Shown: positions 1 to 64,000 of the stretch, piece by piece
Layout of the letters: every line of letters starts with the position of its first letter
Numbering within the stretch: the stretch's first letter is position 1
IMG/VR virus record: IMGVR_UViG_3300017971_000034
Location: 6,822-70,821 of that record
Length of the DNA: 64,000 nucleotides
Direction: 5' to 3' (one strand)
Source of the DNA: a virus
Program-made: the position numbers and the translations under genes
The notes under the pieces: model-generated
Databases searched by the model: none
Seen by the model: only the letters and a program-made list of their open reading frames with translations
What the model was told of the DNA's origin: nothing

Positions 1-431
1 GTCCCCCCGGCAGCACTAGTAATGATCGTGCCCTTAGCACCGATCGCAGCACCCTTGTAGCCCAGCCCAGCTCCGACAAAGACATTCTGCGGGAGCACCA
101 AAGAATCCGTATCGGGGACATCGGTTTCACCCAACTCAAGGGTTGCGGCCGACACGGCACCCCCTGCAAATTCTTCAGTCAGTTTGAACAGCGCATCCTT
201 AAAAATGATCGGATTGACAGGTCCCGGTGTCCCAAACGCCTTCGTGATATTCAACGCGGCTGCGTTGAAATCCCCAAACGTAAAGTCCCACCTCCTCACA
301 CGGATCGCAAAGTCGGCAGCCTGTACACGTTCACCGATCTTCCAATACCGGAAGTTCTGATCCGCACCTTCAAGGCGCACAACCTCGTTATCCGTTAGCG
401 GTCTATCGCTGTCAATCAACGGCCAGGTCAT
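1..431 (-). CDS. Putative head decoration/structural protein, runs off the window start
   Basis: Not in the ORF track. ATG at 431 overlaps the upstream stop (ATGA). Frame is open to base 1 (MTWPLIDSDRPLTDNEVVRLEG...). Two genes downstream of the capsid gene. Confidence 0.6.
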   Translation of the reverse strand, partial: MTWPLIDSDRPLTDNEVVRLEGADQNFRYWKIGERVQAADFAIRVRRWDFTFGDFNAAALNITKAFGTPGPVNPIIFKDALFKLTEEFAGGAVSAATLELGETDVPDTDSLVLPQNVFVGAGLGYKGAAIGAKGTIITSAAGG

Positions 432-745
432 CCGTCCACCTCCTCCTCTTCGTCCGCGTCAAGGAGCGCCTCGATGAGGTCCTCCCTCTTGTTGCTGTCC
501 GGCTCGAGACCCCTCTCCTTAACCAGGGCGCGTAGCTCCTGGTAGCTGAGGTCGGTATAGACCGCTCCGGGTTCCGTAACTTCCTCGGCATCCCAGACGA
601 AGTCCGGGTGCCCTTCGCAGTACGCGGCGTCCCCTCCCCCCGGTTGGGGAGAGAGGTAACCGTCACCACCCACCGCGTACGCGGTACGGCAGACGACGAC
701 GGTGTGGCCGCGGAGGTACATAGACTTGTGTCTCCACGCCCCCAC
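428..745 (-). CDS. Small protein with C-terminal HEH/SAP/Rho-N-like domain
   Basis: YTDLSYQELRALVKERGLEPDSNKREDLIEALL motif; directly after the capsid gene. Confidence 0.7.
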   Translation of the reverse strand: MGAWRHKSMYLRGHTVVVCRTAYAVGGDGYLSPQPGGGDAAYCEGHPDFVWDAEEVTEPGAVYTDLSYQELRALVKERGLEPDSNKREDLIEALLDADEEEEVDG

Positions 746-753
746 AACTCACC

Positions 754-2217
754 TCACAGCGACCGCGCGACGTTATCGATGACCCACGCCTTGGTCGCGA
801 CCTTCAGGTACAGCGTCCCGAAGAGCATGAGCAGGAACGGGACCGTAGTCTTGACCTGGGCCAGCGGCCGTCGAACGAAGTCGAGCAGCTGGTCCCACTC
901 GACGACGTCGGGCGTGTTCTGCAGCAGGTAGATCTGGCTGCAACCGGTACGGTGTTCGTTGAGGTCGGAGATGACGGTGTCCACACCGAACGCCGCCCTC
1001 GGGAAGCTCCACATGTACTGAGCGGTACCGGCAGCTCCCCCCGGAGTGGACCGGAACACCCTGTAGTACCTGACGCTGTTGTTCTCCTCACCCTCAACCG
1101 GGATGGCGTTGTCGGTGATGGTGATATCCACCGACTCCCCGGCCGCGACGGCCACGCCGGCCGAGTTAACCGGGGCGGTAATGCCGCCGTCACCTACCGC
1201 GACCACACGGTAGATGTAGGTACCGGCATCGTCGGCGTAGAACTTCGAACCGACCGTGGCGCCCGGGTTTACCGCCGAAGCGATAACGGGCGCCGCCGGT
1301 GCGTAGGTACCGGCGGCGGCGGCGTTGGGCAACCGCTGGTAGAACATCAGCGGCATGGGTTCGATCTTGATCTCGCCGTAGGGGCCCACGACGAACAGCT
1401 CGCGATGACCGAAGGCGATCTGGCCGCCAGCCTGCCGCACCTTGACCTGGTCGTGGCGACCGTGGGCGGTCGCCTGATTGGACAGGGTCTGCCACACCTC
1501 CGGCTCGACCATGATGGTCGTCGGGTAGGCGAAGTTGGGGTGCGCGGCCAGGCCACCGAGAACCTCGACGAGCAACTGGAACGTGGCGGGCTTCCCCTCG
1601 AGGTCGGTATAGTTGTTCGCGGCACCGGTCCGGATCTGCTTGTACAGGCCGTCGAAGGATAGCGCCGAGAGGTTCGAATCGGCCAGGAACAGCTGCCTCT
1701 CGAGCTTACCGAGCAGGGACAGAGTGCCGTCCTGCGTCCGCTGCGCGAGTGCAGATCGGTTGACGCCCGTGATCCCGACCATGGTACCGACGTCGGTGAT
1801 CTCGATGTGCTCGTCGAGGAACTTCACCCGGACGGTCTGGCGGGCGTACGTGGCCTCGCTCTTCGGACCGACGCCGCCCTCCCCGATCCACGGGTCCAGG
1901 TCCATGTTTCCGTGGGACTGGACGACGCTCGACTCGTACAGCGTCGAGGTAATGGGTACCTTCTTAAGCGTCGGCCAGAACTTGATGTGCTTGTTGAGGA
2001 ACGTCGACGAATCGAGCGTCGGCTGGATCGACTGCGGAACCAGCGGGGCCAGCTCGGTCCCGGCACCGCTGACGAAGGGGACGCCCTGCTGCGGGTACCC
2101 GACGCCGCCCTTGGTGAAGCGTTGGGCGTTGGCGCGCAGCGCCTTGTTGAGCTCCCTAAGGGTACCGATCGAGACCTCCTGGCCCGCGATCGACTGGAGC
2201 GCGTTTAGCGGGTTCAT
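754..2217 (-). CDS. Major capsid protein (resembles SPO1/Twort-type MCPs)
   Basis: 487 aa, GGAGG RBS, follows protease and scaffold. Motifs LERQLFLADS..FDGLYKQI, inserted YIYRVVAVGDGG..AP domain, C-terminal FLLMLFGTL. Confidence 0.9.
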   Translation of the reverse strand: MNPLNALQSIAGQEVSIGTLRELNKALRANAQRFTKGGVGYPQQGVPFVSGAGTELAPLVPQSIQPTLDSSTFLNKHIKFWPTLKKVPITSTLYESSVVQSHGNMDLDPWIGEGGVGPKSEATYARQTVRVKFLDEHIEITDVGTMVGITGVNRSALAQRTQDGTLSLLGKLERQLFLADSNLSALSFDGLYKQIRTGAANNYTDLEGKPATFQLLVEVLGGLAAHPNFAYPTTIMVEPEVWQTLSNQATAHGRHDQVKVRQAGGQIAFGHRELFVVGPYGEIKIEPMPLMFYQRLPNAAAAGTYAPAAPVIASAVNPGATVGSKFYADDAGTYIYRVVAVGDGGITAPVNSAGVAVAAGESVDITITDNAIPVEGEENNSVRYYRVFRSTPGGAAGTAQYMWSFPRAAFGVDTVISDLNEHRTGCSQIYLLQNTPDVVEWDQLLDFVRRPLAQVKTTVPFLLMLFGTLYLKVATKAWVIDNVARSL

Positions 2218-2229
2218 ATCCGCACCTCC

Positions 2230-2916
2230 CTACAGCCCGATGCCGTACGCTTCGGCAACCTCGCTGGGGTTACCGTGGGTATCGATGTCGGCGATGGCCC
2301 GCCCCAGGTCCCACTTCCTCTCGTCGGCGGTCTCCGGGTTTTGGATCTCGTCCATCGCGGCCTTGATGATGCGGTTCCTCTCCCCGGCGGCCTTGGCTAC
2401 CGTCGCGGCATCCTTTTCGCCCGGGGACGGTTCGGCAACCGCCAAACCGGTAACCGAACGCGGTGGAACAGGGGAACCGAGGGCAGCACTCAGGCCCCCG
2501 ACCTGGGTTGCGAGTTCGTGGTTCTGGCTCACCAGGTGCTGGATGCCCTTGGTGAGCTGCTCGGTAAGGCGACCGACCGCCACCAATCCCTTGGCGAGCG
2601 AGTCGTGCCGGGACCCTAGCTCCTGCACGGCACGCTGAGTGGTCGATGCCGACTTCTGCAACCCCTCCATGAGGTCCGTTACGTCGACGAAGTCGTCGTC
2701 CGAGGGCGGGGGAGCCGGTTTCCCGCCGGACTTCCGCAAGCCATCAAGCCCCTCGCTGAGGGTTTCGAGGGCGGCGTCGAATTCGTCCTCGGAGATGACG
2801 CCGCCGATATCGTCCTCGACGCCGCCGGACTCGATACGGCCCTTGACGATCTCGTCGATCTTATCGTCGCCGAAACCCGCGTCGCGGAGGGCTCGGCGGA
2901 GCTCGCTCGCCTTCAT
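2230..2916 (-). CDS. Putative scaffolding protein
   Basis: Acidic/coiled-coil, lies between protease and MCP, several hydrophobic-x-K-[SAG] sites. Confidence 0.7.
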   Translation of the reverse strand: MKASELRRALRDAGFGDDKIDEIVKGRIESGGVEDDIGGVISEDEFDAALETLSEGLDGLRKSGGKPAPPPSDDDFVDVTDLMEGLQKSASTTQRAVQELGSRHDSLAKGLVAVGRLTEQLTKGIQHLVSQNHELATQVGGLSAALGSPVPPRSVTGLAVAEPSPGEKDAATVAKAAGERNRIIKAAMDEIQNPETADERKWDLGRAIADIDTHGNPSEVAEAYGIGL

Positions 2917-3749
2917 ACCTTTACTCCCTTCATCTTAGAGACGATCTCCTCAACGAGCCCCATACCCTGGGACCACGATAGGAACGGAAACTTCTTGAGG
3001 ACCTTGACGACCATGAGGTCGCGGGTCATCCCGACGGTGGTAGGCCCGCCGCCCTGCAGGCTCTGCGGGACCAGCTTCTCGAGACCGCCGGTACCCACGG
3101 CAGCCTCTCCCTGCTGCGGGTACCCGACCCCCTCGGCCCTGAATAACCAGGGTAGCGGGTACGGGACCTGGTAGCCGCCCCCAAACATGGAGGCGGCCAG
3201 CGGCTCGAACCACGAGTCGCGGTTCTTCGGAGCCGCACTGACCGCTACCGAGACCACCCTTGCCTTGGTAATACGCTTCCCCTGACGACCGCCGGGCAAC
3301 ACCTTCCCCTCGATGCTAAAACCCAGGCGACGGTGGCCACCGGCCTTCTTGAGGGACAGGGACTTCTCGTAGATCTTCTTACCGAGCTCGTCGTCCAGGA
3401 GCAGCAGCCCCTCGATATCGGTGGCCTTAAAGACCTTACCGTCCTTCTCGACGGTGGTGGGGGACACGTCGGTCGGGTGGCCAACGATGTTCATCACCCC
3501 GAGCGGGTGCTCGTAGGTGATGAACCCGTGGGACTTGAAGTACCCCCACTCGAGCCCGTCCTGATCTACGAAATCGCCGTCCTCGTCCTCGCGTTCGCTG
3601 GTAGCGACACCCTTAATGAGACCGTCCGGGGAATCCGGCCCCGCCTTAACTAGGTCGAAGGGGGTCCAAACCTCGAAGTCTGAACCCGACCTGGAGGAGA
3701 GTTGACCTACCACCATACCGTACCCTGAAAAATTGAGGGGCGCAACCAA
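2913..3749 (-). CDS. Prohead protease (start uncertain, possibly 3716)
   Basis: GVATSEREDEDGD..DQDGLEWGYF..HGFITYEH and LGFSIEG (catalytic His/Ser pattern). Confidence 0.88.
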   Translation of the reverse strand: MVAPLNFSGYGMVVGQLSSRSGSDFEVWTPFDLVKAGPDSPDGLIKGVATSEREDEDGDFVDQDGLEWGYFKSHGFITYEHPLGVMNIVGHPTDVSPTTVEKDGKVFKATDIEGLLLLDDELGKKIYEKSLSLKKAGGHRRLGFSIEGKVLPGGRQGKRITKARVVSVAVSAAPKNRDSWFEPLAASMFGGGYQVPYPLPWLFRAEGVGYPQQGEAAVGTGGLEKLVPQSLQGGGPTTVGMTRDLMVVKVLKKFPFLSWSQGMGLVEEIVSKMKGVKV

Positions 3750-3772
3750 CCTAACGTTGGCGCGCCCCTCAA
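3728..3772 (-). terminator. Strong hairpin plus U-run (terminator or regulatory stem-loop)
   Basis: TTGAGGGGCGC..CCAAC / GTTGG..GCGCCCCTCAA inverted repeat, followed by TTTTT on the minus strand. Confidence 0.6.
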
Positions 3773-3884
3773 GAGCCTAGTTCGATTCTCTGGCTTGTAC
3801 GTTCGGAGCGGGGGGCTCCACGTTCCCCGGGACGCCACGCCCGAGATACGGTACCGCAATTAAAGCACGGTTACACGTATAGAG

Positions 3885-4067
3885 TCAAGTATCTGACTGC
3901 AGGCGCAGCGGGAGGCGGGTACTGCGCCTACAGTGGTGGCAGTTTACCTCAACCTCACCGGTGGCCAGGGAGACGGCCACCAGCCGCGACCTACAGTGGA
4001 TCTTCAACTTACCGCCCTTAACCACGGACAGTACCGTCCCGCAATGCTGGCACCGTACCTCCCTCAC
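3885..4067 (-). CDS. Small zinc-ribbon protein (Mu Com-like)
   Basis: EVRCQHCG...EVNCHHC; GTG overlaps the MuF stop. Confidence 0.65.
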   Translation of the reverse strand: MREVRCQHCGTVLSVVKGGKLKIHCRSRLVAVSLATGEVEVNCHHCRRSTRLPLRLQSDT

Positions 4068-4900
4068 TTTACCAGGTTCCACGATGCGTCGAAACGGTAA
4101 CCGGGCGGTACCACGACCGTTCCGCAACGGCAGTTAGCGTGCAACGGATACAGCGTGGCCAGCCACTGGTCCGGCTTCCTACCGTGGTTGGTACCGTTGG
4201 CTAGGAGCGCGGACAGCGCCCAGACCTTCGGGCGCCCGGACGCGTCCAGGTAGAGGCGCAGGCAGTGTTCGCAGGTCCTACCGTCCCTCTCCGGAACCCT
4301 AGCTACGCGGGCAGACGGACCGTATTTAGCGGCACCGGCGGCCGCCACCGCCTCGTTGTGGGCCGCCTGAAGCTCGGTACGGGCGACCCGCAACCAGTCC
4401 CTCTCGAAACCGACGAACGCACCCGACAAGGCAGCCATCAGTTGTCCACGGTGCCAACCTCGGGACCGCGCCCTGTCGACCAGCTCCCGTATCGTCCCGC
4501 GGGCCTCCGTAGATAGGTTGGTGACGAGGGTACCGACGCGAGAGCGGGACTCCCCCCAGGTTAGGGCCTCCTGCTTCGTCAACCGGTCCGGGGCCCCGGA
4601 AGGGTCCTCGAGTAGGTCGGACGTACCGCCTATGACGCTACCTATCCAGTCCCCGGCCGACTTCCTAACCGGACGGGACGCCATCTCACCGTTTACGGCC
4701 TCGGTCCACCTACTGCGGGACCACCGCCTCATGGTGGGGTGGTTACCGGGGTCGGCCGCCACCATGACGGTACCGGTAACGGCGGCGTACGCCCACACGT
4801 CCAGCGGCGGGTCGGTACCGGGGACCAGGTAACCCAGGACGTCCGAACGCCAGGCCGACAGGTAACGCTCCACCAGTTCCTCGGCCCGGTGCGGGTCCAC
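4064..4900 (-). CDS. MuF-like minor head morphogenesis protein
   Basis: RVARTE...CEHC...PLHANCRC; downstream of portal. Confidence 0.85.
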   Translation of the reverse strand: MDPHRAEELVERYLSAWRSDVLGYLVPGTDPPLDVWAYAAVTGTVMVAADPGNHPTMRRWSRSRWTEAVNGEMASRPVRKSAGDWIGSVIGGTSDLLEDPSGAPDRLTKQEALTWGESRSRVGTLVTNLSTEARGTIRELVDRARSRGWHRGQLMAALSGAFVGFERDWLRVARTELQAAHNEAVAAAGAAKYGPSARVARVPERDGRTCEHCLRLYLDASGRPKVWALSALLANGTNHGRKPDQWLATLYPLHANCRCGTVVVPPGYRFDASWNLVK

Positions 4901-4903
4901 GTT

Positions 4904-5155
4904 CTACCCCTCCCGGTACCCCGATAGCAGCTCGTCGCGGATGCTCCGCAGGCGGCGCCGGAAGGAGGCGGATAGCTCCTCCCGGATGTCCTCCAAGACG
5001 TCCACCTCGCCATCCTGCCGGGCCCCGGCCTTGGACAGGTTACCGCTCAGCAGACCGCGGGCGAGCGACCGGAAGGCCACCTCCAACTTCCCGAGGAGCT
5101 CCTCCGGCGGTCGGTTCCACTCGCCGGAGACGGTCTGCTCGATCCGTACCCTCAC
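4904..5155 (-). CDS. Hypothetical head-module protein
   Basis: GTG overlaps the portal stop; helical; LSKA site. Confidence 0.55.
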   Translation of the reverse strand: MRVRIEQTVSGEWNRPPEELLGKLEVAFRSLARGLLSGNLSKAGARQDGEVDVLEDIREELSASFRRRLRSIRDELLSGYREG

Positions 5156-6915
5156 ACCGACACCGCCAGTACGTCCCCGGGACCGCGGACGACCGGTACC
5201 CATTTATCCCCGGAACGGTAGGCGGACAGGTCCAGGCGGCGGTCGTCCACCGCCGATGACAGGCCCTTCTCGAGCTCCTCCCACAGCTCCGCGTAGGAGG
5301 TTGCCCTCTGCAGGCGCCCCCCGGAGGAGAACCCGAACGCCTCGCCCTCTCCGAATTCCTCCCCACCCTCGACCTCCCCACCCTCGACCTCCCCACCCTC
5401 GGGTGGGTTGAACAGGCCCATCGTCATAGCGGCCTGCAGGTAGTTCGGGTTCATGATCATGTCGCCCAGGGGACCCGGTATGGGTTCCTCATCGTGCTCC
5501 GCCCGCACCTCGTTAACCCTCATGTAGTTGGTAAGGCGCTTGATGTCGAGGTCGACCTTCTGGTCCTCCGGCATCGAGTCGAACCCGCCGAACTCCAAGG
5601 ACAGGTCCTCGTACATGGGCCAGACGATTACCTCGTTCAGCCAGCTAGCCACCGACCGCAGCAGCGGCCGCAAGCCGCGCTCCCTGGACAGCAGCACCCG
5701 CTGGGCGGGTCCGGCCTGCTGCAGGGCAGACGTCTGCCCCTCGGAACCGAACACGAAGCCGAGCTCGGCCGGGTCTATCTGGTAGACGGCGCAGGCCACC
5801 TTCATCAGCCAGTTGATCCAGTTCGAGAACTCCATCTCCTTGTTCGTGTGCCCGAGCGAGACGGACTTGAGCTCCTCCTTCAGCTTCGGGTCCAGCTGGA
5901 TTATGGGGACCCTGCGGCTGTTGGCGACCCCGGACAGCATGGACGTAACCGACCGCCGGAACGCCCGGAAGCTGTCGTCGGTCATGTTCGACATGAGCGC
6001 CAGGATGGTAGACGAGTGGATACCGCTGGTGAAGTTAACCGCGTTGAACGTCTCCGCGTTCAGCAGGCTCGTCACGACGGTAACGATCTCCTCGTTCTCC
6101 GGGAAGCCGTAACCGGCTATCGGAAGCCAAGTCCTGGGCCTGCGGATACCCCACCCCATCTCGCTGCGGGCGTACTCGTTTACGATGGACTGCCGGTTGG
6201 GATCGACCTGTACGTAGGAAACCTTCTCAGGGTCCCACGTTCCGCGTTCGATGGCCTCCTCGCTGGGCTTAGCCCGCCGGATCGTGGAAGCGTCCACCGC
6301 GATGAACCCCCACGGCTTACCCTTCCGGTCGAAGATGGGTTCGAAGTTACCCTGGTCGTACGCCAGGGAGTCCCGCATCAGCATGCGCAGGAACGACTCG
6401 AACCCACCGGACTGGTACCGGCCGCCGGCACGCTGCACCACCACCATTACCTCGGCCATGGCGCGTTTAACGGCCGGGGTAGGCTTCGCCCCCCGGTCCC
6501 GCATCACGATGCGGGACCCCAAGCTGTACGGGGACCGCTGCGGTTCGGCGCACTCCGCCACCTGCTGGATGCGCGTCTGGTGGACGGCGCCCACAACCGG
6601 TACACGGGACATGGCCGTAAGGGTACCATAGGTAAACCCGAGGGTACCGGGGTGAACCTCCCCAGGAACGTCGCCGGAGTACGACCAGCGGATGTGCATA
6701 GGGTCGAAGAGCCAGGAGCGGGGGGCCTCCTCCTCACCGGCCAGGTCCACCCTGACCGCCTTGGAGACGTCCTCGCCCTCCTCGCCGGACGCCAACCCGC
6801 GCAGGGTCCAAGCGGGGTGGTCTGGGGTAACCGGGTCCGATCCCGCGGCGACCGCGTTAAGGTACGGGTCCTCACGTACCCGCTCTCCCACCACCAGGTC
6901 GGTTAACCAACCCAC
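5152..6915 (-). CDS. Portal protein
   Basis: RDSLAYDQGNFE, VDASTIR, GYGFPE, KEMEFSNW..ACAVYQIDPAELGF, GLRPLL, VNEVRAE. Confidence 0.92.
   Translation of the reverse strand: MGWLTDLVVGERVREDPYLNAVAAGSDPVTPDHPAWTLRGLASGEEGEDVSKAVRVDLAGEEEAPRSWLFDPMHIRWSYSGDVPGEVHPGTLGFTYGTLTAMSRVPVVGAVHQTRIQQVAECAEPQRSPYSLGSRIVMRDRGAKPTPAVKRAMAEVMVVVQRAGGRYQSGGFESFLRMLMRDSLAYDQGNFEPIFDRKGKPWGFIAVDASTIRRAKPSEEAIERGTWDPEKVSYVQVDPNRQSIVNEYARSEMGWGIRRPRTWLPIAGYGFPENEEIVTVVTSLLNAETFNAVNFTSGIHSSTILALMSNMTDDSFRAFRRSVTSMLSGVANSRRVPIIQLDPKLKEELKSVSLGHTNKEMEFSNWINWLMKVACAVYQIDPAELGFVFGSEGQTSALQQAGPAQRVLLSRERGLRPLLRSVASWLNEVIVWPMYEDLSLEFGGFDSMPEDQKVDLDIKRLTNYMRVNEVRAEHDEEPIPGPLGDMIMNPNYLQAAMTMGLFNPPEGGEVEGGEVEGGEEFGEGEAFGFSSGGRLQRATSYAELWEELEKGLSSAVDDRRLDLSAYRSGDKWVPVVRGPGDVLAVSV
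5361..5400. repeat. 15-bp tandem repeat (about 2.7 copies) encoding GGEVE in the portal tail
   Basis: ccccaccctcgacct repeated. Confidence 0.8.
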
Positions 6916-6918
6916 GGA

Positions 6919-8385
6919 TCAGTCCTCCCGGGGTACCCCGTACGTGACGGGCCAGTAACCGCAGTACGGGTCGTAAACCGACCCGGGGACGGGCGTACTA
7001 CAGTAAGGGAAGGCCTTAACGAGGTTAGCCTGGGGGTGAGCCTTCTTGCTCTTCTCCTTCCGGTCCACGGTACCGTACGTCGTCATGGGCGCCGACTCGC
7101 CGGTTTCGAAGTTGACCCTCCACTTGATCGGCTCACGCCGTCCGTACATCTGGTCGTACTTCTCGGCGAACGCTCGGGCCTTCTCTTCGAGGGCCGCCTT
7201 ATCGCCCTTGGGGGTCTGCCACCCGCCCTTGTCGTGGTCGTACAGCTTCTGGATGCTGACGTTGTTCAGGTAGGAGAGGCGCACGCCGTGCTCCGCCTTA
7301 ACCTGCTCGTTGATCTTCGTAGCCTCCTTCTCGAGCTCGGCCTTCTCCTCCTGCGACGGTTCTTTCCACCCGGGGATGGAGTAGTCCGGTTTCTCCTTCT
7401 TCGGCTTCCCAGTCTTGCTCTGGGCACGCTTGTGCTTGTTGGTGGAGTCTTCGTACGCCTCAGCAAAGGGAGAGTCCCACCCACCACGGATGTGCTCCCC
7501 CTCCTCGATACCGTGGGTCATGTCCCCGTGGGCGTCCTGACCGTGCTTCCGGGTGAACCCCTCGCCGTGCTTCCTCTTGGCGGCTTTGACGTCGGCCAGG
7601 GCCTCCTTCATCTCCTCAAGGTGCTCGCCGACGGTATCGTGGTGGGGCTTCCCCTCCTGCGTGGCGGCCGTCTTCTTGTGCTGCGCCTCCACCTCCTTGA
7701 TGTACTTACCCATCCGGCGAGTGTCGCCGTTGCGGGCCGCCTGGGCGAACTCCTCCTGGATCTGGACCGCGCGGTCGAAGCTGGCGTCGCCACGGGCCTT
7801 ACGCTCGTACGGTGCGTCCGCGTGGGCCGCCAGCTCAGCCTCCTCGCGGTTGCCGGCTTCGAGGTGGGACGTCTTAGCCTGAAAACGGGCCTCGCGGTCC
7901 GGGTACCAGTACACCCACCCCTTGCCGGCCTTCTTGCGGTACCCTCCATGCTGCCCCCCGGGAATGGCGCTGTACCCGGCAGGCGGTTTAGGGGCACCGG
8001 CCTTGCTCAGGACCTGGTCGGCCCACCGATCAAGGTCGCTCGCCATGCTCTTCTCCCCCTCCTGCCTCCCGGGAAGCATCTTCCGAAGCTTCTTCTGGAG
8101 GGCCTCCTTCTGGGCGTCCGATACGTCGACCATACGCGGTACCCGCTGGATCGCGTTCCGGACGTGGGGCCAGTCCAGCTCCCCGTCCTTACCGCGGATC
8201 GGCAGCTTGCGCAGACTGCGCGGCACCGTCCTCCCGGTCCTGTCCTTCGCCCCTCCTGGCACGATAAGCAGGAAGGCGCTGTCCGGAAGGTCGTTTACGT
8301 AAGCCGTGGTCCACTCGGCCTTCTCCAAGGAGTCGGCCCACGCGTAAAGTTCTTCAATACTCACCGTCGTTACCTCCGCGGGCAC
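6919..8385 (-). CDS. Putative internal head protein, modular and highly charged
   Basis: N-terminal WTTAYVNDLPDSAF...RKLPI..HVRNA module (DUF6582-like); GGYRKK..WVYWYP module; multiple K-A sites. Confidence 0.7.
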   Translation of the reverse strand: MPAEVTTVSIEELYAWADSLEKAEWTTAYVNDLPDSAFLLIVPGGAKDRTGRTVPRSLRKLPIRGKDGELDWPHVRNAIQRVPRMVDVSDAQKEALQKKLRKMLPGRQEGEKSMASDLDRWADQVLSKAGAPKPPAGYSAIPGGQHGGYRKKAGKGWVYWYPDREARFQAKTSHLEAGNREEAELAAHADAPYERKARGDASFDRAVQIQEEFAQAARNGDTRRMGKYIKEVEAQHKKTAATQEGKPHHDTVGEHLEEMKEALADVKAAKRKHGEGFTRKHGQDAHGDMTHGIEEGEHIRGGWDSPFAEAYEDSTNKHKRAQSKTGKPKKEKPDYSIPGWKEPSQEEKAELEKEATKINEQVKAEHGVRLSYLNNVSIQKLYDHDKGGWQTPKGDKAALEEKARAFAEKYDQMYGRREPIKWRVNFETGESAPMTTYGTVDRKEKSKKAHPQANLVKAFPYCSTPVPGSVYDPYCGYWPVTYGVPRED

Positions 8386-9520
8386 AGCAGGCGCCCACCC
8401 TTGCGAATATTTTACCGCGGGCGGCCACCCCCGTCAAGGACGCAGCTACAACCGCCCTACTAACAAGACCGCGGTCGACGACACCAGCGAGCCGCAAGAG
8501 ATCAGTTCCGATCTCAGACCACGTAGCGTCGAGCAGCTTCTCCTGTTCCGGCGTCAAGGTTAGTTCCTCCACGATCCCTACCTTTCCTTGCAGGTCCGCG
8601 GCCGCCTTCCACAGGTGCGCTTTCTCACGCGCGGCGTAGTCCACCAACAACCTAGACGAATAGCCACCGGGCGTAAGGTCAAACTCTGCACGAAACGTGT
8701 TACCGTAAGCCTTCCACCAAGTACGACCGGCCTCGGTGGACACGGCGACCACCATCGCAGCCCTGGCATCGCGACCTTCACCGTAGGCTGCCTCAACATC
8801 GGGCGGCAGCCCCACGCCGTGCCTGGCACCGTCCATTACTTGCCGAACACCGCGGTCATCACTCGGCGGCAGGTACCCAAGCCGAGCCCACGTGTAGTAC
8901 CCGTTATATCCGGAGCCGCGCAGGGCCTCACAACGGATCCGTTTAAACCCGGCGGCCTGAGCCGCCGCTACCTGCGACGCAAACATGCGCGTGCCCAAAC
9001 CAGTCCCTGTAGCCTCCTCAGAAATCGCGAAAGCCTCGTTGACAATCTCCGATCCCTTCGATCGATCATCCGGATCAACGGGCGCAAGCCGACGCACCCC
9101 ACCAAGCTCGCCGCTACCCCGATGAAAGAATACCTCAATCGATGGACGCTTATCTAGCCCAGACTCCGGCAACACTTCAACGGAAACGGTGGACCCTGGA
9201 GGGGCCCCAACTATCCTGGCGAAGTCCTCCAACGACCGTATATCGGTACCGGGAAGGTGCTCGCGGGCGAAGGCTACCGGATCGGGAGAATCCGGCTTTA
9301 CAAAGACCCTTACACCGTCCCCGCGAAACAGCTTGTCCCGAACGACGTAGAAGTCGTTGCCGTCCCCACCCGCGGGTGGGGACGGCCCAGCCACGCGCTT
9401 CGTGGGATACCAGTAGACCCATCTGCCGGCACGGCGCTTCCGGTAACCGCCGGAGTGACCACCCGGTATGGGCTGGTAACCGGGGGGAGGTCCGTCACCG
9501 GCCTTAACTACGTACCGCAC
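8354..9520 (-). CDS. Putative internal head protein with GNAT acetyltransferase-like domain
   Basis: GTGLGTRMF acetyl-CoA loop and NGYYTWARLGY motif; N-terminal GGYRK..WVYWYP module. Confidence 0.7.
   Translation of the reverse strand: MRYVVKAGDGPPPGYQPIPGGHSGGYRKRRAGRWVYWYPTKRVAGPSPPAGGDGNDFYVVRDKLFRGDGVRVFVKPDSPDPVAFAREHLPGTDIRSLEDFARIVGAPPGSTVSVEVLPESGLDKRPSIEVFFHRGSGELGGVRRLAPVDPDDRSKGSEIVNEAFAISEEATGTGLGTRMFASQVAAAQAAGFKRIRCEALRGSGYNGYYTWARLGYLPPSDDRGVRQVMDGARHGVGLPPDVEAAYGEGRDARAAMVVAVSTEAGRTWWKAYGNTFRAEFDLTPGGYSSRLLVDYAAREKAHLWKAAADLQGKVGIVEELTLTPEQEKLLDATWSEIGTDLLRLAGVVDRGLVSRAVVAASLTGVAARGKIFARVGACCARGGNDGEY
8409..8437 (-). promoter_or_regulatory. sigma70-type promoter
   Basis: TTGACG-N17-TAAAAT upstream of the 8385 start. 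Confidence 0.65.
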
Positions 9521-10145
9521 CGCGCACCACCAACCGCGCCTTACCGATCCCAACCCCCAGGCCGCGCTCCATCTCGGCGAGCGCCGTATAGTACGTCGGG
9601 AACTCCGCCAGGTGGTCGAGCGCGATCTGGGTAGCCGTAGCACGATCCGGGGTATGCTCCAACTCTACCTCTACCCCCATGCGGAGCTGCTCGGGGTCGA
9701 CATCGGCTGCGGTAAGGCCGGCGAGGGTGGCCTTACCGCCGGCGTCCAGCTGCGCGAAGCGGGCGGCCATGCCGTACAGGCACGACTCCAGGTCATCCGT
9801 TGAGATACCCTCGCGCTCGGCGAAATAGTGCACGGCCTCGTCGGGGATACGCTCACCGCCGTACGACAGCAGCAGCACGTAGAGGCGCAACCGCTGCTCG
9901 TCCGTCAGGGTACCCCCCCGACCCCCGGCAGCCTTCACCACGTACCGGCCCCCGCACGGGTCCCACAGGAGCGACCTCGTCAACCCCTTCCTGTCGGCAC
10001 GGCTGCTCTCCCGGCGCAGGATGCGACCCCCCATCTGCCGGTATACGCCCGTTATGTAGGCGTAGTCCCCGGCGCGCCCCGCCTTCCTAGCTATCTCCTT
10101 AGCCTTCTTCCACTTGTCCTCGTCGAGTACCCAGTTAGCCGGCAT
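9504..10145 (-). CDS. DUF5661-like head-module protein
   Basis: DPEQLRMGVEVELEHT..ATQIALDHLAEFPTYYTALAEME. Confidence 0.75.
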   Translation of the reverse strand: MPANWVLDEDKWKKAKEIARKAGRAGDYAYITGVYRQMGGRILRRESSRADRKGLTRSLLWDPCGGRYVVKAAGGRGGTLTDEQRLRLYVLLLSYGGERIPDEAVHYFAEREGISTDDLESCLYGMAARFAQLDAGGKATLAGLTAADVDPEQLRMGVEVELEHTPDRATATQIALDHLAEFPTYYTALAEMERGLGVGIGKARLVVRGAVRS

Positions 10146-10230
10146 ATGGGGTCCCCCCAAGTTAACCAAGGATGTTACCATAGACCGGGCCGCGGCGCCA
10201 GTCTTATATTCTATGGCGGTTACGTAGATA

Positions 10231-10297
10231 CGGGGGGCGGGAAGTCGAACCCCGTCCTGCCCTCAGCATCGGCAGGAGCCGACCACTCGGCCCCCCG
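10231..10297 (-). ncRNA. tRNA-like cloverleaf (degenerate, possibly Ser-GCT derived)
   Basis: CGGGGGG/CCCCCCG acceptor stem, CCGAGTGGTCGG D-like arm, TCCTGCC/GGCAGGA arm, CGGGG-TTCGACT-TCCCG T-arm; intergenic. Confidence 0.6.
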
Positions 10298-10309
10298 GTT
10301 ACCACCACC

Positions 10310-11257
10310 TCATGGTTTCTCTACCGGAGCAGGGGTGTCGAACGGGGAAGGTCGCCCGTTCCCGCCCACGACGCTGTTCACACCCTCGTCGCGTATCGCG
10401 GACCACTTCCAATACGGCGGATCTTGCCCGGACCCGCCATAGTTTAGCGTGCAATCCCTAACCCTGGCCCCTACCGCAGTAGGCACAACCCAAACTGCAC
10501 GCCGCTCCAGATGATCGGGATGCAGCATTCCGCGAACGCTGCATCTCTCGACGACAGCGTGCCTACCACCTATAACGAGACCACCGCCGTTCTCGCCCTG
10601 GTTAGCCTCGAAGTACACGCCGCGCACAGAACAATCACCCCTCACCCCGCCAATACGCAACGACCCCCCATCACAAAAATCAACCACGCCCCCCTCCACA
10701 TGAGCACCCCCCCAACAATCGTCTTCTGGGGAAGGACCTATCTCAAGCCCATACCCGCCGCAGTGCGACACGTGTACCCAACGCACGTTAAGGGCGTTAC
10801 ACCCACGCAACACGATACCGGATCCACCACACTGCGATACTATCAAACGGTTAGCCGTAGCGGTGGCACACACCACAAATTCGATACCAGTATCCTTAGC
10901 CCTCACCACAGACACCCTATCCGCGACAACATGTCCATAGTCTTTATAGGCATAAAGCCCACGACCGGCAAAGTTAGCAGCGTCTATCTTAAGGTTCTCA
11001 ACCTCACCGCGATCTACGTGTACAACAGCTACCCCAGAAAACTCAGAGGTAGCCTGCAGAATAGTCCTATCCCCCACCAACCGCGCATGGTCCCGCACCA
11101 CCACAGGTGTAGACACCTTATAGGTGTGGGGGCCGAGATACACGAACCCACCGACAGGAGCAGCATTTAAAGCTTGCTGAATCGCCACACCCGTTAGTTT
11201 ACTTACGGAAGCGTAACCGGTAGTCGTTTTCCAACCGGGGTACCGATGAACGGCCAT
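10310..11257 (-). CDS. Right-handed beta-helix (pectin-lyase-like) protein
   Basis: AIQQALNAAP.GG.VYLGPHTY N-cap, then repeating GI/GL strands; AT-richer than flanks. Confidence 0.75.
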   Translation of the reverse strand: MAVHRYPGWKTTTGYASVSKLTGVAIQQALNAAPVGGFVYLGPHTYKVSTPVVVRDHARLVGDRTILQATSEFSGVAVVHVDRGEVENLKIDAANFAGRGLYAYKDYGHVVADRVSVVRAKDTGIEFVVCATATANRLIVSQCGGSGIVLRGCNALNVRWVHVSHCGGYGLEIGPSPEDDCWGGAHVEGGVVDFCDGGSLRIGGVRGDCSVRGVYFEANQGENGGGLVIGGRHAVVERCSVRGMLHPDHLERRAVWVVPTAVGARVRDCTLNYGGSGQDPPYWKWSAIRDEGVNSVVGGNGRPSPFDTPAPVEKP

Positions 11258-11261
11258 GACC

Positions 11262-11675
11262 TTACCTAACCGTGAAACGATCACAACCCGAGAAAGGGTC
11301 TTTGATCGCGTTGTCCAAGTCACACTTCACACACCACACATTCGTCCGCCGCCCGTACCGACACCACCAACGGGACGGCAGTTCCCACTCCAGCGGGTCG
11401 CCGTCGTTCCACCAGCCGGGCGGCTCCGAGCGAGCTCGAACTGGCTCACTACCGAAGGTGTTCACACTGAAGCAGCAAGGGAGTACGGACTCGAGGCTCC
11501 CGCAGCTAGCCCCAGCGCACTGCTGCTCCCAGGCGACGTCGCGGCGTTCGGCTATCACCGTCCCGGGATACGAATGCGCTCCCACGCAGAACGTGTTGGC
11601 CGCCGGTGCTCGGCATACCCGTCCGTTCCACCCATCGTCGTGCCACGCGACCCGAGCCGAGACGTGAATAGTCAT
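11262..11675 (-). pseudogene. N-terminal fragment of a large defence-island RecD-like helicase/ATPase
   Basis: SARVAWHDDGWNGRVC..PAANTFCVG.HSYPG resembles the N-terminus of that family (recalled, not searched); no helicase motifs follow. Confidence 0.55.
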
Positions 11676-11683
11676 GGCGAGCC

Positions 11684-11884
11684 TCAGTCATCCCCGAGGC
11701 GCATTCGGGCAACGTCGTAGTACATGAGGAGCTTTTCGTCCTCTTGTGGGTCTCGAAGCTTCTCAGCCAGAAGCGCCAGAAAGTGCTCGCGTCGAGCTTT
11801 GTCGTTCTGGAACGTCATCCCCAGACACTCGACTGGTTCTGCTGCGTGTTCGTCGTCCAGGGAGAGATCGCGCTGGTCGCTCAT
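11684..11884 (-). pseudogene. Internally deleted BREX-3-type (PglXI-like) DNA methyltransferase: N-terminal about 46 aa fused to C-terminal about 20 aa
   Basis: PVECLGMTFQNDKARREHFL..L.EKLRDP joined to QEDEKLLMYYD..RL; GGAG RBS intact. Confidence 0.65.
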
Positions 11885-11925
11885 GACTGCTCCTTCGACT
11901 GCCTTCGCGTGAACCTTTCGAAGGT

Positions 11926-12414
11926 TCACAGTGCCCTTCCCAACACCAGCGCCAGCGGCACAAGTACCGCGGCGGTAATTACCGAGGTAACCGTCGCCAC
12001 GAACCAAGGACGCTCGTACCACGGAACCGACGCCATCTCCGGACACGGCCGCAGGGCGATCTCGCAGCACCTGTCGCCACGCTGGCGCTCGGCACGAAGA
12101 ACCGAATCGGCCAACCTCGAGTCGTTCTCCCGGGCCCGCTTCTCTAACTCCACGCGCTTCCTACACGCGGGAAGATTTGCCTTGACGCACTTCGCCCCCT
12201 CCCGGACCAACTTCTCGGGCCCCAGTACGCCCCCACAGGGAGCTGGTTTACCCGCCTCAGTTCCGTGAAACCGGTCACACTTCTTGGGACCGGGGGTAGC
12301 CGCACCGGCTTCGTGACCGCACAGCGTCAGGAAGAACGCAACGATGAAGATCAGCGCCCAACCAAGCCCCCACAGTAACATCGGGTCGGTTGACTCAGAC
12401 CGCAACCTAGTCAC
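11926..12414 (-). CDS. Membrane/exported protein, possible spanin component
   Basis: Hydrophobic N- and C-terminal segments, Cys-rich; in the lysis region. Confidence 0.45.
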   Translation of the reverse strand: MTRLRSESTDPMLLWGLGWALIFIVAFFLTLCGHEAGAATPGPKKCDRFHGTEAGKPAPCGGVLGPEKLVREGAKCVKANLPACRKRVELEKRARENDSRLADSVLRAERQRGDRCCEIALRPCPEMASVPWYERPWFVATVTSVITAAVLVPLALVLGRAL

Positions 12415-12724
12415 GTTCCCTCCCTCCCCTAGAAAGCCTCATAACCACACGCTCGACCATCGCAACCATCAAGGGTACGGCGGTCGCCTCTCTGGTCGCA
12501 TAACCGAACGCCGGCGCAAGCTCCTCGTAGACCTCGTGGAAGAGCGCGGCCAGCTCCTCGGCGCTCGGCCACAGCGGTTGCGGGGCCCCGTCAACCAGCA
12601 AATGAACCCTACTGTTACGCCACGCGTCCTCAAGCAGGGGGTACCCCCTGCGGTCCTCGTGGGCGTGCCACCCGGCGTGGTAGCCCTCGAAGAAGGCGAC
12701 CTCTACCGCGTCATTCGTTACCAC
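12407..12724 (-). CDS. Hypothetical protein
   Basis: Tightly packed in the operon. Confidence 0.5.
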   Translation of the reverse strand: MVTNDAVEVAFFEGYHAGWHAHEDRRGYPLLEDAWRNSRVHLLVDGAPQPLWPSAEELAALFHEVYEELAPAFGYATREATAVPLMVAMVERVVMRLSRGGRERD

Positions 12725-13370
12725 GGTTCTCCCTCCTCGTTCTCACCATCAGCTTATCCGCGCACTCCTTCGAACACGTTAACCTGGGTCGGTCCGACCT
12801 ACCCTTCAACCGCCCAAAGGTGACCCCGCATACGGCACAATTGGCGACGCCGCCGGCCGGCCGGCGGCGGAACCCCCTAATGTACCTCCTGTTGTAGCAC
12901 CTGGTACACCTACCCCCGCCGTAGTGCGGTCGTTCAACGGTACCGCACTCGACGCATTCATCGTGGTCCCTGGCCCAGTGGTCGGAGGAGAGACCGTACT
13001 TGGGGCCGGCCGACTCGGACGCCAGGTACCCCTCCAGGGCGTCCGCATGCTCCGGATATATCAACCACCGACGCTGCCCACCGTACGGCACGGTACGTAT
13101 GGCGGGCGTACCCATACCAAAACCGCCGCGCAACCTGAGAGCGCGGGCCGCGCGGCGCACCTGATGGTAATCGTAACCGGTACGCCGGCAGAAGCCATTG
13201 AGGCTCTCCGTACCTACGAAGACCGACTTGGTATAGCCGAGGCGCCCCACCTTCTCGCGGCAGGAGGTGACTGAGCGGCCTATAGCTTTAGCTACCTTCG
13301 TCGGTTCGTACACCCCCCACATGGTGAGGAGAAGCCTTACCTCGTCGTCCGTCCAACGCTTACCCGGCAC
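12711..13370 (-). CDS. HTH plus zinc-finger protein
   Basis: WTDDEVRLL Myb/GcrA-like start; several CxxC pairs. Confidence 0.6.
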   Translation of the reverse strand: MPGKRWTDDEVRLLLTMWGVYEPTKVAKAIGRSVTSCREKVGRLGYTKSVFVGTESLNGFCRRTGYDYHQVRRAARALRLRGGFGMGTPAIRTVPYGGQRRWLIYPEHADALEGYLASESAGPKYGLSSDHWARDHDECVECGTVERPHYGGGRCTRCYNRRYIRGFRRRPAGGVANCAVCGVTFGRLKGRSDRPRLTCSKECADKLMVRTRRENRGNE

Positions 13371-13526
13371 TACTATCTCTCCCTACGAAGCCATTGAATA
13401 GCACAATGGCGTCGTTGCCCAGACCCTACGACCCTCGCACCACCCACCTCCCCGCCCGTAAGCCTATCTGGATAGGTGTGCACCGTATGTGGTATAGCCC
13501 CCGGGAGGTTTGCCCATTCCTCGTCT

Positions 13527-14174
13527 CTATTCGCCACCATCATCCATTAACCCCCCAACCGCATTCCAACGCTGCAGGAACCACCAATCGCGCACCAGGC
13601 AGCGGAGGTCCTCGGTCGAAAACCGACCAAGGTCACCGGCCACCTGAGACCACGTTACGGGAACACCAGACACGACCGGTGCCGGTATATTGAGGGACCG
13701 TATTAGCCTCAGTAGATAATCACGGGAACCACCCGGAACCGGCGTCTGGTCATACAGCTCCTCGGCCACGGCGATACCCTTGCGGGCGCGCTCCCTCCAG
13801 TCTTCCCCCAACCCGTAGAGCTCGTTCAGGTCCTCGGCGACCTCGTCAACGTTACCGGCGTGCTCATCCACCCTCTCCAAGACCGTTCGCTCGGCCTCGT
13901 CCACCGCCCGCCGCTCGACCTCCAATTCACGCACGCGCTCCGCGTGCTTCCGGGCGGCCGCAACTGCCGCGAGGCGGGCCTTGGCCTCCACCGCGGCCAC
14001 CTCCCGAGAGCGTACCGCATTCTCGCGCGCGACGTCTCGCTCCCGCTTCGTACGCTGGTGGGAGCGCCATTCCAGCACCCACCCGGCGACCGGTATCAGG
14101 GCAGCCAATATCGGCAACAGATACTTACAGAGCCACCGCCACAGCTTCGCCCAGAAGGTTAGTTTCCCACCCAT
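13527..14174 (-). CDS. N-terminal TM plus coiled-coil protein, i-spanin-like
   Basis: One TM segment then a long Ala/Glu/Arg helix; downstream of endolysin and holin. Confidence 0.5.
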   Translation of the reverse strand: MGGKLTFWAKLWRWLCKYLLPILAALIPVAGWVLEWRSHQRTKRERDVARENAVRSREVAAVEAKARLAAVAAARKHAERVRELEVERRAVDEAERTVLERVDEHAGNVDEVAEDLNELYGLGEDWRERARKGIAVAEELYDQTPVPGGSRDYLLRLIRSLNIPAPVVSGVPVTWSQVAGDLGRFSTEDLRCLVRDWWFLQRWNAVGGLMDDGGE

Positions 14175-14401
14175 CACGGCAACCACCATCCCTTACTCTC
14201 CTGAGCCACGCGCCGGCGGAGGCCCGTTTCGAAGGCCTCGACGACCTCGGCCACGGATACCTCCCCGGTAAACACGGCCTCGGCGATGACCCCGGTCGGT
14301 ATGGTCTTAACGGCGAAGTCATTCCTCCAGATCCGCCCCATCTGCTCCAGTATAGCGTTGCGGCAGACCGCAGCGCCCGGCCGCTTCAGAACTGGGCCCA
14401 T
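14174..14401 (-). CDS. Hypothetical protein
   Basis: GGAGG RBS, directly after a promoter. Confidence 0.55.
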   Translation of the reverse strand: MGPVLKRPGAAVCRNAILEQMGRIWRNDFAVKTIPTGVIAEAVFTGEVSVAEVVEAFETGLRRRVAQESKGWWLP

Positions 14402-14431
14402 AACATCCTCCCACAGCAGCTTCCCGGGGCC

Positions 14432-14461
14432 AAGGTACCCCGACTAACGGCGCCTTGTCAA
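14432..14461 (-). promoter_or_regulatory. sigma70-type promoter
   Basis: TTGACA-N18-TACCTT, intergenic. Confidence 0.6.
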
Positions 14462-14654
14462 GGTAGTTATTATTCAGGCCTAGGAGGCCGCAGGCGGCTC
14501 AGGTAGTAACGGCACGACCTTATGGGGAGGTTGGGAACGTTACCCCGCCACGCGGCGCAGTGGTCCGGACCGTACAGCCGGCGCACCCGGTGGTGGCACG
14601 AGTCGCACAGGGACTCGTGCACGGAATCCCCGACCACGGCTACGAACTTCTCCC

Positions 14655-14861
14655 TCACCGAACGCCGCCACAGACGCACCTGTGCTCGAGTAGTTGACCG
14701 GGGCCACCGCCGCAGCGCGGGCACACGTTGACGCCCTGCTCGATAAGACGCGCCCGGGCAACCGGTACGTAAACCTCCCGCCACCGGCCGTCGAGGTCGT
14801 CAGCCATAGTCGGTCGACCAACCCCATATCTATGCCGAACCCTACTCATCCTTCGGCGCAT
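14655..14861 (-). CDS. Small zinc-finger protein
   Basis: CPRCGG...CVCG; overlaps neighbours. Confidence 0.4.
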   Translation of the reverse strand: MRRRMSRVRHRYGVGRPTMADDLDGRWREVYVPVARARLIEQGVNVCPRCGGGPGQLLEHRCVCGGVR

Positions 14862-15189
14862 CGCTACCCCCGTTGCCCAACCTGTTCCTCGCCCAGCGCT
14901 TCGCTCCCCACACCAGGAAGGTGTTCATAGCACCCCCCAGGGCACCAAGTGTCGCACCGTACTCCCAGCGCCACTCGACGCCCCCGATAAGGGCACCGAC
15001 CACCAGCCCGAACAGCACGGCACCGGACCGGAGTACCAGCGGTTGCCACCTCCACTCCGACGGAACGGCGGCCCTCACCCCACGGGTGAGGGCCCAACTG
15101 ACCGCGGCCGGTACCAGTACGCACAGAGCTACCACGAACCACGGTACGGCCTCCGGTACAACCTCACGGACGGCGTCTAAATTGTTCAC
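14842..15189 (-). CDS. Putative holin
   Basis: About 115 aa, three hydrophobic segments, basic tail; near endolysin. Confidence 0.6.
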   Translation of the reverse strand: MNNLDAVREVVPEAVPWFVVALCVLVPAAVSWALTRGVRAAVPSEWRWQPLVLRSGAVLFGLVVGALIGGVEWRWEYGATLGALGGAMNTFLVWGAKRWARNRLGNGGSDAPKDE

Positions 15190-15190
15190 A

Positions 15191-15454
15191 CTAGGCCTCC
15201 ACCTTAACGACCGGGTACATCCCGGGCAACGTCTCCTGCTCCCCCGTATCCAGCACCGCGTCGGACGGCCCCCGCTCCGCCAACCGCCGCATATGGACGC
15301 AGACATTCTCCAACCGCATGTCGGAGTCCTCCCTACCGCGCCTCTTCATACCGCGGACGGCGTCCGCCAGGTCATCACACGCCACGACCACCTCGCGAAC
15401 GGCGGCCACCAGCAACCTCTGCGAGTGCCGCGACCGGCGCCCCTTTAAAGACAT
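15191..15454 (-). CDS. Hypothetical protein
   Basis: GGAGG RBS, operon packing. Confidence 0.55.
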   Translation of the reverse strand: MSLKGRRSRHSQRLLVAAVREVVVACDDLADAVRGMKRRGREDSDMRLENVCVHMRRLAERGPSDAVLDTGEQETLPGMYPVVKVEA

Positions 15455-15472
15455 ACCCCTACCTCCCCGGCG

Positions 15473-15940
15473 CTACCGCCGGATGTTACGAACGCGCTCG
15501 TCCATCTCCTTGATAGCCTTCTCCAAACGCTCCTGCCCATCCAACGAACGTTCCTGCCCCACCTGTACGTTGTGGTTCAGGTCCCGCAACACCTCCGCCA
15601 GGTTACCTATGGATGTTACCAACGACTTAAGCGCGTCGTCCAAGCGGTCGCGTACGTACCAAATATCCCGTTGCATCGCCAAGATCTCGGCCACATGACC
15701 ACGCACCCGTTCCGCTTTCGCCTCACACCTAACGCCGACCTTCCCGTTCTCACTTACGCTCTTTAAAAGCTCTTCGAGTTCCTTAGACCGGGACCGTTTA
15801 TCGAGCCAGTCCATGACGAGTTTAACCAACAACGCCACGCACGTGATAACCAACACCACGAGAGCGAACGCCTCCCCCGCTGGCGTACCTGGAGACGGTA
15901 TGGCCTCCGTTGGAAGCTTCACGGGGGAGGACGCAAACAC
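15473..15940 (-). CDS. Single-TM coiled-coil protein (lysis accessory/holin-like)
   Basis: FALVVLVITCVALLVKLV then heptad-like helix. Confidence 0.55.
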   Translation of the reverse strand: MFASSPVKLPTEAIPSPGTPAGEAFALVVLVITCVALLVKLVMDWLDKRSRSKELEELLKSVSENGKVGVRCEAKAERVRGHVAEILAMQRDIWYVRDRLDDALKSLVTSIGNLAEVLRDLNHNVQVGQERSLDGQERLEKAIKEMDERVRNIRR

Positions 15941-16164
15941 TAACTGTCCCCTAAAACGACGTCTATTGCAGCCTTAGCACACGCCTCAGCTACCTTACGA
16001 CTACCGGCACCGCCACCCGCCATAGTAGAGCCGCTTCCGTTATCGGCATACCACTCCCAAGGCCATTGACGATGCGCGCAGCGACCGAACACCGTGTACC
16101 TTACCCCGCGATGAACATCGCTGTAGGTTTGGTTGCCAGGATAGAGCTTTTGCTTCTTCACCCC
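15940..16164 (-). CDS. Hypothetical protein
   Basis: GGAGG RBS before GTG; AT-richer. Confidence 0.45.
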   Translation of the reverse strand, partial: GVKKQKLYPGNQTYSDVHRGVRYTVFGRCAHRQWPWEWYADNGSGSTMAGGGAGSRKVAEACAKAAIDVVLGDS

Positions 16165-17165
16165 CCAACCTCCACGCACACCTCGCCAAACGGCTTCGGT
16201 AGGCAGCACAGCTTCTCCAACGACACGCGCGCGGTATCGGTATCGATCTTTCGGCCGCTATTCCACGGCTGCCGCTTAACGACCTGTTTTATCGAGGTCC
16301 TCTCCCAGATCCTGTGCGCCACGTCCTCGGAGGCACCGACCCACAGCGGCCGCGCCGCGAAGAACTCCTTCAGCGAGCGCAGCCGGTACAGCGCCCACCC
16401 GTAACCGTACATCGTCGCCGCACAGGGAAACCCCGCCCCGACCATGCGGCGCTCCAGGTTCTCCACGAACAGGCGCGTCCACCGAGCAGCGGGCCGGCTC
16501 TCCCACGCGTTCGTCTCGAAGTCGACCGCCGGGTACAGGTCCCCGTACCGGAACCCGTTACGCCCATCGTACCCCTCGAGGACCCGGTCGGCGAAGTAAT
16601 CCGACTGCGACAGCGCGTGGTCGTCGCGGCGGGCCGCCTTCGAATACTTGAAGTTGACGAAGTGATAGCCGCCCGTGTGAATAAAGCACGCGTCTTCAGG
16701 GGCGTACCCACGGTCGTCGTTGAACCCCCGCACCAGGTCCTGCCAGGCGGTACGCTTCGACTTCGCAATCTCCGCCTCGGAGAAGGCCACGTAAACGAAC
16801 CGACCGCCCGCCGCGTGGAACGCCCCGATATCGAAGTACTTCGGATCGTTCCAACCCGACACGTCGCACCCGAGGATCTCAACCGGAGGAAAACGAAGAA
16901 GACGACAACGATACGAAAGTACAACCCGCTGCACCAATGCAGTAGGCGGCCTCAGACCGTTAGATAGGGGCGGCTCACCGCGATCTTCCAGGTAACGATT
17001 CAGCGCCGAACGCGTCTCCCTCCCCCAATAACCGTCCGCGCCGTAGCGCGGCAACGAATAGTTCAATGCAATTAGAGCTCTTTGAAGCCCCAATACCGCC
17101 GCCCTACTCATAGGACTATCCTCCCCTCGCGGGGGACAACCCCCCAAAACATCGGGGTCGGCCAC
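16158..17165 (-). CDS. Endolysin: peptidoglycan-binding domain plus GH25 muramidase
   Basis: LQRALIALNY....ADGYWGRET..AL; DVSGWN, GGYHF, PAVDFE, PLWV. Confidence 0.88.
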   Translation of the reverse strand: MADPDVLGGCPPRGEDSPMSRAAVLGLQRALIALNYSLPRYGADGYWGRETRSALNRYLEDRGEPPLSNGLRPPTALVQRVVLSYRCRLLRFPPVEILGCDVSGWNDPKYFDIGAFHAAGGRFVYVAFSEAEIAKSKRTAWQDLVRGFNDDRGYAPEDACFIHTGGYHFVNFKYSKAARRDDHALSQSDYFADRVLEGYDGRNGFRYGDLYPAVDFETNAWESRPAARWTRLFVENLERRMVGAGFPCAATMYGYGWALYRLRSLKEFFAARPLWVGASEDVAHRIWERTSIKQVVKRQPWNSGRKIDTDTARVSLEKLCCLPKPFGEVCVEVGG

Positions 17166-17227
17166 CTACCGCCACGCCTTTCTCCCGAGACCGGTCACGG
17201 AAACCTCGCTGGGCCCACGGACCCCCG

Positions 17228-17256
17228 ATCGTAACCCGGCGGCGCGGCCGCCGCAA
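17228..17256 (-). promoter_or_regulatory. Candidate promoter for the lysis genes
   Basis: TTGCGG-N17-TACGAT, intergenic. Confidence 0.45.
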
Positions 17257-17267
17257 GGGGTATATAT

Positions 17268-17603
17268 CTACGTCGTGCGCAGCCGCGGCGGCAGCACCAG
17301 CCCAGAGCGCCGCTGGCGGTCCCTCCGGGCCCGGGACGAGCGGGCGACCTCCAGGGCGCGGACCCGTTCCTCGACGCCGCCCGCCCAGTCGCGGAGCTGC
17401 AGCAGGACACCGGCCACGCCCTGCAGCTCCGCCGAGAGCCTCTGGGCGGCGCGGTAGGTTAGCATGGCGCAGTAGTCCCCGCGGGACATACCCAGGGAGA
17501 CCCGGTCCGCCTCCCTGGACACCAGGACGCACAGGTTCGGCCAACCGGGGAGCCCGATCCTGTCCCACGCCGGTCGCCGGTCGTCACTTCCCCTATCGTT
17601 CAT
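17268..17603 (-). CDS. Hypothetical protein
   Basis: GGAGG RBS. Confidence 0.55.
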   Translation of the reverse strand: MNDRGSDDRRPAWDRIGLPGWPNLCVLVSREADRVSLGMSRGDYCAMLTYRAAQRLSAELQGVAGVLLQLRDWAGGVEERVRALEVARSSRARRDRQRRSGLVLPPRLRTT

Positions 17604-17870
17604 TTCCCTCCCTCCCGCGGCAAAAGCCGCACGTTACCCGTGCGGGAAACCCTGGAGGAGGCGATCGCGTACCTCGCAATAGAACCAGTCCTCGGACCAC
17701 CCGTGCGAAAAGCAACAGCCCGAGCACGGTATCTCACCAGGTACAGAATCGCGCGTCCCCAGTTCCCCAATCCTATCCGTGGAGCCCCAGGCCCCATCTC
17801 TCTCTTCCCCGGGCGGCACAGCCGCGACCCGAACAAGAAACCGCCCCCGCTTAGTCCGACCGCCACCCCT

Positions 17871-17899
17871 ACCGTAGCTCCGGAGACGCCCCTTGTCAA
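17871..17899 (-). promoter_or_regulatory. sigma70-type promoter
   Basis: TTGACA-N17-TACGGT. Confidence 0.55.
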
Positions 17900-17967
17900 G
17901 GAACAGGGTCGCCCCGCCGCTCCCCGGGGTGGTGGGGGAGGGAGGGGAGCGGGGGTACGACGGTCCA

Positions 17968-18366
17968 CTACGGCGGCGGTACATCGCCGCCGGCCATGGC
18001 CAGGAACACCTTCACGGTGGTGTCGACGGCGTTTACTTCGAGCATAACCGACGTAACCTCGGCCTTCTCGATCAGCAGGACCGCCAACCCGTCATCCTCG
18101 GGGGCCAGGTACAGGGTGGCGGCGTCCAACGTTACGGAGAGGGGACCGTCGCACTCCAGGTACACCAAGCGCGCTTCCTCAACGCCCCCGAGGTAGATCG
18201 GGTAAGACCCGTCGACGTCGGTCAACGTGATCTGGTACGTCGTCGCCTCGTCGAACTCTAGCGTACGCGATACGGCGTCACGCTTGAACACGACCTCGTC
18301 GCCCGCCGCGTCTCGCGTGAGGGCAGCGGTTAACTCGCGTGAATAATACAGGTCGGGACAGGTCAT
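17968..18366 (-). CDS. Hypothetical beta-rich structural protein
   Basis: GAGG RBS; acidic, beta-strand pattern. Confidence 0.6.
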   Translation of the reverse strand: MTCPDLYYSRELTAALTRDAAGDEVVFKRDAVSRTLEFDEATTYQITLTDVDGSYPIYLGGVEEARLVYLECDGPLSVTLDAATLYLAPEDDGLAVLLIEKAEVTSVMLEVNAVDTTVKVFLAMAGGDVPPP

Positions 18367-18437
18367 ACCAACCTCAGCAGGAACCTAATTTCCCGCGCCG
18401 CAAGCCGGATCGTTACCGCGTCACCCACAGTAGCCTC

Positions 18438-18998
18438 TCAGTCCTCGATGGCCAGCGCACCAGCGATAGTAACCGCCGGGTCGGTAGCGTCATAGATGGC
18501 GGCCATGTCTGCCACCGAAAAGGAGACGGCGTCTAACTCCGCCTTGTTGGATGCTGCAGCAACAGCAGCGGCCTTGGTGGCCCTGTATCCCGTTGACTGC
18601 GACGAAATCCACGTGAACAGAGCCCGAACGTAAGCGGCTCGGTTAGTAAGCGACTGATCTACTGCCTCAACATACAATCCAGTAAAGTGCAGACAGCATC
18701 CCGCCCAGTACCGACCGTACCTGTAGTTCTGAACACATTCGTCCAACGCATTCAACTTCTGCGACTTCATCCAGGCCAGGGTAACGGGTTCGTCAACGAT
18801 CGCGGCCAGCGCCGCAAGATCGTCGCCGGTAGCCTCGCTATCGAGCGTCACCTTAACCTTATCCGACGGCAGCAACCAGTCGACAACAACACCGTCACCG
18901 TCCAGCGTATGTTCACCGACCTCCCCATCGTCTATTCGTTTCGCGACAATCGCAGCGTTAGGTGAGTAGGTCGGGTCGAATGCGTGCGTGTACGCCAT
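18438..18998 (-). CDS. Putative fibre assembly/chaperone protein
   Basis: Follows the fibre gene; C-terminal KAAAVAAASNKAELDAV pattern. Confidence 0.55.
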   Translation of the reverse strand: MAYTHAFDPTYSPNAAIVAKRIDDGEVGEHTLDGDGVVVDWLLPSDKVKVTLDSEATGDDLAALAAIVDEPVTLAWMKSQKLNALDECVQNYRYGRYWAGCCLHFTGLYVEAVDQSLTNRAAYVRALFTWISSQSTGYRATKAAAVAAASNKAELDAVSFSVADMAAIYDATDPAVTIAGALAIED

Positions 18999-19014
18999 GC
19001 TATCTATCCTCCCC

Positions 19015-20667
19015 CTACTCCGGCAAGACCGTTCGCCACCTAGCCGACGTCCCGTCGTAGTACACCATAACCGCGCCCTCTTTTATTACGTTAACATCGG
19101 CCCCGCCAGGTCCCAGAAACCTGTTAGCCGCCACGCTAGAGGTATTCTCATAGCTGAGCGTAAACCGCTTCGACGTACTAATGTTCACCAAAAGCAGCAG
19201 ACGACCTGCCTCCTGCGCAGTCAGACCCGTTATTACCCTATCGGCAGCGCCCGGATCGATCCTAACGACCCGCGCCGTTGACAACCCTGTAGGACTGTAA
19301 TCGTTGACGTCACCGGTAAGCGCAGCCGGCGAGATAGCGGGGGTTGAAACTCCCTTGATCCACGTATCGAGGTACCCAGCGGTAGCGTCGCCCTTCGGGA
19401 TGGCGTTCGCGGCTCGTGTTGCGGTGGCCACTTCATCAGCACCACCGTTCTGGTGGCTCGACGCGTGCGACGCCGGGGTCTGCGGGTCGGCTAAGGTACC
19501 GGACAGCCCGGCCACGCTGATCTCGTCGGCCCCGCCGTTCTCGTGCTGCGAGGCGTGGGAGGCGACGCCGGAGGCCCACTGCATGGCCCCGGCCCCGTCG
19601 GCCTCCAGGAAGTTCCCCAGCGCCTGACCGGTGGAGTCCAGCCCCGTCGGGTCCAGAACGTCCGTTCCGCCGCCCTCGTGCTGCGGGGCGTGGTCGTCCA
19701 GCATAACGATGCTGGCGGGCGGCGTGGTCGTATTCTTCAACGTCTCGTGGTCGACGATGTAGGAACTTGCGGGGCCCGTCCAGCTGGTCAACTTACAGTT
19801 CCGCATACCGGGGCGGCTGGACGCGCTGACGGCCGAGACGGTAACGGCACCGAACACCGTATTCTCGGCGAAGTGTACGCTATACACCGTCACCGCGACA
19901 CCGAACGAACCGCGGATCCGCGACTCGAAGCGCAGCGTGGGAGCGTTCCAGGCCGCGAACGCGGAGCACCCGGTAAACTGACCGAAGATGGTGGCGGTGG
20001 AGCCGGTACCCGTCACCGTCCCCAGGATGGCGACGTTGTCCAGGACGAAGTCCTGGACCTGCCCGGCCCCCACGTCGGACAGAACCACGTTGCCCGTGAT
20101 CAGCAACGCCGCGTGGCCCTGAAAGACGGTGCCCGGGTTCTGCCCGGGGACGGCCTGCGCGGGGTCCACCGACCTCGTCAAGCCGCGGGGGGACCCGAAG
20201 TCCCCGAGGCGCCACGGCACCAGGCTCAGGAATACGAGCTGCACCCCCTTCGCGGGCAGCACGAGGTCCGAGCCTAAATAATTTCCGGGCCCCGAAATGA
20301 CTATCAGCCCGCCCGCGGTGGCCAGGTCGTCGATGGCGTCCTGCGGGTCCTGGAACGGGTGCTCCACCGACCCATTGCCGCCGGCCGCGGCGCTGATGTC
20401 GACGAACCGCGCGGTAGGCAGCGGATCAATCGTAGCCTCGTAGACCAGGGTCCAATGCGCGGGATTCGTCGGGTCGGTACCGGAAAAGTGCCAGATGTCC
20501 CCGGTGTCGCCCTGCAGGCAGAAGTCCCCCAGCTCGATCGGGCTCAGGGCTAGGCGGGCGGCCTGGTCGGCAGCCGGAAACATATCGTTCCTGGCGAGGA
20601 GGTCGGCCGGGCTCCCCGGTGCGAAACCGCCGACGTTCTGCGTGGTCGGGTACTCGTATACGCCCAC
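19015..20667 (-). CDS. Fibre/appendage protein
   Basis: GNGSVEHPFQDPQDAID beta-helix cap; three HAxxHxxGGxD repeats; fibre-like C-terminus. Confidence 0.7.
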   Translation of the reverse strand: MGVYEYPTTQNVGGFAPGSPADLLARNDMFPAADQAARLALSPIELGDFCLQGDTGDIWHFSGTDPTNPAHWTLVYEATIDPLPTARFVDISAAAGGNGSVEHPFQDPQDAIDDLATAGGLIVISGPGNYLGSDLVLPAKGVQLVFLSLVPWRLGDFGSPRGLTRSVDPAQAVPGQNPGTVFQGHAALLITGNVVLSDVGAGQVQDFVLDNVAILGTVTGTGSTATIFGQFTGCSAFAAWNAPTLRFESRIRGSFGVAVTVYSVHFAENTVFGAVTVSAVSASSRPGMRNCKLTSWTGPASSYIVDHETLKNTTTPPASIVMLDDHAPQHEGGGTDVLDPTGLDSTGQALGNFLEADGAGAMQWASGVASHASQHENGGADEISVAGLSGTLADPQTPASHASSHQNGGADEVATATRAANAIPKGDATAGYLDTWIKGVSTPAISPAALTGDVNDYSPTGLSTARVVRIDPGAADRVITGLTAQEAGRLLLLVNISTSKRFTLSYENTSSVAANRFLGPGGADVNVIKEGAVMVYYDGTSARWRTVLPE

Positions 20668-20668
20668 C

Positions 20669-20992
20669 TTACCACCCCTCGGCGAAGCTCTTCACGTACA
20701 CCTCGCCGGCCCCCGTGAAGACAAAGCGGTACGCCTTGAACCTCTCGTTGACCACCACAATGTCCCCGTCGGCGTGGGGGCCGCTCGTCGGTAACGGTTC
20801 CCACGTATCGGCCGGGCCGAGGGCCTCGATGGAGACGGTACCGGCACCCATCCCGTCGAACTGAAAGAAGTGCTTGGTGTAGACCGCCTCGAACTGGTAG
20901 CCGGCGAGGTGCTTGGTGAAGACGACGTAGCCGCCTACCGCGGTGTGGGGCCCGGACTCCTTCACCAACCAGTTATCGTTCTCTTCCGCCAT
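20669..20992 (-). CDS. Hypothetical structural protein
   Basis: Adjacent to the fibre gene; beta-rich. Confidence 0.55.
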   Translation of the reverse strand: MAEENDNWLVKESGPHTAVGGYVVFTKHLAGYQFEAVYTKHFFQFDGMGAGTVSIEALGPADTWEPLPTSGPHADGDIVVVNERFKAYRFVFTGAGEVYVKSFAEGW

Positions 20993-21027
20993 GCGCGTTC
21001 CGTCCCCTCGTTACACTAGCTGCCGGA

Positions 21028-21056
21028 AGCGTAACCCGGGAACCGCCCGGGCACAA
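21028..21056 (-). promoter_or_regulatory. Candidate promoter
   Basis: TTGTGC-N17-TACGCT, intergenic after terL. Confidence 0.4.
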
Positions 21057-21067
21057 GATAGATATAC

Positions 21068-22786
21068 CTATACCCCGTCCATCCCCAGCTCGTCCAGCAA
21101 GCCTCCCCACAGACGCTCCCTCTGTACGGCCCGGAGGTCGTCCTGGGACCGCGGACCGGCTTCCACAGGAACCTCCGCGAAAACCGGTTCGGCCGGCCCC
21201 GCGATCTCCACCCGATGACCGCGGAACGAGTATCCCCTGGCCCCGTCCCACGCGAACCAGCTGGACATGAGGCGGTCCCCGGTGTGCCCCGCCGGATCGT
21301 AGTACAGCATCTCCAGTATCCAGGCCTCCACCTCCGGGTGGGACCTGAGAACGGGGCGGCCCCTCTCATCCGTCGCGGGGGAACCGTCCGGGCGCAGCAC
21401 CGGGAGGCTAGCCATTACGAACTTACCCTGCGCCATGGTAGCCGATACGCCCTCTATACCGAACTGCGGGTGGTGCTTCTTGGAGGACGTTTCGAACGGC
21501 TCCACCTCGATGTGCTTCCCGGTAAACAGCTCACTGAGCTCCTCCCCCAAATCCCTAACGTGCTCCTGGGCGGCGTTGGACTCGACCCGGATCTTGGAAC
21601 CGTACCGGTCGCGGGAGGCGTAGATCCTCTTGAGGATGGGAAGGGCTTTCCACTTCCCCGTCTCTATGCACAGAACCAGCAGGTCGTTCGGCTCGAAGTC
21701 CACTCCCCAAGCGCGCGTCGCTACCGAAAACTTCAACATGTGGAAGAAGGAGGTAAGGTTACTCTTCTTGGTCCTCTTCACACCCAGGTCCACGGCCGTG
21801 AACGCGGCGGCCCCCAACGGACACGGGTTACTGTCGTCGAACGCCAACAGCTGCAATCCGCGATCGCCCCACAGTCCCAGACCCCGCTCCCTACAGCGGT
21901 AGATGTCGTCCTCCGAGAACCGGCTGTCGCTCTCCGACCGAGCGCGGCACCTGAGCTGGCGCTCGGCCTCCACCGAGCCCGCCCCACCTAGCTCGTCCTC
22001 CTTCCTGCTGATACGCCTATTGGACCACTGTTCCGGCCACCGGGGGGTACCGTCCGGGTAATCCACCGTGAACGTACGCGCGTACCACCCGGGGCGCTTC
22101 GCGAGCTCGTGCATCGCGTCCTCGGGGTGCCACGCGTTACCCAGGAACCAGATCCACGCGTCTTGCGTCATGCGCCCGAGCAGTACCGACTCGATCTGGT
22201 GGAGCACCTGCTTCCGCATGTACGCGCTGAGCGTGTTGTCGATCGTCAGAATGTCGTCGAGGATAAGCCCGTCGATCCTGTTCCCCAACACGTTCGCGAT
22301 GCCCTTGACACCGGCTACCTGCAGCGAGTAGTCGCGACCGGGCGGGTCCTCAGACCCCTCTTCGCACACCCGGATCGCCTGCCCGGTCCACGGCTCCCCC
22401 GGGCGGATCCGCGGGAACACGCGCCGGTACTCCTCGGAGTGCTCTATGTACCACTTGACGGACCGGACCACCTTCTTCGCGTTAAAGGCGGTATTCTGGA
22501 TGACAACGAGGCGTTTTCGAAAGTCGTTCCCGAGCTCGAACAGGGGACGCGCTACCGACACCTGCTGGGTCTTACCCATCTCAACGTGTCCCCAGACCAC
22601 GGCCCGGTCGTGGTTGTTCAGGAAATTCTGCAACCGACAGTGATAAGGGGCCTGCTGAATCCGCTTCCCCGTCCGCTCGTGCCGCAGCACGAACGGCACG
22701 AATACGTTGATGTCCTCGGACGCCAAGCGGGACCGCGCCGAGCGTACACGCTTGGCTTTCGCGATCAGTACCTCGTCCTTCACCAC
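21068..22786 (-). CDS. terL: Terminase large subunit
   Basis: Walker A-like VEMGKT, Walker B LILDD, GNAWHPED, nuclease AVDLG, VESNAAQ, HTGDRLMSSW. Confidence 0.92.
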   Translation of the reverse strand: MVKDEVLIAKAKRVRSARSRLASEDINVFVPFVLRHERTGKRIQQAPYHCRLQNFLNNHDRAVVWGHVEMGKTQQVSVARPLFELGNDFRKRLVVIQNTAFNAKKVVRSVKWYIEHSEEYRRVFPRIRPGEPWTGQAIRVCEEGSEDPPGRDYSLQVAGVKGIANVLGNRIDGLILDDILTIDNTLSAYMRKQVLHQIESVLLGRMTQDAWIWFLGNAWHPEDAMHELAKRPGWYARTFTVDYPDGTPRWPEQWSNRRISRKEDELGGAGSVEAERQLRCRARSESDSRFSEDDIYRCRERGLGLWGDRGLQLLAFDDSNPCPLGAAAFTAVDLGVKRTKKSNLTSFFHMLKFSVATRAWGVDFEPNDLLVLCIETGKWKALPILKRIYASRDRYGSKIRVESNAAQEHVRDLGEELSELFTGKHIEVEPFETSSKKHHPQFGIEGVSATMAQGKFVMASLPVLRPDGSPATDERGRPVLRSHPEVEAWILEMLYYDPAGHTGDRLMSSWFAWDGARGYSFRGHRVEIAGPAEPVFAEVPVEAGPRSQDDLRAVQRERLWGGLLDELGMDGV

Positions 22787-23193
22787 ACGACCTTCACCTT
22801 GTCCGGGTCCGTTACCCTACCCAACTCATCCATGCCCGGTTGGGGTTCTGACCGGGCCCCGGCTATCTTAAGTGGAACATCGTCCGTAGGGGCCGCGTCA
22901 CCAGAACTGGGGACCTCGGTTGACGACTCCGGAGAGGGAGAGAAGGCGTCGAACATGTTTGGAACCAGCTCGTACAGGGAGTATAGCAGGGACCAGGCCA
23001 GCTCCCAGTGGAGCGGCCGACAGTTGGTTACCGCCCACACGACCTCCTTCAGCTTGTCCACCGTCAGGGCTCCCAACTCGCCGCCGCCCTCCGGCGGCCA
23101 CTCCCCGTGCTCGCTTATGTACTTAGCCCGGGCCCCCAACTCCTCCACGAACCGGGAACGGACCCGCGCAACGCCCTTATCGAACCCCACCAT
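22780..23193 (-). CDS. Hypothetical protein
   Basis: Overlaps both neighbours. Confidence 0.55.
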   Translation of the reverse strand: MVGFDKGVARVRSRFVEELGARAKYISEHGEWPPEGGGELGALTVDKLKEVVWAVTNCRPLHWELAWSLLYSLYELVPNMFDAFSPSPESSTEVPSSGDAAPTDDVPLKIAGARSEPQPGMDELGRVTDPDKVKVVW

Positions 23194-23938
23194 CGCACTC
23201 CTCGCAGTCTTCGTTTACCGGTACCCCGTGGGCGCACAGCACCTTCACCATCTTAACGTCCGCCAGGGCGGCCTCTATCTCCTCCCTGGCCTCCTCAACG
23301 GTCATATCCACCGTTCCCACCACCACCTCGGGACGCCCCATCCGCAACCTCTCCAGGCGCATCGTTAGGTCGGCCAACCCGCCGGCCTCCCTAACCAGCT
23401 TGGTTATCCTCTCCAGGTAGGACATCAGGGACTTTATAGACATGTTTCCAGACTCGGTCTCCAGGCGGGTTACCAACAGGTCCATCAACCTATCGGTTCT
23501 CTCCTCCAACCCCTCCAGGCGGCGCATGAAGGACAGTACCTGGTCGCGCATGAAGGCCACCATGCGCCCTTCCTCGACCCTCACCCGCAGGGCGTTGCGG
23601 CGGGCTTGGTCTGCCATGTCCGCTACGTCCAAAAACAGACAGCTTACCGGGTCGTCCGGGTCGGTAAGGGCGCGGGCCTGGGCCTTCTCCATCTCCAGGC
23701 GGTCCTTGATGGGGATGGCCCACTCCTGCCCGCCGCGGTCGGCCCACCCGCGCAGGTACATATCCCTAACGGAGCGGGCATCCGCACCCACCCTCCTGGC
23801 AACCGCCGAGTGCATGCCGGGACCCTCGCACTCCCGGTACGCGTTCAGTACCTTCTCGTACCAGGTACGCGTCCACCGCAACACCCCGTTAGGGGGGGTA
23901 CCGGGTTCCAACGGCGACTTCCTTCCTGCTACCGGCAC
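23177..23938 (-). CDS. Putative terminase small subunit
   Basis: N-terminal HTH (HSAVARRVGADARSV) plus helices; upstream of terL. Confidence 0.5.
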   Translation of the reverse strand: MPVAGRKSPLEPGTPPNGVLRWTRTWYEKVLNAYRECEGPGMHSAVARRVGADARSVRDMYLRGWADRGGQEWAIPIKDRLEMEKAQARALTDPDDPVSCLFLDVADMADQARRNALRVRVEEGRMVAFMRDQVLSFMRRLEGLEERTDRLMDLLVTRLETESGNMSIKSLMSYLERITKLVREAGGLADLTMRLERLRMGRPEVVVGTVDMTVEEAREEIEAALADVKMVKVLCAHGVPVNEDCEECDGGVR

Positions 23939-23940
23939 AG

Positions 23941-25542
23941 CTACCTCCTCACCCTTAAGGTACCGTCCCCGGCCTCCACGCGCAAGGAACCTACCCCGAA
24001 ACGGTAGTCGTCGTGGGTTATCAGGACTACCGCCCGGTCCCTCGCCTGTTCCTCCATAACCTCGAGGGCGGCCCCCTTACCGACCGAGTCCAGGGAGTCG
24101 AACACCTCGTCGTAGAACAGGGTACCCTTACCCCGGCCGGTGGCCCCGGCCGCCACGTCCGACTGGGCGCACAGCAGGGCCGCGTCTACCCGGCTACGCT
24201 GTCCGCGGGAGGCGGCCCGGTACGGCCTCCCGTTAACCCCCAGGTAGATCTCCTCCCGGACGGACCCCCGGGACCCGTGCGTGCGCTGGGACAGGGAGAT
24301 ACTCAGGGAGGAACCGCCCCCGGCCGGGAGCCTGGCCAACCAAGAGTTGGCGGCCTCCTCCAGGGCCCCCAACACCGACCCCACCAACGAGGCCCTGGCA
24401 CCCCTCAAGCCCAGTACCTCCTCGGAGACCCCCAGCTCGGCCAGCTCACACTCCAGAGCGGACAGGTCCTCCCGCAACCCGCCAACCTCCCCCTCAAGCT
24501 GGGACATCTCCCCCAGTATCGCGTCCCTCCTGGACGCTGCCTCGAGGCGGGACCGCAGCCTAACCACGTACCGTTCCAGGTCGAGGGACGAAACCGCCAA
24601 CTCGGCCAACTCACCCTCCAGAGCGCCCACCAACCTTCGCAACCTACCTACTTCCCCCCTGGCCCCGCACAACGCCGCCTCGACGTTTATAACCCCGCGC
24701 TCCACCTCCGGAACGGCGGCGGCTACAAACCCTGAGTTCATCTCCTGTCCGCAGCGCGGACACCTATCCTCGTTCAACAACCGAAGCTTCTCATTAAGCG
24801 CCCCGAGGCGGGCCGCATCCTCGGTCGCCCTAACAGACCACTTGGCCTCCTCACGCCGTACCTTACCCAACCTAGAGCGCAGGTCGGCTTCGTCCAACGA
24901 AACCTGCTCCCGCAGCTCTAGGGACTCATCCAGCTCCCGACGCAGCCCCGCTACGTCTTCACCGCCGAACCCCTCCACGAAGGCGAGCTTCTCCTTGTTG
25001 GAGACCGCCAACTCGGCCAAGCGTAGCTGGAGACGGGAACGCTTCCTCACAGCGGCGGAGAGGTCCGCCCGACACCTCTCCAAACCAAGGTCGAACCGGT
25101 CTACCCCCAGAAGGGACTCCAGAAAACGCTTCCTGCCGGCATCGGTGGCCCCGGTAAACCTTACCTTGCCGAGGTCGGAACTGAACACGTGGGTACGGGA
25201 CCACACGTCCAGCCCCCCAAGGTAGGACTCCACCACCGCGGTTCCCTTGGTAGGCGTGTAACTTGACATCCCCCCATCCACACAGACCCGTAACTTGGGC
25301 GGGTTCTTAACCCTCGCGATACCGATCCCGTCGGCCCCTAAGGTAGCTATGCAACCGGAACCGGAAGCCGGGTCGGTACCCCGCAAGGTCTTACCCCAAG
25401 CGGCCCAAGCTACGGCCTCTACGATGCTGGACTTTCCGGACCCGTTATCCCCGGTAACCACCACCAAACCGTTATCGGGAAACTCCAGCTCCATCCGGCG
25501 GTAGGCCATGAAGCGGGAGGCGGATACCTTAAGAATTTTCAT
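23941..25542 (-). CDS. sbcC: SbcC/Rad50-like ATPase
   Basis: GDNGSGKS, CPRC zinc hook, SRGQ signature, FYDEVFDSLD, LITH. Confidence 0.92.
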   Translation of the reverse strand: MKILKVSASRFMAYRRMELEFPDNGLVVVTGDNGSGKSSIVEAVAWAAWGKTLRGTDPASGSGCIATLGADGIGIARVKNPPKLRVCVDGGMSSYTPTKGTAVVESYLGGLDVWSRTHVFSSDLGKVRFTGATDAGRKRFLESLLGVDRFDLGLERCRADLSAAVRKRSRLQLRLAELAVSNKEKLAFVEGFGGEDVAGLRRELDESLELREQVSLDEADLRSRLGKVRREEAKWSVRATEDAARLGALNEKLRLLNEDRCPRCGQEMNSGFVAAAVPEVERGVINVEAALCGARGEVGRLRRLVGALEGELAELAVSSLDLERYVVRLRSRLEAASRRDAILGEMSQLEGEVGGLREDLSALECELAELGVSEEVLGLRGARASLVGSVLGALEEAANSWLARLPAGGGSSLSISLSQRTHGSRGSVREEIYLGVNGRPYRAASRGQRSRVDAALLCAQSDVAAGATGRGKGTLFYDEVFDSLDSVGKGAALEVMEEQARDRAVVLITHDDYRFGVGSLRVEAGDGTLRVRR

Positions 25543-25765
25543 GCTTACCCTCCCAGGGAGATACCCCCACCACGGCGGTGGATAGCGACACCCTGGGAAC
25601 GCCGGAATCGCTGAGGGCCTCGGCGTAAAACTCCCTGTACTGAACCCGCTTGCGGACCCCCAGCAAGGATACGGCGTCCCCGACACCCTCAACGTCGGTT
25701 AGACCGCTAGCGGTCCTAATAGCCACCTTATTACCGAACTCGTCCACGTACACGACGCGCATCAC
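25529..25765 (-). CDS. Hypothetical protein
   Basis: Between sbcD and sbcC, overlapping both. Confidence 0.5.
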   Translation of the reverse strand: MMRVVYVDEFGNKVAIRTASGLTDVEGVGDAVSLLGVRKRVQYREFYAEALSDSGVPRVSLSTAVVGVSPWEGKHENS

Positions 25766-26829
25766 GACATATACCCCCTAACCCTGCTCAGAACGGAGTC
25801 CCTGTCGACGCCCCCCGGCAGGTCCATACTGTCCACGAAGGAGACCACCAACTCGTCCACGGAGGCACCAGCAACCGCCCCGCTACACCTAGCCCGGTCC
25901 GACCCGACCGGCTGTACCCACACCAGCGGGTCGTCCTCGAACTCTACAACATCCGTGTCGGGTTCCTCGCTCAACAGCCTTACCCGGGCCCCCGGCTCCT
26001 TACGAAGCTCTAACGCCATGTCCGTCAGAGGGGTAGTATAAAACCTAGGCCCCGGAACCACCACCCGCCTAACCGAACCCCCGTCCCACAGGAGCACGGT
26101 ACCGTAACTCTCGTCACCGCCCGGGTTGCGCCAACCGACCGGACACAGCGCCCCGACCTGGAATACCTCAACGTTGGGGGAGGGTGAGGCGTACGACCAC
26201 CTGGTGAACGCGTGCCAATGTCCGCTGAAGGCGAACCGAACGTTCAACTTATCCAATAGCTTCAGCAAACCTAAGGCTTCCAGGGCACCGCCATCGCGGC
26301 GCAGGTAAGGAGGGGTGCTGTCATCGTATATGCCCTGATGCATGCCTACCGCCCCGAAGTATCCCCGGTCCCACACGGCATCGGACACGCAGTCCCCCAA
26401 CTTCTCCAATGTCATCCCGGAATCGTACGGCAGGAGCAGGACCGACGCAGGGTGCGAACCGACCACCGTAGGCTCGTCGCAGACGGCACCGAAGCAGCAA
26501 CCGTCCGGCACCGGCACCGCCAGGGGGCCGAGGGAATGGTCCCCGGGTTGGTCGGACCGGGCCTCGTGGTTCCCAAGCAGAAAGTATACCGGGCAACCGG
26601 CCTCCCCCATCGCGTCCTGGACCCCGCGGATCAATTGTGGTTCCGGGTGCGGCGAGTCGAACGTATCACCAAGCAGAACGAACGCCGACGCACCGTCATC
26701 GCACGCTGCGCGAAAAGCACCCCTCAACGCCTCTAGGGTCATCCTACCGCGGGAGTTTATGCCGGAGACGAGCGGTCCACCGACCACCCTGTGGTTGGCC
26801 ACGTGGACGTCGGCCGCGAGGGCTATCAC
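25762..26829 (-). CDS. sbcD: SbcD/Mre11-like metallophosphoesterase nuclease
   Basis: ADVH, LGDTFD, GNHE, HQG, SGHWH. Confidence 0.92.
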   Translation of the reverse strand: MIALAADVHVANHRVVGGPLVSGINSRGRMTLEALRGAFRAACDDGASAFVLLGDTFDSPHPEPQLIRGVQDAMGEAGCPVYFLLGNHEARSDQPGDHSLGPLAVPVPDGCCFGAVCDEPTVVGSHPASVLLLPYDSGMTLEKLGDCVSDAVWDRGYFGAVGMHQGIYDDSTPPYLRRDGGALEALGLLKLLDKLNVRFAFSGHWHAFTRWSYASPSPNVEVFQVGALCPVGWRNPGGDESYGTVLLWDGGSVRRVVVPGPRFYTTPLTDMALELRKEPGARVRLLSEEPDTDVVEFEDDPLVWVQPVGSDRARCSGAVAGASVDELVVSFVDSMDLPGGVDRDSVLSRVRGYMS

Positions 26830-27491
26830 GCGGCACCCCCGGCCAGGCACTCCGGGCGGAGGGGACAGGGAACACAGTCCATGGACCCGGGACGGCAGAG
26901 CACGGCCCCTATGTCCAGCAGCCCGCACACGGCCCGGTAACATGGGGGAGGCTCCTCGGGCAGTCCCCGATTACGGACGGTAACGTCGGGGGTCGCCCCT
27001 AGGGCGGCCAATGCCGACATACCGTGCCCACCTAGAGAAGGTTCGTACCTACCGGCAATCCTCCGCAGGTTGACGTCGGACGGCGCGGCCAGGTAACCGT
27101 AGCGCAGGGCCGCCATAGCGGCCGTATACGATACGCCAGCGCGGTACAGCAGGCCCGCGGGTGCAGAACCGGACACCGATACCTCCATCGCCAGCGTCGT
27201 TATGTCGCGGTCCTTCTGGGTCCCCAACCCCAGACGGCGGCACCTGTTTACCCGCTCCGCAGAGGGCAGCGATAGCCAACCGGAGGCCGTACGGACACCC
27301 TCGAAGAGGTCCCAGAAAACGGACGCTACGTTCTCGGCCCTGGTCCGTGGCAGCGCACCCTCTACCAGGACCTGCAATTCCGGCGGACACCCCGGCTCAC
27401 GCCACGGTAGGCCGCGGTCCAACCAGTGTTCGTCCGCCCACGCCAACAGCGCCTCCGAGTCCACCACCCTACCGCTCCTTACGCTCGGCAC
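26826..27491 (-). CDS. Compact MutY-like HhH-GPD glycosylase with Fe-S motif
   Basis: LPWRE, VE..L.RT, DVNLRRI, LLDIGAVLC-x6-C-x2-C-x5-C. Confidence 0.8.
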   Translation of the reverse strand: MPSVRSGRVVDSEALLAWADEHWLDRGLPWREPGCPPELQVLVEGALPRTRAENVASVFWDLFEGVRTASGWLSLPSAERVNRCRRLGLGTQKDRDITTLAMEVSVSGSAPAGLLYRAGVSYTAAMAALRYGYLAAPSDVNLRRIAGRYEPSLGGHGMSALAALGATPDVTVRNRGLPEEPPPCYRAVCGLLDIGAVLCRPGSMDCVPCPLRPECLAGGAA

Positions 27492-27766
27492 GGAAGTACC
27501 GCCGCCGCATCCTGACTACCACCCTGTCCCAGGCCTAGGGCGGCCCCGACGTGGTAAACCGGCCGGTTGCGCAGCTCCAAGACCGCCCTGGTGGCCCAAT
27601 CTATTACCTTCTCAGGATTTTCACTGGTTGGAACGGGGCCGCACAAAATACCATCCGGAATAACCCCCAGGAGCTCATCACACTCGCACCGCACCTCGTA
27701 CCACCTACGCTCTAGCTCTGTAAGCGTCCGCTCCAACTGTAGGAACTTATCCACTAGAAAGAACAC
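27479..27766 (-). CDS. Hypothetical protein
   Basis: Operon packing. Confidence 0.45.
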   Translation of the reverse strand: MFFLVDKFLQLERTLTELERRWYEVRCECDELLGVIPDGILCGPVPTSENPEKVIDWATRAVLELRNRPVYHVGAALGLGQGGSQDAAAVLPCRA

Positions 27767-27926
27767 GTCCTTCGTCCTCCCGGCGGCACGGACATACCGG
27801 CCGCCCCCTAACCCACCTGTTGACGACCCTGTCGCACCGCAAGCAACGGCACTCGGTAGGCGTTACCAAGAATTCGTCGTCGCGCGGTGGAGAAACCACG
27901 CCAAAGCTACTCGTTACGGTTGCCAC
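27747..27926 (-). CDS. Small Cys-rich protein (59 aa, not in ORF track)
   Basis: AAGGAG RBS; MATVTSS...CRCLRC...CPC. Confidence 0.45.
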   Translation of the reverse strand: MATVTSSFGVVSPPRDDEFLVTPTECRCLRCDRVVNRWVRGRPVCPCRREDEGRVLSSG

Positions 27927-27946
27927 CCTCTAAATCTCCTTGCTAT
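27908..27946 (-). repeat. About 38-bp repeat copy 1 (RBS plus first codons)
   Basis: TAGCAAGGAGATTTAG..TGGCAACCGTAACGAGTA, also at 30761-30796. Confidence 0.8.
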
Positions 27947-28396
27947 CCTACAAGCAACTCGTCTGCCTCGGCCTCAAGGGCCTCAGTCCAGTCGACCTCA
28001 GTCCAGGGCACAAAAGCCTCTTCGATTCCGAGGAACACCGGTCTCCGAGGTACCTGGCCAGGTACGTGACTTGTGGGCAGGGCCCAGTCGTCATGGCTCC
28101 ACCGCTCAACTTGACAACGAGGGAAACGAAGGCCTCGGGCTCGTAAGCCACGACCCGGACAGAGTTCAAGTAGCCTTCGCTCTCCACCCTAGCTAGCGGA
28201 CGCGATACCGCATTCCGCGGTCCGTCATGACCGTGTTCTTTCGGAGCTCGCGTTCCACCTCGGCTCGGTCCTTTCGACCGGCAGCCAATAGCTCGTCGAC
28301 TTCCTTCGACGAGAGCTTTTGAGCACCCAGTTGAGGTTTGGAACGCTCTTTTCGCTGCTCGGTATCGTCGTGCGCCACGCCCCACCTCTTGCAATC

Positions 28397-28688
28397 CCGG
28401 ACGATGTTGATCGTCTCGTTGTAGACACCGGGACCGATAAGGACGACGTAGGGCTCGGTCGGGCCCGACGTGGCGGGAATGCAATCGAGAGCCGCCTGCA
28501 CCGTCGTGTGTTGTGCCCCGGCTCCCGTGGCGCTTACGGTGAGAAGACCTCCCAAGTTGAGACCCGCCAAGGCCTTGAGAGTGATCGAGGAACTCGAGAG
28601 ACCCATCCGCCGCCGCCCGGATAAGACGAGTCCCGGTCGAGCCGGGCTCGATCTGAACCTGATCAACAAGGAGTGGGTCTTGAACCAC
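28397..28688 (-). pseudogene. Frameshifted N-terminal fragment of a fibre/pectinesterase-like virion protein
   Basis: AGGAGG RBS; MVQDPLLVDQVQIEPG..LEFLD continues in another frame as ITLKALAGL..HTTVQAALD..VLIGPGVYNE, then breaks off. Confidence 0.55.
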
Positions 28689-28712
28689 GAGCTACCTCCT
28701 AGCGGTTCCCTT

Positions 28713-29075
28713 TCACGAGAGAAGACGATTGGAAGCTGACCGGGAACCGCTCTCTCCGCCCGCAGGATCGGAAGCTGACCGGGAACCGCTCTCTCCGCCC
28801 GCAGCCACACCGGCTTTCCACTCCTCGTGCATGACACGACCCATGCCGTACTTCTCGGCCAAGAGGAGAAATGCTCGGAAGAGTTTCTGGTAGAAGCGAT
28901 TCCCACGCTGGCCGTAAGCCCAGCCGGTGTCATAGGCCGCCATTTCGAGCTTGTCTTTGAAGTTGGTAGCCTCCAACTCAGGATTGGATCGAACCCACTC
29001 CTCCGCTCGAGCGTACCAGTTCTCGTCGGGGGTGAATCCTCGGGGGATCTCGTACCATTTCCTAACTACCCACAT
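28713..29075 (-). CDS. Hypothetical protein
   Basis: AGGAG RBS; overlaps the recA end. Confidence 0.5.
28731..28804. repeat. 39-bp-period tandem duplication
   Basis: ggaagctgaccgggaaccgctctctccgcccgcag occurs twice. Confidence 0.9.
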
Positions 29076-30025
29076 CTCCTAAATACCTCCTCCTCTATCG
29101 CGGCCATCAGCTCCGGGTCATCACGCAACCGCTGCACCACCCGTAGCCTCCCCTGGGCTACGTTGTTACCGCGGAAGGAGAACCACGCCCCCTTCTGTTC
29201 TACCTTACCAAGGCCCACCGCCAGCTCCAGTACCTCGGCCTCACGGCTGATCCCCTTACCCCACAATATATCGAACTCGCACTGCTCCCACGGTACGGCT
29301 AGCTTGTTCTTGACGACCTTGACGCGGGTCCGGCTCCCCACCGTACGCTCACCAGCCTTAACCTGCCCAACCCGCCGTACGTCGAGCCGCACGCTCGAGT
29401 AGAATTTGAGGGCGTTACCCCCCGGCGTGGTCGTCCGAGAACCGAACACCACCCCTATCTTGTGGCGGGTCTGGTTGGTAAACAAGATCAGCGTGTTACC
29501 ATAGTAAGCGACCGAGGTTAGGGAACGCAGGGCCTTAGACATCATGCGGGCCTGGGCCCCGATATGCGTATCTTCGTAGTCACCCTCAAGCTCCGCCTTG
29601 GGGGTAAGCCCCGCCACGGAGTCTACAACGACGATCGCGACCTCCCCGGACTCGCACAGCAACCGAACGGCCCCCAGAGCCTGCTCGCCGCTATCCGGCT
29701 GCACGACCAACAACTCCGACCAGTCCACCCCCAACGCGCGGGCGTAGGAAGGGTCAAGAGAGTGCTCCGCGTCGATAAAGGCGGCCCCCAATCCGGACAC
29801 CTGCGCGCTGGCCACGGCGTGCAGGCACAGGGTGGTCTTACCGCTGGACTCCTCGCCGAACACCTCGGCGATCCTACCGCGAGCGTATCCGCCCACGCCC
29901 AGGGCCCGGTCCAACCCCAAGCTACCCGTGGATATTACCTCAACGGGGGCGTGCTCGGAGACCCCGACCACGGACCCGGGATACTTAGCCTTCAGAGCCT
30001 TGATCGCCTTCTTCATTCCCGCCAC
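29066..30025 (-). CDS. recA: RecA recombinase (bacterial type)
   Basis: [56 protein letters not shown]. Confidence 0.97.
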
Positions 30026-30530
30026 CCATGACTTCCCCGAACGCTCCCACCACCGTACTCCACACCTTGTCGCGGCGGCGCTCCTTAAGCCCGCGGTACC
30101 CCTTCACCTTCCTTAACGCGTACGTAACGGACGAGTGGTCCTTGCGCCCCAACCACGACGCAACGTCCACCAAGGGAGCGGCCGGAAACCAGCGCGCCAG
30201 GACCCAAGCAGCCACCTGGCGCGCCTCCCTAACCTGACCGTTGAGGCTGTCCCCCCTAACGTCCCGCGACGATACCCCGTAGAGGTGGGAGACGACGTCC
30301 AAGATATCCTGCCACCGGACGACCGCTGATACCGTTATCGGCGGGCCCCTCAGGATCCCCGCACATTCGCGGAGGGCGTCCGACAGGACCTCGGCACACT
30401 GGGCCAACCGCTCGTCGACGCCCTGAACGATTGACCGGTCGTTCACGATGGCCACCGCGTCAGGAACGTGGAACCCTTGCCGTAGTACCGGCGGGCCCAC
30501 CAATACGTCAGGCGCCGCTGAATCCTGCAC
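29985..30530 (-). CDS. Stand-alone DnaA C-terminal (domain IV) HTH protein; start uncertain
   Basis: [42 protein letters not shown]. Confidence 0.8.
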
Positions 30531-30602
30531 AGGGCAGCCCGACCCACCTCTCCTTCAACGCCGAACGACCGCAGCAGCCGGCGCTGAGACCTGAAAACGT
30601 TC

Positions 30603-30779
30603 CTAGGATTCACGGTCCACCTCATCCCGCTGCGAGAAGACCAAGCGGATAAGCGCCCAGAGGTTCTCGTCGACGATGGGCTCGCGGCGGAGTTCCTCGT
30701 ACGCCTCCACGGCGTGGTTCAAACGCCCCAACACGTTGTCGAAGTCTTCTACCAGCGCCTTACTCGTTACGGTTGCCAT
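30603..30779 (-). CDS. Small hypothetical protein (58 aa, not in ORF track)
   Basis: AAGGAG RBS; MATVTSKALVEDFDNVLGRL... Confidence 0.55.
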   Translation of the reverse strand: MATVTSKALVEDFDNVLGRLNHAVEAYEELRREPIVDENLWALIRLVFSQRDEVDRES

Positions 30780-30796
30780 CCTAAATCTCCTTGCTA
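30761..30796 (-). repeat. Repeat copy 2 (RBS plus first codons)
   Basis: Matches 27908-27946. Confidence 0.8.
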
Positions 30797-30892
30797 CCGA
30801 ACCCGTCGTGGGCCCGCCCAGTCCCCGGAACCAACGCTCCGGGAACCGCCGCGGACTAACGATCGGACTAAACTAGGCACGTCCCCTCCCCC

Positions 30893-31270
30893 CTACAGTA
30901 CCTTGCTGCCGGCGTAGTGTCGGTCGTGGTAGCGGTTGCGGCGGCCGTCCATGAAGTCCTGCTCACCCTTGCCCTCGCACCGGTAGCACACGCCCCCGGG
31001 TCCCGTAGGCCGACCGTTCAGGACCATCGTTACGAAGGCGCCCGTGCCGGCACAGCGCCGGCACGGCATGCGCAGGGTCTCCACGGCCTCCACCCACCTC
31101 TCTGGGGTGGGGTTCTCCCCGGCCGTGGCGCGGGCCGCGGCGTTCACCTGCTCCACGCTGGCGTTGTCGTAGGACAGAGCGTAAAGCGCCCGCGCATACC
31201 GCTTCCGGTAACCGTCTATCGTCGTCTGCTTAGCCAATCCTTCGCTCTCCGGTCTCCCGGCCGCGCCCAC
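30893..31270 (-). CDS. Protein with DnaJ-type CxxCxGxG zinc motifs
   Basis: CRRCAGTG...CYRCEGKG. Confidence 0.65.
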   Translation of the reverse strand: MGAAGRPESEGLAKQTTIDGYRKRYARALYALSYDNASVEQVNAAARATAGENPTPERWVEAVETLRMPCRRCAGTGAFVTMVLNGRPTGPGGVCYRCEGKGEQDFMDGRRNRYHDRHYAGSKVL

Positions 31271-31284
31271 CGCGACCTACCTGT

Positions 31285-31314
31285 ATTAAAACATAATTCC
31301 ATATTCCGTGTCAA
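31285..31314 (-). promoter_or_regulatory. sigma70-type promoter
   Basis: TTGACA-N18-TTTAAT with extended TG. Confidence 0.6.
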
Positions 31315-31672
31315 GCATTAAATTACTACAAACGAAACGAGAACAACCGCCGCACAACCACACCTCCCCGCACCCGGTAACGGGACCACCAAAACCGGAA
31401 ACGTCTAACCAGGTACCGTTCACCGGGAGGGGAGACACCCGCGCCACGAACAGGTCGAACAGCTCCCGCACCCTGGATAGAGCCTCGACGGCCTCGTCCA
31501 CGGACAGGTCCCGACCCGCACAGTCGCCGGACCACTCGCTGCGGAGGTCCGAGAACAACGCCGCGCCCTCCTCACCGGCGACATGGTACGCTACCTCGGA
31601 CAACTCCTCAACGAGGGCGGCCAAGCACCCCGTATAGCTACAGGTACCCCGACCCCCCACGGTGACCGTTAC
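31286..31672 (-). CDS. Hypothetical protein (start uncertain)
   Basis: Fills the gap after the PurA-family gene. Confidence 0.4.
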   Translation of the reverse strand, partial: VTVTVGGRGTCSYTGCLAALVEELSEVAYHVAGEEGAALFSDLRSEWSGDCAGRDLSVDEAVEALSRVRELFDLFVARVSPLPVNGTWLDVSGFGGPVTGCGEVWLCGGCSRFVCSNLMLDTEYGIMF

Positions 31673-32742
31673 CACGGGAACGACCGACGCCACACGGTAT
31701 CGGCTACCCGCGGGCCGGTAGACAGGATATCGAAGGGGCGCCCCACCAGGGACTCGTTGTTCCGGATCCAGTCCCTGGTCTTGGTAGATAGACGGCCCCA
31801 TTCGCACACCCCCCTATCCTCGTGGTTCAGGTAGTCGACGAAGGTCAGCGCCAGCCGCGTCGGTTGACATACCGTAACGGCCCTCCTGACCTCCAACGGG
31901 TCGAACAACGCAACGCGGCGGGTACGCTTCGACACGGTCGTCTGCTCGACGATCGGCTCCGGGGACCCGGAAAACTCCGTAACCTCCTCCCACGTGGTCT
32001 CCCTACCCATGGGGCCGCTAGTTCCTGACCCAACCGACGGTACGCGGATGGGGAAGGTACGCACCACCATTACGACCTCGTTAACCAGGTGCGGGGCCAC
32101 CCCCACCTCGGAACACACCACCGCCGGGCTGGTATCGCGCGAGGTAACGTACGGGTAGTACCCGTAGTAGGAGCTGAGGCCGAACCCCTGCGTACCCTCC
32201 AACAGGATGTTGCGGCCCTCGGTACGGGCTTCGTCCACCACCGACGGAACGTCCCCCAGGTACCTCTGGAAGCGCGGTTCGTCACCCGCCAGCGGGACGT
32301 CCCGCCTGCCGCGGTCCAGTATACGGCGGGCCAGGGCCTCGCCGGTTCCCTCGGCCGTGGACCCTATGCGGTCCCGCAGCGACCCCTCCGGAGAATTCCC
32401 GTCGTCGACGTGACCCTCGCGCCTCATATCCTCCCGCGTTACCAGACTAGCGCGCGGGTCGATAACGAGGCGGTCGGGCCCCAACCCGAACCTGGCTATC
32501 TCCTCGCACAGTACGTCCGGCTGCAGTACCGCCCCGGGGCCGATGGCCATCCGCAGGTGCCGATAACACGCACCAGAAGGGAGACTGCGCGTAACGTGGA
32601 ACGCGCCGTTCGGACCCTCGAACACGTGCCCCGCGTTGGGGCCGCCACCGCGTACCGACAGGTCCGCCCCCTGAGCCAGCATACCGGCCACCTTGCCCTT
32701 CCCCTCGGAACCGAACTGGCCACCCACCACCACCGTTATCAT
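31669..32742 (-). CDS. purZ: PurA-family synthetase with PurZ0-type signatures (probable diaminopurine/Z pathway)
   Basis: GGQFGSEGKG (Ser at the PurA Asp13 position), NAGH, EGTQG, YPYVTSRD, RTFPIRV, SGP, TTVSKRTRRV, TFVD. Confidence 0.8.
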   Translation of the reverse strand: MITVVVGGQFGSEGKGKVAGMLAQGADLSVRGGGPNAGHVFEGPNGAFHVTRSLPSGACYRHLRMAIGPGAVLQPDVLCEEIARFGLGPDRLVIDPRASLVTREDMRREGHVDDGNSPEGSLRDRIGSTAEGTGEALARRILDRGRRDVPLAGDEPRFQRYLGDVPSVVDEARTEGRNILLEGTQGFGLSSYYGYYPYVTSRDTSPAVVCSEVGVAPHLVNEVVMVVRTFPIRVPSVGSGTSGPMGRETTWEEVTEFSGSPEPIVEQTTVSKRTRRVALFDPLEVRRAVTVCQPTRLALTFVDYLNHEDRGVCEWGRLSTKTRDWIRNNESLVGRPFDILSTGPRVADTVWRRSFPW

Positions 32743-32743
32743 C

Positions 32744-33589
32744 TCACTCCTCCTCGTCTATGTCTGGATAGGGGGTGTAACAGCGGCACACCTCCCCGGT
32801 TATTGGAGACTGGGCGTACCTCTCCCCGAGGCGCCCGCCGCCCCTCATCCGCTCACAGGCAGCGCGTACCTTCCGCCACCGCTTGGGATACGGAAGGTAC
32901 GTCAACCGTGCGGAGAACGGCTCCACGTAGCACAGTTCGGCCAGCAACACGCCGACCGATATACACGGCTCCGACGCGGCACCGCCGTCCCACCCCCCGT
33001 AGTAGAAGTCCACGATGAGCGAGACCGCCTCCGGGAGGGTCTTAGCGTCCGACAAGACCCCCGCCAACCCGGCGCGGGAGACTGCTTTAGTGGGGGTTTC
33101 CGGCTCATCGGGGACCTTCTTGGAGGCCCCCCTACCGGTACCGGCCCTAACGGCACTCTTGGCGGCCCTCTTGGCGTACAACTTCTCAAGCGGGGTTAGC
33201 GCGGGACCGCCCCTCTCCAGCGACGAGGTAAGCTTCTCGCGCAGCTCCTCGGTACTGTCCGAGTGGGTATACGGCACCCCGACCTTGTTCAAAACGCGAC
33301 AAACCTGCCCGCGGTCCATGTGGGCAACGTTCAACTGCTCCTCCCGGCTGTAATAGTTTAGGGTATGGGTCCCGAACCACGTGACGGTAACCGAGCACCG
33401 GCTACCGCTGCGCACGCGGACCTTGACCAATCCGAGGATGCGGAGGTAGTCGACCAGGGAAGGCCGACCTTCGGATATGCTCTCGCTAACCCAACACCGC
33501 CGCCGGTCCCGGCAACGGTCGTTTATGGCCCTTAGCAGGGCCAGCTCCGACACCCTGAGTTCCGGTATTTCGACCATCTTCCTCTCCAA
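32744..33589 (-). CDS. Hypothetical protein
   Basis: Long ORF behind a promoter, co-transcribed with purZ. Confidence 0.6.
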   Translation of the reverse strand: MERKMVEIPELRVSELALLRAINDRCRDRRRCWVSESISEGRPSLVDYLRILGLVKVRVRSGSRCSVTVTWFGTHTLNYYSREEQLNVAHMDRGQVCRVLNKVGVPYTHSDSTEELREKLTSSLERGGPALTPLEKLYAKRAAKSAVRAGTGRGASKKVPDEPETPTKAVSRAGLAGVLSDAKTLPEAVSLIVDFYYGGWDGGAASEPCISVGVLLAELCYVEPFSARLTYLPYPKRWRKVRAACERMRGGGRLGERYAQSPITGEVCRCYTPYPDIDEEE

Positions 33590-33606
33590 CGAAAACCACC
33601 CGTTGG

Positions 33607-33636
33607 ATTAGAACACAGAGATATACATCTTGTCAA
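33607..33636 (-). promoter_or_regulatory. sigma70-type promoter of the purZ operon
   Basis: TTGACA-N18-TCTAAT with extended TG. Confidence 0.6.
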
Positions 33637-33659
33637 GTATATGTCCCTATCCCTTGCCT

Positions 33660-33830
33660 CTCGAACCCCCTGAAATAACTCCGCAAAGACCGCCGCCACG
33701 TTCTCCGCCTTAACCCTGGGTAAAGCACCTCTACCAATAGTTCCGGTGGACAACCATGTTCCCGCCACGGGAGGCGACTATCCAACCAATGCTCATCGGC
33801 CCATACCAGCAACGTCTCGGAATCAACCAT
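33660..33830 (-). pseudogene. Frameshifted partial duplicate of the MutY-like gene N-terminus
   Basis: MVDSETLLVWADEHWLDSRLPWREHGCPPEL then, in another frame, GALPRVKAENVAAVFAELFQGVR; parallels the 26826-27491 product. Confidence 0.85.
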
Positions 33831-34161
33831 CTCCGTTCCCGTTGAACTCACGGCGAATACTTTCGACGAGTTCTTCAGCAAGCTTCTCTATTACCGCCAT
33901 CCGAACACGGCCCGCGGCTTCTTCAACACGATGATACCGCTGCCGCATCCTAGCTAGAAGCCCCAACTCATCCGAACTGAAGGGGGCTACCATGTCGTAA
34001 GCATCACTAAGATCCTGACGCAAAATTAACTGGTCGACGTCACTTAGAATGCCAGACAAAAAAACCTGCCTGATAGCCCAACCCATCTTGTAAAGGTTTA
34101 CTACGGCCAGCGTTCTATCGTTAGCAGCCAAAGCTGCCCTTACATGATACTTGCTACTCAT
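33823..34161 (-). CDS. Hypothetical protein (AT-richer)
   Basis: GGAGG RBS. Confidence 0.6.
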   Translation of the reverse strand: MSSKYHVRAALAANDRTLAVVNLYKMGWAIRQVFLSGILSDVDQLILRQDLSDAYDMVAPFSSDELGLLARMRQRYHRVEEAAGRVRMAVIEKLAEELVESIRREFNGNGDG

Positions 34162-34240
34162 TTTCCCTCCCCTTGTCTACACAAACACACCGGCCGTCCC
34201 CTTACCTTCCTACACCGCAGGCAACGATACTCAGTAGGTG

Positions 34241-34669
34241 TTAGGTGACAACAGCTTGATCTTCCCGGAGAGCCTCGCAAGATCGCTTGTAGAGGACAGA
34301 CGTGTTGACGGCGGGGATGTAGTGCCCGCAGACGTACAGTCGTAGAATCTCCAGCCAGTAGTAATACAGCACCTTCCAGAGCACCTTTCGCATCGGGCGC
34401 CCATTACGATCATGGGTCACCTTGATCAGTACGCAGTCACGGTTACTGATGTGGTGAATCGGAGTGTTACGATCGGGATGCTGCCAGAACTTCCGGCCGG
34501 ACCCACTGTGGTCGTAATCGTAGACGGGGATCACCTCGTCGCCGTCGCGGGTGACCCAGCCACGCCCGGTCGTGACAAAGCGACCGGAGGTCACTACAAC
34601 GCCCGTCCAAGGAGCGTTATGGTGACTACGAACCCGAGTCCCGGGTCGTAGGCGTTCGGACTTGGCCAT
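34241..34669 (-). CDS. Hypothetical protein
   Basis: ORF with ATG; composition differs from flanks. Confidence 0.55.
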   Translation of the reverse strand: MAKSERLRPGTRVRSHHNAPWTGVVVTSGRFVTTGRGWVTRDGDEVIPVYDYDHSGSGRKFWQHPDRNTPIHHISNRDCVLIKVTHDRNGRPMRKVLWKVLYYYWLEILRLYVCGHYIPAVNTSVLYKRSCEALREDQAVVT

Positions 34670-34678
34670 GTCACCCCC

Positions 34679-35446
34679 CTACAGGAAGCGGTTATGGGGG
34701 AGGCACGCGTACGCTTTCGCATCCTTCAAGGTCGCGAAGAGACGGAAGGCGAACTCCTCACCGTCGTGGCGATCGAGCCTCCAGTAGGACTGACTGCAGG
34801 TGTAACCGGCCTGCTTGGTGATCGTCCACGTGCCACAGGCGGTCTTGTAACTACCGTCGAGCTGACGAGACCACTTCAGGCCGTCCATGCGCTTCAAGAA
34901 CTCGACCGCCGCCGCGGCCATCCTAGCGCGGTAGTTGACGTAACCAGGTGACCGGGAAAGCCTGGCGGCCAGGGCTCTCACCACCTCGACGGGGTCGTCG
35001 GAACCTACCCCGAACCGTTCCGCCAGCACGGCCAGGCCAAGGTCCCTGGACCCCGGTTCGGGACAGGGGCGGACAGCCTCACCGACCGGGCACCACCGGG
35101 ATACGGTAGGGCGGGCTATCCCAAGGACGTCCGACACGGTCTGGGCAGAGAACCCCGCCGCCACCAAGGCCTCGGCCCGGGCCCGGCGCAGGTCGGGCGG
35201 GCGTACGTTGCCCTCACCCCTAAAGTACAGGCACCGGTTTTGGAAATCGTCGCGGGTGAGGCGCTCCCGAACACACTCCACCAAACTGCGGTGGAGCAGC
35301 CTAGACTCTGAAACGTTTAGGGAAGGGGACGCGGGAGGCTGGAAGCTTATCACGGCGTGTTGCCTACCGAGCGCGTCCTTGCACGCCTCCAGAAGGTCCC
35401 GGGGCAGTACCTCGTCAGCCTGTAAATACCTGTAGGAACCCATCAA
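34679..35446 (-). CDS. HTH-containing hypothetical protein
   Basis: GFSAQTVSDVLGIARPTVSRW. Confidence 0.6.
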   Translation of the reverse strand: MMGSYRYLQADEVLPRDLLEACKDALGRQHAVISFQPPASPSLNVSESRLLHRSLVECVRERLTRDDFQNRCLYFRGEGNVRPPDLRRARAEALVAAGFSAQTVSDVLGIARPTVSRWCPVGEAVRPCPEPGSRDLGLAVLAERFGVGSDDPVEVVRALAARLSRSPGYVNYRARMAAAAVEFLKRMDGLKWSRQLDGSYKTACGTWTITKQAGYTCSQSYWRLDRHDGEEFAFRLFATLKDAKAYACLPHNRFL

Positions 35447-35742
35447 CGCCCCACCACGTCCGCCAGCATCATCACAAAATTGGCCACGTCAGCCGCCTCC
35501 TCCAACACCCTAGCCGGGTCCAGGTCCTTACGAACCTTTGGAGATACCCCCCTACCCCACGCCGACCGCCGGATTACCTCCGCCTCAAGCTCCGCCAGCT
35601 CCTCCCGAGCACGGTACAGGAGCCAGAACGGATTACAATCGGACCAACCACCCTTATGGTCGTTCAGGCGGAGCTTGCGCTCCATCTCGCGCGCGAAGCT
35701 CCTTACCTCGGGGCGCACTTCCTCTCCGAACCCTTCGTCCAT
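35443..35742 (-). CDS. MazG-like nucleotide pyrophosphohydrolase-fold protein
   Basis: EELAEL...EEAADVANF motif; AGGAGG RBS. Confidence 0.6.
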   Translation of the reverse strand: MDEGFGEEVRPEVRSFAREMERKLRLNDHKGGWSDCNPFWLLYRAREELAELEAEVIRRSAWGRGVSPKVRKDLDPARVLEEAADVANFVMMLADVVGR

Positions 35743-35806
35743 CCCGCACCTCCTAACCCAAAAAAGCACACCGCCCAGGCCTAGTCAAGGATTACGAACA
35801 ACTCCC

Positions 35807-35835
35807 TTGACAAGGAGGAAGAAGAAGGATACCAT
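35807..35835 (+). promoter_or_regulatory. sigma70-type promoter at the strand switch
   Basis: TTGACA-N17-TACCAT; ATG begins 8 nt after the -10. Confidence 0.7.
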
Positions 35836-35842
35836 AAGCGGC

Positions 35843-36217
35843 ATGGGTAATAGCCAACGACGGAAGGGGGCGCGCTTCGAACGGGACACGGCCAACCACT
35901 ACCGCACCCTACTGGGACGCGACGAAGTTAGGCGAGGGCTGCAGGACCGGGAGAAACCGTCCGAATGCGACGTTGAGGGGTTTAACCTACTCTTCGTCGA
36001 GACCAAGAACCAGAGGGTGGTAAACCCGAGGGCGGCGCTGGAACAAGCGCGCGACCAGGCAGCCGGGTTGGGGGACGGAAGGATACCGGTGGTGGTATTT
36101 CAAGAGGCACCCAGGGCCGGCAGGGTCAGGAAGGGGGACCGTACCTACGTCATCATGTACCGGGGTGGGTTCGACGAATTACTACTAAAACTGCAGGAAG
36201 CGGGGGTGGAACCGTGA
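35843..36217 (+). CDS. Holliday junction resolvase-like PD-(D/E)XK nuclease
   Basis: RRKGARFER...CDV...FVETKN. Confidence 0.8.
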   Translation: MGNSQRRKGARFERDTANHYRTLLGRDEVRRGLQDREKPSECDVEGFNLLFVETKNQRVVNPRAALEQARDQAAGLGDGRIPVVVFQEAPRAGRVRKGDRTYVIMYRGGFDELLLKLQEAGVEP

Positions 36218-36624
36218 CGGACTACGGCTGGCTATACGAACCCTGGCCACGGATTGAGAAGTGGAAGGGGTGCAGACCGGTAACCAAGGCCACCAACCCG
36301 CCGGGGGTAACGCTAACCGAGCGCGTCCGCAACGCCCTGGGAAGTTCGTTCTCGCGGTGGATGGACGTGTTATTGATGACACCCCCCCAGCTCCTACGGA
36401 TCAGGAACCTCGGGCCGGCCTCCCTCCGCGACCTACAGTGCGGGTTGGCAGAGGTGGGCCTGGCCCTCGCACCGGAACCGGGCCGCGCGATGAACCGGCT
36501 CCAGGTCGAACACGTTCACCGGAAGGCCTCGGAGCTCCTGCGCGAGACCCCGGAGGATCCGTACCTGCTGGGGATGGTAACGGCATACGAGCACGTACTC
36601 GGTATAGGAAATACCGAACCGTGA
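36214..36624 (+). CDS. RNA polymerase alpha-CTD-like protein
   Basis: LTERVRNAL...LLRIRNLGPASLRDL. Confidence 0.75.
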   Translation: MTDYGWLYEPWPRIEKWKGCRPVTKATNPPGVTLTERVRNALGSSFSRWMDVLLMTPPQLLRIRNLGPASLRDLQCGLAEVGLALAPEPGRAMNRLQVEHVHRKASELLRETPEDPYLLGMVTAYEHVLGIGNTEP

Positions 36625-37991
36625 AGCTAACCATCGACAACGTCTCGACCACCGTAGAAACAGACGAAGACGAGCTAGGGTGGCTGCGGGAATACCTAAC
36701 GTACGAGGTGCCGGGGTACGACCCCAGGTCCCGCAAGCGGTACGTGGAGAGGTATTGCTCCCTGAGTAGAGAAAGGTTTCCATCCGGACTGGTAGAGATG
36801 GTGGAGGTAGCCGCCGCCGAAGACGAGGGGTTCTACGTTGAGCGGGTGGATAAGCGCAACCGCCCCACCGATGAATTCAGAGAGGACCGACTGGGGTGGC
36901 TGTACGATTACCAGCTAAAGGGCGTCCGAGCGGCCCACCGGAGCACCCGCGGGATACTAAGCCTGGCCACGGGGTCCGGTAAGACCGAGATAGGGATCGG
37001 ACTGTCCCTAGCGATACCGGTAAAGTGGCTGTTCCTGGTAGACTCCAAGGACCTGATGTACCAGACCGCGGCCAGGTACCACAACCGGACCGGGCTAGTC
37101 GCCGGAACTATCGGAGACGGCAGATGGGGTGAGTACCCGGGACACGGCGTTAGCGGCCTCAACTGCGCCACCTTCCAGACCCTGTACCGGCACCTGGACG
37201 ACGAGAGAACGCAAAGGCTGCTGGCGTCCACCGGAGGACTGATAGTGGACGAGGCCCACACCCTGCCAGCATCTACCTTCTGGCGCGTCTCCCAAGCGTG
37301 CGGGGCCTACTGGCGCCTGGGACTATCGGCCACACCCCTGGACCGCGAGGACCGCAGGTCCATACTGACGGTGGCGGCCCTGGGCCCCATCATATACCGG
37401 GTGCCGCCCCAGGACCTGATAGCCGCGGGGGCCGTGGCCCGGCCCAGGATCACCATGGTACCGTACCAACACCCTCGACCTACCCCGGGGTCCCGCAGGA
37501 AGTGGGACAAGGTGTACAGGGACGGTGTATCCCGCAACGCCCACCGCAACCGGTTTACGGCATCGGTGGTGGTGCGGGCCGCGAAACCGTCCCTGGTGTT
37601 CGTAAAGCACACCAAGCACCTGTTCTCCCTGCAGGCAGCGCTACAACAAGAGGGGTTGGTTACCGAGGTGGCCCACGGGAAGCACTCCAGCTGGAAGCGC
37701 AGGGAGACGATGGAGGCTGCCAACAGAGGCGACGTCGACGCCGTAGTGTGCACGGTGGTGTTCCAGAAGGGTATCGATATACCCGAACTACGCAGCGTCG
37801 TAAACGCCGCCGCCGGCAGGTCCGCCATAGCCTCCCTACAACGGCTGGGGCGCGGTATGAGGAACACCCCCAGCAAGGACGAGTTCGAACTGTGGGACAT
37901 CGCCGACGAGGGCGACCCGATGTTGGAGAAGCACTCCCGAACACGTGAGAAGACGTACAGGGACGAGGGATACGAGGTTAGGAGAGCATGA
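36621..37991 (+). CDS. SF2 helicase (UvsW-like)
   Basis: YDYQ, TGSGKT, DEAH, SAT, GIDIP, QRLGRGMR. Confidence 0.93.
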   Translation: MKLTIDNVSTTVETDEDELGWLREYLTYEVPGYDPRSRKRYVERYCSLSRERFPSGLVEMVEVAAAEDEGFYVERVDKRNRPTDEFREDRLGWLYDYQLKGVRAAHRSTRGILSLATGSGKTEIGIGLSLAIPVKWLFLVDSKDLMYQTAARYHNRTGLVAGTIGDGRWGEYPGHGVSGLNCATFQTLYRHLDDERTQRLLASTGGLIVDEAHTLPASTFWRVSQACGAYWRLGLSATPLDREDRRSILTVAALGPIIYRVPPQDLIAAGAVARPRITMVPYQHPRPTPGSRRKWDKVYRDGVSRNAHRNRFTASVVVRAAKPSLVFVKHTKHLFSLQAALQQEGLVTEVAHGKHSSWKRRETMEAANRGDVDAVVCTVVFQKGIDIPELRSVVNAAAGRSAIASLQRLGRGMRNTPSKDEFELWDIADEGDPMLEKHSRTREKTYRDEGYEVRRA

Positions 37992-38596
37992 AGAACGACA
38001 CCGTACCAATACCGACCGCGTCCGGGCTGCTATTCGATCCGCTGAAGCCGACCCCGGACGGGATAAGGGCCGTCGACGTAGCCCACGCGCTGGCCAACAA
38101 GTGCCGGTATACCGGCCATACGAGGGTGTTCTACAGCGTCGCCGAACATAGTGTTAGGGTATCGCAGTACCTGCGCGAGGGGGGCGTGTGCCGGGAGGGG
38201 CAGCTATGGGGCCTGCTACACGACTGCGGCGAGGCCTACCTACCGGACATAGCTTCCCCGGTAAAGCCGCACGTGTGGATACGCATCCCCGGTACGGGAA
38301 CAGACATACCCTTCGAGGAAGCCGAGAGGAACGTCCTGAGGGCCGTAGCCGAGGCCCTAACCGTCCCCTGGGAAGGGCACGACCGGTGGGCAGCGACCGT
38401 GAAGGAGGCCGACCTGGCCATACTGTCCTGGGAAGTCAGGGCGCTGCTGCCCCCCATACCCGGTTATTGGCGGGAGGCCGACAGAACCCTGAACAGATCC
38501 CCGCCGGCAGCCCCCGAACTTTCCGGAGCTCCGGGGTGGAAACCGCGGGTAGCCCGCGACGAGTTCCTGGTCTCGCTAGGTTCCCTGCTGGGGTGA
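37988..38596 (+). CDS. HD-domain deoxynucleotide phosphohydrolase (YfbR/YfdR-like; possible DatZ function)
   Basis: AHALA..CRYTGH..YSVAEHS, LLHD.GEAY..D, KEAD. Confidence 0.85.
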   Translation: MKNDTVPIPTASGLLFDPLKPTPDGIRAVDVAHALANKCRYTGHTRVFYSVAEHSVRVSQYLREGGVCREGQLWGLLHDCGEAYLPDIASPVKPHVWIRIPGTGTDIPFEEAERNVLRAVAEALTVPWEGHDRWAATVKEADLAILSWEVRALLPPIPGYWREADRTLNRSPPAAPELSGAPGWKPRVARDEFLVSLGSLLG

Positions 38597-38639
38597 GAAA
38601 CGAATGGCCTACGGGACCTTCCGAGACACCACTTCCCCC

Positions 38640-38900
38640 CATAGCGCGCGCGGATGCGCGCGGCTTGGAAACGCGCCCACACGGTGTAAGAACGCGCGCC
38701 TCAGCGCGTACCAAACACCGCGCGCGGGCGCGCGGGCGCGCGCGCTTTCACAGAAAACTTTTTCTTTTTCTTTGAAAAAGAAAACGTTTCCTGTAGTTCT
38801 TTAACTTTTTTTCAAAGAAAAAAAGAAAAGAACGCCGCAGTTCGAAACGTGCGGCCTTCTTATTTTTTTTCTTCACCTGGGGGCGCTTCGCGCCCCATCT
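38640..38900. other. Candidate replication origin
   Basis: The most AT-rich tract I saw in the window (about 38746-38873), with inverted repeats; preceded by GCGCGC runs; upstream of the helicase, primase and polymerase genes. Confidence 0.55.
38844..38874 (+). terminator. Hairpin plus T-run
   Basis: GCCGCA-N10-TGCGGC followed by CTTCTTATTTTTTT. Confidence 0.5.
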
Positions 38901-38970
38901 AACATACATACCCCTTCCTACGGCATACCGAGATGTGCTAACCTAGCCGGTTGAAGGAGGAGAGCCTAGA

Positions 38971-39663
38971 TTGGAGACTGCGGTTAGAGGTTCGGGGCGT
39001 CCGTTCGACGGTCTGTGGCCGTACCTGGAGCGGTGCGGGGTTCCTACCCCGCTCACGGCTAAGGTACCGGTGGCGGTCGTACCGGCCCCCGCCCTGGTCC
39101 CTAGCGATGCGACTTCGGAGGAGCTGATCAGGGTAGCCGTACGGTGTTACCGGGAGGCCTGCCACGTAGTGGGGGAGCCGCGAAAGGCGGTACGGTACCT
39201 GTACTCCCGCGGCATCGGTGGCGGCCTGCGTCGCAACATGCTAGCCGCCGCAGAACTGTTCCGCCGAAAATCCTGCTCCCCGCTGGGGTGGGCCGTGTGG
39301 AGCGCCCGCCAGTTCAGCAAGTTTAAGGGCTCCGGTAGACCCCCCGCCACCTACATGTACGCTCCCGGTAGGGTGAACAAACAGCGGGCCTGGTACCAGC
39401 GCGAATTCGAGCCGAGGGGCGGGTTAAGGATTACCGGTCCGGCGGCGTTAGAAGCTATGGACGTACTGGCCGAGGTTAGGGCCGCGGCCCTAACCTTCCG
39501 GGGACCACCGGAAGAGCTGGCGGCGACGGTAACGGGAGCGGTGGATTTGGAGAGGCTAAGGGAGGCGCTGTACCGCGCCGGGGAGGAGGCCGATGGTGAG
39601 AGGGAAAGATTCGACAGGTGCCTGCGGGACTGGCGTTGGATCCCGGAGTGGGACCGCTGTTAA
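38971..39663 (+). CDS. Hypothetical replication-associated protein
   Basis: AGGAGG RBS; precedes DnaB; TGcTAACCT extended -10 at 38936-38944. Confidence 0.6.
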   Translation: METAVRGSGRPFDGLWPYLERCGVPTPLTAKVPVAVVPAPALVPSDATSEELIRVAVRCYREACHVVGEPRKAVRYLYSRGIGGGLRRNMLAAAELFRRKSCSPLGWAVWSARQFSKFKGSGRPPATYMYAPGRVNKQRAWYQREFEPRGGLRITGPAALEAMDVLAEVRAAALTFRGPPEELAATVTGAVDLERLREALYRAGEEADGERERFDRCLRDWRWIPEWDRC

Positions 39664-39720
39664 AGAATCTCAGGGACCGCGACCGCACCGCCCAACGCAA
39701 GCTTCAGGAAGAAAGAAACG

Positions 39721-41073
39721 ATGACTGAGGGGTACGGGTTCGATCCCGCCTTCGAGGCGGCGGTGGTACTGACGTTAACCCAGAGTCACCGGTTCTACGG
39801 GATGGCTGGTCACTACGTGGACCCGGAACTACTATCCTGTAAGGAGGCATCGTGGCTGTGTACGGCGGCCCACGCCGTTTACAAGGACTCTGGAAGGGGA
39901 CCGGAATCTTCCATTCTGGTGGTGCAGCGTCTGCGCCGGTGGATGAACGCTGGCAGGTTGACCTTCGAAGCGTTGGAGGCCGCGGTAAACTACCTGAACC
40001 GGGCCGAGGACGATGGCCTGCCGAACGAAGATGCCATCCTGGTCGAGCTGGTACCGGTCCTGAAGCGGAGGTACGAACACCGCGTGGCCCGAGCCGGCCT
40101 CGACAACTACTCCAAGCGGGGCGACTTCGGGGAGGTGGTAAAGCTCCTGGAGGAGGCCCGCCGGATAGGGGAGAACGACGTATCGCTGGGTTCCCAACTC
40201 GGCAGCGACAGCTTCCGGGATATAGAGGCGCTGCGCCACCTAGACCGGCTTCCGACCGGAATCGACGACCTGGACCTGGCGATGAGCGGGGGGATGCCGA
40301 GGGGACTGACGGGGGTCGTCATGGGGGGCACCGGCGAGGGCAAGTCGATGTTCCTGTCCCAGGTGGCGTCCTACAACCTGCTGAACGGTCTGATGGTGTG
40401 CTACGCCGTGGTATCGGACCTGGACGAGGCGGACGTTAAGGCGCGCATGATCGCTAACCTGACGGGAACCCCGATCGACGCCGTCATGGCCGGGTCGGAC
40501 GAGGCCAGGTTCAGGCTCGCGGCGCTGGAACCGAAGCTCGGTATCGGCATGGTGAAGGAGTTCACGGAGGACGTTACCGCGGTGGCCGATATTCTGGAGT
40601 GGGTATCGGCCTGCCAGGACTACCACGGGCGCCGCTGCGACCTGCTGGTGGTGGACTACGCGGACCGCCTGGCGGCCCCCGCCGAGAAGTCGGAGTACAA
40701 CGCTATGAAGGTCGTGTACGAGGCCCTACGCAAAGCTGGGAAACGCGACAAGCGGTGGACCTGGACCGCCAGCCAATCGCGAGACCGCGACGAGAAATCC
40801 AAGCGTATCAAGACCCACCGGGACGCGGCCGACAGCATCAACAAGGCGCGCGTTGTCGACGCGTGGATCACGCTGAACGTGTGGGAGTCGGAGTCCAGCC
40901 CGACGGGACTGGATCAGTACTTCTTCATATCGAAGTTCAGGAAGGGCAGGGCCCGCGTCAAGGTCGGCCCGCTGGAGGTAGAGTACGAACTGGGGCGGGT
41001 AGCGCCGTCCCGCACCCTGGAGAAACTACACCAGGGTACCGGTAGCGGGAGGCGTGCCGCGTGGGTGCTGTAG
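39721..41073 (+). CDS. dnaB: DnaB-like replicative helicase
   Basis: PTGIDDLD, GGTGEGKS, VVDYAD, WTASQ, KFR. Confidence 0.9.
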   Translation: MTEGYGFDPAFEAAVVLTLTQSHRFYGMAGHYVDPELLSCKEASWLCTAAHAVYKDSGRGPESSILVVQRLRRWMNAGRLTFEALEAAVNYLNRAEDDGLPNEDAILVELVPVLKRRYEHRVARAGLDNYSKRGDFGEVVKLLEEARRIGENDVSLGSQLGSDSFRDIEALRHLDRLPTGIDDLDLAMSGGMPRGLTGVVMGGTGEGKSMFLSQVASYNLLNGLMVCYAVVSDLDEADVKARMIANLTGTPIDAVMAGSDEARFRLAALEPKLGIGMVKEFTEDVTAVADILEWVSACQDYHGRRCDLLVVDYADRLAAPAEKSEYNAMKVVYEALRKAGKRDKRWTWTASQSRDRDEKSKRIKTHRDAADSINKARVVDAWITLNVWESESSPTGLDQYFFISKFRKGRARVKVGPLEVEYELGRVAPSRTLEKLHQGTGSGRRAAWVL

Positions 41074-41496
41074 GTGAGCGGGGCCTTCGCCAGTATAGCC
41101 GAGGTAATAGAGGAGCTGCGGCGCAGGGCCGGGGTTCACGAAACGTTAACCGCCAAGGAACGGTGGGGTGGCGGTATCCCCACGTGGGGGGACGACATGG
41201 GCGCAGCCATAGAGAGCGAGTTTGACTTCGACAAGGACGACCTGCCCGGCGCTGACGAACTCAACGCGTGGGTCGCCAAACTATCCCCGGCGTGCCTGGT
41301 CAACCTCAGCGCGTGGGACCTGTCGGCGCTGGCGGACACCGTTAAGATGATCGTCAACGACCGCCTGGACCACCTCCACGACTACGTCAAGGACGTGCTA
41401 TTAGAAACAACATTCGGAGTACCGAACAAGGCGCTGACTTTAAAAGAGGAAAAAACCCTAGCGGTGTTGTCACGCCTCGAACGGTGCCGCCTGTAG
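41074..41496 (+). CDS. Hypothetical protein
   Basis: Between helicase and primase. Confidence 0.55.
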   Translation: MSGAFASIAEVIEELRRRAGVHETLTAKERWGGGIPTWGDDMGAAIESEFDFDKDDLPGADELNAWVAKLSPACLVNLSAWDLSALADTVKMIVNDRLDHLHDYVKDVLLETTFGVPNKALTLKEEKTLAVLSRLERCRL

Positions 41497-41540
41497 TATG
41501 TCCCTTGACAAAGTACCAACAGGTGTGGCCCGATAAACAC

Positions 41541-42386
41541 ATGGACGCCGCAATCCTAAATGCTATAGCGGACATGAACCCGTCGAGTAGCGGATGGTTC
41601 CGCGCCAACTGCCCGTTCTGCGAACAGCGCGTCGGCAAGGTCGACCGGCAACGGTGCCTGGCCGTCAACGTTAGAACCGGCCGCTACATGTGCTGGCGCT
41701 GTGAGGTCAGGGGCTCGGTCCCGGTAGAGGTACTGTCCCACCAGGACCGGGCGGTAACCGTCGTCGACCACGGCCACCGCTACCTCGGGAAGCCCGAAGG
41801 GTTCTACCGGCTCGGGGGTCGCCCTCCCCTATCGCTGCGGCGCGCCGCCCTCTACTTGGATAAACGGAGGGTGCCGCGCTCCGCGGTCCGGGAGCTGGGG
41901 ATCGGTGCGGCCGTGAGCGGGTACCTGTCGCACCGGGTGGTGGTCCCGGTTAAGGGTTACGGTAGTAGGTGGTTAGGGTGGGTGGCCAGGTCGTATAGCG
42001 GCGCCGAACCGCGCTACCTGTACCCCCCCGGGATGAGGAGGGGCGAGCTCCTCTTCAACGAGGCGCGCCTAACCTGGGATACGGACTCCCCGGCGCTGCT
42101 GGTTGAGGGCGTCATGGATGCCCTGCCACACTGGCCGCACGCCGTCGCATGTCTCGGGAAGCCTAGCCGGTGGCAGAAGGAACGCCTGCGGTCCGCCGAT
42201 TGCCCGATAGCCGTAGCACTAGACTCGGACGCACAAGACGAAGGATGGGCGCTGGCGATGGAGCTACGGCTCTACGGTCGGCGCGCCGGTTTCGTGAAGC
42301 TACCGCCCGGGAAGGACCCGGGCGACATGACCGACACCGGACGGTTGCTGGAAGCCGCCGTGAGGTCGATCTACGAGGAGGTCTAA
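41541..42386 (+). CDS. DNA primase (zinc finger plus TOPRIM)
   Basis: CPFC..CWRC, VEGVMD, LDSDA, KDPGD. Confidence 0.9.
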   Translation: MDAAILNAIADMNPSSSGWFRANCPFCEQRVGKVDRQRCLAVNVRTGRYMCWRCEVRGSVPVEVLSHQDRAVTVVDHGHRYLGKPEGFYRLGGRPPLSLRRAALYLDKRRVPRSAVRELGIGAAVSGYLSHRVVVPVKGYGSRWLGWVARSYSGAEPRYLYPPGMRRGELLFNEARLTWDTDSPALLVEGVMDALPHWPHAVACLGKPSRWQKERLRSADCPIAVALDSDAQDEGWALAMELRLYGRRAGFVKLPPGKDPGDMTDTGRLLEAAVRSIYEEV

Positions 42387-42387
42387 A

Positions 42388-43098
42388 GTGATCAAACAGC
42401 TCGGTTTCGTTACCGAAATTCATGGTGAGACGCCGGACGAGGGTAGGCGCTGCGTCTTCGCCACCAACGACGTTAAAGTACAGACGCTGTACGTGGAGAA
42501 CGTATCGTACGACGAGGCCGTGGCTATCGTCGCGTGGTTCGACAACAAAACATCCGAGGATCTCGTTACGGTCTCCAGCCGCGCCATCGGTGACGCCGAC
42601 TACACCGAGGCCGATCCCAAACCCGTCTTGGCGGTCGGTCCCGAATCAAAGGCGGGGCGCTCGCGGAGCAAGGCTGACCAGAAGGTTGGGTGTACAACCG
42701 GGATCTCGGAAACGACCCCGTACGACGAGACCGAAGCCGACCCCGAGCCAAAGGCGAAGAAGACGAGGGGATCGGCGAAAAGGAAGAAGAAGTCAAAGGG
42801 ATCCGAGAAGGCGAAGAAGGCGACCGATATCGATCCCAGCGACGCCGCGGAACGCCTGCGGAACGAGACCTCCGAAAAACTGGACAAGACCCCGCCCAAC
42901 GGGGTTCCGGAGGAGCTCCTGGAGGTAAACCAGATCAAGCAGGTGGTACTATATTTCGTGAACCTCGGCATGGGCCCTGACGACATCGACGAGGTCACCG
43001 AGACCTGCGAGGTGTGGAAGGAGTCCATACCGGCGCTGGCAAGGGTAAAGGCAAACCTGCGCGACCGCCTACACCGCCTGCTGACCATCCACGGATGA
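42388..43098 (+). CDS. Hypothetical protein with Lys-rich linker
   Basis: Operon packing. Confidence 0.6.
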   Translation: MIKQLGFVTEIHGETPDEGRRCVFATNDVKVQTLYVENVSYDEAVAIVAWFDNKTSEDLVTVSSRAIGDADYTEADPKPVLAVGPESKAGRSRSKADQKVGCTTGISETTPYDETEADPEPKAKKTRGSAKRKKKSKGSEKAKKATDIDPSDAAERLRNETSEKLDKTPPNGVPEELLEVNQIKQVVLYFVNLGMGPDDIDEVTETCEVWKESIPALARVKANLRDRLHRLLTIHG

Positions 43099-45566
43099 AG
43101 AGGATACCCCTGTACGACCGCTCCTTCGGGCTCCCGGTCTCCGACTATTCCTCCGCGCTCGATACCGACCCCCGGTGCGAGCGGTGCGAGCTGCACCGCG
43201 GAACCGGGCACGTCTGCCTACCGGCCGAAGGGCAACCGGGGGGCCTGCTGGTAGTGGGCGGGGCGGTATCGAAGGCCGACGACCGCGCCGGTAGGCCGTA
43301 CTCCGGGACTACCGGAGGGTACCTGCGCCGCCTGTTGCGGGACGCTTACGGGGGCCCAGTGGCCCTAACCTACGCCGTTCGCTGCAACCCGCGGCGCGGA
43401 AGGGTGGCCACCAAGCACGTTAACGCCTGCCGTCCCTACCTATCCGGCGTCCTGGGAGACGCCGACCCGGAGCGCGTGGTCCTCCTCGGCGGAATCGCCG
43501 CTGAGGGATTCGTCGGGTACCCGGTCCACCCTACGAGCGCGCGCGGCGGCTATATATACACCGGGGACGCCGTACCGGTCTTCTACCTCCCTTGGCCCGG
43601 TCCCCAGGTACAGGGTAACAGGTTCTACCGGGCAGAGTTCGAGGAGGACCTGCGGTGGGCCTTGGAAACCGACCCCGCCCTCCCCCCGTGGCGCGGTAGC
43701 TCACTGGTGGTGGAGGACGAATTGGACGCCGCCGAAGCCGTCGCGGTATTGGAGACGGTCGGTAGGTTCTCCTTCGACTGCGAGACGTACGGTCGGCAAC
43801 ACGACGAGGACTTCCGGTTACTGTGCGTAGCCTGTTCCCCGGAAGGGTTCGACGACGCGTACGTTTGGCCGGAGGCTGCCCTGCGGGACCCCGGCATCTC
43901 CGGCTACCTGAAGAGGTTGATGGCTAACCCGCGGGTCGTTAAGGACGGTCACAACGTCAAGTACGACCAGGAGAGCGTGTGGTTAGCTATGGGGGTTGAG
44001 GTCGAGGGCATCTTCGGCGATACCCGGGTGTGGCGGCGCATGGTCGAAACGGAGGCTAGCGGCAGGTTGGAGGACGTTGCCGAGTTGGTGGGTATGGGCG
44101 GTCACAAGAGGGAGGCCAAGTACTACGTGGACCGGGCGAAGCGCAGGCTGAGGGCCCAGGATAAGGAAACCTCCGTCCTGGGCGGGTGGTACCGCGGTAA
44201 GAACTACGACCGCTACGCCTACGCCGCCGTTCCAGACGATACCCTGCACCGGTACGTGGCCCTGGACGCGGTCTCCACCCAGAGGTTGACCGCGCACCTG
44301 TGGGGGGAGCTGGGGGAAGCCGGCCTGCAGCACGTGTGGGAAGACCAGCTTAGGGACGCTAGCTGGGCCCTCGGGTGGGTAGAGAGGTGGGGGATGCCGG
44401 TCGACCGAGACCAGGCCCGGCTAGCCACCGAATACGTAAATTCCCGCCTGGCGGAACTGGACGGCAGGCTCCGCCACTACGGCGACATCAACTTCAACTC
44501 GGTGCCGCAACTGTCCGACCTACTGTTCAACCAGCTCGGGCTTCGCACCACCGTCCTTACCGGAACCGGGAAGCCGAGTACCGGTAAGGAGGCGCTCGCA
44601 GAGATGGAGGGGCAGCACCCGATAGTGGCCAACCTGCGGGAACACAAACGGTTGGAGGCCCTACGCACCAAGTTTATCGTCCCTATCGGTGAACACACCT
44701 GCGACGATGGCCGGGTCCACCCCGCGCTATTGTTGGACGGTACGGGAACCGGGCGCCTGTCGTGCAGGGAGCCGAACCTGCAGGCCATCAAGAAGGGGGA
44801 CAAGGGCGACGAGGAGCGCATGATGCGCAACATCTTCGCTGCCCCCGCCGGCCGCAAGCTGGTACAGTTCGACTACAGCCAGATGGAGCTCCGGATAGCG
44901 GCGGCCATCAGCGGGGACGAGGCGATGAAGGAGGTGTTCCTGTCGGGAAAGGACTACCACGCCCGGACGGCTGCCTTCATACAGGATCTGGTGCCGTTCC
45001 AGGTGGACCGACGCATGGCCAAGGCGGTCAATTTCGGCCTCATCAACGGTGTAGGAGACGCACGCATAGCGCACGACCTGAAGATCACCGAAGCACAGGC
45101 TGCTAGCATCCGGAAGGCCATTACGTCCAAATTCCACGGGTACGCTTCCTGGGTGCGCCGTACCGTGTACGAGTCCACCAAGTCCGGATTCGCCCATACC
45201 GTCTGGGGACCGGACCTGAGCAGGTCCCGCCGCCGCAAGATCTACAACATCGGGAGCCCAAACTCCGCCCAGAAGCACAACGGAACCATAGCCGCCTACA
45301 ATACCGCGGTGCAGGGGACGGCCTCGGACTACTGCCTGGCCTCCCTCGTGGAGGTATGTAGGTGGATCCACGACGACGCGGTCCCGGCGAAACTCATCCT
45401 GCAGATACACGACGCGCTAGTACTGGAGTGCGGCGAGGACGCGGTGGACGAGGTACTGTACCAGGTTAACAGGATCATGACGTCCTGGCCGTCTATGGGT
45501 GTCCCCCTGAAGGTAGACGCCGAGGTCGGCCCGTCGTGGGGGGAGATGGAGGAAGTGAGGCTGTGA
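43095..45566 (+). CDS. polA: Family A DNA polymerase with N-terminal UDG-like domain and 3'-5' exonuclease
   Basis: CERCELH/VRCNP UDG4-like domain; FDCET, HNVKYD; TGRLS, DYSQMELR, RRMAKAVNFG, IHDA. Confidence 0.95.
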   Translation: MKRIPLYDRSFGLPVSDYSSALDTDPRCERCELHRGTGHVCLPAEGQPGGLLVVGGAVSKADDRAGRPYSGTTGGYLRRLLRDAYGGPVALTYAVRCNPRRGRVATKHVNACRPYLSGVLGDADPERVVLLGGIAAEGFVGYPVHPTSARGGYIYTGDAVPVFYLPWPGPQVQGNRFYRAEFEEDLRWALETDPALPPWRGSSLVVEDELDAAEAVAVLETVGRFSFDCETYGRQHDEDFRLLCVACSPEGFDDAYVWPEAALRDPGISGYLKRLMANPRVVKDGHNVKYDQESVWLAMGVEVEGIFGDTRVWRRMVETEASGRLEDVAELVGMGGHKREAKYYVDRAKRRLRAQDKETSVLGGWYRGKNYDRYAYAAVPDDTLHRYVALDAVSTQRLTAHLWGELGEAGLQHVWEDQLRDASWALGWVERWGMPVDRDQARLATEYVNSRLAELDGRLRHYGDINFNSVPQLSDLLFNQLGLRTTVLTGTGKPSTGKEALAEMEGQHPIVANLREHKRLEALRTKFIVPIGEHTCDDGRVHPALLLDGTGTGRLSCREPNLQAIKKGDKGDEERMMRNIFAAPAGRKLVQFDYSQMELRIAAAISGDEAMKEVFLSGKDYHARTAAFIQDLVPFQVDRRMAKAVNFGLINGVGDARIAHDLKITEAQAASIRKAITSKFHGYASWVRRTVYESTKSGFAHTVWGPDLSRSRRRKIYNIGSPNSAQKHNGTIAAYNTAVQGTASDYCLASLVEVCRWIHDDAVPAKLILQIHDALVLECGEDAVDEVLYQVNRIMTSWPSMGVPLKVDAEVGPSWGEMEEVRL

Positions 45567-45662
45567 CTAAATGTTGCGGTACGGAGGCCCGAAATGCGAC
45601 GTCACACCGTCTACATTTCTTGAAGACGGTCTTCTCTACTGCGAGAACGAAGCTGGGGACCC

Positions 45663-46154
45663 ATGATCGAGTGCTGTCTGTCGAGCTATGACGCCGACCC
45701 GTGTCAGTTTCATACTTGTAAGATGGTGCGAGCCGTGAAGACGCACCAGTGCTATGAGTGTGGCGAACAGGTCGACGTCGGGGAGCTACACGAGTATGTG
45801 TTCGTGGTCGACCAGGACGGAAATTCAGAGTCGATTCGGACGTGCGTCGTGTGCCTGGCCGTCCGCAACGACCACGACTGCGGGGATGGATACATCTACG
45901 GTGCGCTGTGGGACACGCTGCGTGAGTGCTACGGGACAGAGGTAGTCGATGATCCGGAGGACCATGACCCCGACGACCCCCACACTAACCCATGGGAGCC
46001 GCCCCCAACGTGTGGATCGACCACGGCGTACTACGCGCATCACTGGAGGCGAGATAGTGATCAATGGGTGTGTGGGCGATGCGGTCTCGGTTGGATACCT
46101 AGGTCACTGCAGGCGCTGGCTGACAACTTCCGTCAAGTCAACCAGGACGACTAA
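45663..46154 (+). CDS. Cys-rich hypothetical protein
   Basis: HQCYECG..RTCVVC. Confidence 0.6.
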   Translation: MIECCLSSYDADPCQFHTCKMVRAVKTHQCYECGEQVDVGELHEYVFVVDQDGNSESIRTCVVCLAVRNDHDCGDGYIYGALWDTLRECYGTEVVDDPEDHDPDDPHTNPWEPPPTCGSTTAYYAHHWRRDSDQWVCGRCGLGWIPRSLQALADNFRQVNQDD

Positions 46155-46405
46155 TGAGGTACGTTCCCGGTAACTGGACGCGCTCAAACGTCGAGATGGT
46201 ACTGCTGGGGGTACAGGGTAGGGTGAAGCGCGGGGACGTCCGGCAACTGGTGCTGGCCCAGCGCCACTCCACCAAACCAACCGAGGTAAGGGAGCGGATC
46301 GTCCAAGTTGTTGGTGACGTACCCCGCCTAGAAATATTCGCCAGGGAGGTAGTGCCGGGGTGGGACCACCACGGCAACGAACTACCGGGAGGGGTAGAGA
46401 TATGA
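46154..46405 (+). pseudogene. C-terminal remnant of an MT-A70-family adenine methyltransferase
   Basis: GNWTRSNVE..HSTKP..RLEIFARE..GWDHHGNE; the catalytic DPPW half is absent. Confidence 0.75.
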
Positions 46406-46761
46406 GTAAAACCTCGCGAGCGTTGGACCACCGCGGCCCCGTATGGGGACAGGTGGCTGAGCTGATCGATCTGTGGAAGGACGGCGGTTCGTGTAGCAGT
46501 ACCGACCTCGCCACCGACATACTGGAGGTCGTTAGGCGGGTCCTGGCCAACCAGGGTCAGGACGGCCCCGAGCAGTTGGTATGCTGTTTCCGGGGATGCG
46601 ACGAGGTCGCCGAGTGGGCCCTGACACCCTGTGACGGTACCTCCCGACAACGAGCAGGACACTACACGCACGTCTGCGACGAGCACGTCGGGAAGCTGCT
46701 GTCGTGCGGCCGCGGAATCGACTGGAGCGTTAGCCCGCTCGGTGGACGGGATGAAGGATAA
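46402..46761 (+). CDS. Hypothetical protein
   Basis: ATGA overlap with the preceding ORF. Confidence 0.5.
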   Translation: MSKTSRALDHRGPVWGQVAELIDLWKDGGSCSSTDLATDILEVVRRVLANQGQDGPEQLVCCFRGCDEVAEWALTPCDGTSRQRAGHYTHVCDEHVGKLLSCGRGIDWSVSPLGGRDEG

Positions 46762-47356
46762 GCACATCCGGGCGCGTATCGAGGCCTGCCTGGCGCTGGC
46801 AGCCTGCTCCAACTGCCCACGCGGGAAGCACGGGGCGATGTTGCTGGACCCGGAGCGCAACGTAGTACTGGCCGACGGTTACAACGGTGCCCCCCGCGGG
46901 GGCGGGGAGCTGTGCGGCGGTTCGTACTGTTTACGCAACGGCCTAGACCGTACCTCCATGCACATCCTGCCGGAGGGTGGCGACCTAACCATACAGGTGG
47001 ACGGTCGCGTCCTAGAACGCTACCCTAAGACGACCCGCAACCGCGACCTGTGGGCCCGTATGGACGCGCTGGCCACGCCACCGATCCCGTCCGGTACCAA
47101 CACCGAGGTAGGGTGCCACCACGCCGAGATGAACGTCATCTGCAACGCCGCCGCCAACGGTACGGCGACCAAGGGAGGGTGGCTCATCGTAACGGGCGAG
47201 CCCTGCCGCATGTGCGCAAAGCTCATCCACCATGCCGGAATCGTCAAGGTATTGGTGGTTAACGGCGGGTACGGTGGCCCGAACGGTGTAGGGTACCTGC
47301 GCAAACACGGCGTCGAAGTAACATCGTACTCCGTATCCGACAGGGGGATAACGTGA
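46751..47356 (+). CDS. dCMP deaminase
   Basis: SNC.R..HGA, GYNGAP, HAEMN, PCRMC. Confidence 0.92.
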   Translation: MKDKHIRARIEACLALAACSNCPRGKHGAMLLDPERNVVLADGYNGAPRGGGELCGGSYCLRNGLDRTSMHILPEGGDLTIQVDGRVLERYPKTTRNRDLWARMDALATPPIPSGTNTEVGCHHAEMNVICNAAANGTATKGGWLIVTGEPCRMCAKLIHHAGIVKVLVVNGGYGGPNGVGYLRKHGVEVTSYSVSDRGIT

Positions 47357-47937
47357 GCGCGTGTTCCAGGTGCGGGTACGTACCGTGCCGGTGCGGGTGG
47401 GTAGGGGACCAGGACAACAGCGTCGTGCGTCGCAACGTGGAGACGGAGTGCGAGCGGTGCGGCGCCTCCGTTACCGTCGATACCTTCTCACCGCACCCGT
47501 ATTTGTGCTCCGGATGCTCCAAACCGTCGCCGGAGAACCTCCTACCGGTAGTCTGCGGCGACTGCGGGGATACGTTCATGGGGGACCCCGGAGAGCGGTC
47601 CACCTGCCCGGATTGCGACCCCGACCGTTTCACGAAGCACGACGGCGGCAAACCGGACCTGGCGCTGTGGCCGCCGCGCGCCTTCGAATCGGTGGGGAGG
47701 GTGCTCACCTACGGTATCAAGAAGTACGCTCCCGGTAACTGGCGCAAGGTTAACGAGCTGCGCCGCTACTACAGCGCCGCCCTCCGGCACCTCTTCGCCA
47801 GGCTGCGCGGTGAGCGTTTGGACTCGGAGAGCGGGCTACCGCACCTGGCGCACGCGGTGTGCTGCCTGGCGTTCCTCCTAGAGTTGGAGGAAGAGGAGCT
47901 AGAACCTACCCCAGAACGAACGAGGGCGATGTGGTAA
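47353..47937 (+). CDS. Zinc ribbons plus DUF5664 (dATP/dGTP diphosphohydrolase-type) domain
   Basis: KHDGGKP..VLTYG.KKY...NWRK..AALRHL..D.ESGLPHLAHA. Confidence 0.85.
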   Translation: MSACSRCGYVPCRCGWVGDQDNSVVRRNVETECERCGASVTVDTFSPHPYLCSGCSKPSPENLLPVVCGDCGDTFMGDPGERSTCPDCDPDRFTKHDGGKPDLALWPPRAFESVGRVLTYGIKKYAPGNWRKVNELRRYYSAALRHLFARLRGERLDSESGLPHLAHAVCCLAFLLELEEEELEPTPERTRAMW

Positions 47938-48007
47938 CCACCGTAACAATCGTTAGCGGTACGTTCCGTCGTGCCTGCGGAGTGGTTTTACCGGAGAGGG
48001 ACGAACC

Positions 48008-48430
48008 GTGATCACAGATGAAGAACGAGTATTCGCCCAGCGGTGCTACTACCTGGACACCGACGACCTCCGTAAGGAGCTCGTAACCTTCCCGACCCAG
48101 TACGCCTACTGGGCGTTCAAGTTCGCGGACGCCAAGAGGGAGCACCGCCTCACCAAGGTAGAGGTCGAATCGCTGGTCGCCGTACTCCGGGAGGAGATCC
48201 GCGAAGACCTCGAGGCCTCCGGGGGGAAGGTCACCGAGAAGAGGATCGATTACGCCGTCGCGTCCCACCCGGAATACCTGGCGGCCGTCAAGGAAGAGGT
48301 AAACGCCGAGCACAGCGCGCGCTGGGTTAAGGGTCTACTGATGTCCCTTGACAAGAAGGGCGATAGCCTGGTATCATTGGGCGCGTCCGAACGGCAGGAG
48401 ATAGAGTCGTTCGGTTCCAGGGCGGGGTAG
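48008..48430 (+). CDS. UvsY-like recombination mediator (putative)
   Basis: Helical; KVTEK.ID..V..HPEY pattern; adjacent to SSB. Confidence 0.55.
   Translation: MITDEERVFAQRCYYLDTDDLRKELVTFPTQYAYWAFKFADAKREHRLTKVEVESLVAVLREEIREDLEASGGKVTEKRIDYAVASHPEYLAAVKEEVNAEHSARWVKGLLMSLDKKGDSLVSLGASERQEIESFGSRAG
48348..48377 (+). promoter_or_regulatory. sigma70-type promoter for the SSB gene
   Basis: TTGACA-N18-TATCAT with extended TG. Confidence 0.6.
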
Positions 48431-48536
48431 CACCGGCTCTCCAACTCCTCCGGTCGTGGGTTACTTCCTGAGGTAGGTAGCCATCGCCGGTGCTGCCCCA
48501 CCCAGTTTCTTTAAGCAGGTAAGTGAGGTAAGTAAC

Positions 48537-49571
48537 GTGAGCAACTTCTACGATTACGGCGACTGGGACGACGACGCTGCTACTGAGGAGGACGAGGAGC
48601 TGAAGCGCGGCTCCGGCGACTTCCGCAGGATCGAACCGGGTAAGGTAAGGGTCCGTTTCCTGCCGCCCCCTCCCGGCCAGCGCAACCCCTGGAAGAAGGT
48701 TTTCCAGCACTTCGTTAAGCCTCCCGGGCGCGGTGAGGACCCCATCGTCTTCCCCTGCCCCAAGAGGGAGGCCAACCGGCCGTGCCCCATCTGCAGGCAC
48801 GCCGACCGCCTCTTCCGGACCGGTGCCCAAGCCGACAAAGACCTCGCCTTCGACCTCTACCCCAACATGCGGATCTTCGCCGAGGTAGTCGTCCGCGGCG
48901 AGGAGGACCGCGGCGTTCAGATCCTCCCCTTCGGTAAGATGATCTACGGCAAGCTCATGAAGATCCGCCGCGACCCCGACAGCGGCGGCAACTTCACCCA
49001 CCCCCTACACGGCTTCGATATCATCATCGAGCGCGAGGGTACCGGTAAGCGGGATACCCGCTACGACACACGTACCGTCATGCAACAGTCCCCGCTCGGT
49101 ACACCCGAACAGATGGAGCTGTGGCTCGACCCCGACGAGCGGAAGGACCTCAACCGCTTCGCCGTTCCCGTCCCCGTCGAGACCGTCGAGCGTGCCCTGG
49201 CCCTCGCCACCGGTGGGGAGCCGGACCCCGTCTCCTCCGAGGTCGTCCCGGCGGGACGCCGCCTCAACTCCGCCCGCAACGTAACACCGCGCGCGCAGGA
49301 CCAGCTCTACAGGACCACCGCCGCCGGCCTCCGACAGTACTCCAACGGGTTCAAGCGGGACGGCCTCAACCCCTCCTTCACCACCTTCAAAAACTGCGCC
49401 ATCCTGGCCAAGGGTGAGAAGTCCATCCGGGTCCGGTTCGACGACAGGGACGAGTGGGTTCCGTTCAGCCAGATCGGGGACGACTCCGAACTCTGGGAAG
49501 ACTGCGAGGTGGGAGAGGAGGGTGACCTCATCGTTACCGAGTGGTGGGCCACCAAAAACTTCCTCCTCTAA
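48537..49571 (+). CDS. gp32-like single-stranded DNA-binding protein with an extra C-terminal domain
   Basis: VRFLPP, H..C..CPIC zinc site, GFDIIIEREGTG..TRY. Confidence 0.82.
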   Translation: MSNFYDYGDWDDDAATEEDEELKRGSGDFRRIEPGKVRVRFLPPPPGQRNPWKKVFQHFVKPPGRGEDPIVFPCPKREANRPCPICRHADRLFRTGAQADKDLAFDLYPNMRIFAEVVVRGEEDRGVQILPFGKMIYGKLMKIRRDPDSGGNFTHPLHGFDIIIEREGTGKRDTRYDTRTVMQQSPLGTPEQMELWLDPDERKDLNRFAVPVPVETVERALALATGGEPDPVSSEVVPAGRRLNSARNVTPRAQDQLYRTTAAGLRQYSNGFKRDGLNPSFTTFKNCAILAKGEKSIRVRFDDRDEWVPFSQIGDDSELWEDCEVGEEGDLIVTEWWATKNFLL

Positions 49572-49697
49572 CTTTACCAGGAAGGCCCCTCCGAAATACC
49601 CGGGGACCCCCTCACACAATAGTCGGTGGGGTGGTAGCCCCAGTCACCGGAAGGGGCCTCCCGCACAATACAGAAGCTATAAGGAGGAGGAAGTTAG

Positions 49698-50447
49698 ATG
49701 TTGATGCTACACGACGGGGGTAAAGAGCAAGAGACCCCACACTTCATCCGCTACTTCGAGGCGACGATGGGGATGCTGGACTCCGTCCCCCTGCCACCCG
49801 AGACGCGTACGTACCTACCCATAGGTCACCGGGAACTCATCGAGACCGTTAGGGAAGGTTTCTCCAGTTCCGTCGGGCTGGAACCGGTTGAAGAGTCCCT
49901 TTCCCTGGCCCGGGGCGGCAACCAGATGTTCTACGTCGGCCGGTACGGCCACTGCGAGGAGCTCGGTACCGGTCTCGCCGTCGGGCTACGCAACTCGTAC
50001 GATAAGTCCCTGGCCGCCGGTATGTGCTGCGGCGCGAAGGTATTCGTCTGCGACAACCTGTGCTTCGACGGGGACGTCGTGGTGTTCCGAAAGCACACCA
50101 AGCACGGTATGCGGGACGTACGAAAACTCGTATCCGAGGCCGCTGAACTGGCCGAGGACCGGTTCTACGAGATGGTCGCAGACTTCGACGCCTTTCGGGA
50201 GGCGGAGCTCTCCGAGGAGGAAGGCTTCGCCCTACTGGGGAGGCTGTTCTACCGGAAAGTATTGAAGGTCAAGCAGTTTACCGTAGCGTCCAACGAGTGG
50301 CGCTCCCCCTCCCACGATACCTTCGACGACCGGTCGGTCTGGTCATTCTACAACTCCGTAACCGCCGCCCTGAAGACCGCCGGTCCCGGTAACGTGTTCC
50401 AGCTGCATTCCAGGCTGCACCGGTTCGTGCACGAAGAGGTTCTGTGA
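49698..50447 (+). CDS. DUF932-like protein
   Basis: TY.PIGH, GLRNSYDKS, VFVCDNLCF, RKHT. Confidence 0.75.
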   Translation: MLMLHDGGKEQETPHFIRYFEATMGMLDSVPLPPETRTYLPIGHRELIETVREGFSSSVGLEPVEESLSLARGGNQMFYVGRYGHCEELGTGLAVGLRNSYDKSLAAGMCCGAKVFVCDNLCFDGDVVVFRKHTKHGMRDVRKLVSEAAELAEDRFYEMVADFDAFREAELSEEEGFALLGRLFYRKVLKVKQFTVASNEWRSPSHDTFDDRSVWSFYNSVTAALKTAGPGNVFQLHSRLHRFVHEEVL

Positions 50448-50737
50448 TCGCCATACTACTATACGCCGCGGCCTCCTGGTACGCCGTGAAGGCCCGACGA
50501 ATGATCGGTACTACTCGCGGCATCAACTACCGCGAGGTTGCCGAACGCCTCGAGAAGCCGGCGTGGTACCTGTTGGTAGTGGCCGTATCGGTTACCGCCA
50601 CCCTGTACGGGTGGTGGTCCGGGATTGGCGCTGAGCTGGCCGCCTGTGAAGCGGCGGGCGACCCCGCCGGAACGGCCTACTACTCCTACATCCTTAACAA
50701 ACTGGAGGTAGTGCTGTGGGTAGCGGTAGTACTGTAA
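50444..50737 (+). CDS. Small membrane protein
   Basis: Three hydrophobic segments. Confidence 0.55.
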   Translation: MIAILLYAAASWYAVKARRMIGTTRGINYREVAERLEKPAWYLLVVAVSVTATLYGWWSGIGAELAACEAAGDPAGTAYYSYILNKLEVVLWVAVVL

Positions 50738-50855
50738 CAATAGCCGACGTGGCAGCGAGGTGGGTGGGCGCCAGGACCATCCACCGCCACCACCTGAGTT
50801 CTTCGAAACCGTTCGGGATCAAGGCATTGGAGATCTTCAGTGCAGGGAGGGCATC

Positions 50856-51599
50856 ATGACGCTCGTCCTGTCGCTGTTCCCCGGGATCGGGTTACTCGAC
50901 CACGCGTTCGAGGCTGAGGGCTTCTGCGTGGTGCGGGGGCCTGACGTCCTGTGGGGCGGCGACATTCGGACGTTCCACCCCCCCAGCGACAGGTTCGACG
51001 GTGTGATCGGTGGCCCGCCCTGCCAGCGCTGGTCGCGGCTGGCCAATCTCGTGCGGCACGTCCACGGCGAGGATGCCCTTGCTCCGGACCTAATCCCGGA
51101 ATTCGAGCGGTGTGTGAGCTCGGCACAACCCGCGTGGTTCTTGATGGAGAACGTACCGGAGGCCCCACCTGCCAAGGTGGGTGGGTACGACGTGCACACC
51201 CTCGTGCTCAACAACCGGACAATCGACCGCGGGGACGGGATCGGCCAGGCACAGCAGCGCCGGCGACGTTGGAGCTTCGGCACCCCCGATGGACGTCGCC
51301 TCGACCTCGCCCCCGAGCTCGCCGTGCTGGACCCACACAGTGGCCTGTGCCGTGACAGCTGGCACATAGTCAGCTGACTCCAGCAGACAAAGCAACGACG
51401 TGGGCACGTGGAGGGGCGCTGCTCGCGCGCGTGGCTGGTAGAGGCGATCAAAGCCCAGGGGCTGCCCGAGGGCTGGAGTATCGCCCCGCCGTTCACGGTG
51501 CGCGCCGCGGTCCGTGCTGTTGGCAACGGTGTCCCGGTCCCGATGGGCCGAGCCCTGGCACGCGCAGTGCGACGGGCAATGGTCGAGGTGGCAGCATGA
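50856..51599 (+). pseudogene. C5-cytosine methyltransferase, broken by deletion/frameshift
   Basis: LFPGIG, GGPPCQ, MENV, QQRRR in one frame (stop at 51377); motif IX/X QGLP..VGNGVP in another frame. Confidence 0.8.
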
Positions 51600-51635
51600 C
51601 GAGGACGACACGATTCACATTGCATTCCGGCGGTC

Positions 51636-51812
51636 AGGTCGAACAGCGAGCTCTGGGAGGGGCGGGCCATGATCGGCGGCCGGGTGTCCAAGTCTCATCA
51701 GAACGTCACGCTCACGACCAACGTGCTCAAGCAGGCGGTGGGCTTGGACCTCGATGCCGCTGAGCAGTCTCTCGAGCAAGCACACGCGAGGGAGGTCCAT
51801 GTCGCGCAGTAG
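51636..51812 (+). pseudogene. dndB: 3' end of dndB (DNA phosphorothioation)
   Basis: Frame not in the ORF track: RSNSELWEGRAMIGGRVSKSHQNVTLTTNVLKQAVGLDL..EQ.LE. Confidence 0.75.
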
Positions 51813-51927
51813 CCGTCGTTCCACGCTGGCCGAGGGAAAGCTCTCTTCGGTCATCGACGCTCTCGTCGCAGAGGTCCGAAAGCTGTATCTGGACGACGAG
51901 ATCCCGTGGGTCGTGGGCTACAGCGGT
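51799..51927 (+). pseudogene. dndC: 5' end of dndC, truncated within the YSGGKDS loop
   Basis: GGAGG RBS; EVRKLYLDDEIPWVVGYSG then unrelated sequence; overlaps the dndB end as in native operons. Confidence 0.78.
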
Positions 51928-51994
51928 GTAGGGTCTGGGACCGGCCACATGCGCTTGGTGCGTAGGTGGCACCGGGGGACGGAGCGCCCCGCGG

Positions 51995-52801
51995 TTACTC
52001 GGACTGATAATTGACGAACAGCACCTCGATACCCGACGCCAGTAGCACCTCTAGTACCTTCTGAATCTCCGGAAAGGCCGCCCCGAGCAGGTACGGGGGG
52101 TACGGTCCCTCCTCCTGGGAGCTAGGCTCGAACTCGTCCTCCTGCAGCTGCCCTCCCCAGGGCTGGTTGGGTGGCCGAGCCCCGGCATCGTCCTGCAGGT
52201 ACGTGGGCGGCGCGAAGGCCAGGTCGTCGTACAGTACGACCTTTACGAGGTTATTGTACCCGCCCGCGCCCAGTCCCTCGGTAGCCTCCTCCACGCGGAA
52301 CGGCAGTATTAGGGCGGTATACTGGGCGGGCTCCTGGAAGGCTGCTCCGGACCAGTACGGCGCGTTGACGGTCGGCACCAGCTCCACGTACGACCCGGCA
52401 CCGACCGTGTCCGGACCGGCCACCTTGTAGACGTTTCCGACCAACCTGCGGCTGTCCTCGCCCAGTTCCCTAACCTCCACCCACCTACCAACGTGTTCCT
52501 GGTTGAAGGCGTACGGCCACTGGGCCGTTAACCGCCGAGGGTTAACGGGGTTTACCGAGACGACCAATTCGGTGTCGAAGTCCGACAGAGCGGCCCGCAG
52601 GAAGCGTATCGTGGCCCCGGCGGTACCGCGTGGACCGAATACCACCTCCAGCATAGCCGCCCGCCACGCGTCCTCCGAGATGGCGGCCGGGTACGGGATC
52701 CGGTAGAAGTCCGACAGGACCCTAAGGGCGGAACCGGCCGTCTTCCCGACCACGGTATCTCGGAAGGCGTCCTCGGTAGCGCTGAGCGGTTTAAGAAGCA
52801 T
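51995..52801 (-). CDS. Baseplate/tail protein
   Basis: Last gene of the tail operon; WRAAMLE...RGT wedge-like pattern. Confidence 0.6.
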   Translation of the reverse strand: MLLKPLSATEDAFRDTVVGKTAGSALRVLSDFYRIPYPAAISEDAWRAAMLEVVFGPRGTAGATIRFLRAALSDFDTELVVSVNPVNPRRLTAQWPYAFNQEHVGRWVEVRELGEDSRRLVGNVYKVAGPDTVGAGSYVELVPTVNAPYWSGAAFQEPAQYTALILPFRVEEATEGLGAGGYNNLVKVVLYDDLAFAPPTYLQDDAGARPPNQPWGGQLQEDEFEPSSQEEGPYPPYLLGAAFPEIQKVLEVLLASGIEVLFVNYQSE

Positions 52802-53513
52802 CTGGTAACAGCCCGGTTACGTGGTGCGGGAACAACTTCAGTTCGTCCGGAGGTACGGACGTTACGTCCAAGAAGACCTCGGAACCGCGGGACAGTGCTA
52901 CGCGCAGGTACCTGTCCGGAACGACGTTTAGAAGGGCACCGTCGGCCTTACCACCATATTCCACGTGTACTCCCTCTATCCACACACGCCCCTTGGTGGG
53001 AAACGTCAACGTACTCTCCACCAGGGCGGTACCCTCCCCCTCCTGTAGGTCGTCCACCAACCGGGTAACGGGAACGCCGTATATCTTCTGACACTGTAGC
53101 CCGAAAGCGTGTAGAAACGTCTTGAGAACGCCGTCCGGTACGTCCTCGAAGGCTGGGGTAAGCCCCGCGGATACCACGAACGCTATGGCGTTCGGGGCCG
53201 CCAGGGCGGGCGCTACGGTGGCGGCGTCTAGGGCCGTCAATAGGTACTGGGCACCGGGCGTTAGCTGTGGGTGTACCCCCAGGATTACCACCAGGTTGGA
53301 CGGGGCTACCTGGACCGACGCCACCGTAACCTGCGCCCCCAAAGAAGTGAGTACCTTTAAAGACCACTCCGAAGGATCGTCCACCGTGTCCGGGTCGACG
53401 GCCACGCTGAACGTCGCCCGCAGCGTGGAAAGGCTGGTAACGGCTACCGAATCCAGATAGAGGCCCCCCTCCACACCCCACGGCGACCCCCACGGTTTGT
53501 CCCCCCAGTCCAC
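52791..53513 (-). CDS. Tail/baseplate protein with Ig-like domain
   Basis: WG..PWG start, TFS.AVDP, LTPG.QY. Confidence 0.6.
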   Translation of the reverse strand: MDWGDKPWGSPWGVEGGLYLDSVAVTSLSTLRATFSVAVDPDTVDDPSEWSLKVLTSLGAQVTVASVQVAPSNLVVILGVHPQLTPGAQYLLTALDAATVAPALAAPNAIAFVVSAGLTPAFEDVPDGVLKTFLHAFGLQCQKIYGVPVTRLVDDLQEGEGTALVESTLTFPTKGRVWIEGVHVEYGGKADGALLNVVPDRYLRVALSRGSEVFLDVTSVPPDELKLFPHHVTGLLPDAS

Positions 53514-53514
53514 C

Positions 53515-54141
53515 TTACGGCTCCAACCTCGTGAGCGACCACGTAAGCTGCAAGTTGACCGCTGTAGCCGTTTCGGCAAGATGAGACAACGACACAACAT
53601 CTGCCGCAGATAGGTTCAGCAGACGATGAACGACGACCTGTGCCGACTCTCCCGACGTAACGGCGTTACTGTATGCGCGTACTGCGGTATCTTCGGTTCC
53701 GTTCACAGCCGGTACCAACTCAAACACCCAATCGGCAGCCGGTGCCCTGAACGTAGCTACGGCTTCAAACCGGTAGGCGCCGGCACCCGATGCTTGCACG
53801 GTAAAATCGTCCGATCCATATGTCAAGTACGGCGATCCCGACTCGTAGTGAGCTGTGGCACCGGTTACCTTAGCATAGGTTACAGACGTAGAAAAGGCAC
53901 CGTCAACCAGTTCAATGAACCCGTACGAGGCCCTCATCTTTTTAACAAGGTCCTCGACATTAGCAGCTGCGTGAACCAACATCGCCTGGATCAGATCAGC
54001 CGCCACAGCCTTGATATCGGCGCGCGACAGGTTGTAGTCGGCGGCCTGGGCCAGGGTGGTGTCCGGGGGACCATCGTTGGTAGTGTCCTGCTCGTTGTCG
54101 GGAGGTACCGACGACGGATAATTGGAAGTTGGTAGCGCCAT
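53515..54141 (-). CDS. Short fibre/receptor-binding-like protein
   Basis: ALPTSNYPSS start; C1q/BclA-like beta C-terminus; AT-richer 3' part. Confidence 0.55.
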   Translation of the reverse strand: MALPTSNYPSSVPPDNEQDTTNDGPPDTTLAQAADYNLSRADIKAVAADLIQAMLVHAAANVEDLVKKMRASYGFIELVDGAFSTSVTYAKVTGATAHYESGSPYLTYGSDDFTVQASGAGAYRFEAVATFRAPAADWVFELVPAVNGTEDTAVRAYSNAVTSGESAQVVVHRLLNLSAADVVSLSHLAETATAVNLQLTWSLTRLEP

Positions 54142-54145
54142 GCCC

Positions 54146-54727
54146 CTACTCCAGTATGGGTTCCTGGAACAGCGACCGGGGTCCAGTCGCGAACACCGGC
54201 TGTAACCGGTTACGTATACGGTACGTTTCCGCGCAGCGCATCCTGCGAACGACCTTAAGGCCCCCTTCGATCAGTATCTCCTGACCGAATCCGGCTCCGT
54301 ACTCTACCCCCACGTCGTACAATCCCTGGTTAAGCGGTGGAACGGTAAACACCAGACCTACCGACGATGGCGGACTAACCTTGTCGAACGGTGGATAGAC
54401 CACGGTCCCGCCGCCCGGAACTGCACCGTAAGCAAAATCACTAACGGGATAGGCGGTCCCCACGGCATCGTACAGACGGATACGGTACGGGTCCTCACCG
54501 ACAGCGGTCACCACGACCGTAACCAGGATCCCGCCTTCGTCAGGTACGACCTGTGGAAACAGGTACGGCGCCGGCGATCCGTCACCATAGAGTGGGCCCG
54601 GACTCCCGTAACCACCATCGAGGTAATCCCCGACCCACGCCGGGGGAGTTGGACTACCCCACCCGAAATCGGGATCATCCAACCAACTGCCCGGCGGGAC
54701 CGGGTTACCGTACCCCCACTCCGCCAC
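54146..54727 (-). CDS. Tail structural protein (IPT/TIG-like)
   Basis: WGxP repeats, PDEGG, FTVPPL..G.YDV. Confidence 0.6.
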   Translation of the reverse strand: MAEWGYGNPVPPGSWLDDPDFGWGSPTPPAWVGDYLDGGYGSPGPLYGDGSPAPYLFPQVVPDEGGILVTVVVTAVGEDPYRIRLYDAVGTAYPVSDFAYGAVPGGGTVVYPPFDKVSPPSSVGLVFTVPPLNQGLYDVGVEYGAGFGQEILIEGGLKVVRRMRCAETYRIRNRLQPVFATGPRSLFQEPILE

Positions 54728-54728
54728 G

Positions 54729-55652
54729 TTAATACCGCCTGCGCAGGCCGAAGGTAAGGAACAGGTCCTCGGCCGGTGTCGTCGGAGTCGGTGCGATCAC
54801 CCGTGCGGCCAGCACGTGAGAGGCAACCAGTGTAGGTGGACTTCCTAGCATCGAGTTGTTAACGGTAGGGGCTCTGGCTGAAGCTGGTAAGATGACGGTT
54901 GTCAGCAGCGTAGCGGCCCCCCAGTTGTTAGCGGCGAACTGCGCAAGTGTCATATCGTAGATCTCGATGCTGGTGTTACCGGTGGCGCCCGAATCCTTCA
55001 ACACCGCTGAGATAGTGTGCAGTGAAACCGACTCGGGCAAGATCTGTGCTACCAGCGCCTGCGACTGTGGCGTGGCCGCCGATACCAGGATCTGCCCCGC
55101 CACGGAGAACGAGACCGGGGTACGGGACTGTGTTACCGCCTTTGGGTTCGCGGCGACCAGCGGAGCCTCAGCCAGCTCCACAACACCCAAAGTACCGACC
55201 TCGGCAGGGTCGATATCCGACCCGGGGTGCGTGTGGGTGGTCAACAGGGACTTTAATTGCGCCGTCCACAGGAACAGTAACTTCACCTTGTCCTGCCAAA
55301 ACCGCTCGTACTTCGCGGGTATGACCTGCCCTATCGAATCGGCCACGTTTACGTGAACGCGGGCACTCTCCGGTGCCTTTACGAAGTCCGATTCGCTTGC
55401 TTCGGGGACGCTGTCCGTCACCGTAAGGAACACCAGATAGGTGCCGATTACCGTAACGTTTAACAACTTTGGGTTTTGAGTATTGGGGAAGTCGAGTGTG
55501 GCACTAGCCCCATCGGGCTGGTCCACGATCGACCACTGGTAGGTGTAGGGGCCTACGCCCCCCGATCCGCTTCCGCTCAGCTGCACCTGAGCCACAGGCA
55601 AATCGCCGTAGTTGTAGTTCTTATCGGCCCCAGCATCGGCTATCGGTGGCAT
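54729..55652 (-). CDS. PKD/Ig-domain tail protein
   Basis: PIADAGAD, YQWSIVDQP, GTYLVFLTVTD, HTH motif. Confidence 0.7.
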   Translation of the reverse strand: MPPIADAGADKNYNYGDLPVAQVQLSGSGSGGVGPYTYQWSIVDQPDGASATLDFPNTQNPKLLNVTVIGTYLVFLTVTDSVPEASESDFVKAPESARVHVNVADSIGQVIPAKYERFWQDKVKLLFLWTAQLKSLLTTHTHPGSDIDPAEVGTLGVVELAEAPLVAANPKAVTQSRTPVSFSVAGQILVSAATPQSQALVAQILPESVSLHTISAVLKDSGATGNTSIEIYDMTLAQFAANNWGAATLLTTVILPASARAPTVNNSMLGSPPTLVASHVLAARVIAPTPTTPAEDLFLTFGLRRRY

Positions 55653-55661
55653 ATTTCACCT

Positions 55662-56849
55662 CTAATAGGCTACGTCGTGACCGTAGAGTGTTACGTAGCA
55701 CCCATCAATTGCAGCACCAAGGGTAACGTCAACCTGCGGCGCGGACACAGGGAACGTCATGTCAGCCGCTACCGTTGTTACGGTAGAACCCCCTGGGGTA
55801 ACGTGTACCGCTGATACCTCAAGACTCGATCCTCCCGTAAACGTTAGGCGAAATGATGTCGTGGTCCCGTTTGAAATTGTGGGGTTTCCAACGATACGTT
55901 TATGAGAACTTACCAGCGTCCAAGTCGAACCGGCTCGGGAAAACGTACCGCTAAACAACGTATCAACGGAGCTAGCTTTGTCGTTATCGAGTAACGTTAT
56001 TCGTGTTTCATGGTCGGATATATCGGCTTCGGCGGTAGCGAGATCTGTATCAAGCTCCGTCATATCTCGCGGCGGGTTTTGAAAGTAAGCGTCGATCCCG
56101 CTTCCCTTCAGATTGGCCAGTTCGTAGGCGATCACCGACAGTACCCTGGCGATGCCGACGTGGGCCCACTCGATACCGACATCGTCGACGTTCGGGCCCA
56201 ACAACTTCCCCGACCGGTAGGTGAAGTCGTCGGCGTCAGTACCGGCCAGGTTCGCGTCCAGGGCGTGGATTAACGTGACCGTGGGAACGTCCAGGGTACC
56301 GCCTTGAGGCGTCCACCCAGTAACCTGCGCAAACTTAAACCACCCGCTACCCGGGTATGAAACGCTCGCGAAGAACGTTACCTTTCCGCGGGTACGGGTC
56401 TCCAAACTGACGCTGACCTCCGTCTGGGAACCGACGCTCCACTGGCGCCGGGTGTCCAAGTCGGTGTCGATGGGGTCCCGTTTAAACCACAGGTACGGTT
56501 CCTCCGACCCCCCTTCAAACGCCGTCAGGTCCAGTGACTGCGGCCCTTGCCACGACAGCGCCGGATCGAATTTGTACACGCCCCCGGTACCGAGGCGACT
56601 GGTGAGTGGGTCCACGGGTGGTGTGATCTCCCCAGCGTACAGTAGGCACTCGGCCAGATCAACCGTAACGTCCACCGCCGTAGAGGTAACTACGAACTCC
56701 ATATTCGTAAGCACGCCGGAGTGGGGACCTATCAGCCCACCCAGTACCTCCGCCAGGTACGCGTATACCAGCGTCTGTAGCGCGTTAGCGTCCGGTATGT
56801 CGAGGCGCTCGTTGTCCTCGAACCGGACCTTATCACCGGATACCACCAT
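55662..56849 (-). CDS. Tail fibre/baseplate-attached protein
   Basis: Follows baseplate J; DHETRITLL coiled coil; AT-richer C-terminus. Confidence 0.65.
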   Translation of the reverse strand: MVVSGDKVRFEDNERLDIPDANALQTLVYAYLAEVLGGLIGPHSGVLTNMEFVVTSTAVDVTVDLAECLLYAGEITPPVDPLTSRLGTGGVYKFDPALSWQGPQSLDLTAFEGGSEEPYLWFKRDPIDTDLDTRRQWSVGSQTEVSVSLETRTRGKVTFFASVSYPGSGWFKFAQVTGWTPQGGTLDVPTVTLIHALDANLAGTDADDFTYRSGKLLGPNVDDVGIEWAHVGIARVLSVIAYELANLKGSGIDAYFQNPPRDMTELDTDLATAEADISDHETRITLLDNDKASSVDTLFSGTFSRAGSTWTLVSSHKRIVGNPTISNGTTTSFRLTFTGGSSLEVSAVHVTPGGSTVTTVAADMTFPVSAPQVDVTLGAAIDGCYVTLYGHDVAY

Positions 56850-58249
56850 TATACCACCTCCACCTGCGCAGCGTTGGCCCGCAGCACGTGCCGGGACGTC
56901 GACGGGTAGACGTCCCCGGTCGGCTGCTGGAACGACAGGGTACGCAGTTCGTCGAACGACTGTATGAGCCGCGACACCAACCGGTTGATCAGCAGCGGTT
57001 CCCCGGGCGGTAGGTCGGCCATCCAGGAGACGATCTCGTCGGCCAGGTCCACGCGTAGCTTCGCCAGGTCGGTACCCTCGTTCACCACCACGTTAACCAC
57101 GAACGGCACGATCTCCGGTAGCGGCGGCACTACCCGTACCCTGGTACCGGCCGCCCTCCACCCCGGGGTCTCGGCCAGGTCGCTCGGGTCGCCCTCTATC
57201 TCCGCCTGCAGCTCCCTAATGACCCCGGTGTAAACGTCGTAACCGGACACCTTCCAGTCCGACCCGGGGGGCATGAAGGACTGGTCCAGCACGTAGATGG
57301 CGCCCCTCTCCTCCACGCTGACCCACTTCGGAGGACTCCCTACCGAGACCGTGACGAAACCGCCCCCTGCGTCCACCTCTATGGTGTCGATGGGCTCTAT
57401 CGCCGGGCCCTGGTGCCAGATTACGCTCTGCCCCTGGAGTGGCACGGTTCCCGTTACCTCCTGACCGGCCGCCTCGTACCCCTGCATACCGGACCCGTCG
57501 TCCACCACGAGCTCGGTATACCCGGGGCGCTCCGGGTCCTCGTAGGCGAACGCGTGCCGGATGCGGATCCCCTGCGAACCGGAGAAGGCTCGCGCAGCGT
57601 ACTCTAGCGCCCGCGGCTGGCACCGGGCTAGCGACGACAGGTACAGCAGCGCCCTCTGCACGAGCTGTTCGTCCGTCTCACGGTCCTGCCCGCCGGTCAC
57701 CGGATTTATGTTGGTAACGGCGATGATGTCGTCGGGCCCGGAGATCAACCTGGTGACGGCCCCTATATCGGCATTGGCCGTTACCCCTCGGTTGGCCGAT
57801 ACCACGCTTATAGCCGGCGTAGCCGGGTTCGGCGGATACTCCAGCTCGCCGATGGCCATCGTCACGTTCTCGGTCTGGACGTACACGGCGTTAGCGTCGT
57901 CCTCGCGGGCGTATACCGTACCGGCGGGTACTACCAGCTCGGCTACGGCCGTGTCCCGCGTCACCTTCATGGAGGCACCGGAGGCAGCGCTGGCCTCAAG
58001 GCGCTGCACCCCCGGAGGTGGTAGCTCTCCGACCCGCTCGTCGAGGTCCGACCCGGCCGCTCCCTCCAGGCTGAAGGCGTCCCTGATCTTGGACAAGCGG
58101 AACTCGATATGCTCCATCTCTTCGGCGACGGCGCCCAGGATGGACAGGAGTACCGAGCCCTCACCAACATCAGTAAGGACGGACTTGGCCACGACGCACG
58201 CTACCATCTCCTGCAGTATCTCGTCCCTAAGCCTCGGTACGTACGGCAT
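56849..58249 (-). CDS. Baseplate J-like wedge protein
   Basis: TDVGEGSV, AAGSDLD, GGQDRETDEQL, LVVDDGSG. Confidence 0.9.
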   Translation of the reverse strand: MPYVPRLRDEILQEMVACVVAKSVLTDVGEGSVLLSILGAVAEEMEHIEFRLSKIRDAFSLEGAAGSDLDERVGELPPPGVQRLEASAASGASMKVTRDTAVAELVVPAGTVYAREDDANAVYVQTENVTMAIGELEYPPNPATPAISVVSANRGVTANADIGAVTRLISGPDDIIAVTNINPVTGGQDRETDEQLVQRALLYLSSLARCQPRALEYAARAFSGSQGIRIRHAFAYEDPERPGYTELVVDDGSGMQGYEAAGQEVTGTVPLQGQSVIWHQGPAIEPIDTIEVDAGGGFVTVSVGSPPKWVSVEERGAIYVLDQSFMPPGSDWKVSGYDVYTGVIRELQAEIEGDPSDLAETPGWRAAGTRVRVVPPLPEIVPFVVNVVVNEGTDLAKLRVDLADEIVSWMADLPPGEPLLINRLVSRLIQSFDELRTLSFQQPTGDVYPSTSRHVLRANAAQVEVV

Positions 58250-58258
58250 CTCGTTACC

Positions 58259-59986
58259 TCACAGCGCTAGGAAGGGAACGGTTACGGCCAGGTTGACACC
58301 GCCGACGGCCCGGAACTCGGCGTCCACACTCTGACCGTCCCCCGTGTCTTCGACCACGAGCTTGGTTACCCTGTCCACGCGGCGGTCGGCGTCCAGTTGG
58401 GACCTGACGTGCGCGGCCAGGTATCCCGACATACGGGAGAAGGACGGTTCCCCCACTAGCTTCGGCAACCCCAGGTTGGGGAAGGTAACGTTCTGCCTCT
58501 GCTCCGTCCGTAGCCTAACCGTCAACCCCTGTTCAAAGTTCGGTACCCCCGATATCGTCTGCACGTCGGACGGGGAGTCACCCGCCGATGCCACCAGATC
58601 CCCGTCCGCGCCTATGCGCAGGTCCGTCCCGAACATTACCGAGTCGGAAACTCCCCCGGGCGCCGCGTCCGCCCCCCCTACCGGTGCGGGAACGTACAGC
58701 ACCGCCCCCGGCAGGATCGGCTCTCCCGTATTCAGTACCCACGGGATGCTGATCCCGTTAATGGAGGCTACCTCCGGCCACCTGGAACGGTCACCCAGGT
58801 ACTGTTCGGCGACGTCCTGCAGGGTCTCCCCGTCCCCGACAACGTGTACGAATACGGGCCTCTTCTGGGTGGACACCAAGCGGGGGGACGTACGCGATTG
58901 CGGGGCCACCCTATCCCTGGTAAACCCGAACCTTATATACGCCTGACCGTAGGCGGAGACAGCCGACCTGCGGGCCTCCGAGATGAAGTCCATGGCAGAC
59001 CGGAGACCGGACCTAGCGGCCGCGCGGTTGGTGTACGGTAGCGCCGCCCACGTTTCTACCAGGGCGCTGGTGGTCTCCTCGGCCAGTACCCCCAGCTCTT
59101 CTATCGCCTCGCGGGGCCACGCCACCAGGGAGGCACCGGCGTTAGCGGCCGAGTACACGTTCCGGGATAGCCTCACCAGTGCCCTAACCGGGTACTTGAA
59201 GCTGTCCAGGGCGGCCTTGGTGTCCCGCAGGTAGGACGTCCCGGAAGTAATTATCTCGCTGGCCGAGTCTATGGCGCGCGCCGACGCCCGCAGGGTCTGG
59301 CGCAGGGTACCGAAGGCTAGGAAGTTGTGGGCCTTCACCTTCTCGTACGCTACCAGAACCAAATCCCACTCGTACGAGTGCCTGCTGCTACCCGTGGCCC
59401 GGGACCAGTTAAACTGCTGCGGCTCTACCAGCAGGTCGTGCTCCTCCCACAGCGCGCGGACTACCATGCGCACGCCGTCCTGCTCGATCGTCCTCCCCGG
59501 GTTGCGCTTCTCCGCGGTGTCTAACCACGCCGTGGTCGGTACCCCGGCGAGCTGCGGGTCGACCCCGGTAAACCTCCACCCGGTGGTAGCCTTGGTAGAG
59601 GCGCCTATGACCTTCGGGGAGGACACCCTGCGCGCTGCGTCCTCGTACTCCCACCGCTTAGCCAGCTCCTGGTACTCCTCCATGAACCGCTCGAACTCGC
59701 GGAACAGGGCGGGCCCCTCGTCGTAGCGGGTCCTCCCCTCCCAATCGGTACCCAACCTGTAGCGGAGACCGGAACGTCCGCGGATATTCAACCTCTCCTC
59801 GCGCACGCCCGACCGTTCTAGGACCGGTAGGTCCCCCATGGTCCACGTCAACAGCGAGGATTCTTCCCTATTCTTGGAGTAGAAGTTGACGAACGGTAGC
59901 GAGAAGGCCCATAGGAGCCTCCCCTGCATGTACACCTCCAGGATGTAATTGACGTCCCGTACCGTGATATCGCTACCTCTTGGCAC
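58259..59986 (-). CDS. Baseplate protein with LysM and gp25-like domains
   Basis: VGDGETLQDVAEQYLGD..RW.EVA.IN (LysM); FGTDL..GDL...P.LG..D.RV (gp25-like). Confidence 0.8.
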   Translation of the reverse strand: MPRGSDITVRDVNYILEVYMQGRLLWAFSLPFVNFYSKNREESSLLTWTMGDLPVLERSGVREERLNIRGRSGLRYRLGTDWEGRTRYDEGPALFREFERFMEEYQELAKRWEYEDAARRVSSPKVIGASTKATTGWRFTGVDPQLAGVPTTAWLDTAEKRNPGRTIEQDGVRMVVRALWEEHDLLVEPQQFNWSRATGSSRHSYEWDLVLVAYEKVKAHNFLAFGTLRQTLRASARAIDSASEIITSGTSYLRDTKAALDSFKYPVRALVRLSRNVYSAANAGASLVAWPREAIEELGVLAEETTSALVETWAALPYTNRAAARSGLRSAMDFISEARRSAVSAYGQAYIRFGFTRDRVAPQSRTSPRLVSTQKRPVFVHVVGDGETLQDVAEQYLGDRSRWPEVASINGISIPWVLNTGEPILPGAVLYVPAPVGGADAAPGGVSDSVMFGTDLRIGADGDLVASAGDSPSDVQTISGVPNFEQGLTVRLRTEQRQNVTFPNLGLPKLVGEPSFSRMSGYLAAHVRSQLDADRRVDRVTKLVVEDTGDGQSVDAEFRAVGGVNLAVTVPFLAL

Positions 59987-60778
59987 CTACTCCTCCTCGT
60001 CCTCGCTGATGCGGAACAGGGCCGAGGACATCTTCTTCTGCAGGGCCGCGGTAATATACGGCTCGGATGGACCGGTACCTGGCCAAGCCACCCCCGTTTC
60101 GGTAATAACCTCATTGACCCATGTCACTAGCTCTGCCACGAATACGTTAAATTTACCCGCCCACTCCTTGAATCCGTTGATCCTCATCAAACGATCGACG
60201 GTGTCCTTACCCTCGCGGGAAACACGTATAACTCGATCCTTACCGAGCTGAAAATTAACGTTCCCCTTGGTCTGAGCACTCCCCCCTACTTCATTCGAGT
60301 CGAAGATCAACTCCCCGTCTTCGGTAAGCAAGAAGCGTGCGCCCCCGTTCGACCAGAACCAGTCCTTGGGGCCGGGTCGGGAATCACGGTCCTTGTCCTG
60401 CGCCGTCGGCTTCCTCCTCTTGGCCTGGACCTTAACGGAGTCCTTCTGCCGGCTCTGTACCGTCCCTACGATGATCGGGGTTCCGAGACCGTCCCGGTAC
60501 ATTACCACGGCCTGCGAAGCGTCCCCACCCAGGGCCAACGAACCGGACCGCTCAGTCTTACCTACCTGCATAGGGACGTAGGACGTCCGCTCCGCACCGC
60601 CCCCCTGAACTACCACCGGAACGCGGTACCAGGTGCGACCGCTAGCCGGGTCCCAGACGTCGTAGAATACGCGCCCACCGATAACGTGCGACGCCCGCAC
60701 GATGGTCACGGCGCAACCGCCGCGGCGGATCATGCGCACCGCGTGATCCTCGAACGGCATTCCGGAGGTACCGCTCAC
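59987..60778 (-). CDS. Baseplate spike/gpV-like protein
   Basis: OB-fold-like N-terminus; follows hub; GTGA overlap. Confidence 0.55.
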   Translation of the reverse strand: MSGTSGMPFEDHAVRMIRRGGCAVTIVRASHVIGGRVFYDVWDPASGRTWYRVPVVVQGGGAERTSYVPMQVGKTERSGSLALGGDASQAVVMYRDGLGTPIIVGTVQSRQKDSVKVQAKRRKPTAQDKDRDSRPGPKDWFWSNGGARFLLTEDGELIFDSNEVGGSAQTKGNVNFQLGKDRVIRVSREGKDTVDRLMRINGFKEWAGKFNVFVAELVTWVNEVITETGVAWPGTGPSEPYITAALQKKMSSALFRISEDEEE

Positions 60779-62661
60779 GGCGTACCCCCCGTACCGGCCC
60801 CGGAACCGCTCTGCATCTGCTGGAACAGCTTGCGCCGCCTGCCGCGGACCGGGGCCCCGCGCATGGTCATAGCCGGCCGCAGGTCCTCGGAAACGTCCGG
60901 CAAACCGCGCGTGAAAGTAACGGCGGTACGGCCCCGCACGGTTGGTCCGTCCACGTGCACGGTGTGCGTCACCGTCTCCACGTACCCCGTTATGTGCTTC
61001 CACGTGCCGCCGTCCGGTAGCTCCATGGTTATTACCTTACCGGCCCTAATGTCCGGTCGGTACCGACACGTTACCTCACCCGTCATGAACTTAGCGGCCC
61101 CTCCCATGAACTGGGCCGCTTGTACCGCCACCGTACGCATGTGCCGCAGCAGCGAATCCGGGCTCTCACCCTGCTGCCCGGCGTCCTTGGTACTCTCCTT
61201 GTTCTCCTGCTTGTCCGGGTTCACCGGCGCGTAGAACGGCCACGGCGGCCGGTACAGGCGTAGCCCCGATACCCGCAGATCGTCTGGGGTAAAGATGGGC
61301 AACCCGGCGTTCTCCATGAACGAGATGACAGAGTCGGGCTGCGTGGGCAGCCCGACCGTAACGGCGTTCACGTGCCCGAGGTCGGACATGCCCCAGCTAA
61401 CGGAGTACACCTCCCCGCGGTCCACCTGGTATCCCAGGTCCGGCCTCCACGTTATCCCCTGAAACAGCTCGTCGTCTATGTCGATGGCCTTTATAATGCG
61501 GTTCGCGATTTTAATGTGCCGGTCGGGTATCCTCCCCTCCCGTAGGCGCTTACGCAGGTCGAAGGCCAACCCCACCAACCCAGGAGGAGCGTACAGCTCG
61601 GCCCACTCCGAGAGCGTGCGGTGGGTACGCCACGGCCTCATCCGGTAGACTAGGACGGGGTTGAGCCCCAGGTACCTCCCGGTCCTGGAGGCGGGCCTGG
61701 AACCGCCGACGGGCTCGAACACGGTCTCCTTGGTGGTCCCGGACCGTATCTGGGTGGGGGCGGTCGGGGACACTACCTGCCCGACCTTAACCCGCCTCTT
61801 GGTATAAGCGATCCTGGCGTTTATGGCCATGACCTCCTTCATCTTGTCCGGGTCGACTATGTCTGTCTTCGGGTCTACCGCCAGGTCCACATCCCGCAGG
61901 CCCGGTATACCTGGTTCCTCCAGGGTGGGGAACAGTTCCAGCATGTTGTGGGCGGGCACGAAGGTAGACAGGATCAGGTCCATGGCGGACGTGCCGGTCG
62001 GGTTTATGGAGTTCATGCCCATCAGGCTGGGTCCGCGGACAGGGTCCACCACCGCGTTGGGGGCGTACGCCTTGGAGCTCTCCACGTCGTGCACCACCCG
62101 GATAGCGTCCCCGATAGCCTCCCCGCGCATGGACGGCGGCAGGTACATGGTGTCCAGCAGCAGGAACTCGAACACGTCCGCCAAGGACCGACCGATGTTG
62201 CCGTCGAGGGTGGAGAACAGGGATTCTACCACCAGGTCCCAGTCCTCGTACCGGAACATCGTAGCGTAACTCAGGCTCTGCAACCCTGGCGATACGTACA
62301 CGGACGTCCTACCGAGGACGTCCAACCACGAGGAGGTCACCACCGAGACCGGGTTCGTCTTGATACCGCTGCCCGCCTGCATGCTACCGTTTACGTCGTT
62401 GATAAACCCCCAGGACATGGCCTTCCCCGTGTCCGGGTCACGCAACACCAGCCAGTCACCGGTGCCGAACGTGGTCCACCCGCGGCGCGGAAACTGGAAC
62501 GTTAGCTGGATGGCCTCCCACGGTTGGTTGACGCTGTGCGACCAGGACAGGCTGAGGGCCTTCCCGTTTAGGTACTGAACCCGGTCCCCGGCGTCCTCCT
62601 TGATCTGGTCCCTGGGCCGGTAGGACGGGTGCAGCTCTATGATCGGTACGCGTACGCTCAC
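60775..62661 (-). CDS. Baseplate hub protein
   Basis: After tape measure; TGEVTCRYRPDIRAG..GYVETVTH..TFTRG. Confidence 0.7.
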   Translation of the reverse strand: MSVRVPIIELHPSYRPRDQIKEDAGDRVQYLNGKALSLSWSHSVNQPWEAIQLTFQFPRRGWTTFGTGDWLVLRDPDTGKAMSWGFINDVNGSMQAGSGIKTNPVSVVTSSWLDVLGRTSVYVSPGLQSLSYATMFRYEDWDLVVESLFSTLDGNIGRSLADVFEFLLLDTMYLPPSMRGEAIGDAIRVVHDVESSKAYAPNAVVDPVRGPSLMGMNSINPTGTSAMDLILSTFVPAHNMLELFPTLEEPGIPGLRDVDLAVDPKTDIVDPDKMKEVMAINARIAYTKRRVKVGQVVSPTAPTQIRSGTTKETVFEPVGGSRPASRTGRYLGLNPVLVYRMRPWRTHRTLSEWAELYAPPGLVGLAFDLRKRLREGRIPDRHIKIANRIIKAIDIDDELFQGITWRPDLGYQVDRGEVYSVSWGMSDLGHVNAVTVGLPTQPDSVISFMENAGLPIFTPDDLRVSGLRLYRPPWPFYAPVNPDKQENKESTKDAGQQGESPDSLLRHMRTVAVQAAQFMGGAAKFMTGEVTCRYRPDIRAGKVITMELPDGGTWKHITGYVETVTHTVHVDGPTVRGRTAVTFTRGLPDVSEDLRPAMTMRGAPVRGRRRKLFQQMQSGSGAGTGGTP

Positions 62662-64000
62662 CTGGCCCTACCCCCGCGCATGGTGTCCCCCATGTAGCCG
62701 CGCAGCGACCCTCCCTCCTGTACGAACCTCCCAACGTCCTCCTTCGAGTAACCGGCCTGTACGCCGGCGACCTCCTTCAGCTTACCGGTAATCGTACCGC
62801 CCGCCTTACCCATAACGTCTAGGATCCTGTGTATCATGTGGACGTCGTCCAGGAGACCCCGCGCGTCCTCGATGGAGATACTCTGCAGCAGCGACACCTG
62901 CTGCATGGCCCCCTGGATGGCTAGCTCCCTTCCGCCCGCCATCGGCAGCCCCGGCATCCTGCGGCCGCGGGCCAGCGGGCCAGCCGCGGCACCGGCCTGG
63001 CCCATCGTCAGTCCCATCGAGGCGAAGATCAGGTCCGCGTTGGCGCCGAACTGACCGGTTATGGCCTCCCTGGCGAAACCGGCCGCCCCTCCCGGGCCGG
63101 CCGCCCCTTCCTCCAGGGCCCGTACGGCGCCCCTGATACCACCCCCGGCCCGGATCGCCCGCGCCATTACGGCCTGCTGCCCGAGGCCTTGGAACCCCCC
63201 CAACAGCCCACCCCGGGCTCCTCCCACCGTTCCCGCGAGCTGGGCCGCGAACCTGGGGAGGCGCAGCCCGGCGTCCTCCAACCCCTGGGTGGAGCGGAGC
63301 TGGTTCATGAAGTTCTCGGTACCCTTCAGGTTGGTGTCGATACCTTGCTCGGCTAGCTGGGTGGTGGACCCGGCGATGATCTGCAACCACTTGTCCAGGT
63401 TGGCGCCGCGCAACCCCTGCGCGAACGCCATCGAGAGCTGGTTGCGCGGGTTGGCCCCGGCGGCCCCGGGACCACCCAGGGCACCGGCTCCGCGGGCCTG
63501 CAAGCCGGAAAACTGCGCCATGGCACCGATACCGGCCCCGCTCAGCGACATCCCCAGGAAGTTTGGGGTCCCGCCGATGGTTCCGCGCTGCGCCGCGAAC
63601 TGCTGCGCCATGGCGGCCGTCTCGCCGGGGGCGAACCCCAGGGCGGCGCCCCTCTCCAGGCTAACCCCCACCCCCCCGAGCCTCGACAGCCCCTGCTGCC
63701 TGGTGATCTGCATCAGCTGCTCGACCCTGCCGACCCGCTGCTGCATACCGGCCGACATGAGCTTCAGGGCACCCTGCGCCAGACCGGACAGGCTCCGCAT
63801 GATGCCGCCGACGATAGGGATTCCGCCCCCGATACCGCCAAAACCCTCCATTACCTCTTCGATCGCGCCGGCCGCCTCGCCTATGGCCCCCTGACCCCCC
63901 GTTCCGCGCCTTCCCTGGAACATCTGCTGGCGGCGCGGCCCGAACACGGCGCCCGCCGACCCCATCAGGGACGCCATCATCGACGGGGCCCACCCGGCTC
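62658..64000 (-). CDS. Tape measure protein, C-terminal part (5' end outside the window)
   Basis: Long Gly/Ala/Gln-rich helical ORF upstream of hub. Confidence 0.75.
   Translation of the reverse strand, partial: AGWAPSMMASLMGSAGAVFGPRRQQMFQGRRGTGGQGAIGEAAGAIEEVMEGFGGIGGGIPIVGGIMRSLSGLAQGALKLMSAGMQQRVGRVEQLMQITRQQGLSRLGGVGVSLERGAALGFAPGETAAMAQQFAAQRGTIGGTPNFLGMSLSGAGIGAMAQFSGLQARGAGALGGPGAAGANPRNQLSMAFAQGLRGANLDKWLQIIAGSTTQLAEQGIDTNLKGTENFMNQLRSTQGLEDAGLRLPRFAAQLAGTVGGARGGLLGGFQGLGQQAVMARAIRAGGGIRGAVRALEEGAAGPGGAAGFAREAITGQFGANADLIFASMGLTMGQAGAAAGPLARGRRMPGLPMAGGRELAIQGAMQQVSLLQSISIEDARGLLDDVHMIHRILDVMGKAGGTITGKLKEVAGVQAGYSKEDVGRFVQEGGSLRGYMGDTMRGGRAR

Follow-up and report, generated by a model that had tools for sequence, protein, structure and literature searches.

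Adjacent stubs of two BREX type 3 locus genes in a phage genome, probably a decaying capture of host defence DNA

A complete phage genome carries, side by side on one strand, two small open reading frames (ORFs) that are pieces of a bacterial BREX type 3 defence locus. The first, P0001, joins in frame the two extreme ends of the large methylase PglXI (also called BrxXI), with the catalytic body removed, and the second, P0002, opens with the N-terminal domain of a RecD-like helicase-nuclease of PDC-S68, a PADLOC candidate defence family. We read the pair as the decaying relic of captured host BREX-3 DNA, a genomic scar, and put the probability of this reading at roughly 0.6. The initial annotation of this DNA had offered either a decoy that poisons BREX assembly or a decaying capture; the evidence favours the capture, and we consider the decoy unlikely.

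The phage record comprises 70,821 bases with direct terminal repeats and is rated 100% complete (~71 kb); the window, that is, the whole 64,000-nt stretch analysed here (63% GC), corresponds to its bases 6822–70821. Both stubs lie between the large terminase and portal genes, inside a 14-kb run of ORFs without family matches (Table 1), and because terminase and portal flank them on the same strand, placing them in the late region is a fair guess, plausible from gene order. The downstream neighbour, a beta-helix gene, probably encodes a tail spike or depolymerase. No BrxC remnant was found upstream of P0001; the minus strand of 9500–13500 showed no site resembling a promoter or a terminator, and an Rfam scan of 9000–14500 detected no RNA family; a search for repeats flanking the segment gave nothing informative, and no RNA run was among the sequencing runs listed as containing the sequence.

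Table 1. Positions of the two stubs, their parts and the named phage genes in the window.
Feature	Position	Strand	Remarks
Major head protein	754-2217	-	PHROG match
Head protease	2913-3749	-	PHROG match
Portal	5152-6915	-	PHROG match
Right-handed beta-helix (pectate-lyase-like) gene	10310-11257	-	Downstream neighbour; Pfam PF13229 E 9.8e-11, PF12708
P0002, 137-aa ORF	11262-11675	-	ATG 11675-11673, TAA 11264-11262
P0002 codons 107-137 + TAA, unrelated 31-residue tail	11262-11357	-	Stop 4 nt before beta-helix ATG (11257)
P0002 codons 1-106, Cys/His-rich N-terminal domain of PDC-S68 RecD-like helicase-nucleases	11358-11675	-	
Spacer of 8 nt, P0001 stop to P0002 ATG	11676-11683	-	GAGG across stop region, 6 nt before ATG
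P0001, 66-aa ORF	11684-11884	-	ATG 11884-11882, TGA 11686-11684
P0001 codons 47-66 + TGA, extreme PglXI C-terminus (QEDEKLLMYYD motif region)	11684-11746	-	BLASTP
P0001 codons 1-46, N-terminal 'prelude' of PglXI/BrxXI	11747-11884	-	BLASTP, own-genome search
Shine-Dalgarno-like GAAGGAG	11890-11896	-	5 nt upstream of P0001 ATG; read from sequence
162-aa ORF, no known family	11926-12414	-	Upstream neighbour; ends 41 nt before P0001 ATG
Large terminase	21068-22786	-	PHROG match
SbcC-like protein, UvsX-like recombinase, PurZ/PurA-like gene	First 36 kb	-	PHROG matches
Helicase, family A polymerase, dCMP deaminase, gp32-like protein	Plus-strand block	+	

The initial annotation had described P0001 as a 66-aa ORF with a good ribosome-binding site in which the PglXI termini are fused in frame, and each of these points held up on analysis. 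BLASTP, the check it had suggested, returned two high-scoring pairs at opposite ends of one methylase, the 928-aa PglXI P0003: residues 1–47 of P0001 align with residues 1–47 of P0003 (31/47 identical, 66%, E 3e-20) and residues 37–66 with 900–927 (22/30 identical, E 3e-09), codons 47–66 corresponding to 908–927. P0008 (921 aa) and P0055 (950 aa) gave the same two-ended pattern; P0003, searched against all six frames of the phage genome, recovered the N-terminal part at E 9.4e-15 and the C-terminal part at 90% identity over 908–927, and the PADLOC PglXI model matched P0001 in two stretches (E 1.4e-12). When P0001 was searched against longer proteins in a large database, 156 of 230 candidates matched at E <= 0.01, and among the 120 matches listed, 118 were proteins of 882–963 aa with PF01555. 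Full-length relatives score 1319–1598 bits on the PADLOC PglXI model, and the three that were scanned scored 1319–1332 over their full length. The E-values for both stubs are far beyond chance.

The join in P0001 falls in frame at P46/Q47, and about 861 codons of a ~925-aa PglXI (residues 47–907 of P0003) are gone. What is retained at the N-terminus is the prelude, a beta-hairpin and helix that stops just before the catalytic DPPY motif of the full-length protein. The DPPY and SAM-binding motifs, which lie within P0003 47–907, are absent, and no methylase core was found by Pfam; the target-recognition domain is also missing, and the C-terminal helix-turn-helix (HTH) region of about 280–300 aa is represented by its last 20 residues. 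To judge from these losses, P0001 cannot methylate. All positions conserved in at least 80% of 118 PglXI proteins are nevertheless kept (16/16 in the N-part and 14/14 in the C-part), in a comparison set that is biased by having been retrieved by similarity to P0001; in the same biased set, the PglXI window 901–920 is the fourth most conserved 20-aa window, beside the catalytic motifs. AlphaFold2 modelled strands at 18–20 and 23–25 and a helix at 28–44 with pLDDT of about 74–87 and the C-terminal helix at 57–68, and the whole protein with a mean pLDDT of 70.6 and pTM of 0.45, which does not indicate a compact fold. No solved relative of PglXI was found by sequence beyond a CcrM motif. Neither P0001 nor P0002 matched a Pfam or PHROG family.

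For P0002, the spacing after P0001 and the RecD-like family given by the initial annotation stood and its extent did not: the helicase part is 105–106 residues rather than ~97, and the ORF, which had been ended at 11385, runs 123 bases further, to 11262, making 137 aa. Residues 1–105 match positions 1–106 of 1202 in the PADLOC PDC-S68 model PDLC05066 (E 7.7e-41). An exhaustive phmmer search with P0002 retrieved 539 proteins at E <= 0.001, of which the full-length ones have about 1150–1330 aa, and the best relative was P0124, with 56% identity. P0124 carries a RecD-like SF1 core (Pfam AAA_30, AAA_19 and UvrD_C_2) at about 580–1050, and its resemblance to structures of RecD and RecD2 is confined to this core. 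When the phage genome was searched with P0124, residues 1–106 were present (E 5e-38), and no frame anywhere in the genome matched the helicase beyond residue 106; P0002 has neither the SF1 core nor the C-terminal region. A deletion hot spot near helicase residues 105–115 was considered and rejected, as short matches break at many places and many of them are contig-end fragments.

The retained helicase domain is well preserved. P0002 keeps all eight invariant columns of the alignment (W11, H12, G18, C21, P24, N27, C30 and C67) and all ten nearly invariant ones, and AlphaFold2 modelled residues 1–100 at pLDDT 83–98 with a pTM of 0.76. The 31-residue tail, for which no similarity to the helicase or to anything else was found, was modelled at pLDDT 43–50 and is predicted to be disordered. 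Searches with the N-domain fold gave no match at E <= 0.001 with Foldseek against the PDB, none at Z >= 2 with VIA-align against 48,161 chains, none at E <= 0.001 in BFVD (predicted viral structures) and no usable match in the ESM Atlas.

The genome is metagenome-derived, and a chimeric contig joining phage DNA with bits of a bacterial BREX locus had to be weighed. In run X2, a 218-nt contig of depth 3 matches 35 bases of the C-terminal PglXI part, beyond which it differs from the phage. Against an assembly artefact, single contigs of 40,109 and 27,230 bases cover 10300–12500 at a word depth of about 30 and run through both junctions without a difference or a joint; they stem from a 2018 sediment study and a 2021 seawater study, one run each. 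Both runs are possible sources of the record, and this support is at the level of contigs rather than raw reads. The identical ORF, called as 81 aa from an upstream GTG, occurs on 3 + 2 contigs, the longest measuring 70,842 bases, and the record itself ends in terminal repeats and is rated complete. An assembly chimera is thus very unlikely, to the point of being negligible.

Gene neighbourhoods point to the kind of locus from which the stubs derive. Of 80 genome loci with a full-length PglXI, 68 encode BrxC upstream, and 49 encode PglZ and 39 BrxHII on the downstream side; the parent family of P0001 is therefore the BREX-3 methylase; the type 3 locus is described as brxF, brxC, pglXI, brxHII, pglZ and brxA in the available text of PMC10799925 and PMC12839542. 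A distant relative of the PDC-S68 helicase is present in 3 of the 80 loci and absent from 77, never downstream of pglXI: two of the three have it between brxC and pglXI, the third upstream of brxC. A metagenome search with the helicase alignment yielded 14 loci with the N-domain, and in two of these, L093 and L098, pglXI is directly upstream; in several of the remaining 12, the upstream flank is shorter than 3 kb. In L093, pglXI (2191–5004) overlaps the helicase ATG (5001) by 4 nt, and in L098 the helicase starts 25 nt after the end of pglXI; PADLOC names BrxC, PglXI, PDC-S68, BrxHI/HII and PglZ in each. A third locus, L089, has GajB-like and DrmA/DrmB-like genes next to the helicase.

A tree built from the N-domain groups the L093 helicase and P0124 as sisters of the phage stub (support 93/67, not starred), which sits on an end branch of 0.59 versus 0.21–0.22 for the sisters. 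Because the helicase directly follows pglXI in L093 and L098, both stubs would derive from one contiguous donor segment, and a PDC-S68 gene in that slot explains why the two stubs are adjacent. The slot after pglXI in these two loci is the one taken by BxaP, an accessory defence gene between pglXI and brxHII in BREX-3 loci (PMC10799925, available sections), unlike the position of the distant helicase relatives in the three genome loci, which lie elsewhere. A PDC-S68-type helicase may already be listed among BREX-3 accessory effectors in the supplementary gene-neighbourhood tables of PMC12839542; in the literature searched, five papers use the name 'PglXI' and none the name 'PDC-S68'. The distance after pglXI exceeds 300 nt in 43/60 BREX-3 loci; these gaps were set aside as evidence of an insertion slot, since a divergent brxHII could occupy many of them. 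In-frame deleted or fused forms of pglXI or helicase genes were also seen among metagenome proteins (the P0016 family, P0123 and P0275).

No further part of such a locus was detected in the phage. tblastn with nine proteins of L093 and L098 gave only the PglXI ends and helicase residues 1–106 at E < 0.01; BrxC, BrxHII and PglZ of L093 and BrxC and BrxHII of L098 gave nothing in the window even at E < 0.1, and a PADLOC scan of 75 window ORFs found no BREX protein. Nor was either stub met in another phage in the collections searched. A search for proteins of the same length as P0001 among 5.8 billion returned three matches from four candidates, namely the ORF of the phage itself, an N-terminal fragment and another chimera. 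In 50,697 phage records, tblastn detected no match to P0001 and, for P0002, only two short unannotated faecal contigs, and pattern scans of IMG/VR revealed no mini form of PglXI. One viral contig with an apparent match to residues 18–63 (L004) proved to carry the C-terminal end of pglXI next to a Mu-like prophage rather than a mini form. Relatives of the phage itself were not found by megablast of 10000–14000 against phages, by pattern scans of IMG/VR using P0002, the beta-helix protein, a 219-aa ORF and the portal, or by tblastn of the terminase against the 50,697 phage records.

We infer that a single contiguous part of a BREX type 3 locus was captured by the phage lineage from a bacterial donor of the L093/L098 kind, with brxC, pglXI, an embedded PDC-S68 RecD-like helicase-nuclease, brxHII and pglZ. 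An in-frame internal deletion of ~2.6 kb, in the phage or earlier in the donor bacterium, would have taken the whole pglXI body, including the DPPY and SAM-binding motifs, the target-recognition domain and the HTH domains; a second break would have cost the helicase gene everything from codon 107 on, and all sequence upstream of the pglXI ribosome-binding site would likewise have been lost. One pglXI–helicase capture followed by deletions explains the arrangement of both stubs. Because native start signals are kept and the stubs fit tightly into a minus-strand gene string, they are probably still translated, as passenger micro-proteins, which we judge to have neither enzymatic activity nor a role in BREX.

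We favour such a relic because this phage alone among those searched has the stubs, their codons are foreign, two modification genes of the same genome are broken and the P0002 tail is predicted to be disordered. The GC3 of the stubs is 0.65–0.75 versus 0.82–0.88 for the portal, terminase, capsid and polymerase genes, and their neighbours are also atypical (0.55 for the beta-helix gene and 0.73 for the other), so that this appears to be foreign, unadapted DNA in an accessory region; overall GC content does not set the segment apart, and only GC3 stands out. Elsewhere in the genome, a C5-methylase frame is broken by one in-frame TGA at 51375–51377, and an 86-aa ORF covers only positions 2–33 of 447 of a DndC/PAPS-reductase model. 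A capture of this kind is further supported by the tracing of both stubs to neighbouring genes of one donor arrangement, the lack of any other BREX piece, the weak model of P0001, the matchless tail of P0002 and the occurrence of similar in-frame deleted or fused forms in metagenomes, the chance of an in-frame join being one in three.

Several observations sit less easily with decay. The retained pieces are free of it: P0001 keeps 30/30 conserved positions (biased set) and P0002 18/18, the latter despite its long end branch. The stubs retain their start codons, a strong ribosome-binding site, the native stop and a short distance to the following gene; the helicase break falls where the confidently modelled module ends, and three separate trimmings each left a translatable ORF. 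Conservation of the PglXI C-terminal motif that P0001 keeps roughly equals that of the catalytic motifs, as would be expected of a docking motif. Useless DNA, moreover, tends to be shed by phage genomes. A recent capture would explain the absence of decay as well as selection does.

These same observations invite the alternative that the stubs are dominant-negative decoys, which together would disarm a BREX-3 locus carrying a back-up helicase effector. P0001 would display both PglXI end motifs without the enzyme, fill the PglXI docking site and block BREX-3 assembly, its partner being BrxC, by analogy with type 1, or else BrxF, PglZ or BrxHII; P0002, as a free sensor-like N-domain of the helicase-nuclease, would titrate its trigger or poison its oligomer. 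Every conserved residue and the translation signals are kept in both stubs, the helicase N-domain is predicted to fold on its own, the PglXI C-terminal motif is conserved on a par with the catalytic motifs, and both would-be targets belong to one donor-type locus. In type 1 BREX, BrxX co-purifies with BrxC and its conserved end domains are suspected to act in assembly (PMC11842806, available text), and mutations in the PglX C-terminus and in BrxC uncouple methylation from restriction (PMC13326643, available text), findings that would fit a decoy by analogy. A complex predicted between P0001 and the last 724 residues of the L093 BrxC (alignment A3) scored 0.02 (mark 0.32) and counts neither way. 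However, the stubs recur in no other phage searched, the model of P0001 lacks a compact fold, the tail of P0002 is junk-like, the broken modification genes suggest decay, and the codon composition is unadapted to the phage; inhibitors derived from defence proteins are also reported to be rare, as far as the available part of PMC11656645 goes. We therefore hold the decoy to be unlikely.

A use unrelated to BREX, whether translational coupling to the beta-helix gene or a role as a small metal-binding Cys/His-rich protein, appears more doubtful still. The ORFs form a tight string in which 8 nt separate the P0001 stop from the P0002 ATG and 4 nt the P0002 stop from the beta-helix ATG, the P0002 stop sits within a AGGTAAGG stretch, the surrounding minus strand (9500–13500) offers no promoter-like or terminator-like site, and the N-domain is predicted with confidence. 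Yet coupling requires no specific protein sequence and would leave the kept conserved residues unexplained, and BFVD holds no viral protein of the N-domain fold at E <= 0.001.

P0001 is like PglXI (PDLC02541; PF01555) in that its ends are colinear, 66% and about 73–90% identical, with conserved positions kept; unlike that N6-adenine methyltransferase, which has a nested target-recognition domain and three C-terminal HTH domains (PMC12839542, partial text), it lacks ~861 residues and BREX neighbours and is encoded by a phage. P0002 shares with PDC-S68 the first 105–106 residues, including W11, H12, C21, C30 and C67, whereas members of that family are RecD-like SF1 helicases of ~1200 aa with a C-terminal nuclease-like region and P0002 is an N-domain with an unrelated tail. 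Unlike a BREX type 3 system, the phage segment has no BrxC, BrxHII or PglZ.

Known anti-BREX proteins include Ocr, a DNA mimic that binds BrxX, the T3 SAM lyase, and OrbA, which binds BrxC (PMC12839542, in its available sections). If the decoy reading were true, the stubs would share with these the target system, BREX, and the outcome; unlike the stubs, none of the three is, as presented there, derived from a BREX protein. Our literature search on anti-BREX factors and on truncated or dominant-negative phage homologues, in the portions of the papers available, met no description of a BREX-derived phage protein, and the BREX literature examined, as far as its text was available, reports no biochemistry of BREX type 3. 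Defence-derived inhibitors are known elsewhere: AcrIF3, which mimics a Cas8f domain, viral Cas4 and single-repeat RNA anti-CRISPRs (PMC11656645, partial text). As decoys, the stubs would resemble these in being virus-encoded pieces of a defence system that form dead-end complexes, whereas these inhibitors, in that text, have experimental support and the stubs are known from sequence and structure models.

As a relic, the stubs would record a little-described BREX-3 layout in which a PDC-S68 helicase-nuclease directly follows pglXI. We know of no anti-BREX protein for BREX type 3, and if the stubs were decoys, they would be the first anti-BREX factor to originate from a BREX protein and the first one to inhibit the type 3 system, would mark the N-terminal prelude and the C-terminal QEDEKLLMYYD-type motif as docking or interaction elements of PglXI, and would provide a tool for dissecting BREX type 3 and a rare example of a virus turning a defence protein into an inhibitor of that protein. 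Under either reading, the last 20 residues of PglXI, being strongly conserved, offer a testable lead. If they are a relic, as we think more probable, they would offer a clean, datable case of a virulent-type phage capturing, and then whittling, host defence DNA.

Shortened or fused in-frame forms of PglXI, the BREX-3 methylase, were also found in metagenomes. Two 82-aa proteins, P0275 and P0276 (from one and three contigs), comprise approximately the first 43 residues of PglXI fused in frame to approximately the last 39 of BrxC, another BREX-3 protein (compare the C-terminal consensus of the BrxC alignment, A3); the two variants are identical except at residues 6 and 11, and could have originated in a tandem duplication of around 260 nt spanning the brxC/pglXI junction. 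Three further metagenome proteins of 323 aa (P0016, P0278 and P0279; 3 contigs) carry an in-frame internal PglXI deletion that joins residues ~1–127 to the last ~195, and the frame stays open in all three variants, which differ at ~10 positions. The best match of P0002, the 137-aa phage ORF that begins as a RecD-like helicase, was P0123 (313 aa), in which the same helicase N-domain (residues 1–116) precedes an SF2 Helicase_C domain (151–247). P0123 may represent a deletion fusing the embedded helicase with the next, BrxHII-like gene, or else a fragment.

In the seawater metagenome run X2, a 218-nt, depth-3 contig aligned to window positions 11709–11743 (35 bases, 1 difference), a portion of the C-terminal PglXI part of P0001, the 66-aa phage ORF. 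Inspected by eye, the flanks of this contig continue the C-terminal end of a PglXI of full-length type, and the same seawater sample may hold a BREX-3-bearing organism.

Elsewhere in the phage, an 86-aa ORF retains only the N-terminal part of a DndC/PAPS-reductase-type gene: its residues 38–69 matched only positions 2–33 of the 447 in the DndC model (PADLOC DndC, E 7e-08), similarity was lost at the PP-loop, and positions 7–49 of 505 in PRK06850 were matched as well. No further pieces of this gene were found in the phage genome. A C5-cytosine methylase frame, probably a second inactivated methylase gene, is split by a single in-frame TGA (51375–51377, +); motifs I, IV (PCQ) and VI (ENV) all lie within 50760–51377 (+), and the motif X region occupies 51438–51569 (+).

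Features of the phage window discussed here
Feature	Position	Strand	Remarks
tRNA-Ser(gct), 68 nt	10230–10297	-	ARAGORN call
162-aa ORF, spanin-like layout	11926–12414	-	read by eye
PurZ/archaeal-PurA-like gene	31669–32742	-	
Polymerase	43014–45566	+	
dCMP deaminase	46631–47356	+	
dATP/dGTP diphosphohydrolase N-domain	47353–47937	+	
C5-cytosine methylase frame, broken	50760–51599	+	motifs I, IV, VI, X region
DndC/PAPS-reductase-type stub, 86-aa ORF	51754–52014	+	DndC model match

Near P0001 and P0002, the beta-helix gene and a DUF5661 gene flank the called tRNA-Ser(gct), which is short for a serine tRNA; an Rfam search over 9000–14500 (E ≤ 0.1) gave no match, including at this call. The 162-aa ORF, which had no family match, has a hydrophobic N-terminal stretch followed by a lipobox-like LTLC and a second hydrophobic stretch at its C-terminal end, an arrangement that, judged by eye, resembles that of a spanin.

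The phage is a very isolated lineage. Searches of 50,697 phage records and IMG/VR pattern scans turned up no relatives of its terminase and portal proteins or of the 4 kb of DNA at 10000–14000. Terminase and portal lie ~14 kb apart, separated by ORFs that gave no family match. The phage also encodes a dCMP deaminase and a family A polymerase that carries a fused UDG-superfamily domain. Its PurZ/archaeal-PurA-like gene scored 198.5 bits against the PurZ model, below the cut-off of 300, and the same phage encodes the dATP/dGTP diphosphohydrolase N-domain PF18909; together, the two hint at a 2-aminoadenine (Z) phage genome.

Follow-up and report, generated by a model that had tools for sequence, protein, structure and literature searches.

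A serine-type PurA homologue of a proposed third lineage in a contractile-tailed phage, and the question of 2-aminoadenine in its DNA

The question raised by this locus is whether the phage that carries it replaces adenine with 2-aminoadenine (Z). A preliminary description of the window, the 64,000-nucleotide stretch of DNA analysed here, proposed such a replacement from a PurA homologue with Ser at the catalytic Asp13 position and from nearby genes for nucleotide metabolism and replication. Gene identities, motifs, phylogenetic position and the absence of helper genes were computed here.

Genome organization

The phage genome is complete with a size of 70.8 kb (~71 kb), of which the 64-kb window forms part. 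A tail sheath gene (phrog_279, 9e-42) was found at genome positions 1497-3512, within the 6.8 kb outside the window, and a baseplate wedge gene (phrog_6, 3e-28) together with further baseplate and hub matches was found inside it. The phage is thus contractile-tailed, of the myovirus morphotype, as first described. The genes for the PurA homologue, the HD protein, the DUF5664 protein, the polymerase and a MazG-like protein (Table 1) do span the 16 kb over which they were said to be scattered, but all of them belong to a single module for replication and nucleotide metabolism, in which two divergent operons meet near 36 kb. The gene upstream of the synthetase ends next to the start of the synthetase gene, and for its 281-aa product the Atlas returned weak winged-helix look-alikes only, from a low-confidence model. 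No base-composition or restriction-site signature was found in the phage genome.

Table 1. Positions in the window of the genes discussed
Position	Strand	Feature	Matches and remarks
31669..32742	-	Ser-type short PurA homologue, 357 aa; predicted PurZ-group enzyme of a third lineage	PF00709
32744..33589	-	281-aa protein with no assigned function	Directly upstream of the purZ-like gene; no Pfam or PHROG match
35443..35769	-	Small protein, possibly an all-alpha NTP pyrophosphatase (MazG-like)	First gene of the leftward operon; phrog_18269 (no assigned function), 7e-11
37988..38596	+	HD-domain phosphohydrolase, phage deoxyribonucleoside 5'-monophosphate phosphatase family	phrog_318, 2e-42
43014..45566	+	Fusion of family-4 UDG-like domain, 3'-5' exonuclease and family-A polymerase (PolA)	PF03167, PF01612, PF00476
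46631..47356	+	dCMP deaminase	Overlaps the DUF5664 gene, which follows it directly; PF00383, 2e-16; phrog_174, 4e-28
47353..47937	+	Cys-rich N-terminus and DUF5664 (dATP/dGTP diphosphohydrolase N-terminal type)	PF18909, 7e-30

Sequence features of the synthetase

The motifs reported earlier were all confirmed in the 357-aa ORF, which matches Pfam Adenylsucc_synt at 8e-49. The P-loop GGQFGSEGKG (residues 7-16) places Ser12 at the position of Asp13, a residue conserved at 99% in the PurA clade of PMC12884076; RTFPIRV, SGP and TTVSK were located at residues 228-234, 242-244 and 268-272, and TFVD keeps Asp (Asp303) in the TxxD position. Alignment found F12, S14, T262, W252, P233, F295 and Y298 of phiVC8 PurZ all matched in the synthetase. 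[quoted passage not shown] The Asn of FCNY in phiVC8 is replaced by Asp303 in FVDY of the query, and the Asn/Gln that marks ATP-type PurZ in the xxNY position is accordingly not present (query TFVDY versus NFCNY in phiVC8, NFAQY in S-2L and NFANY in SH-Ab).

The NCBIfam PurZ model NF038379 gave the query 198.5 bits, below the curated cut-off of 300, and gave the controls Ghobes, Korra, phiVC8 and S-2L 346, 365, 397 and 350 bits, respectively, and true archaeal PurA 184, only slightly less than the query. The query is not a canonical PurA either: Ser12 stands in place of Asp, and the scores were 205 bits on TIGR00184 (cut-off 396) and 282.8 bits on the archaeal-type model PRK04293 (cut-off 368). 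Its best PDB match was the archaeal-type PurA 2d7u at 184 bits, with PurZ structures at 125 and 83 bits.

Phylogenetic position

The query fell within the Ser clade, to which all known PurZ and PurZ0 belong (support 99-100 SH-like, 97/98 bootstrap/SH-aLRT), and this clade was separated from archaeal Asp-type PurA with support of 96-100. Together with four metagenome proteins the query formed its own branch (support 99-100) outside the clade of PurZ and PurZ0. In the careful tree this branch joined the cellular Ser types weakly, with 43-44% bootstrap, and a position as sister to the Z-phage clade was not rejected by the AU test (p 0.765). Of the 30 columns that best tell Z-clade sequences and cellular Ser types apart, 11 gave a cellular state in the query, 4 a Z-like one and 15 neither; the summed log-odds was -70. 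Its placement in the tree makes the query neither a PurZ nor a PurZ0, and its PurZ score is under the cut-off. The features earlier taken to mark PurZ/PurZ0 hold for membership of the Ser clade and not for either subgroup, and by phylogeny the synthetase is predicted to represent a third lineage of the PurZ group with Ser for Asp13.

Ser-type paralogues in cells

Ser-type homologues are common in cells: a search of species genomes gave 584 hits. Their genes belong to conserved chromosomal operons that also encode CapP-like M78/macro, DUF7002, RNase_H_2/DUF429 and DCD-like proteins, and a canonical PurA is present elsewhere in the same genomes; none of these operon partners occurs in the phage. 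Examples are a 534-aa kinase fusion of Terriglobus roseus and a 357-aa protein of Paenibacillus ginsengihumi, which have the P-loop GGQ(F/Y)GSEGKG, FxDY and STGP in common with the query and are 41-47% identical to it. The pairs of scores on the PurZ and archaeal-type PurA models are also alike, 204/304 for Terriglobus and 214/358 for Paenibacillus versus 198/283 for the query. Because the same motif is present in hundreds of cellular paralogues in non-phage operons, Ser at Asp13 is not diagnostic of a Z genome. Likewise, the pocket residues do not separate PurZ from the cellular groups, since cellular Ser types carry them too.

Comparison with PurZ0, PurZ and archaeal PurA

With the GTP-type PurZ0 of Gordonia phages Ghobes and Archimedes and Arthrobacter phage Wayne (PDB 7VF6), the query shares Ser, the GSE(G/A)KG P-loop, the TTV(T/S)K loop, Asp in TxxD and the short archaeal-type architecture of ~360 aa, and it is likewise encoded by a phage with its own PolA. 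However, identity to PurZ0 is at most 35.5%, the PurZ model scores PurZ0 at 346-365 bits versus 198 for the query, and positions 301 and 304 of the query are Phe and Tyr, against F/M and Q in PurZ0. Unlike the PurZ0 phages, this phage has a contractile tail and no dutZ, dmtZ or Wayne-like DpoZ.

With the ATP-type PurZ (phiVC8, 6FM1; S-2L, 7ODX; SH-Ab 15497) it shares the 2-amino pocket residues (Ser, Phe, Thr) together with W252, P233 and the aromatic F295/Y298 pair, and an insertion after the IRV strand lies at the same site as in PurZ of S-2L and SH-Ab. The query differs in having Asp for the Asn/Gln of PurZ, in keeping STGP and in reading GSEGKG rather than GSTGKG, and no DatZ, MazZ or DUF550 gene, as known from PurZ phages, adjoins the synthetase or occurs elsewhere in the genome. 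The closest overall match is short archaeal PurA (Pyrococcus horikoshii 2D7U/5K7X; PRK04293), which is of the same length class and has the GTP-site residues; from it the query departs by Ser for the catalytic-base Asp, by TTVSKR for GTVTGR and by falling in a separate clade.

Accessory genes of nucleotide metabolism

The HD protein and the DUF5664 protein are present as reported. The HD protein shows the H...HD...D pattern and has Atu1052 as its sole PDB match (4e-6); no Pfam hit was obtained at E<=0.01, including HD_3/YfbR-like (PF13023/PF12917). BLAST against DatZ gave E values of 0.66 (S-2L), 1.5 (phiVC8) and 0.009 (SH-Ab). With its phrog_318 assignment, these results reject a DatZ identity; by sequence it is placed in the T5-Dmp-like or phiKT-like dNMP phosphatase family.

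The DUF5664 domain scored 103.4 bits against a Pfam gathering threshold of 27 and matched phrog_801 at 3e-37; BLAST matches were gp40 of SH-Ab 15497 (5e-10) and gp51 of Korra (2e-9). The DUF5664 enzyme of Wayne alone hydrolyses dATP, dGTP and dUTP to dNMPs (PMC12884076), and a metaGPA study found the DUF5664 N-terminal domain directly linked to a PurA domain on dZ-enriched contigs. The caution that HD and DUF5664 proteins are common in non-Z phages proved justified: the two families are represented in 270 and 1228 phage records, respectively, mostly from phages not known to carry Z, versus 219 records with a PurZ-like gene. The dCMP deaminase has HAE and PCxxC motifs.

The supposed MazG-like protein, which probably begins at residue 10 of the ORF, gave no match in Pfam, NCBIfam or the PDB. 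Its ESM-Atlas look-alikes were PRA-PH, DUF1599, MazG-like and DUF5664 proteins (TM 0.5-0.75); as these are its only support, the all-alpha NTP pyrophosphatase fold is taken as a lead and not as a test.

Helper genes typical of Z phages were absent from the complete genome. No match at E<=1 was found to dUTPase, DCD, NDT, DUF550, MazG or Lyase_1; DutZ searches with PF00692 and PF22769 gave 0 matches at the same limit, BLAST with Ghobes/Korra Dut gave nothing below E 0.4, and no DatZ-type HD, DmtZ, PurB or DpoZ-type polymerase was present. Known PurZ genomes mostly have DatZ, and dutZ, encoding a dUTPase-fold dATP/dGTP diphosphatase, is found in 98/98 PurZ0 genomes (PMC12884076).

The UDG-polymerase fusion

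The presence of a family-A polymerase was confirmed. In its UDG domain GGAVS occupies the position of the family-4 UDG motif, GE(A/G)PG, and on account of this replacement the domain probably corresponds to the inactive N4-like form. The O-helix of the polymerase reads RRMAKAVNFGLING, with Asn at the position of Klenow Tyr766 (motif B4), whereas four known DpoZ have Phe there, the rule for DpoZ given in PMC10201439. The DpoZ models NF038380 and NF038381 scored 108 (cut-off 500) and 71 (cut-off 350). A DpoZ identity was rejected on these scores and on Asn at B4. As S-2L shows, a Z genome does not require a DpoZ (PMC10201439).

Does the phage DNA contain Z?

A Z genome is favoured by the location of the synthetase gene in the replication module, the phage's own proofreading PolA, the pocket residues, the placement in the Ser clade, the outcome of the AU test, the DUF5664 domain with its parallels in Wayne and on the dZ-enriched contigs, the related viral contigs described below and the example of S-2L, which needs no DpoZ. 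Against it stand the position outside the clade of PurZ and PurZ0, the low PurZ score, the cellular-like columns, the missing helper genes, the commonness of HD and DUF5664 proteins, the abundance of cellular Ser-type paralogues and the absence of a base-composition or restriction-site signature. Weighing these, we put the chance that the genome contains Z at about even: a Z genome is plausible but unproven because the enzyme lies on a separate, unstudied branch and the helper genes are missing. For such a genome we infer the substrates, and Z in the DNA itself, as follows. The synthetase would condense dGMP with aspartate to N6-succino-2-amino-dAMP, with GTP the likelier phosphate donor since the Asp typical of guanine specificity is retained. 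The product would then be turned into dZTP by PurB and kinases of the host. A further proposed step would lower dATP and feed the synthetase, and a possible role of the HD dNMP-phosphatase-like protein is the removal of dAMP. Replication by the phage UDG-PolA would then replace A partly or fully by Z. In E. coli, the S-2L triad introduced Z into plasmid DNA (PMC8342488).

The main alternative, to which we give a substantial though lesser share, is that the DNA is canonical, that the Ser-type enzyme does the job of its cellular paralogues or counteracts them, and that the other genes serve ordinary nucleotide metabolism; possible roles are reshaping of the guanine/adenine pool or interference with a host system built on a homologous enzyme. 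The score profile of the query, like that of cellular Ser types, agrees with this, as do its predominance of cellular over Z-like columns, the 584 cellular relatives in conserved operons, the absence of every dedicated dATP-removal family that known Z phages have and the spread of HD and DUF5664 families among non-Z phages. On the other hand, the characterised members of the Ser clade all make succino-2-amino-dAMP and none is known to have another function, the dGMP 2-amino pocket is conserved, the gene is part of the replication module rather than of an accessory island, and depletion of dGMP without use of the product would presumably harm phage replication.

A pyrimidine modification, such as the thymine replacement of the UDG-PolA phages SPO1, SP-10 and SP-15, with the PurA homologue incidental, is improbable. 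An association of UDG-PolA fusions with 5hmU phages is described (PMC10201439), an HD dNMP phosphatase is present, and the dCMP deaminase gene overlaps that for DUF5664, whose Wayne homologue also hydrolyses dUTP; but a ThyA-like or ThyX-like gene, and thus a candidate dUMP hydroxymethylase, is missing from the complete genome, the UDG domain probably corresponds to the inactive form, and the Ser-type synthetase would be left unexplained. Least probable of all is an ordinary auxiliary PurA making adenylosuccinate from IMP to raise the AMP supply in infection, which the archaeal-type best matches (2d7u, PRK04293) and the retained guanine-binding Asp and STGP would fit, but against which stand Ser for Asp13, scores below every PurA cut-off, TTVSK for GTVTG in the aspartate/ribose loop and the well-supported position apart from archaeal Asp-type PurA.

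If the genome does contain Z, a third lineage of PurZ would be found in a contractile-tailed phage together with accessory genes of another kind. More tentatively, aminoadenine DNA might then have been reached here by a third independent route, in which a deep-branching GTP-type Ser-PurA would make the dZ precursor, and a zinc-ribbon-DUF5664 protein, the putative small all-alpha NTP pyrophosphatase and the HD dNMP phosphatase would act in place of DatZ, DutZ, DmtZ and MazZ. The UDG-PolA, with Asn at B4, would then be the third polymerase to have become Z-tolerant or Z-selective by convergence. On this reading the lineage would also link phage PurZ enzymes to the large cellular family of Ser-PurA operons with CapP-like regulators, operons that may serve in nucleotide-based defence.

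Related enzymes on other viral contigs

Ser-type enzymes scoring as low on the PurZ model were found on other viral contigs in settings resembling Z clusters. On contig L031, genes for PolA, Ser-PurA, dUTPase and an HD protein lie in a row, and this HD protein is 51% identical to that of the window; on contig L006, a DUF5664 gene is located 5 kb from the Ser-PurA gene.

Genome organization and contractile tail

The virus record carries direct terminal repeats, has a CheckV completeness of 100% and is 70,821 bp long. The window covers its bases 6822-70821, with a G + C content of 60-66% along the whole window. PHROG matches in the window include a major head protein, portal, protease, large terminase, baseplate wedge and baseplate/hub proteins, and a tail sheath gene was found just outside it. 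As tail sheath, head and baseplate genes are present in a complete record, we conclude that this is a complete contractile-tailed phage; the myovirus assignment of the preliminary description is borne out by the sheath (phrog_279) and baseplate matches. Megablast of window positions 30000-50000 found no DNA-level relatives in public phage records. The sequence was present as contigs in two metagenome runs, one from sediment and one from seawater.

The replication module is laid out as two divergent operons and holds the genes for the synthetase (a short PurA homologue with Ser at PurA Asp13), the HD protein, the DUF5664 protein, PolA, the 'MazG-like' protein and dCMP deaminase, together with a helicase, a DnaB-like helicase, a primase, a gp32-like SSB, a UvsX-like recombinase and SbcCD. 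The genes put forward earlier for 2-aminoadenine (Z) synthesis are scattered as described, but nonetheless all lie within this one module. Of four phage proteins run through PADLOC, none had a match.

Features of the phage genome (window positions unless marked; strand given where reported)
Feature	Position	Size	Matches and remarks
Tail sheath	genome 1497-3512, just outside window	671 aa	phrog_279 at 9e-42
Protein encoded upstream of synthetase gene		281 aa	
Synthetase	31669-32742 (-)	357 aa	Pfam Adenylsucc_synt at 8e-49
'MazG-like' ORF	35443-35769		no Pfam, NCBIfam or PDB match
HD protein	37988-38596		phrog_318 'deoxyribonucleoside 5'-monophosphate phosphatase' family
Polymerase	43014-45566		UDG-like, 3'-5' exonuclease and PolA domains
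N-terminal family-4 UDG-like domain of polymerase	43014-43700		
O-helix of polymerase	45009-45050	residues 666-679	RRMAKAVNFGLING; Asn at Klenow Tyr766 / motif B4
dCMP deaminase	46631-47356		overlaps DUF5664 gene start
Region ahead of DUF5664 domain	47353-47640	~90 residues	at least 5 CxxC pairs
DUF5664 protein	47353-47937		PF18909 at 7e-30; Cys-rich N-terminus
DNA methyltransferase-like protein	50760-51377	205 aa	phrog_363 at 3e-15; end of rightward operon

Sequence and scores of the synthetase

All the motifs quoted in the preliminary description (GGQFGSEGKG, RTFPIRV, SGP, TTVSK and TFVD) were found in the synthetase. Its sequence was aligned with PurZ of phiVC8, S-2L and SH-Ab, PurZ0 of Ghobes and Korra, archaeal and bacterial PurA, and cellular relatives. 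Alignment with the known PurZ, PurZ0 and PurA revealed that W252, P233, F295 and Y298 are matched, that Asp303 is retained at the position of Asn/Gln in ATP-using PurZ, and that the C-terminal STGP is retained too. The guanine-type Asp shared with PurA and PurZ0 is thus combined with the aromatic pair of PurZ in a hybrid nucleotide site. PurZ0 was defined by Tong et al. in 2023. PurZ0 enzymes use GTP. PurZ uses (d)ATP (PMC8342488); section 24 of PMC12884076 gives the preference of PurZ0 and PurZ as 'ATP and GTP, respectively', an order reversed relative to PMC8342488 and probably a word-order slip.

In PDB and NCBIfam scores the synthetase came nearest to archaeal PurA. Among PDB entries it scored 184 bits with the P. 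horikoshii protein, 125 with phiVC8 PurZ, 108 with Archimedes PurZ0 (7VF6, identified as PurZ0 in PMC12884076) and 83 with S-2L PurZ. The NCBIfam archaeal-type PurA model gave 282.8 bits (cut-off 368) and the PurZ model 198.5 (cut-off 300). The latter model places Ghobes, Korra, phiVC8 and S-2L at 346-397 bits, all above its cut-off, and gives 184 bits for one genuine archaeal PurA and 204-214 for cellular Ser-type proteins; by this curated model, therefore, the phage enzyme is not PurZ. The closest PurZ-like protein in phage records was 35.5% identical to it, and its four nearest proteins, all from metagenomes (P0005-P0008), were 49-52% identical. A metagenome scan found nothing above 46% identity among the matches listed, and a viral scan with P0006 found nothing above 40%.

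Phylogeny of the Ser-type enzymes

Three trees were built: FastTree on 192 rows, a quick IQ-TREE search on 101 rows and a careful IQ-TREE search on the same 101 rows. All three separated long bacterial-type PurA, archaeal short Asp-type PurA (support 96-100) and a clade of Ser-type proteins (99-100 SH-like, 97/98 bootstrap/SH-aLRT). Within the Ser clade, known PurZ and PurZ0 grouped with viral contigs having dUTPase, PolA or PurB neighbours, the kinase-fused cellular forms made a single clade (98/86), and the phage synthetase and the four metagenome proteins formed their own branch (100/99). The careful tree placed this branch with the cellular forms at a bootstrap of just 43-44%. Its joining to the Z-phage clade was not rejected by the AU test (p 0.765), for a group that was named after the tree had been seen, and the constrained likelihood was better than that of the quick free search.

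The synthetase thus groups with the Ser clade, and neither with canonical PurA nor with the PurZ or PurZ0 subgroup. The identity as PurZ/PurZ0 proposed earlier did not hold, given the separate branch and the PurZ score below cut-off. It belongs to the 'PurZ group' of PMC12884076 (section 24), but to neither named subgroup, and resembles the basal archaeal sequences mentioned there. We conclude that within the Ser clade it makes up a third, deep lineage, whose helper set is non-canonical. The supplementary trees and tables of PMC12884076 (e.g. Fig. S8, Table S3) might already include this lineage.

Cellular and viral relatives

Of 8000 candidates scored from the large protein collections, 5192 were relatives at E<=1e-10, and a representative search gave 611 at E<=1e-30. 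The P-loops of 268 listed PurA-like proteins read G-S-E-G-K in 239, G-G-E in 5, S-C in 1 and canonical D-E in 1; the remaining 22 fell outside the pattern, 18 of them showing a G-S or G-G P-loop in the N-terminus and 4 lacking the N-terminus. In 60 of the 268 the motif lies more than 100 residues from the N-terminus, after an AAA_33/AAA_18 kinase-like domain. When one genome per prokaryotic species was scanned with a sequence pattern, at least 584 relatives turned up in many bacterial and archaeal phyla, and an IMG/VR scan found 140. With so many cellular relatives and the distinct operons below, Ser-for-Asp13 therefore marks a large, much-cellular clade, not Z phages alone.

For neighbour clustering, 80 viral and 80 genomic loci were kept. 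The viral loci had PolA at 39, dUTPase at 28 and a PurB-like lyase at 12, as well as AAA_24 and a PD-(D/E)XK nuclease, which is a PurZ0-type cluster. PolA or dUTPase occurred in these neighbour clusters at none of the genomic loci, where DUF7002 (39), an M78 peptidase protein (35), an RNase_H_2+DUF429 protein (34) and a dCTP-deaminase-fold protein (28) were found instead. The M78 protein matched CapP (2e-21) and has a DarG-like macro domain. Canonical Asp-type PurA was also present in 9 of 10 cellular genomes tested.

Two conserved cellular operon types were seen at these loci (L081-L160, genome contigs, e.g. L086 of Terriglobus roseus, L126 of Pseudomonas sp. and L138 of Xanthomonas floridensis). 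One has kinase-fused Ser-PurA with DUF7002 and the CapP-like M78/macro-domain protein, the other unfused Ser-PurA with the RNase_H_2+DUF429 and dCTP-deaminase-fold proteins. They may represent a nucleotide-based system for defence or stress, not described before and related to the PurZ0+DutZ pair; a literature search found no paper for DUF7002, nor for PurA with CapP.

Several viral contigs carry Ser-PurA in comparable settings. L031 (580-5385) and its near-copy L032, both from IMG/VR, have a row of PolA, Ser-PurA (GSSGKG), dUTPase and an HD protein, the last 51% identical in L031 to the HD protein of the window. In L006 a DUF5664 gene lies 5 kb away from the Ser-PurA gene, and L002 (9231-10820) and L005, also from IMG/VR, encode a 529-aa kinase-fused Ser-PurA within a phage replication module (helicase, DnaB-like helicase, primase, PolA, recombinase) distantly related to that of the window. 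Thus phages use Ser-type enzymes outside the curated PurZ model in Z-cluster-like settings, and since the L031 enzyme scores only 200 bits, the model probably misses Z-cluster enzymes.

Helper genes and DNA polymerase

The Z-genome phages described to date belong to either of two enzyme lineages, PurZ or PurZ0, and within each the helper set is fixed. According to PMC12884076, PurZ0 genomes have dutZ (98/98) and dmtZ (85/98), and most PurZ genomes have DatZ plus MazZ-2 or DUF550. In the complete phage genome dUTPase, DCD, NDT, DUF550, MazG and Lyase_1 were unmatched at E<=1, and BLAST with the helpers of S-2L, phiVC8, SH-Ab, Ghobes and Korra returned only the DUF5664 domain (5e-10, 2e-9) and a marginal HD match (0.009).

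Domain and PHROG matches confirmed the HD, DUF5664 and PolA genes reported earlier. The HD protein was rejected as DatZ; it belongs to the phrog_318 dNMP phosphatases, with homologues in 270 phage records (e.g. phiKT, Rhizobium phage 16-3, and Burkholderia, Stenotrophomonas and Pseudomonas phages). DUF5664 was found in 1228 phage records and a PurZ-like gene in 219, so the caution given earlier, that both families are common in non-Z phages, was justified. The 'MazG-like' ORF had no match in Pfam, NCBIfam or PDB; only ESM-Atlas look-alikes suggest an all-alpha NTP-pyrophosphatase fold. A single DUF5664 gene could lower dATP and provide dGMP, and in dZ-enriched contigs a DUF5664 domain is directly linked to a PurA domain (metaGPA preprint). 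The Cys-rich region ahead of the DUF5664 domain is zinc-ribbon-like and missing from the DUF5664 homologues compared.

The polymerase scores far under both DpoZ cut-offs and shares no more than 31% identity with its nearest phage relatives. The catalytic motif of family-4 UDGs is GE(A/G)PG; at this position the UDG-like domain reads GGAVS. The domain thus appears to lack the motif and is probably inactive, like that of N4-type UDG-PolAs. At motif B4, Phe was found in 4/4 known DpoZ and mostly Tyr in PolAs adjoining Ser-PurA genes. Phe at B4 is unique to the two DpoZ clusters and an unlikely cause of adenine discrimination, and S-2L achieves full substitution without DpoZ (PMC10201439). Asn at B4 also occurs in one other viral PolA near Ser-PurA (L014).

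Likely function of the synthetase

A Z-containing genome is the single most likely reading, to which we give about an even chance; it is favoured by the chemistry of characterised Ser-clade members, by conservation of the residues in the dGMP pocket, by the DUF5664 enzyme and by the gene position in the replication module. The link of DUF5664 to PurA domains and the settings of Ser-PurA in L031/L032, L006 and L002/L005 also speak for this reading. Of the earlier proposal, the observation holds and the PurZ/PurZ0 identity does not. Somewhat less likely is that the enzyme shares a function with the abundant cellular paralogues, instead of Z synthesis. It has the same NCBIfam score pattern as the cellular Ser types, and at the 30 columns that best discriminate the Z clade (29 rows) from the cellular Ser types (80) it resembles the cellular types at 11, the Z clade at 4 and neither at 15. 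A 5hmU or dU route, prompted by the UDG-PolA and dCMP deaminase, was rejected, as no ThyA or ThyX homologue was found in the complete phage genome.

If Z-DNA is made, the trait would extend to contractile-tailed phages, neither DatZ nor DutZ would be needed to control dATP, and whole lineages would be missed by the curated PurZ annotation model. Z phages are described as siphoviruses and podoviruses in the abstract of PMC8599892, and a full-text literature search for PurZ with myovirus returned no title about a Z myovirus. If no Z-DNA is made, Ser-for-Asp13, a common PurZ marker, is insufficient, which would bear on every metagenomic Z-phage survey. Either way, the large cellular Ser-PurA family needs a function.

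Restriction-site palindromes

The restriction-site signature supports neither the Z nor the non-Z reading (comparison records L188 and L189). Observed/expected ratios of palindromes in the phage genome were 0.99-1.06 for both GC-only and A/T-containing palindromes, showing no avoidance. GC-only palindromes are avoided by phiVC8 and SH-Ab (0.71-0.73 for 4-mers, 0.3-0.4 for 6-mers) and CGCG by S-2L; CCGG was observed 0 times in SH-Ab versus 111 expected, and GATC 4 times in phiVC8 versus 152.

Follow-up and report, generated by a model that had tools for sequence, protein, structure and literature searches.

In a window of phage DNA we have identified a 295-bp piece that joins the end of a dndB gene to the beginning of a dndC gene, and which piece is most probably a non-functional remnant of a bacterial-type dndBCDE operon. 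The window, by which term we mean the whole stretch of 64,000 nt that was analysed, comprises bases 6822–70821 of a virus record of 70,821 bp having direct terminal repeats and classed as 100% complete; according to our own script, the terminal repeat is exact and 123 nt long and the GC content of the record is 63.6%. The earlier note on this DNA had proposed that the piece might dampen the phosphorothioate modification or defence of the host, through either an antisense RNA or a DndC N-terminal peptide, and had mentioned a neutral recombination scar as the alternative, which alternative is the reading that we find the most likely. The coordinates of the features considered below are collected in Table 1.

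Table 1. Features of the dnd piece, its flanks, and other genes mentioned in the text, with positions given in the window.
Feature	Position	Strand	Basis
PurA-like synthetase gene	31669-32742	-	
PF18909 gene	47353-47937	+	
Replication and nucleotide-metabolism block	~35.5-51.6 kb	+	profile matches
MT-A70 adenine methylase remnant, 83-aa frame, C-terminal half	46154-46405	+	profile 89-172/172
C5-cytosine methylase gene, one in-frame TGA (51375-77)	50856..51599	+	PF00145 on both halves
Spacer, 33 bp, methylase stop to dnd homology	51600..51632	+	0/5 conserved DndB columns, residues 1-12
dndB 3' remnant, last ~59 codons plus TAG stop	51633..51812	+	TIGR03233, blastn
47-aa open frame, Met of WEGRAM to dndB stop	51669..51812	+	read from sequence
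GGGAGG Shine-Dalgarno-like hexamer, 3 nt before dndC ATG, embedded in dndB tail	51790..51795	+	sequence
dndC 5' remnant, 43 codons, native ATG to GYSG	51799..51927	+	NF005316, TIGR03183, blastn
Chimeric open frame, 71 aa (43 DndC plus 28 unrelated residues)	51799..52014	+	called protein P0116
Spacer, 67 bp, 74% GC, dndC break to tail-gene stop	51928..51994	.	two GC-rich hairpins without U tract
Last minus-block baseplate/tail gene, 268 aa, no Pfam/PHROG name	51995..52801	-	baseplate genes upstream
Minus block, beginning with baseplate/tail genes and continuing through the portal region on the circular map	from 51995	-	

Identity and limits of the dndB–dndC piece

The reading frame taken from position 51600 corresponds to the extreme C-terminus of DndB: its residues 12–61 align with positions 305–354 of the 355 in the TIGR03233 profile (E 1.4e-12), Pfam PF14072 matches the same frame over positions 301–337 of 338 (E 1.6e-6), and the remnant holds the invariant WEGRAMIGGRVSK..NVTLTTN block. 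Neither score attains the cut-off of its family (47.3 bits versus 328 for TIGR03233 and 27.9 bits versus 29.1 for PF14072), and the TIGR03233 coverage just cited falls short of a full-length DndB of ~360 aa, the first ~310 residues being missing. The ParB-like DGQHR domain is absent from the piece—in DndB homologues that motif lies ~200 residues upstream of the position of the break—and a search of the whole genome returned the C-terminal DndB match only. At the left break the invariant Trp of DndB is here an Ala (codon 51630–32), and the first conserved residue retained is an Arg (51636–38). The 47-aa frame within the remnant is preceded by a GGAGG at 51655–59, 9 nt upstream of its start, which pentamer itself lies within the WEG codons.

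The adjoining frame, which starts with the ATG at 51799, corresponds to the extreme N-terminus of DndC, as judged from matches to NF005316 (E 1.9e-7, profile positions 7–49 of 505) and to TIGR03183 (E 7e-6, positions 2–33 of 447, 25.2 bits versus a cut-off of 290.4). At the right break the homology stops after GYSG (51916–51927), within the PP-loop motif GYSGGKDS, and is followed by the unrelated VGSGTG; a complete PP-loop SGGKDS and the PAPS-reductase-like domain are absent. At the thresholds applied, the 86-aa frame (P0002) was assigned to neither a Pfam nor a PHROG family and gave, in NCBIfam, DndC N-terminal matches only. The piece is accompanied by no dndD, dndE, or dndA, and the search of the complete genome yielded no second fragment of DndB or DndC.

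The arrangement of the two remnants is that of the native operon. The ATG of dndC overlaps the end of dndB (TAG at 51810–12) by 14 nt, as in bacteria, and the GGGAGG hexamer is the native ribosome site of dndC. Counted from the coordinates, 104 nt separate the stop of dndB from the PP-loop motif, as compared with 72–203 nt, and mostly 98–119 nt, in the bacterial loci (24 of 26 having both motifs located); which comparison set consists of the 26 bacterial dndBC loci among the matches listed (601 stretches). In blastn against those 26 loci the DNA homology runs from ~51632 to 51926–51928, and the two blocks of the piece both align within the same loci, with their order preserved and their spacing nearly so; this colinearity with bacterial dndBC junctions marks the piece as one contiguous capture. 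The phage piece thus resembles the bacterial dndB–dndC junction (TIGR03233, TIGR03183) in gene families, order, strand, start/stop overlap, and PP-loop spacing, but differs in comprising only ~59 plus 43 codons and in having a best DndB identity of 68–72%. Hence the description from the letters alone—a DndB end overlapping a DndC start with its ribosome site, both sharply cut—is borne out by profiles (TIGR03233, NF005316, TIGR03183) and blastn, and the limits proposed at that time, 51636 and 51927, prove correct to within a few bases.

Inside the piece the signs of neutral decay are absent: over ~100 codons there is no stop and no frameshift, nor is any invariant residue lost. In a set of 105 homologues, the DndB columns conserved at ≥90% are all kept from residue 13 on (25/25), the two misses among the 27 such columns (residues 6 and 11) falling upstream of that point. 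Of the 11 columns of the DndC head conserved at ≥70% across the 26 loci listed, 10 are retained, the sole miss being a change from Ile to Val. When the same ≥70% level is applied to the DndB tail, 29 of 35 columns are kept; real DndB keeps 32.7 on average (sd 1.8), and 4.8% of the real DndB tails score 29 or less. All six departures from the consensus fall within the ten columns conserved at 70–90% and none within the 25 stricter ones, a distribution that random placement would produce with a probability of C(10,6)/C(35,6), or ~1e-4 by our own arithmetic; the restriction of the departures to the looser columns makes the divergence look as if inherited from a functional donor, with little alteration after the capture. 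The retention of all the strongly conserved residues would mean that either the capture was recent or the piece is under selection, and the absence of decay, as read from the sequence, is compatible with a recent capture.

The genomic site and the neighbouring genes

The piece lies inside a 395-bp gap at which the plus and the minus blocks converge, the edges being the stop of the C5-methylase gene (51597–99, plus) and that of the baseplate/tail gene (51995–97, minus); its location where the plus-strand block meets the minus-strand tail operon had been recognized from the outset and is confirmed by those two stops. The plus block contains genes for helicases, a DnaB-like helicase, a family-A DNA polymerase, a dCMP deaminase, a gp32-like SSB, a DUF932 protein, and the C5-methylase. 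Searches between positions 50400 and 52900, or 51000 and 52500, recognized neither a sigma-70-like promoter nor an intrinsic terminator, nor did any Rfam family match. The hairpins of the 67-bp spacer have folding z values of −1.3 to −1.8, which are not significant with respect to shuffled sequences. Nor did we see any sign of a terminator split by the insert, the flanks when joined as if without the insert folding no better than shuffled sequences (z +1.3 and +0.9). If the two hairpins did terminate both blocks, the piece would be placed in the 3' untranslated part of the plus transcript and outside the minus transcript, an arrangement that would suit a peptide product better than an antisense RNA. 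If the region were transcribed, both the 47-aa DndB tail and the 71-aa DndC head could, by their sequences, be translated; the last 20 nt of the 71-aa chimeric frame are shared with the end of the tail gene.

The neighbouring modification genes are damaged as well. The in-frame TGA of the C5-methylase gene falls between the part with motifs IV–VIII and that with motifs IX–X, the gap from the motif VIII-like QQRRRR to the C-terminal methylase motifs is unusually short, and both of the public assemblies considered further below carry the same methylase sequence as the window; the gene is probably a pseudogene. The MT-A70 methylase is represented by its C-terminal half, a search of the whole genome having revealed no N-terminal half and no other MT-A70 match. 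That two or more further DNA-modification genes of this block are damaged speaks for a tolerance of dead accessory DNA in this genome.

The methylase and the DndB tail share one reading frame, which from 50760 to 51812 on the plus strand (351 codons) is open but for two TGA codons. A recoding of TGA that would fuse the methylase to the DndB tail was considered and rejected, with 19 of the 45 ORFs checked ending in TGA and the only tRNA being Ser(GCT); since TGA is the commonest stop and there is no suppressor tRNA, we judge the shared frame to be a coincidence. That tRNA-Ser (anticodon GCT), at 10230–10297 on the minus strand, is the sole tRNA found in the window. The local repeats near the piece are short two-copy families only; a 17-nt imperfect direct repeat (88%) at 51495–51511 and 51979–51995, which brackets the 3' end of the methylase together with the piece, is one such short family and probably due to chance.

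As to the remainder of the genome, the minus-strand genes at 29066–30025, 23941–25692, 25762–26943, and 29985–30530 include one for a bacterial-type full RecA (PF00154, E 1e-104), a pair for an SbcC-like ATPase and an SbcD-like phosphoesterase, and one for a small protein with a DnaA C-terminal DNA-binding domain. Also present is a gene for an adenylosuccinate synthetase of a short, PurA-like type (357 aa), which in the PDB matches best the short PurA of archaea and chains entered as PurZ/PurA-like; a dATP/dGTP diphosphohydrolase domain (PF18909) and the family-A polymerase accompany it. Such a set of a PurZ-like enzyme, a dATP/dGTP diphosphohydrolase, and a family-A polymerase marks the phages that replace adenine by 2-aminoadenine. 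For the 268-aa tail protein, 207 relatives were recovered at E ≤ 0.001, of which the closest other than itself is 47–48% identical; some of those relatives are C-terminal parts of proteins of 450–870 aa, and in distant relatives the protein comes after the baseplate genes.

Donor, host, and recurrence in other phages

The donor of the piece was not found in the protein collection, the species genomes, the plasmids, or the metagenome contigs. In the collection of 5.8 billion proteins, 113 of 241 candidates were DndB, the best being 72% identical over 71% of the query and 56% over all of it; within residues 13–65 of DndB the best identity was 68%, as compared with a median of 85% between real DndB tails of the same set and their nearest neighbours. 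The 26 dndBC loci of species genomes among the matches listed are 49–67% identical and belong to the Planctomycetota, Binatia, Acidobacteriota, Rokubacteriota, Alpha-, Beta-, and Gammaproteobacteria, and Streptomyces, and closer species genomes may exist beyond that list. Overall, the closest DndB tails come from Planctomycetota, Binatia, Acidobacteriota, Proteobacteria, Actinomycetota, and others. At the DNA level, the identity to bacterial dndBC is 73–83% over 45–103 nt (blastn, conserved core). The plasmid search returned 14 records, all below 60% identity, and in the JGI metagenome contigs no stretch matched a degenerate pattern written for 11 consecutive variable residues of that tail of DndB. 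These comparisons suggest that the donor carried a canonical DndB-containing dnd cluster and belonged to an unsampled lineage.

The homology searches, which had been proposed in order to establish both the identity of the piece and the host, therefore settled the former as Dnd and did not provide the latter. Moreover, the expectation that the piece would serve as a strong host marker did not hold: with the closest DndB at 68–72% protein identity, with 73–83% at the DNA level, and with the matches spread over many phyla, the piece is a weak one. The RecA of the phage, compared for the same purpose, has best bacterial matches of 54–64% identity in many lineages, the named ones being mostly Gammaproteobacteria, and by sequence that comparison appears not decisive. 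Nor does composition mark the piece as distinct, its GC content being 0.64 versus 0.635 for the genome and its GC3 of 0.77–0.86 lying within the range of the phage genes.

In a tblastn search of 50,697 phage records, the DndB tail gave no true phage match, the single match being a mislabelled 501-kb Salmonella contig; six 8-residue patterns returned 21 stretches in IMG/VR, with no relative among them. For the 86-aa frame (P0002), the proteins of 47–151 residues in the collection of 5.8 billion contained no cluster beyond the phage's own 71-aa product. In the literature searched on phosphorothioation, DndB, and phage anti-defence, we met with no description of a dnd fragment in a phage.

Close relatives of the phage were likewise not found, either in INPHARED (with the DNA of the fragment and a 19-kb stretch), in IMG/VR (by the tail protein, the DUF932 protein, the DndB tail, and the DNA polymerase), or in the JGI metagenome contigs (by the tail protein). 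An alignment of 17 relatives of the tail protein was too divergent for a search of loci, and we used instead one of five sequences, which led to six distant viral loci of 28–38% identity; the records of five of those six were searched for DndB. Thus, when the presence of the piece in related phages was checked, as the earlier note had proposed, the answer was negative: DndB was present in none of the five distant relatives (0/5), and no close relative was found. The absence of the piece from relatives is real but weak evidence because no close phage relative exists in the collections searched, and with no second phage bearing the piece its conservation cannot be judged.

Origin of the piece and alternative explanations

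What the piece looks like is a recombination remnant: both ends are truncated, the order is colinear with that of the donor operon, and no complete partner gene is present. The loss of the DGQHR domain from DndB and the cut within the PP-loop of DndC imply that no working product would be made, and neither part could serve as an enzyme or as a regulator of the known type. We infer both the route of entry and the lack of function. An illegitimate recombination with a dnd-carrying genome—that of a host or of a co-resident mobile element—would have brought the piece in, which DNA may have arrived short, or longer and then been trimmed by deletion; the untranslated gap between the convergent blocks would be the site where extra DNA costs the least, and the piece, most likely a recent acquisition, would simply have not yet decayed or been deleted. 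Work on mycobacteriophage mosaicism has reportedly traced host-gene fragments and mosaic joints to illegitimate recombination. The piece resembles such scraps in being sharp-edged cellular DNA that is unrelated to its neighbours and situated between gene blocks, but differs from them in that its source is a defence and modification operon, found in no true phage record searched.

Several observations count against the remnant reading. The ribosome site and the ATG of dndC are intact and gene callers predict the 71-aa product; the piece exhibits no decay and has kept the strongly conserved residues; it is identical in two public runs, one from 2018 labelled as a sediment metagenome and the other from 2021 labelled as a seawater metagenome; and it adjoins a methylase, in what is a typical neighbourhood for counter-defence genes. 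Four other explanations were weighed against the remnant.

An unlikely explanation, though the one that survives best, is that the phage formerly bore a dndB(CDE) module of its own with which it marked its DNA, and which module was later lost, perhaps after having become redundant upon the adoption of a different DNA chemistry. The two other DNA-modification genes broken in the same plus block would fit such a history, as would the short PurA-like enzyme matching PurZ chains and the dATP/dGTP diphosphohydrolase domain; but no true phage record of the 50,697 contains a DndB tail and none was found by pattern in IMG/VR, so that a phage-borne dnd module would be without precedent in those collections, and the truncation of both ends of the piece would require two deletions.

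It is improbable, in turn, that the piece has been kept because of an activity against phosphorothioate immunity, whether as a peptide from the early/replication operon or as an RNA directed to the start of dndC. The peptide version, which we regard as having an equally slight chance, supposes that the plus operon reads through the stop of the methylase and that the 47-aa product, the 71-aa product, or both are dominant-negative fragments; a DndB tail might, for example, poison DndB, upon which the phage DNA would be modified more and would escape DndFGH or DndI. In keeping with that proposal, both frames are intact with every strongly conserved residue kept, the GGGAGG and ATG of dndC are present, and the stretch from the methylase stop to the piece showed no terminator, the hairpins being only downstream (51929–51994). 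When a full-length homologue of DndB was modelled (mean pLDDT 79), the part that corresponds to the capture comprised a short turn, the conserved WEGRAMIGG loop, for which the confidence of the model is low, and the two final helices (329–346 and 353–370); as modelled, this terminal conserved loop with its two helices would form a small, separable unit. A search by sequence, however, returned no solved structure of DndB, and consequently no interface is known at which such a tail might act; no other phage was found with a piece of this kind; and the DndC head, which amounts to one helix and the opening strand of a Rossmann-like fold, would probably not fold by itself, to judge from the PP-loop ATPases in general. 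As to the proposed target, DndB is a member of the ParB superfamily that is reportedly an ATP-dependent negative regulator limiting phosphorothioate incorporation (PMC10853773), which role would favour the proposal. Against it, the sole phage anti-Dnd factor encountered in the literature searched, JSS1_004, is a kinase/shutoff protein and not a fragment (PMC12345140).

The antisense version, in which read-through from the tail operon would produce an RNA that pairs with the host dndBCDE mRNA and blocks the synthesis of DndC, is less probable still. The piece covers exactly the translation-initiation region of dndC, and the tail gene ends 67 bp away with no terminator recognized in a scan for the consensus; yet the pairing would need near-identity to the operon of the host, and no operon so close was found, the best DNA identity being 73–83% over short stretches. 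Furthermore, the two GC-rich hairpins between the tail gene and the piece could halt minus-strand transcripts, and a block in host modification would presumably not shield unmodified phage DNA from DndFGH.

The weakest explanation, that host reads were misjoined into a phage contig, is extremely unlikely: metagenome assembly can produce short foreign inserts at junctions within a contig, but here each junction is spanned without a difference by Logan contigs of two runs, which belong to two studies, at depths (26.6 and 30.5) in line with the flanks. Those two public runs, with no RNA run listed besides, contain all the sampled words of 50400–53400, a 6,988-nt contig of one spanning 49500–54000 and a 2,981-nt contig of the other spanning 51129–54000, each with 0 differences; coverage across both junctions, a check that had been proposed at the start, is thereby established, and, inasmuch as the record itself may derive from one of them, this amounts to at most one independent confirmation.

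The remnant reading also places the piece with respect to devices that phages do derive from defence loci. The pseudo-ToxI repeats of phage PhiTE and the RNA anti-CRISPRs built on CRISPR repeats are expressed RNAs that mimic the natural RNA partner and that recur across phages. The likeness is that here, too, a phage carries a partial copy of a host defence locus; the difference is that the dnd piece is known from its sequence only and that no recurrence was found. The stray DNA is unusual in kind for a phage, and nothing here shows activity. If the piece were expressed and directed against Dnd, the finding would matter far more, as the first case of a counter-defence device that a phage had fashioned out of a truncated copy of the very operon it opposes; we know of no counter-defence element built from a truncated defence operon. 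Such a device would follow a route wholly unlike that of JSS1_004 from phage JSS1, which is a protein with a kinase and a shutoff domain that inactivates the DndFGH of DndBCDE-FGH, and which likewise concerns phage escape from phosphorothioate defence (PMC12345140).

If the piece is a scar, its value would be modest, as a rare documented instance of dnd DNA inside a phage genome, with 0 others in the 50,697 phage records; and it would mean that a cell or element with a canonical dndBCDE operon of an unsampled lineage once served this uncultured phage, or an ancestor not far back, as a place of replication or as a partner in recombination.
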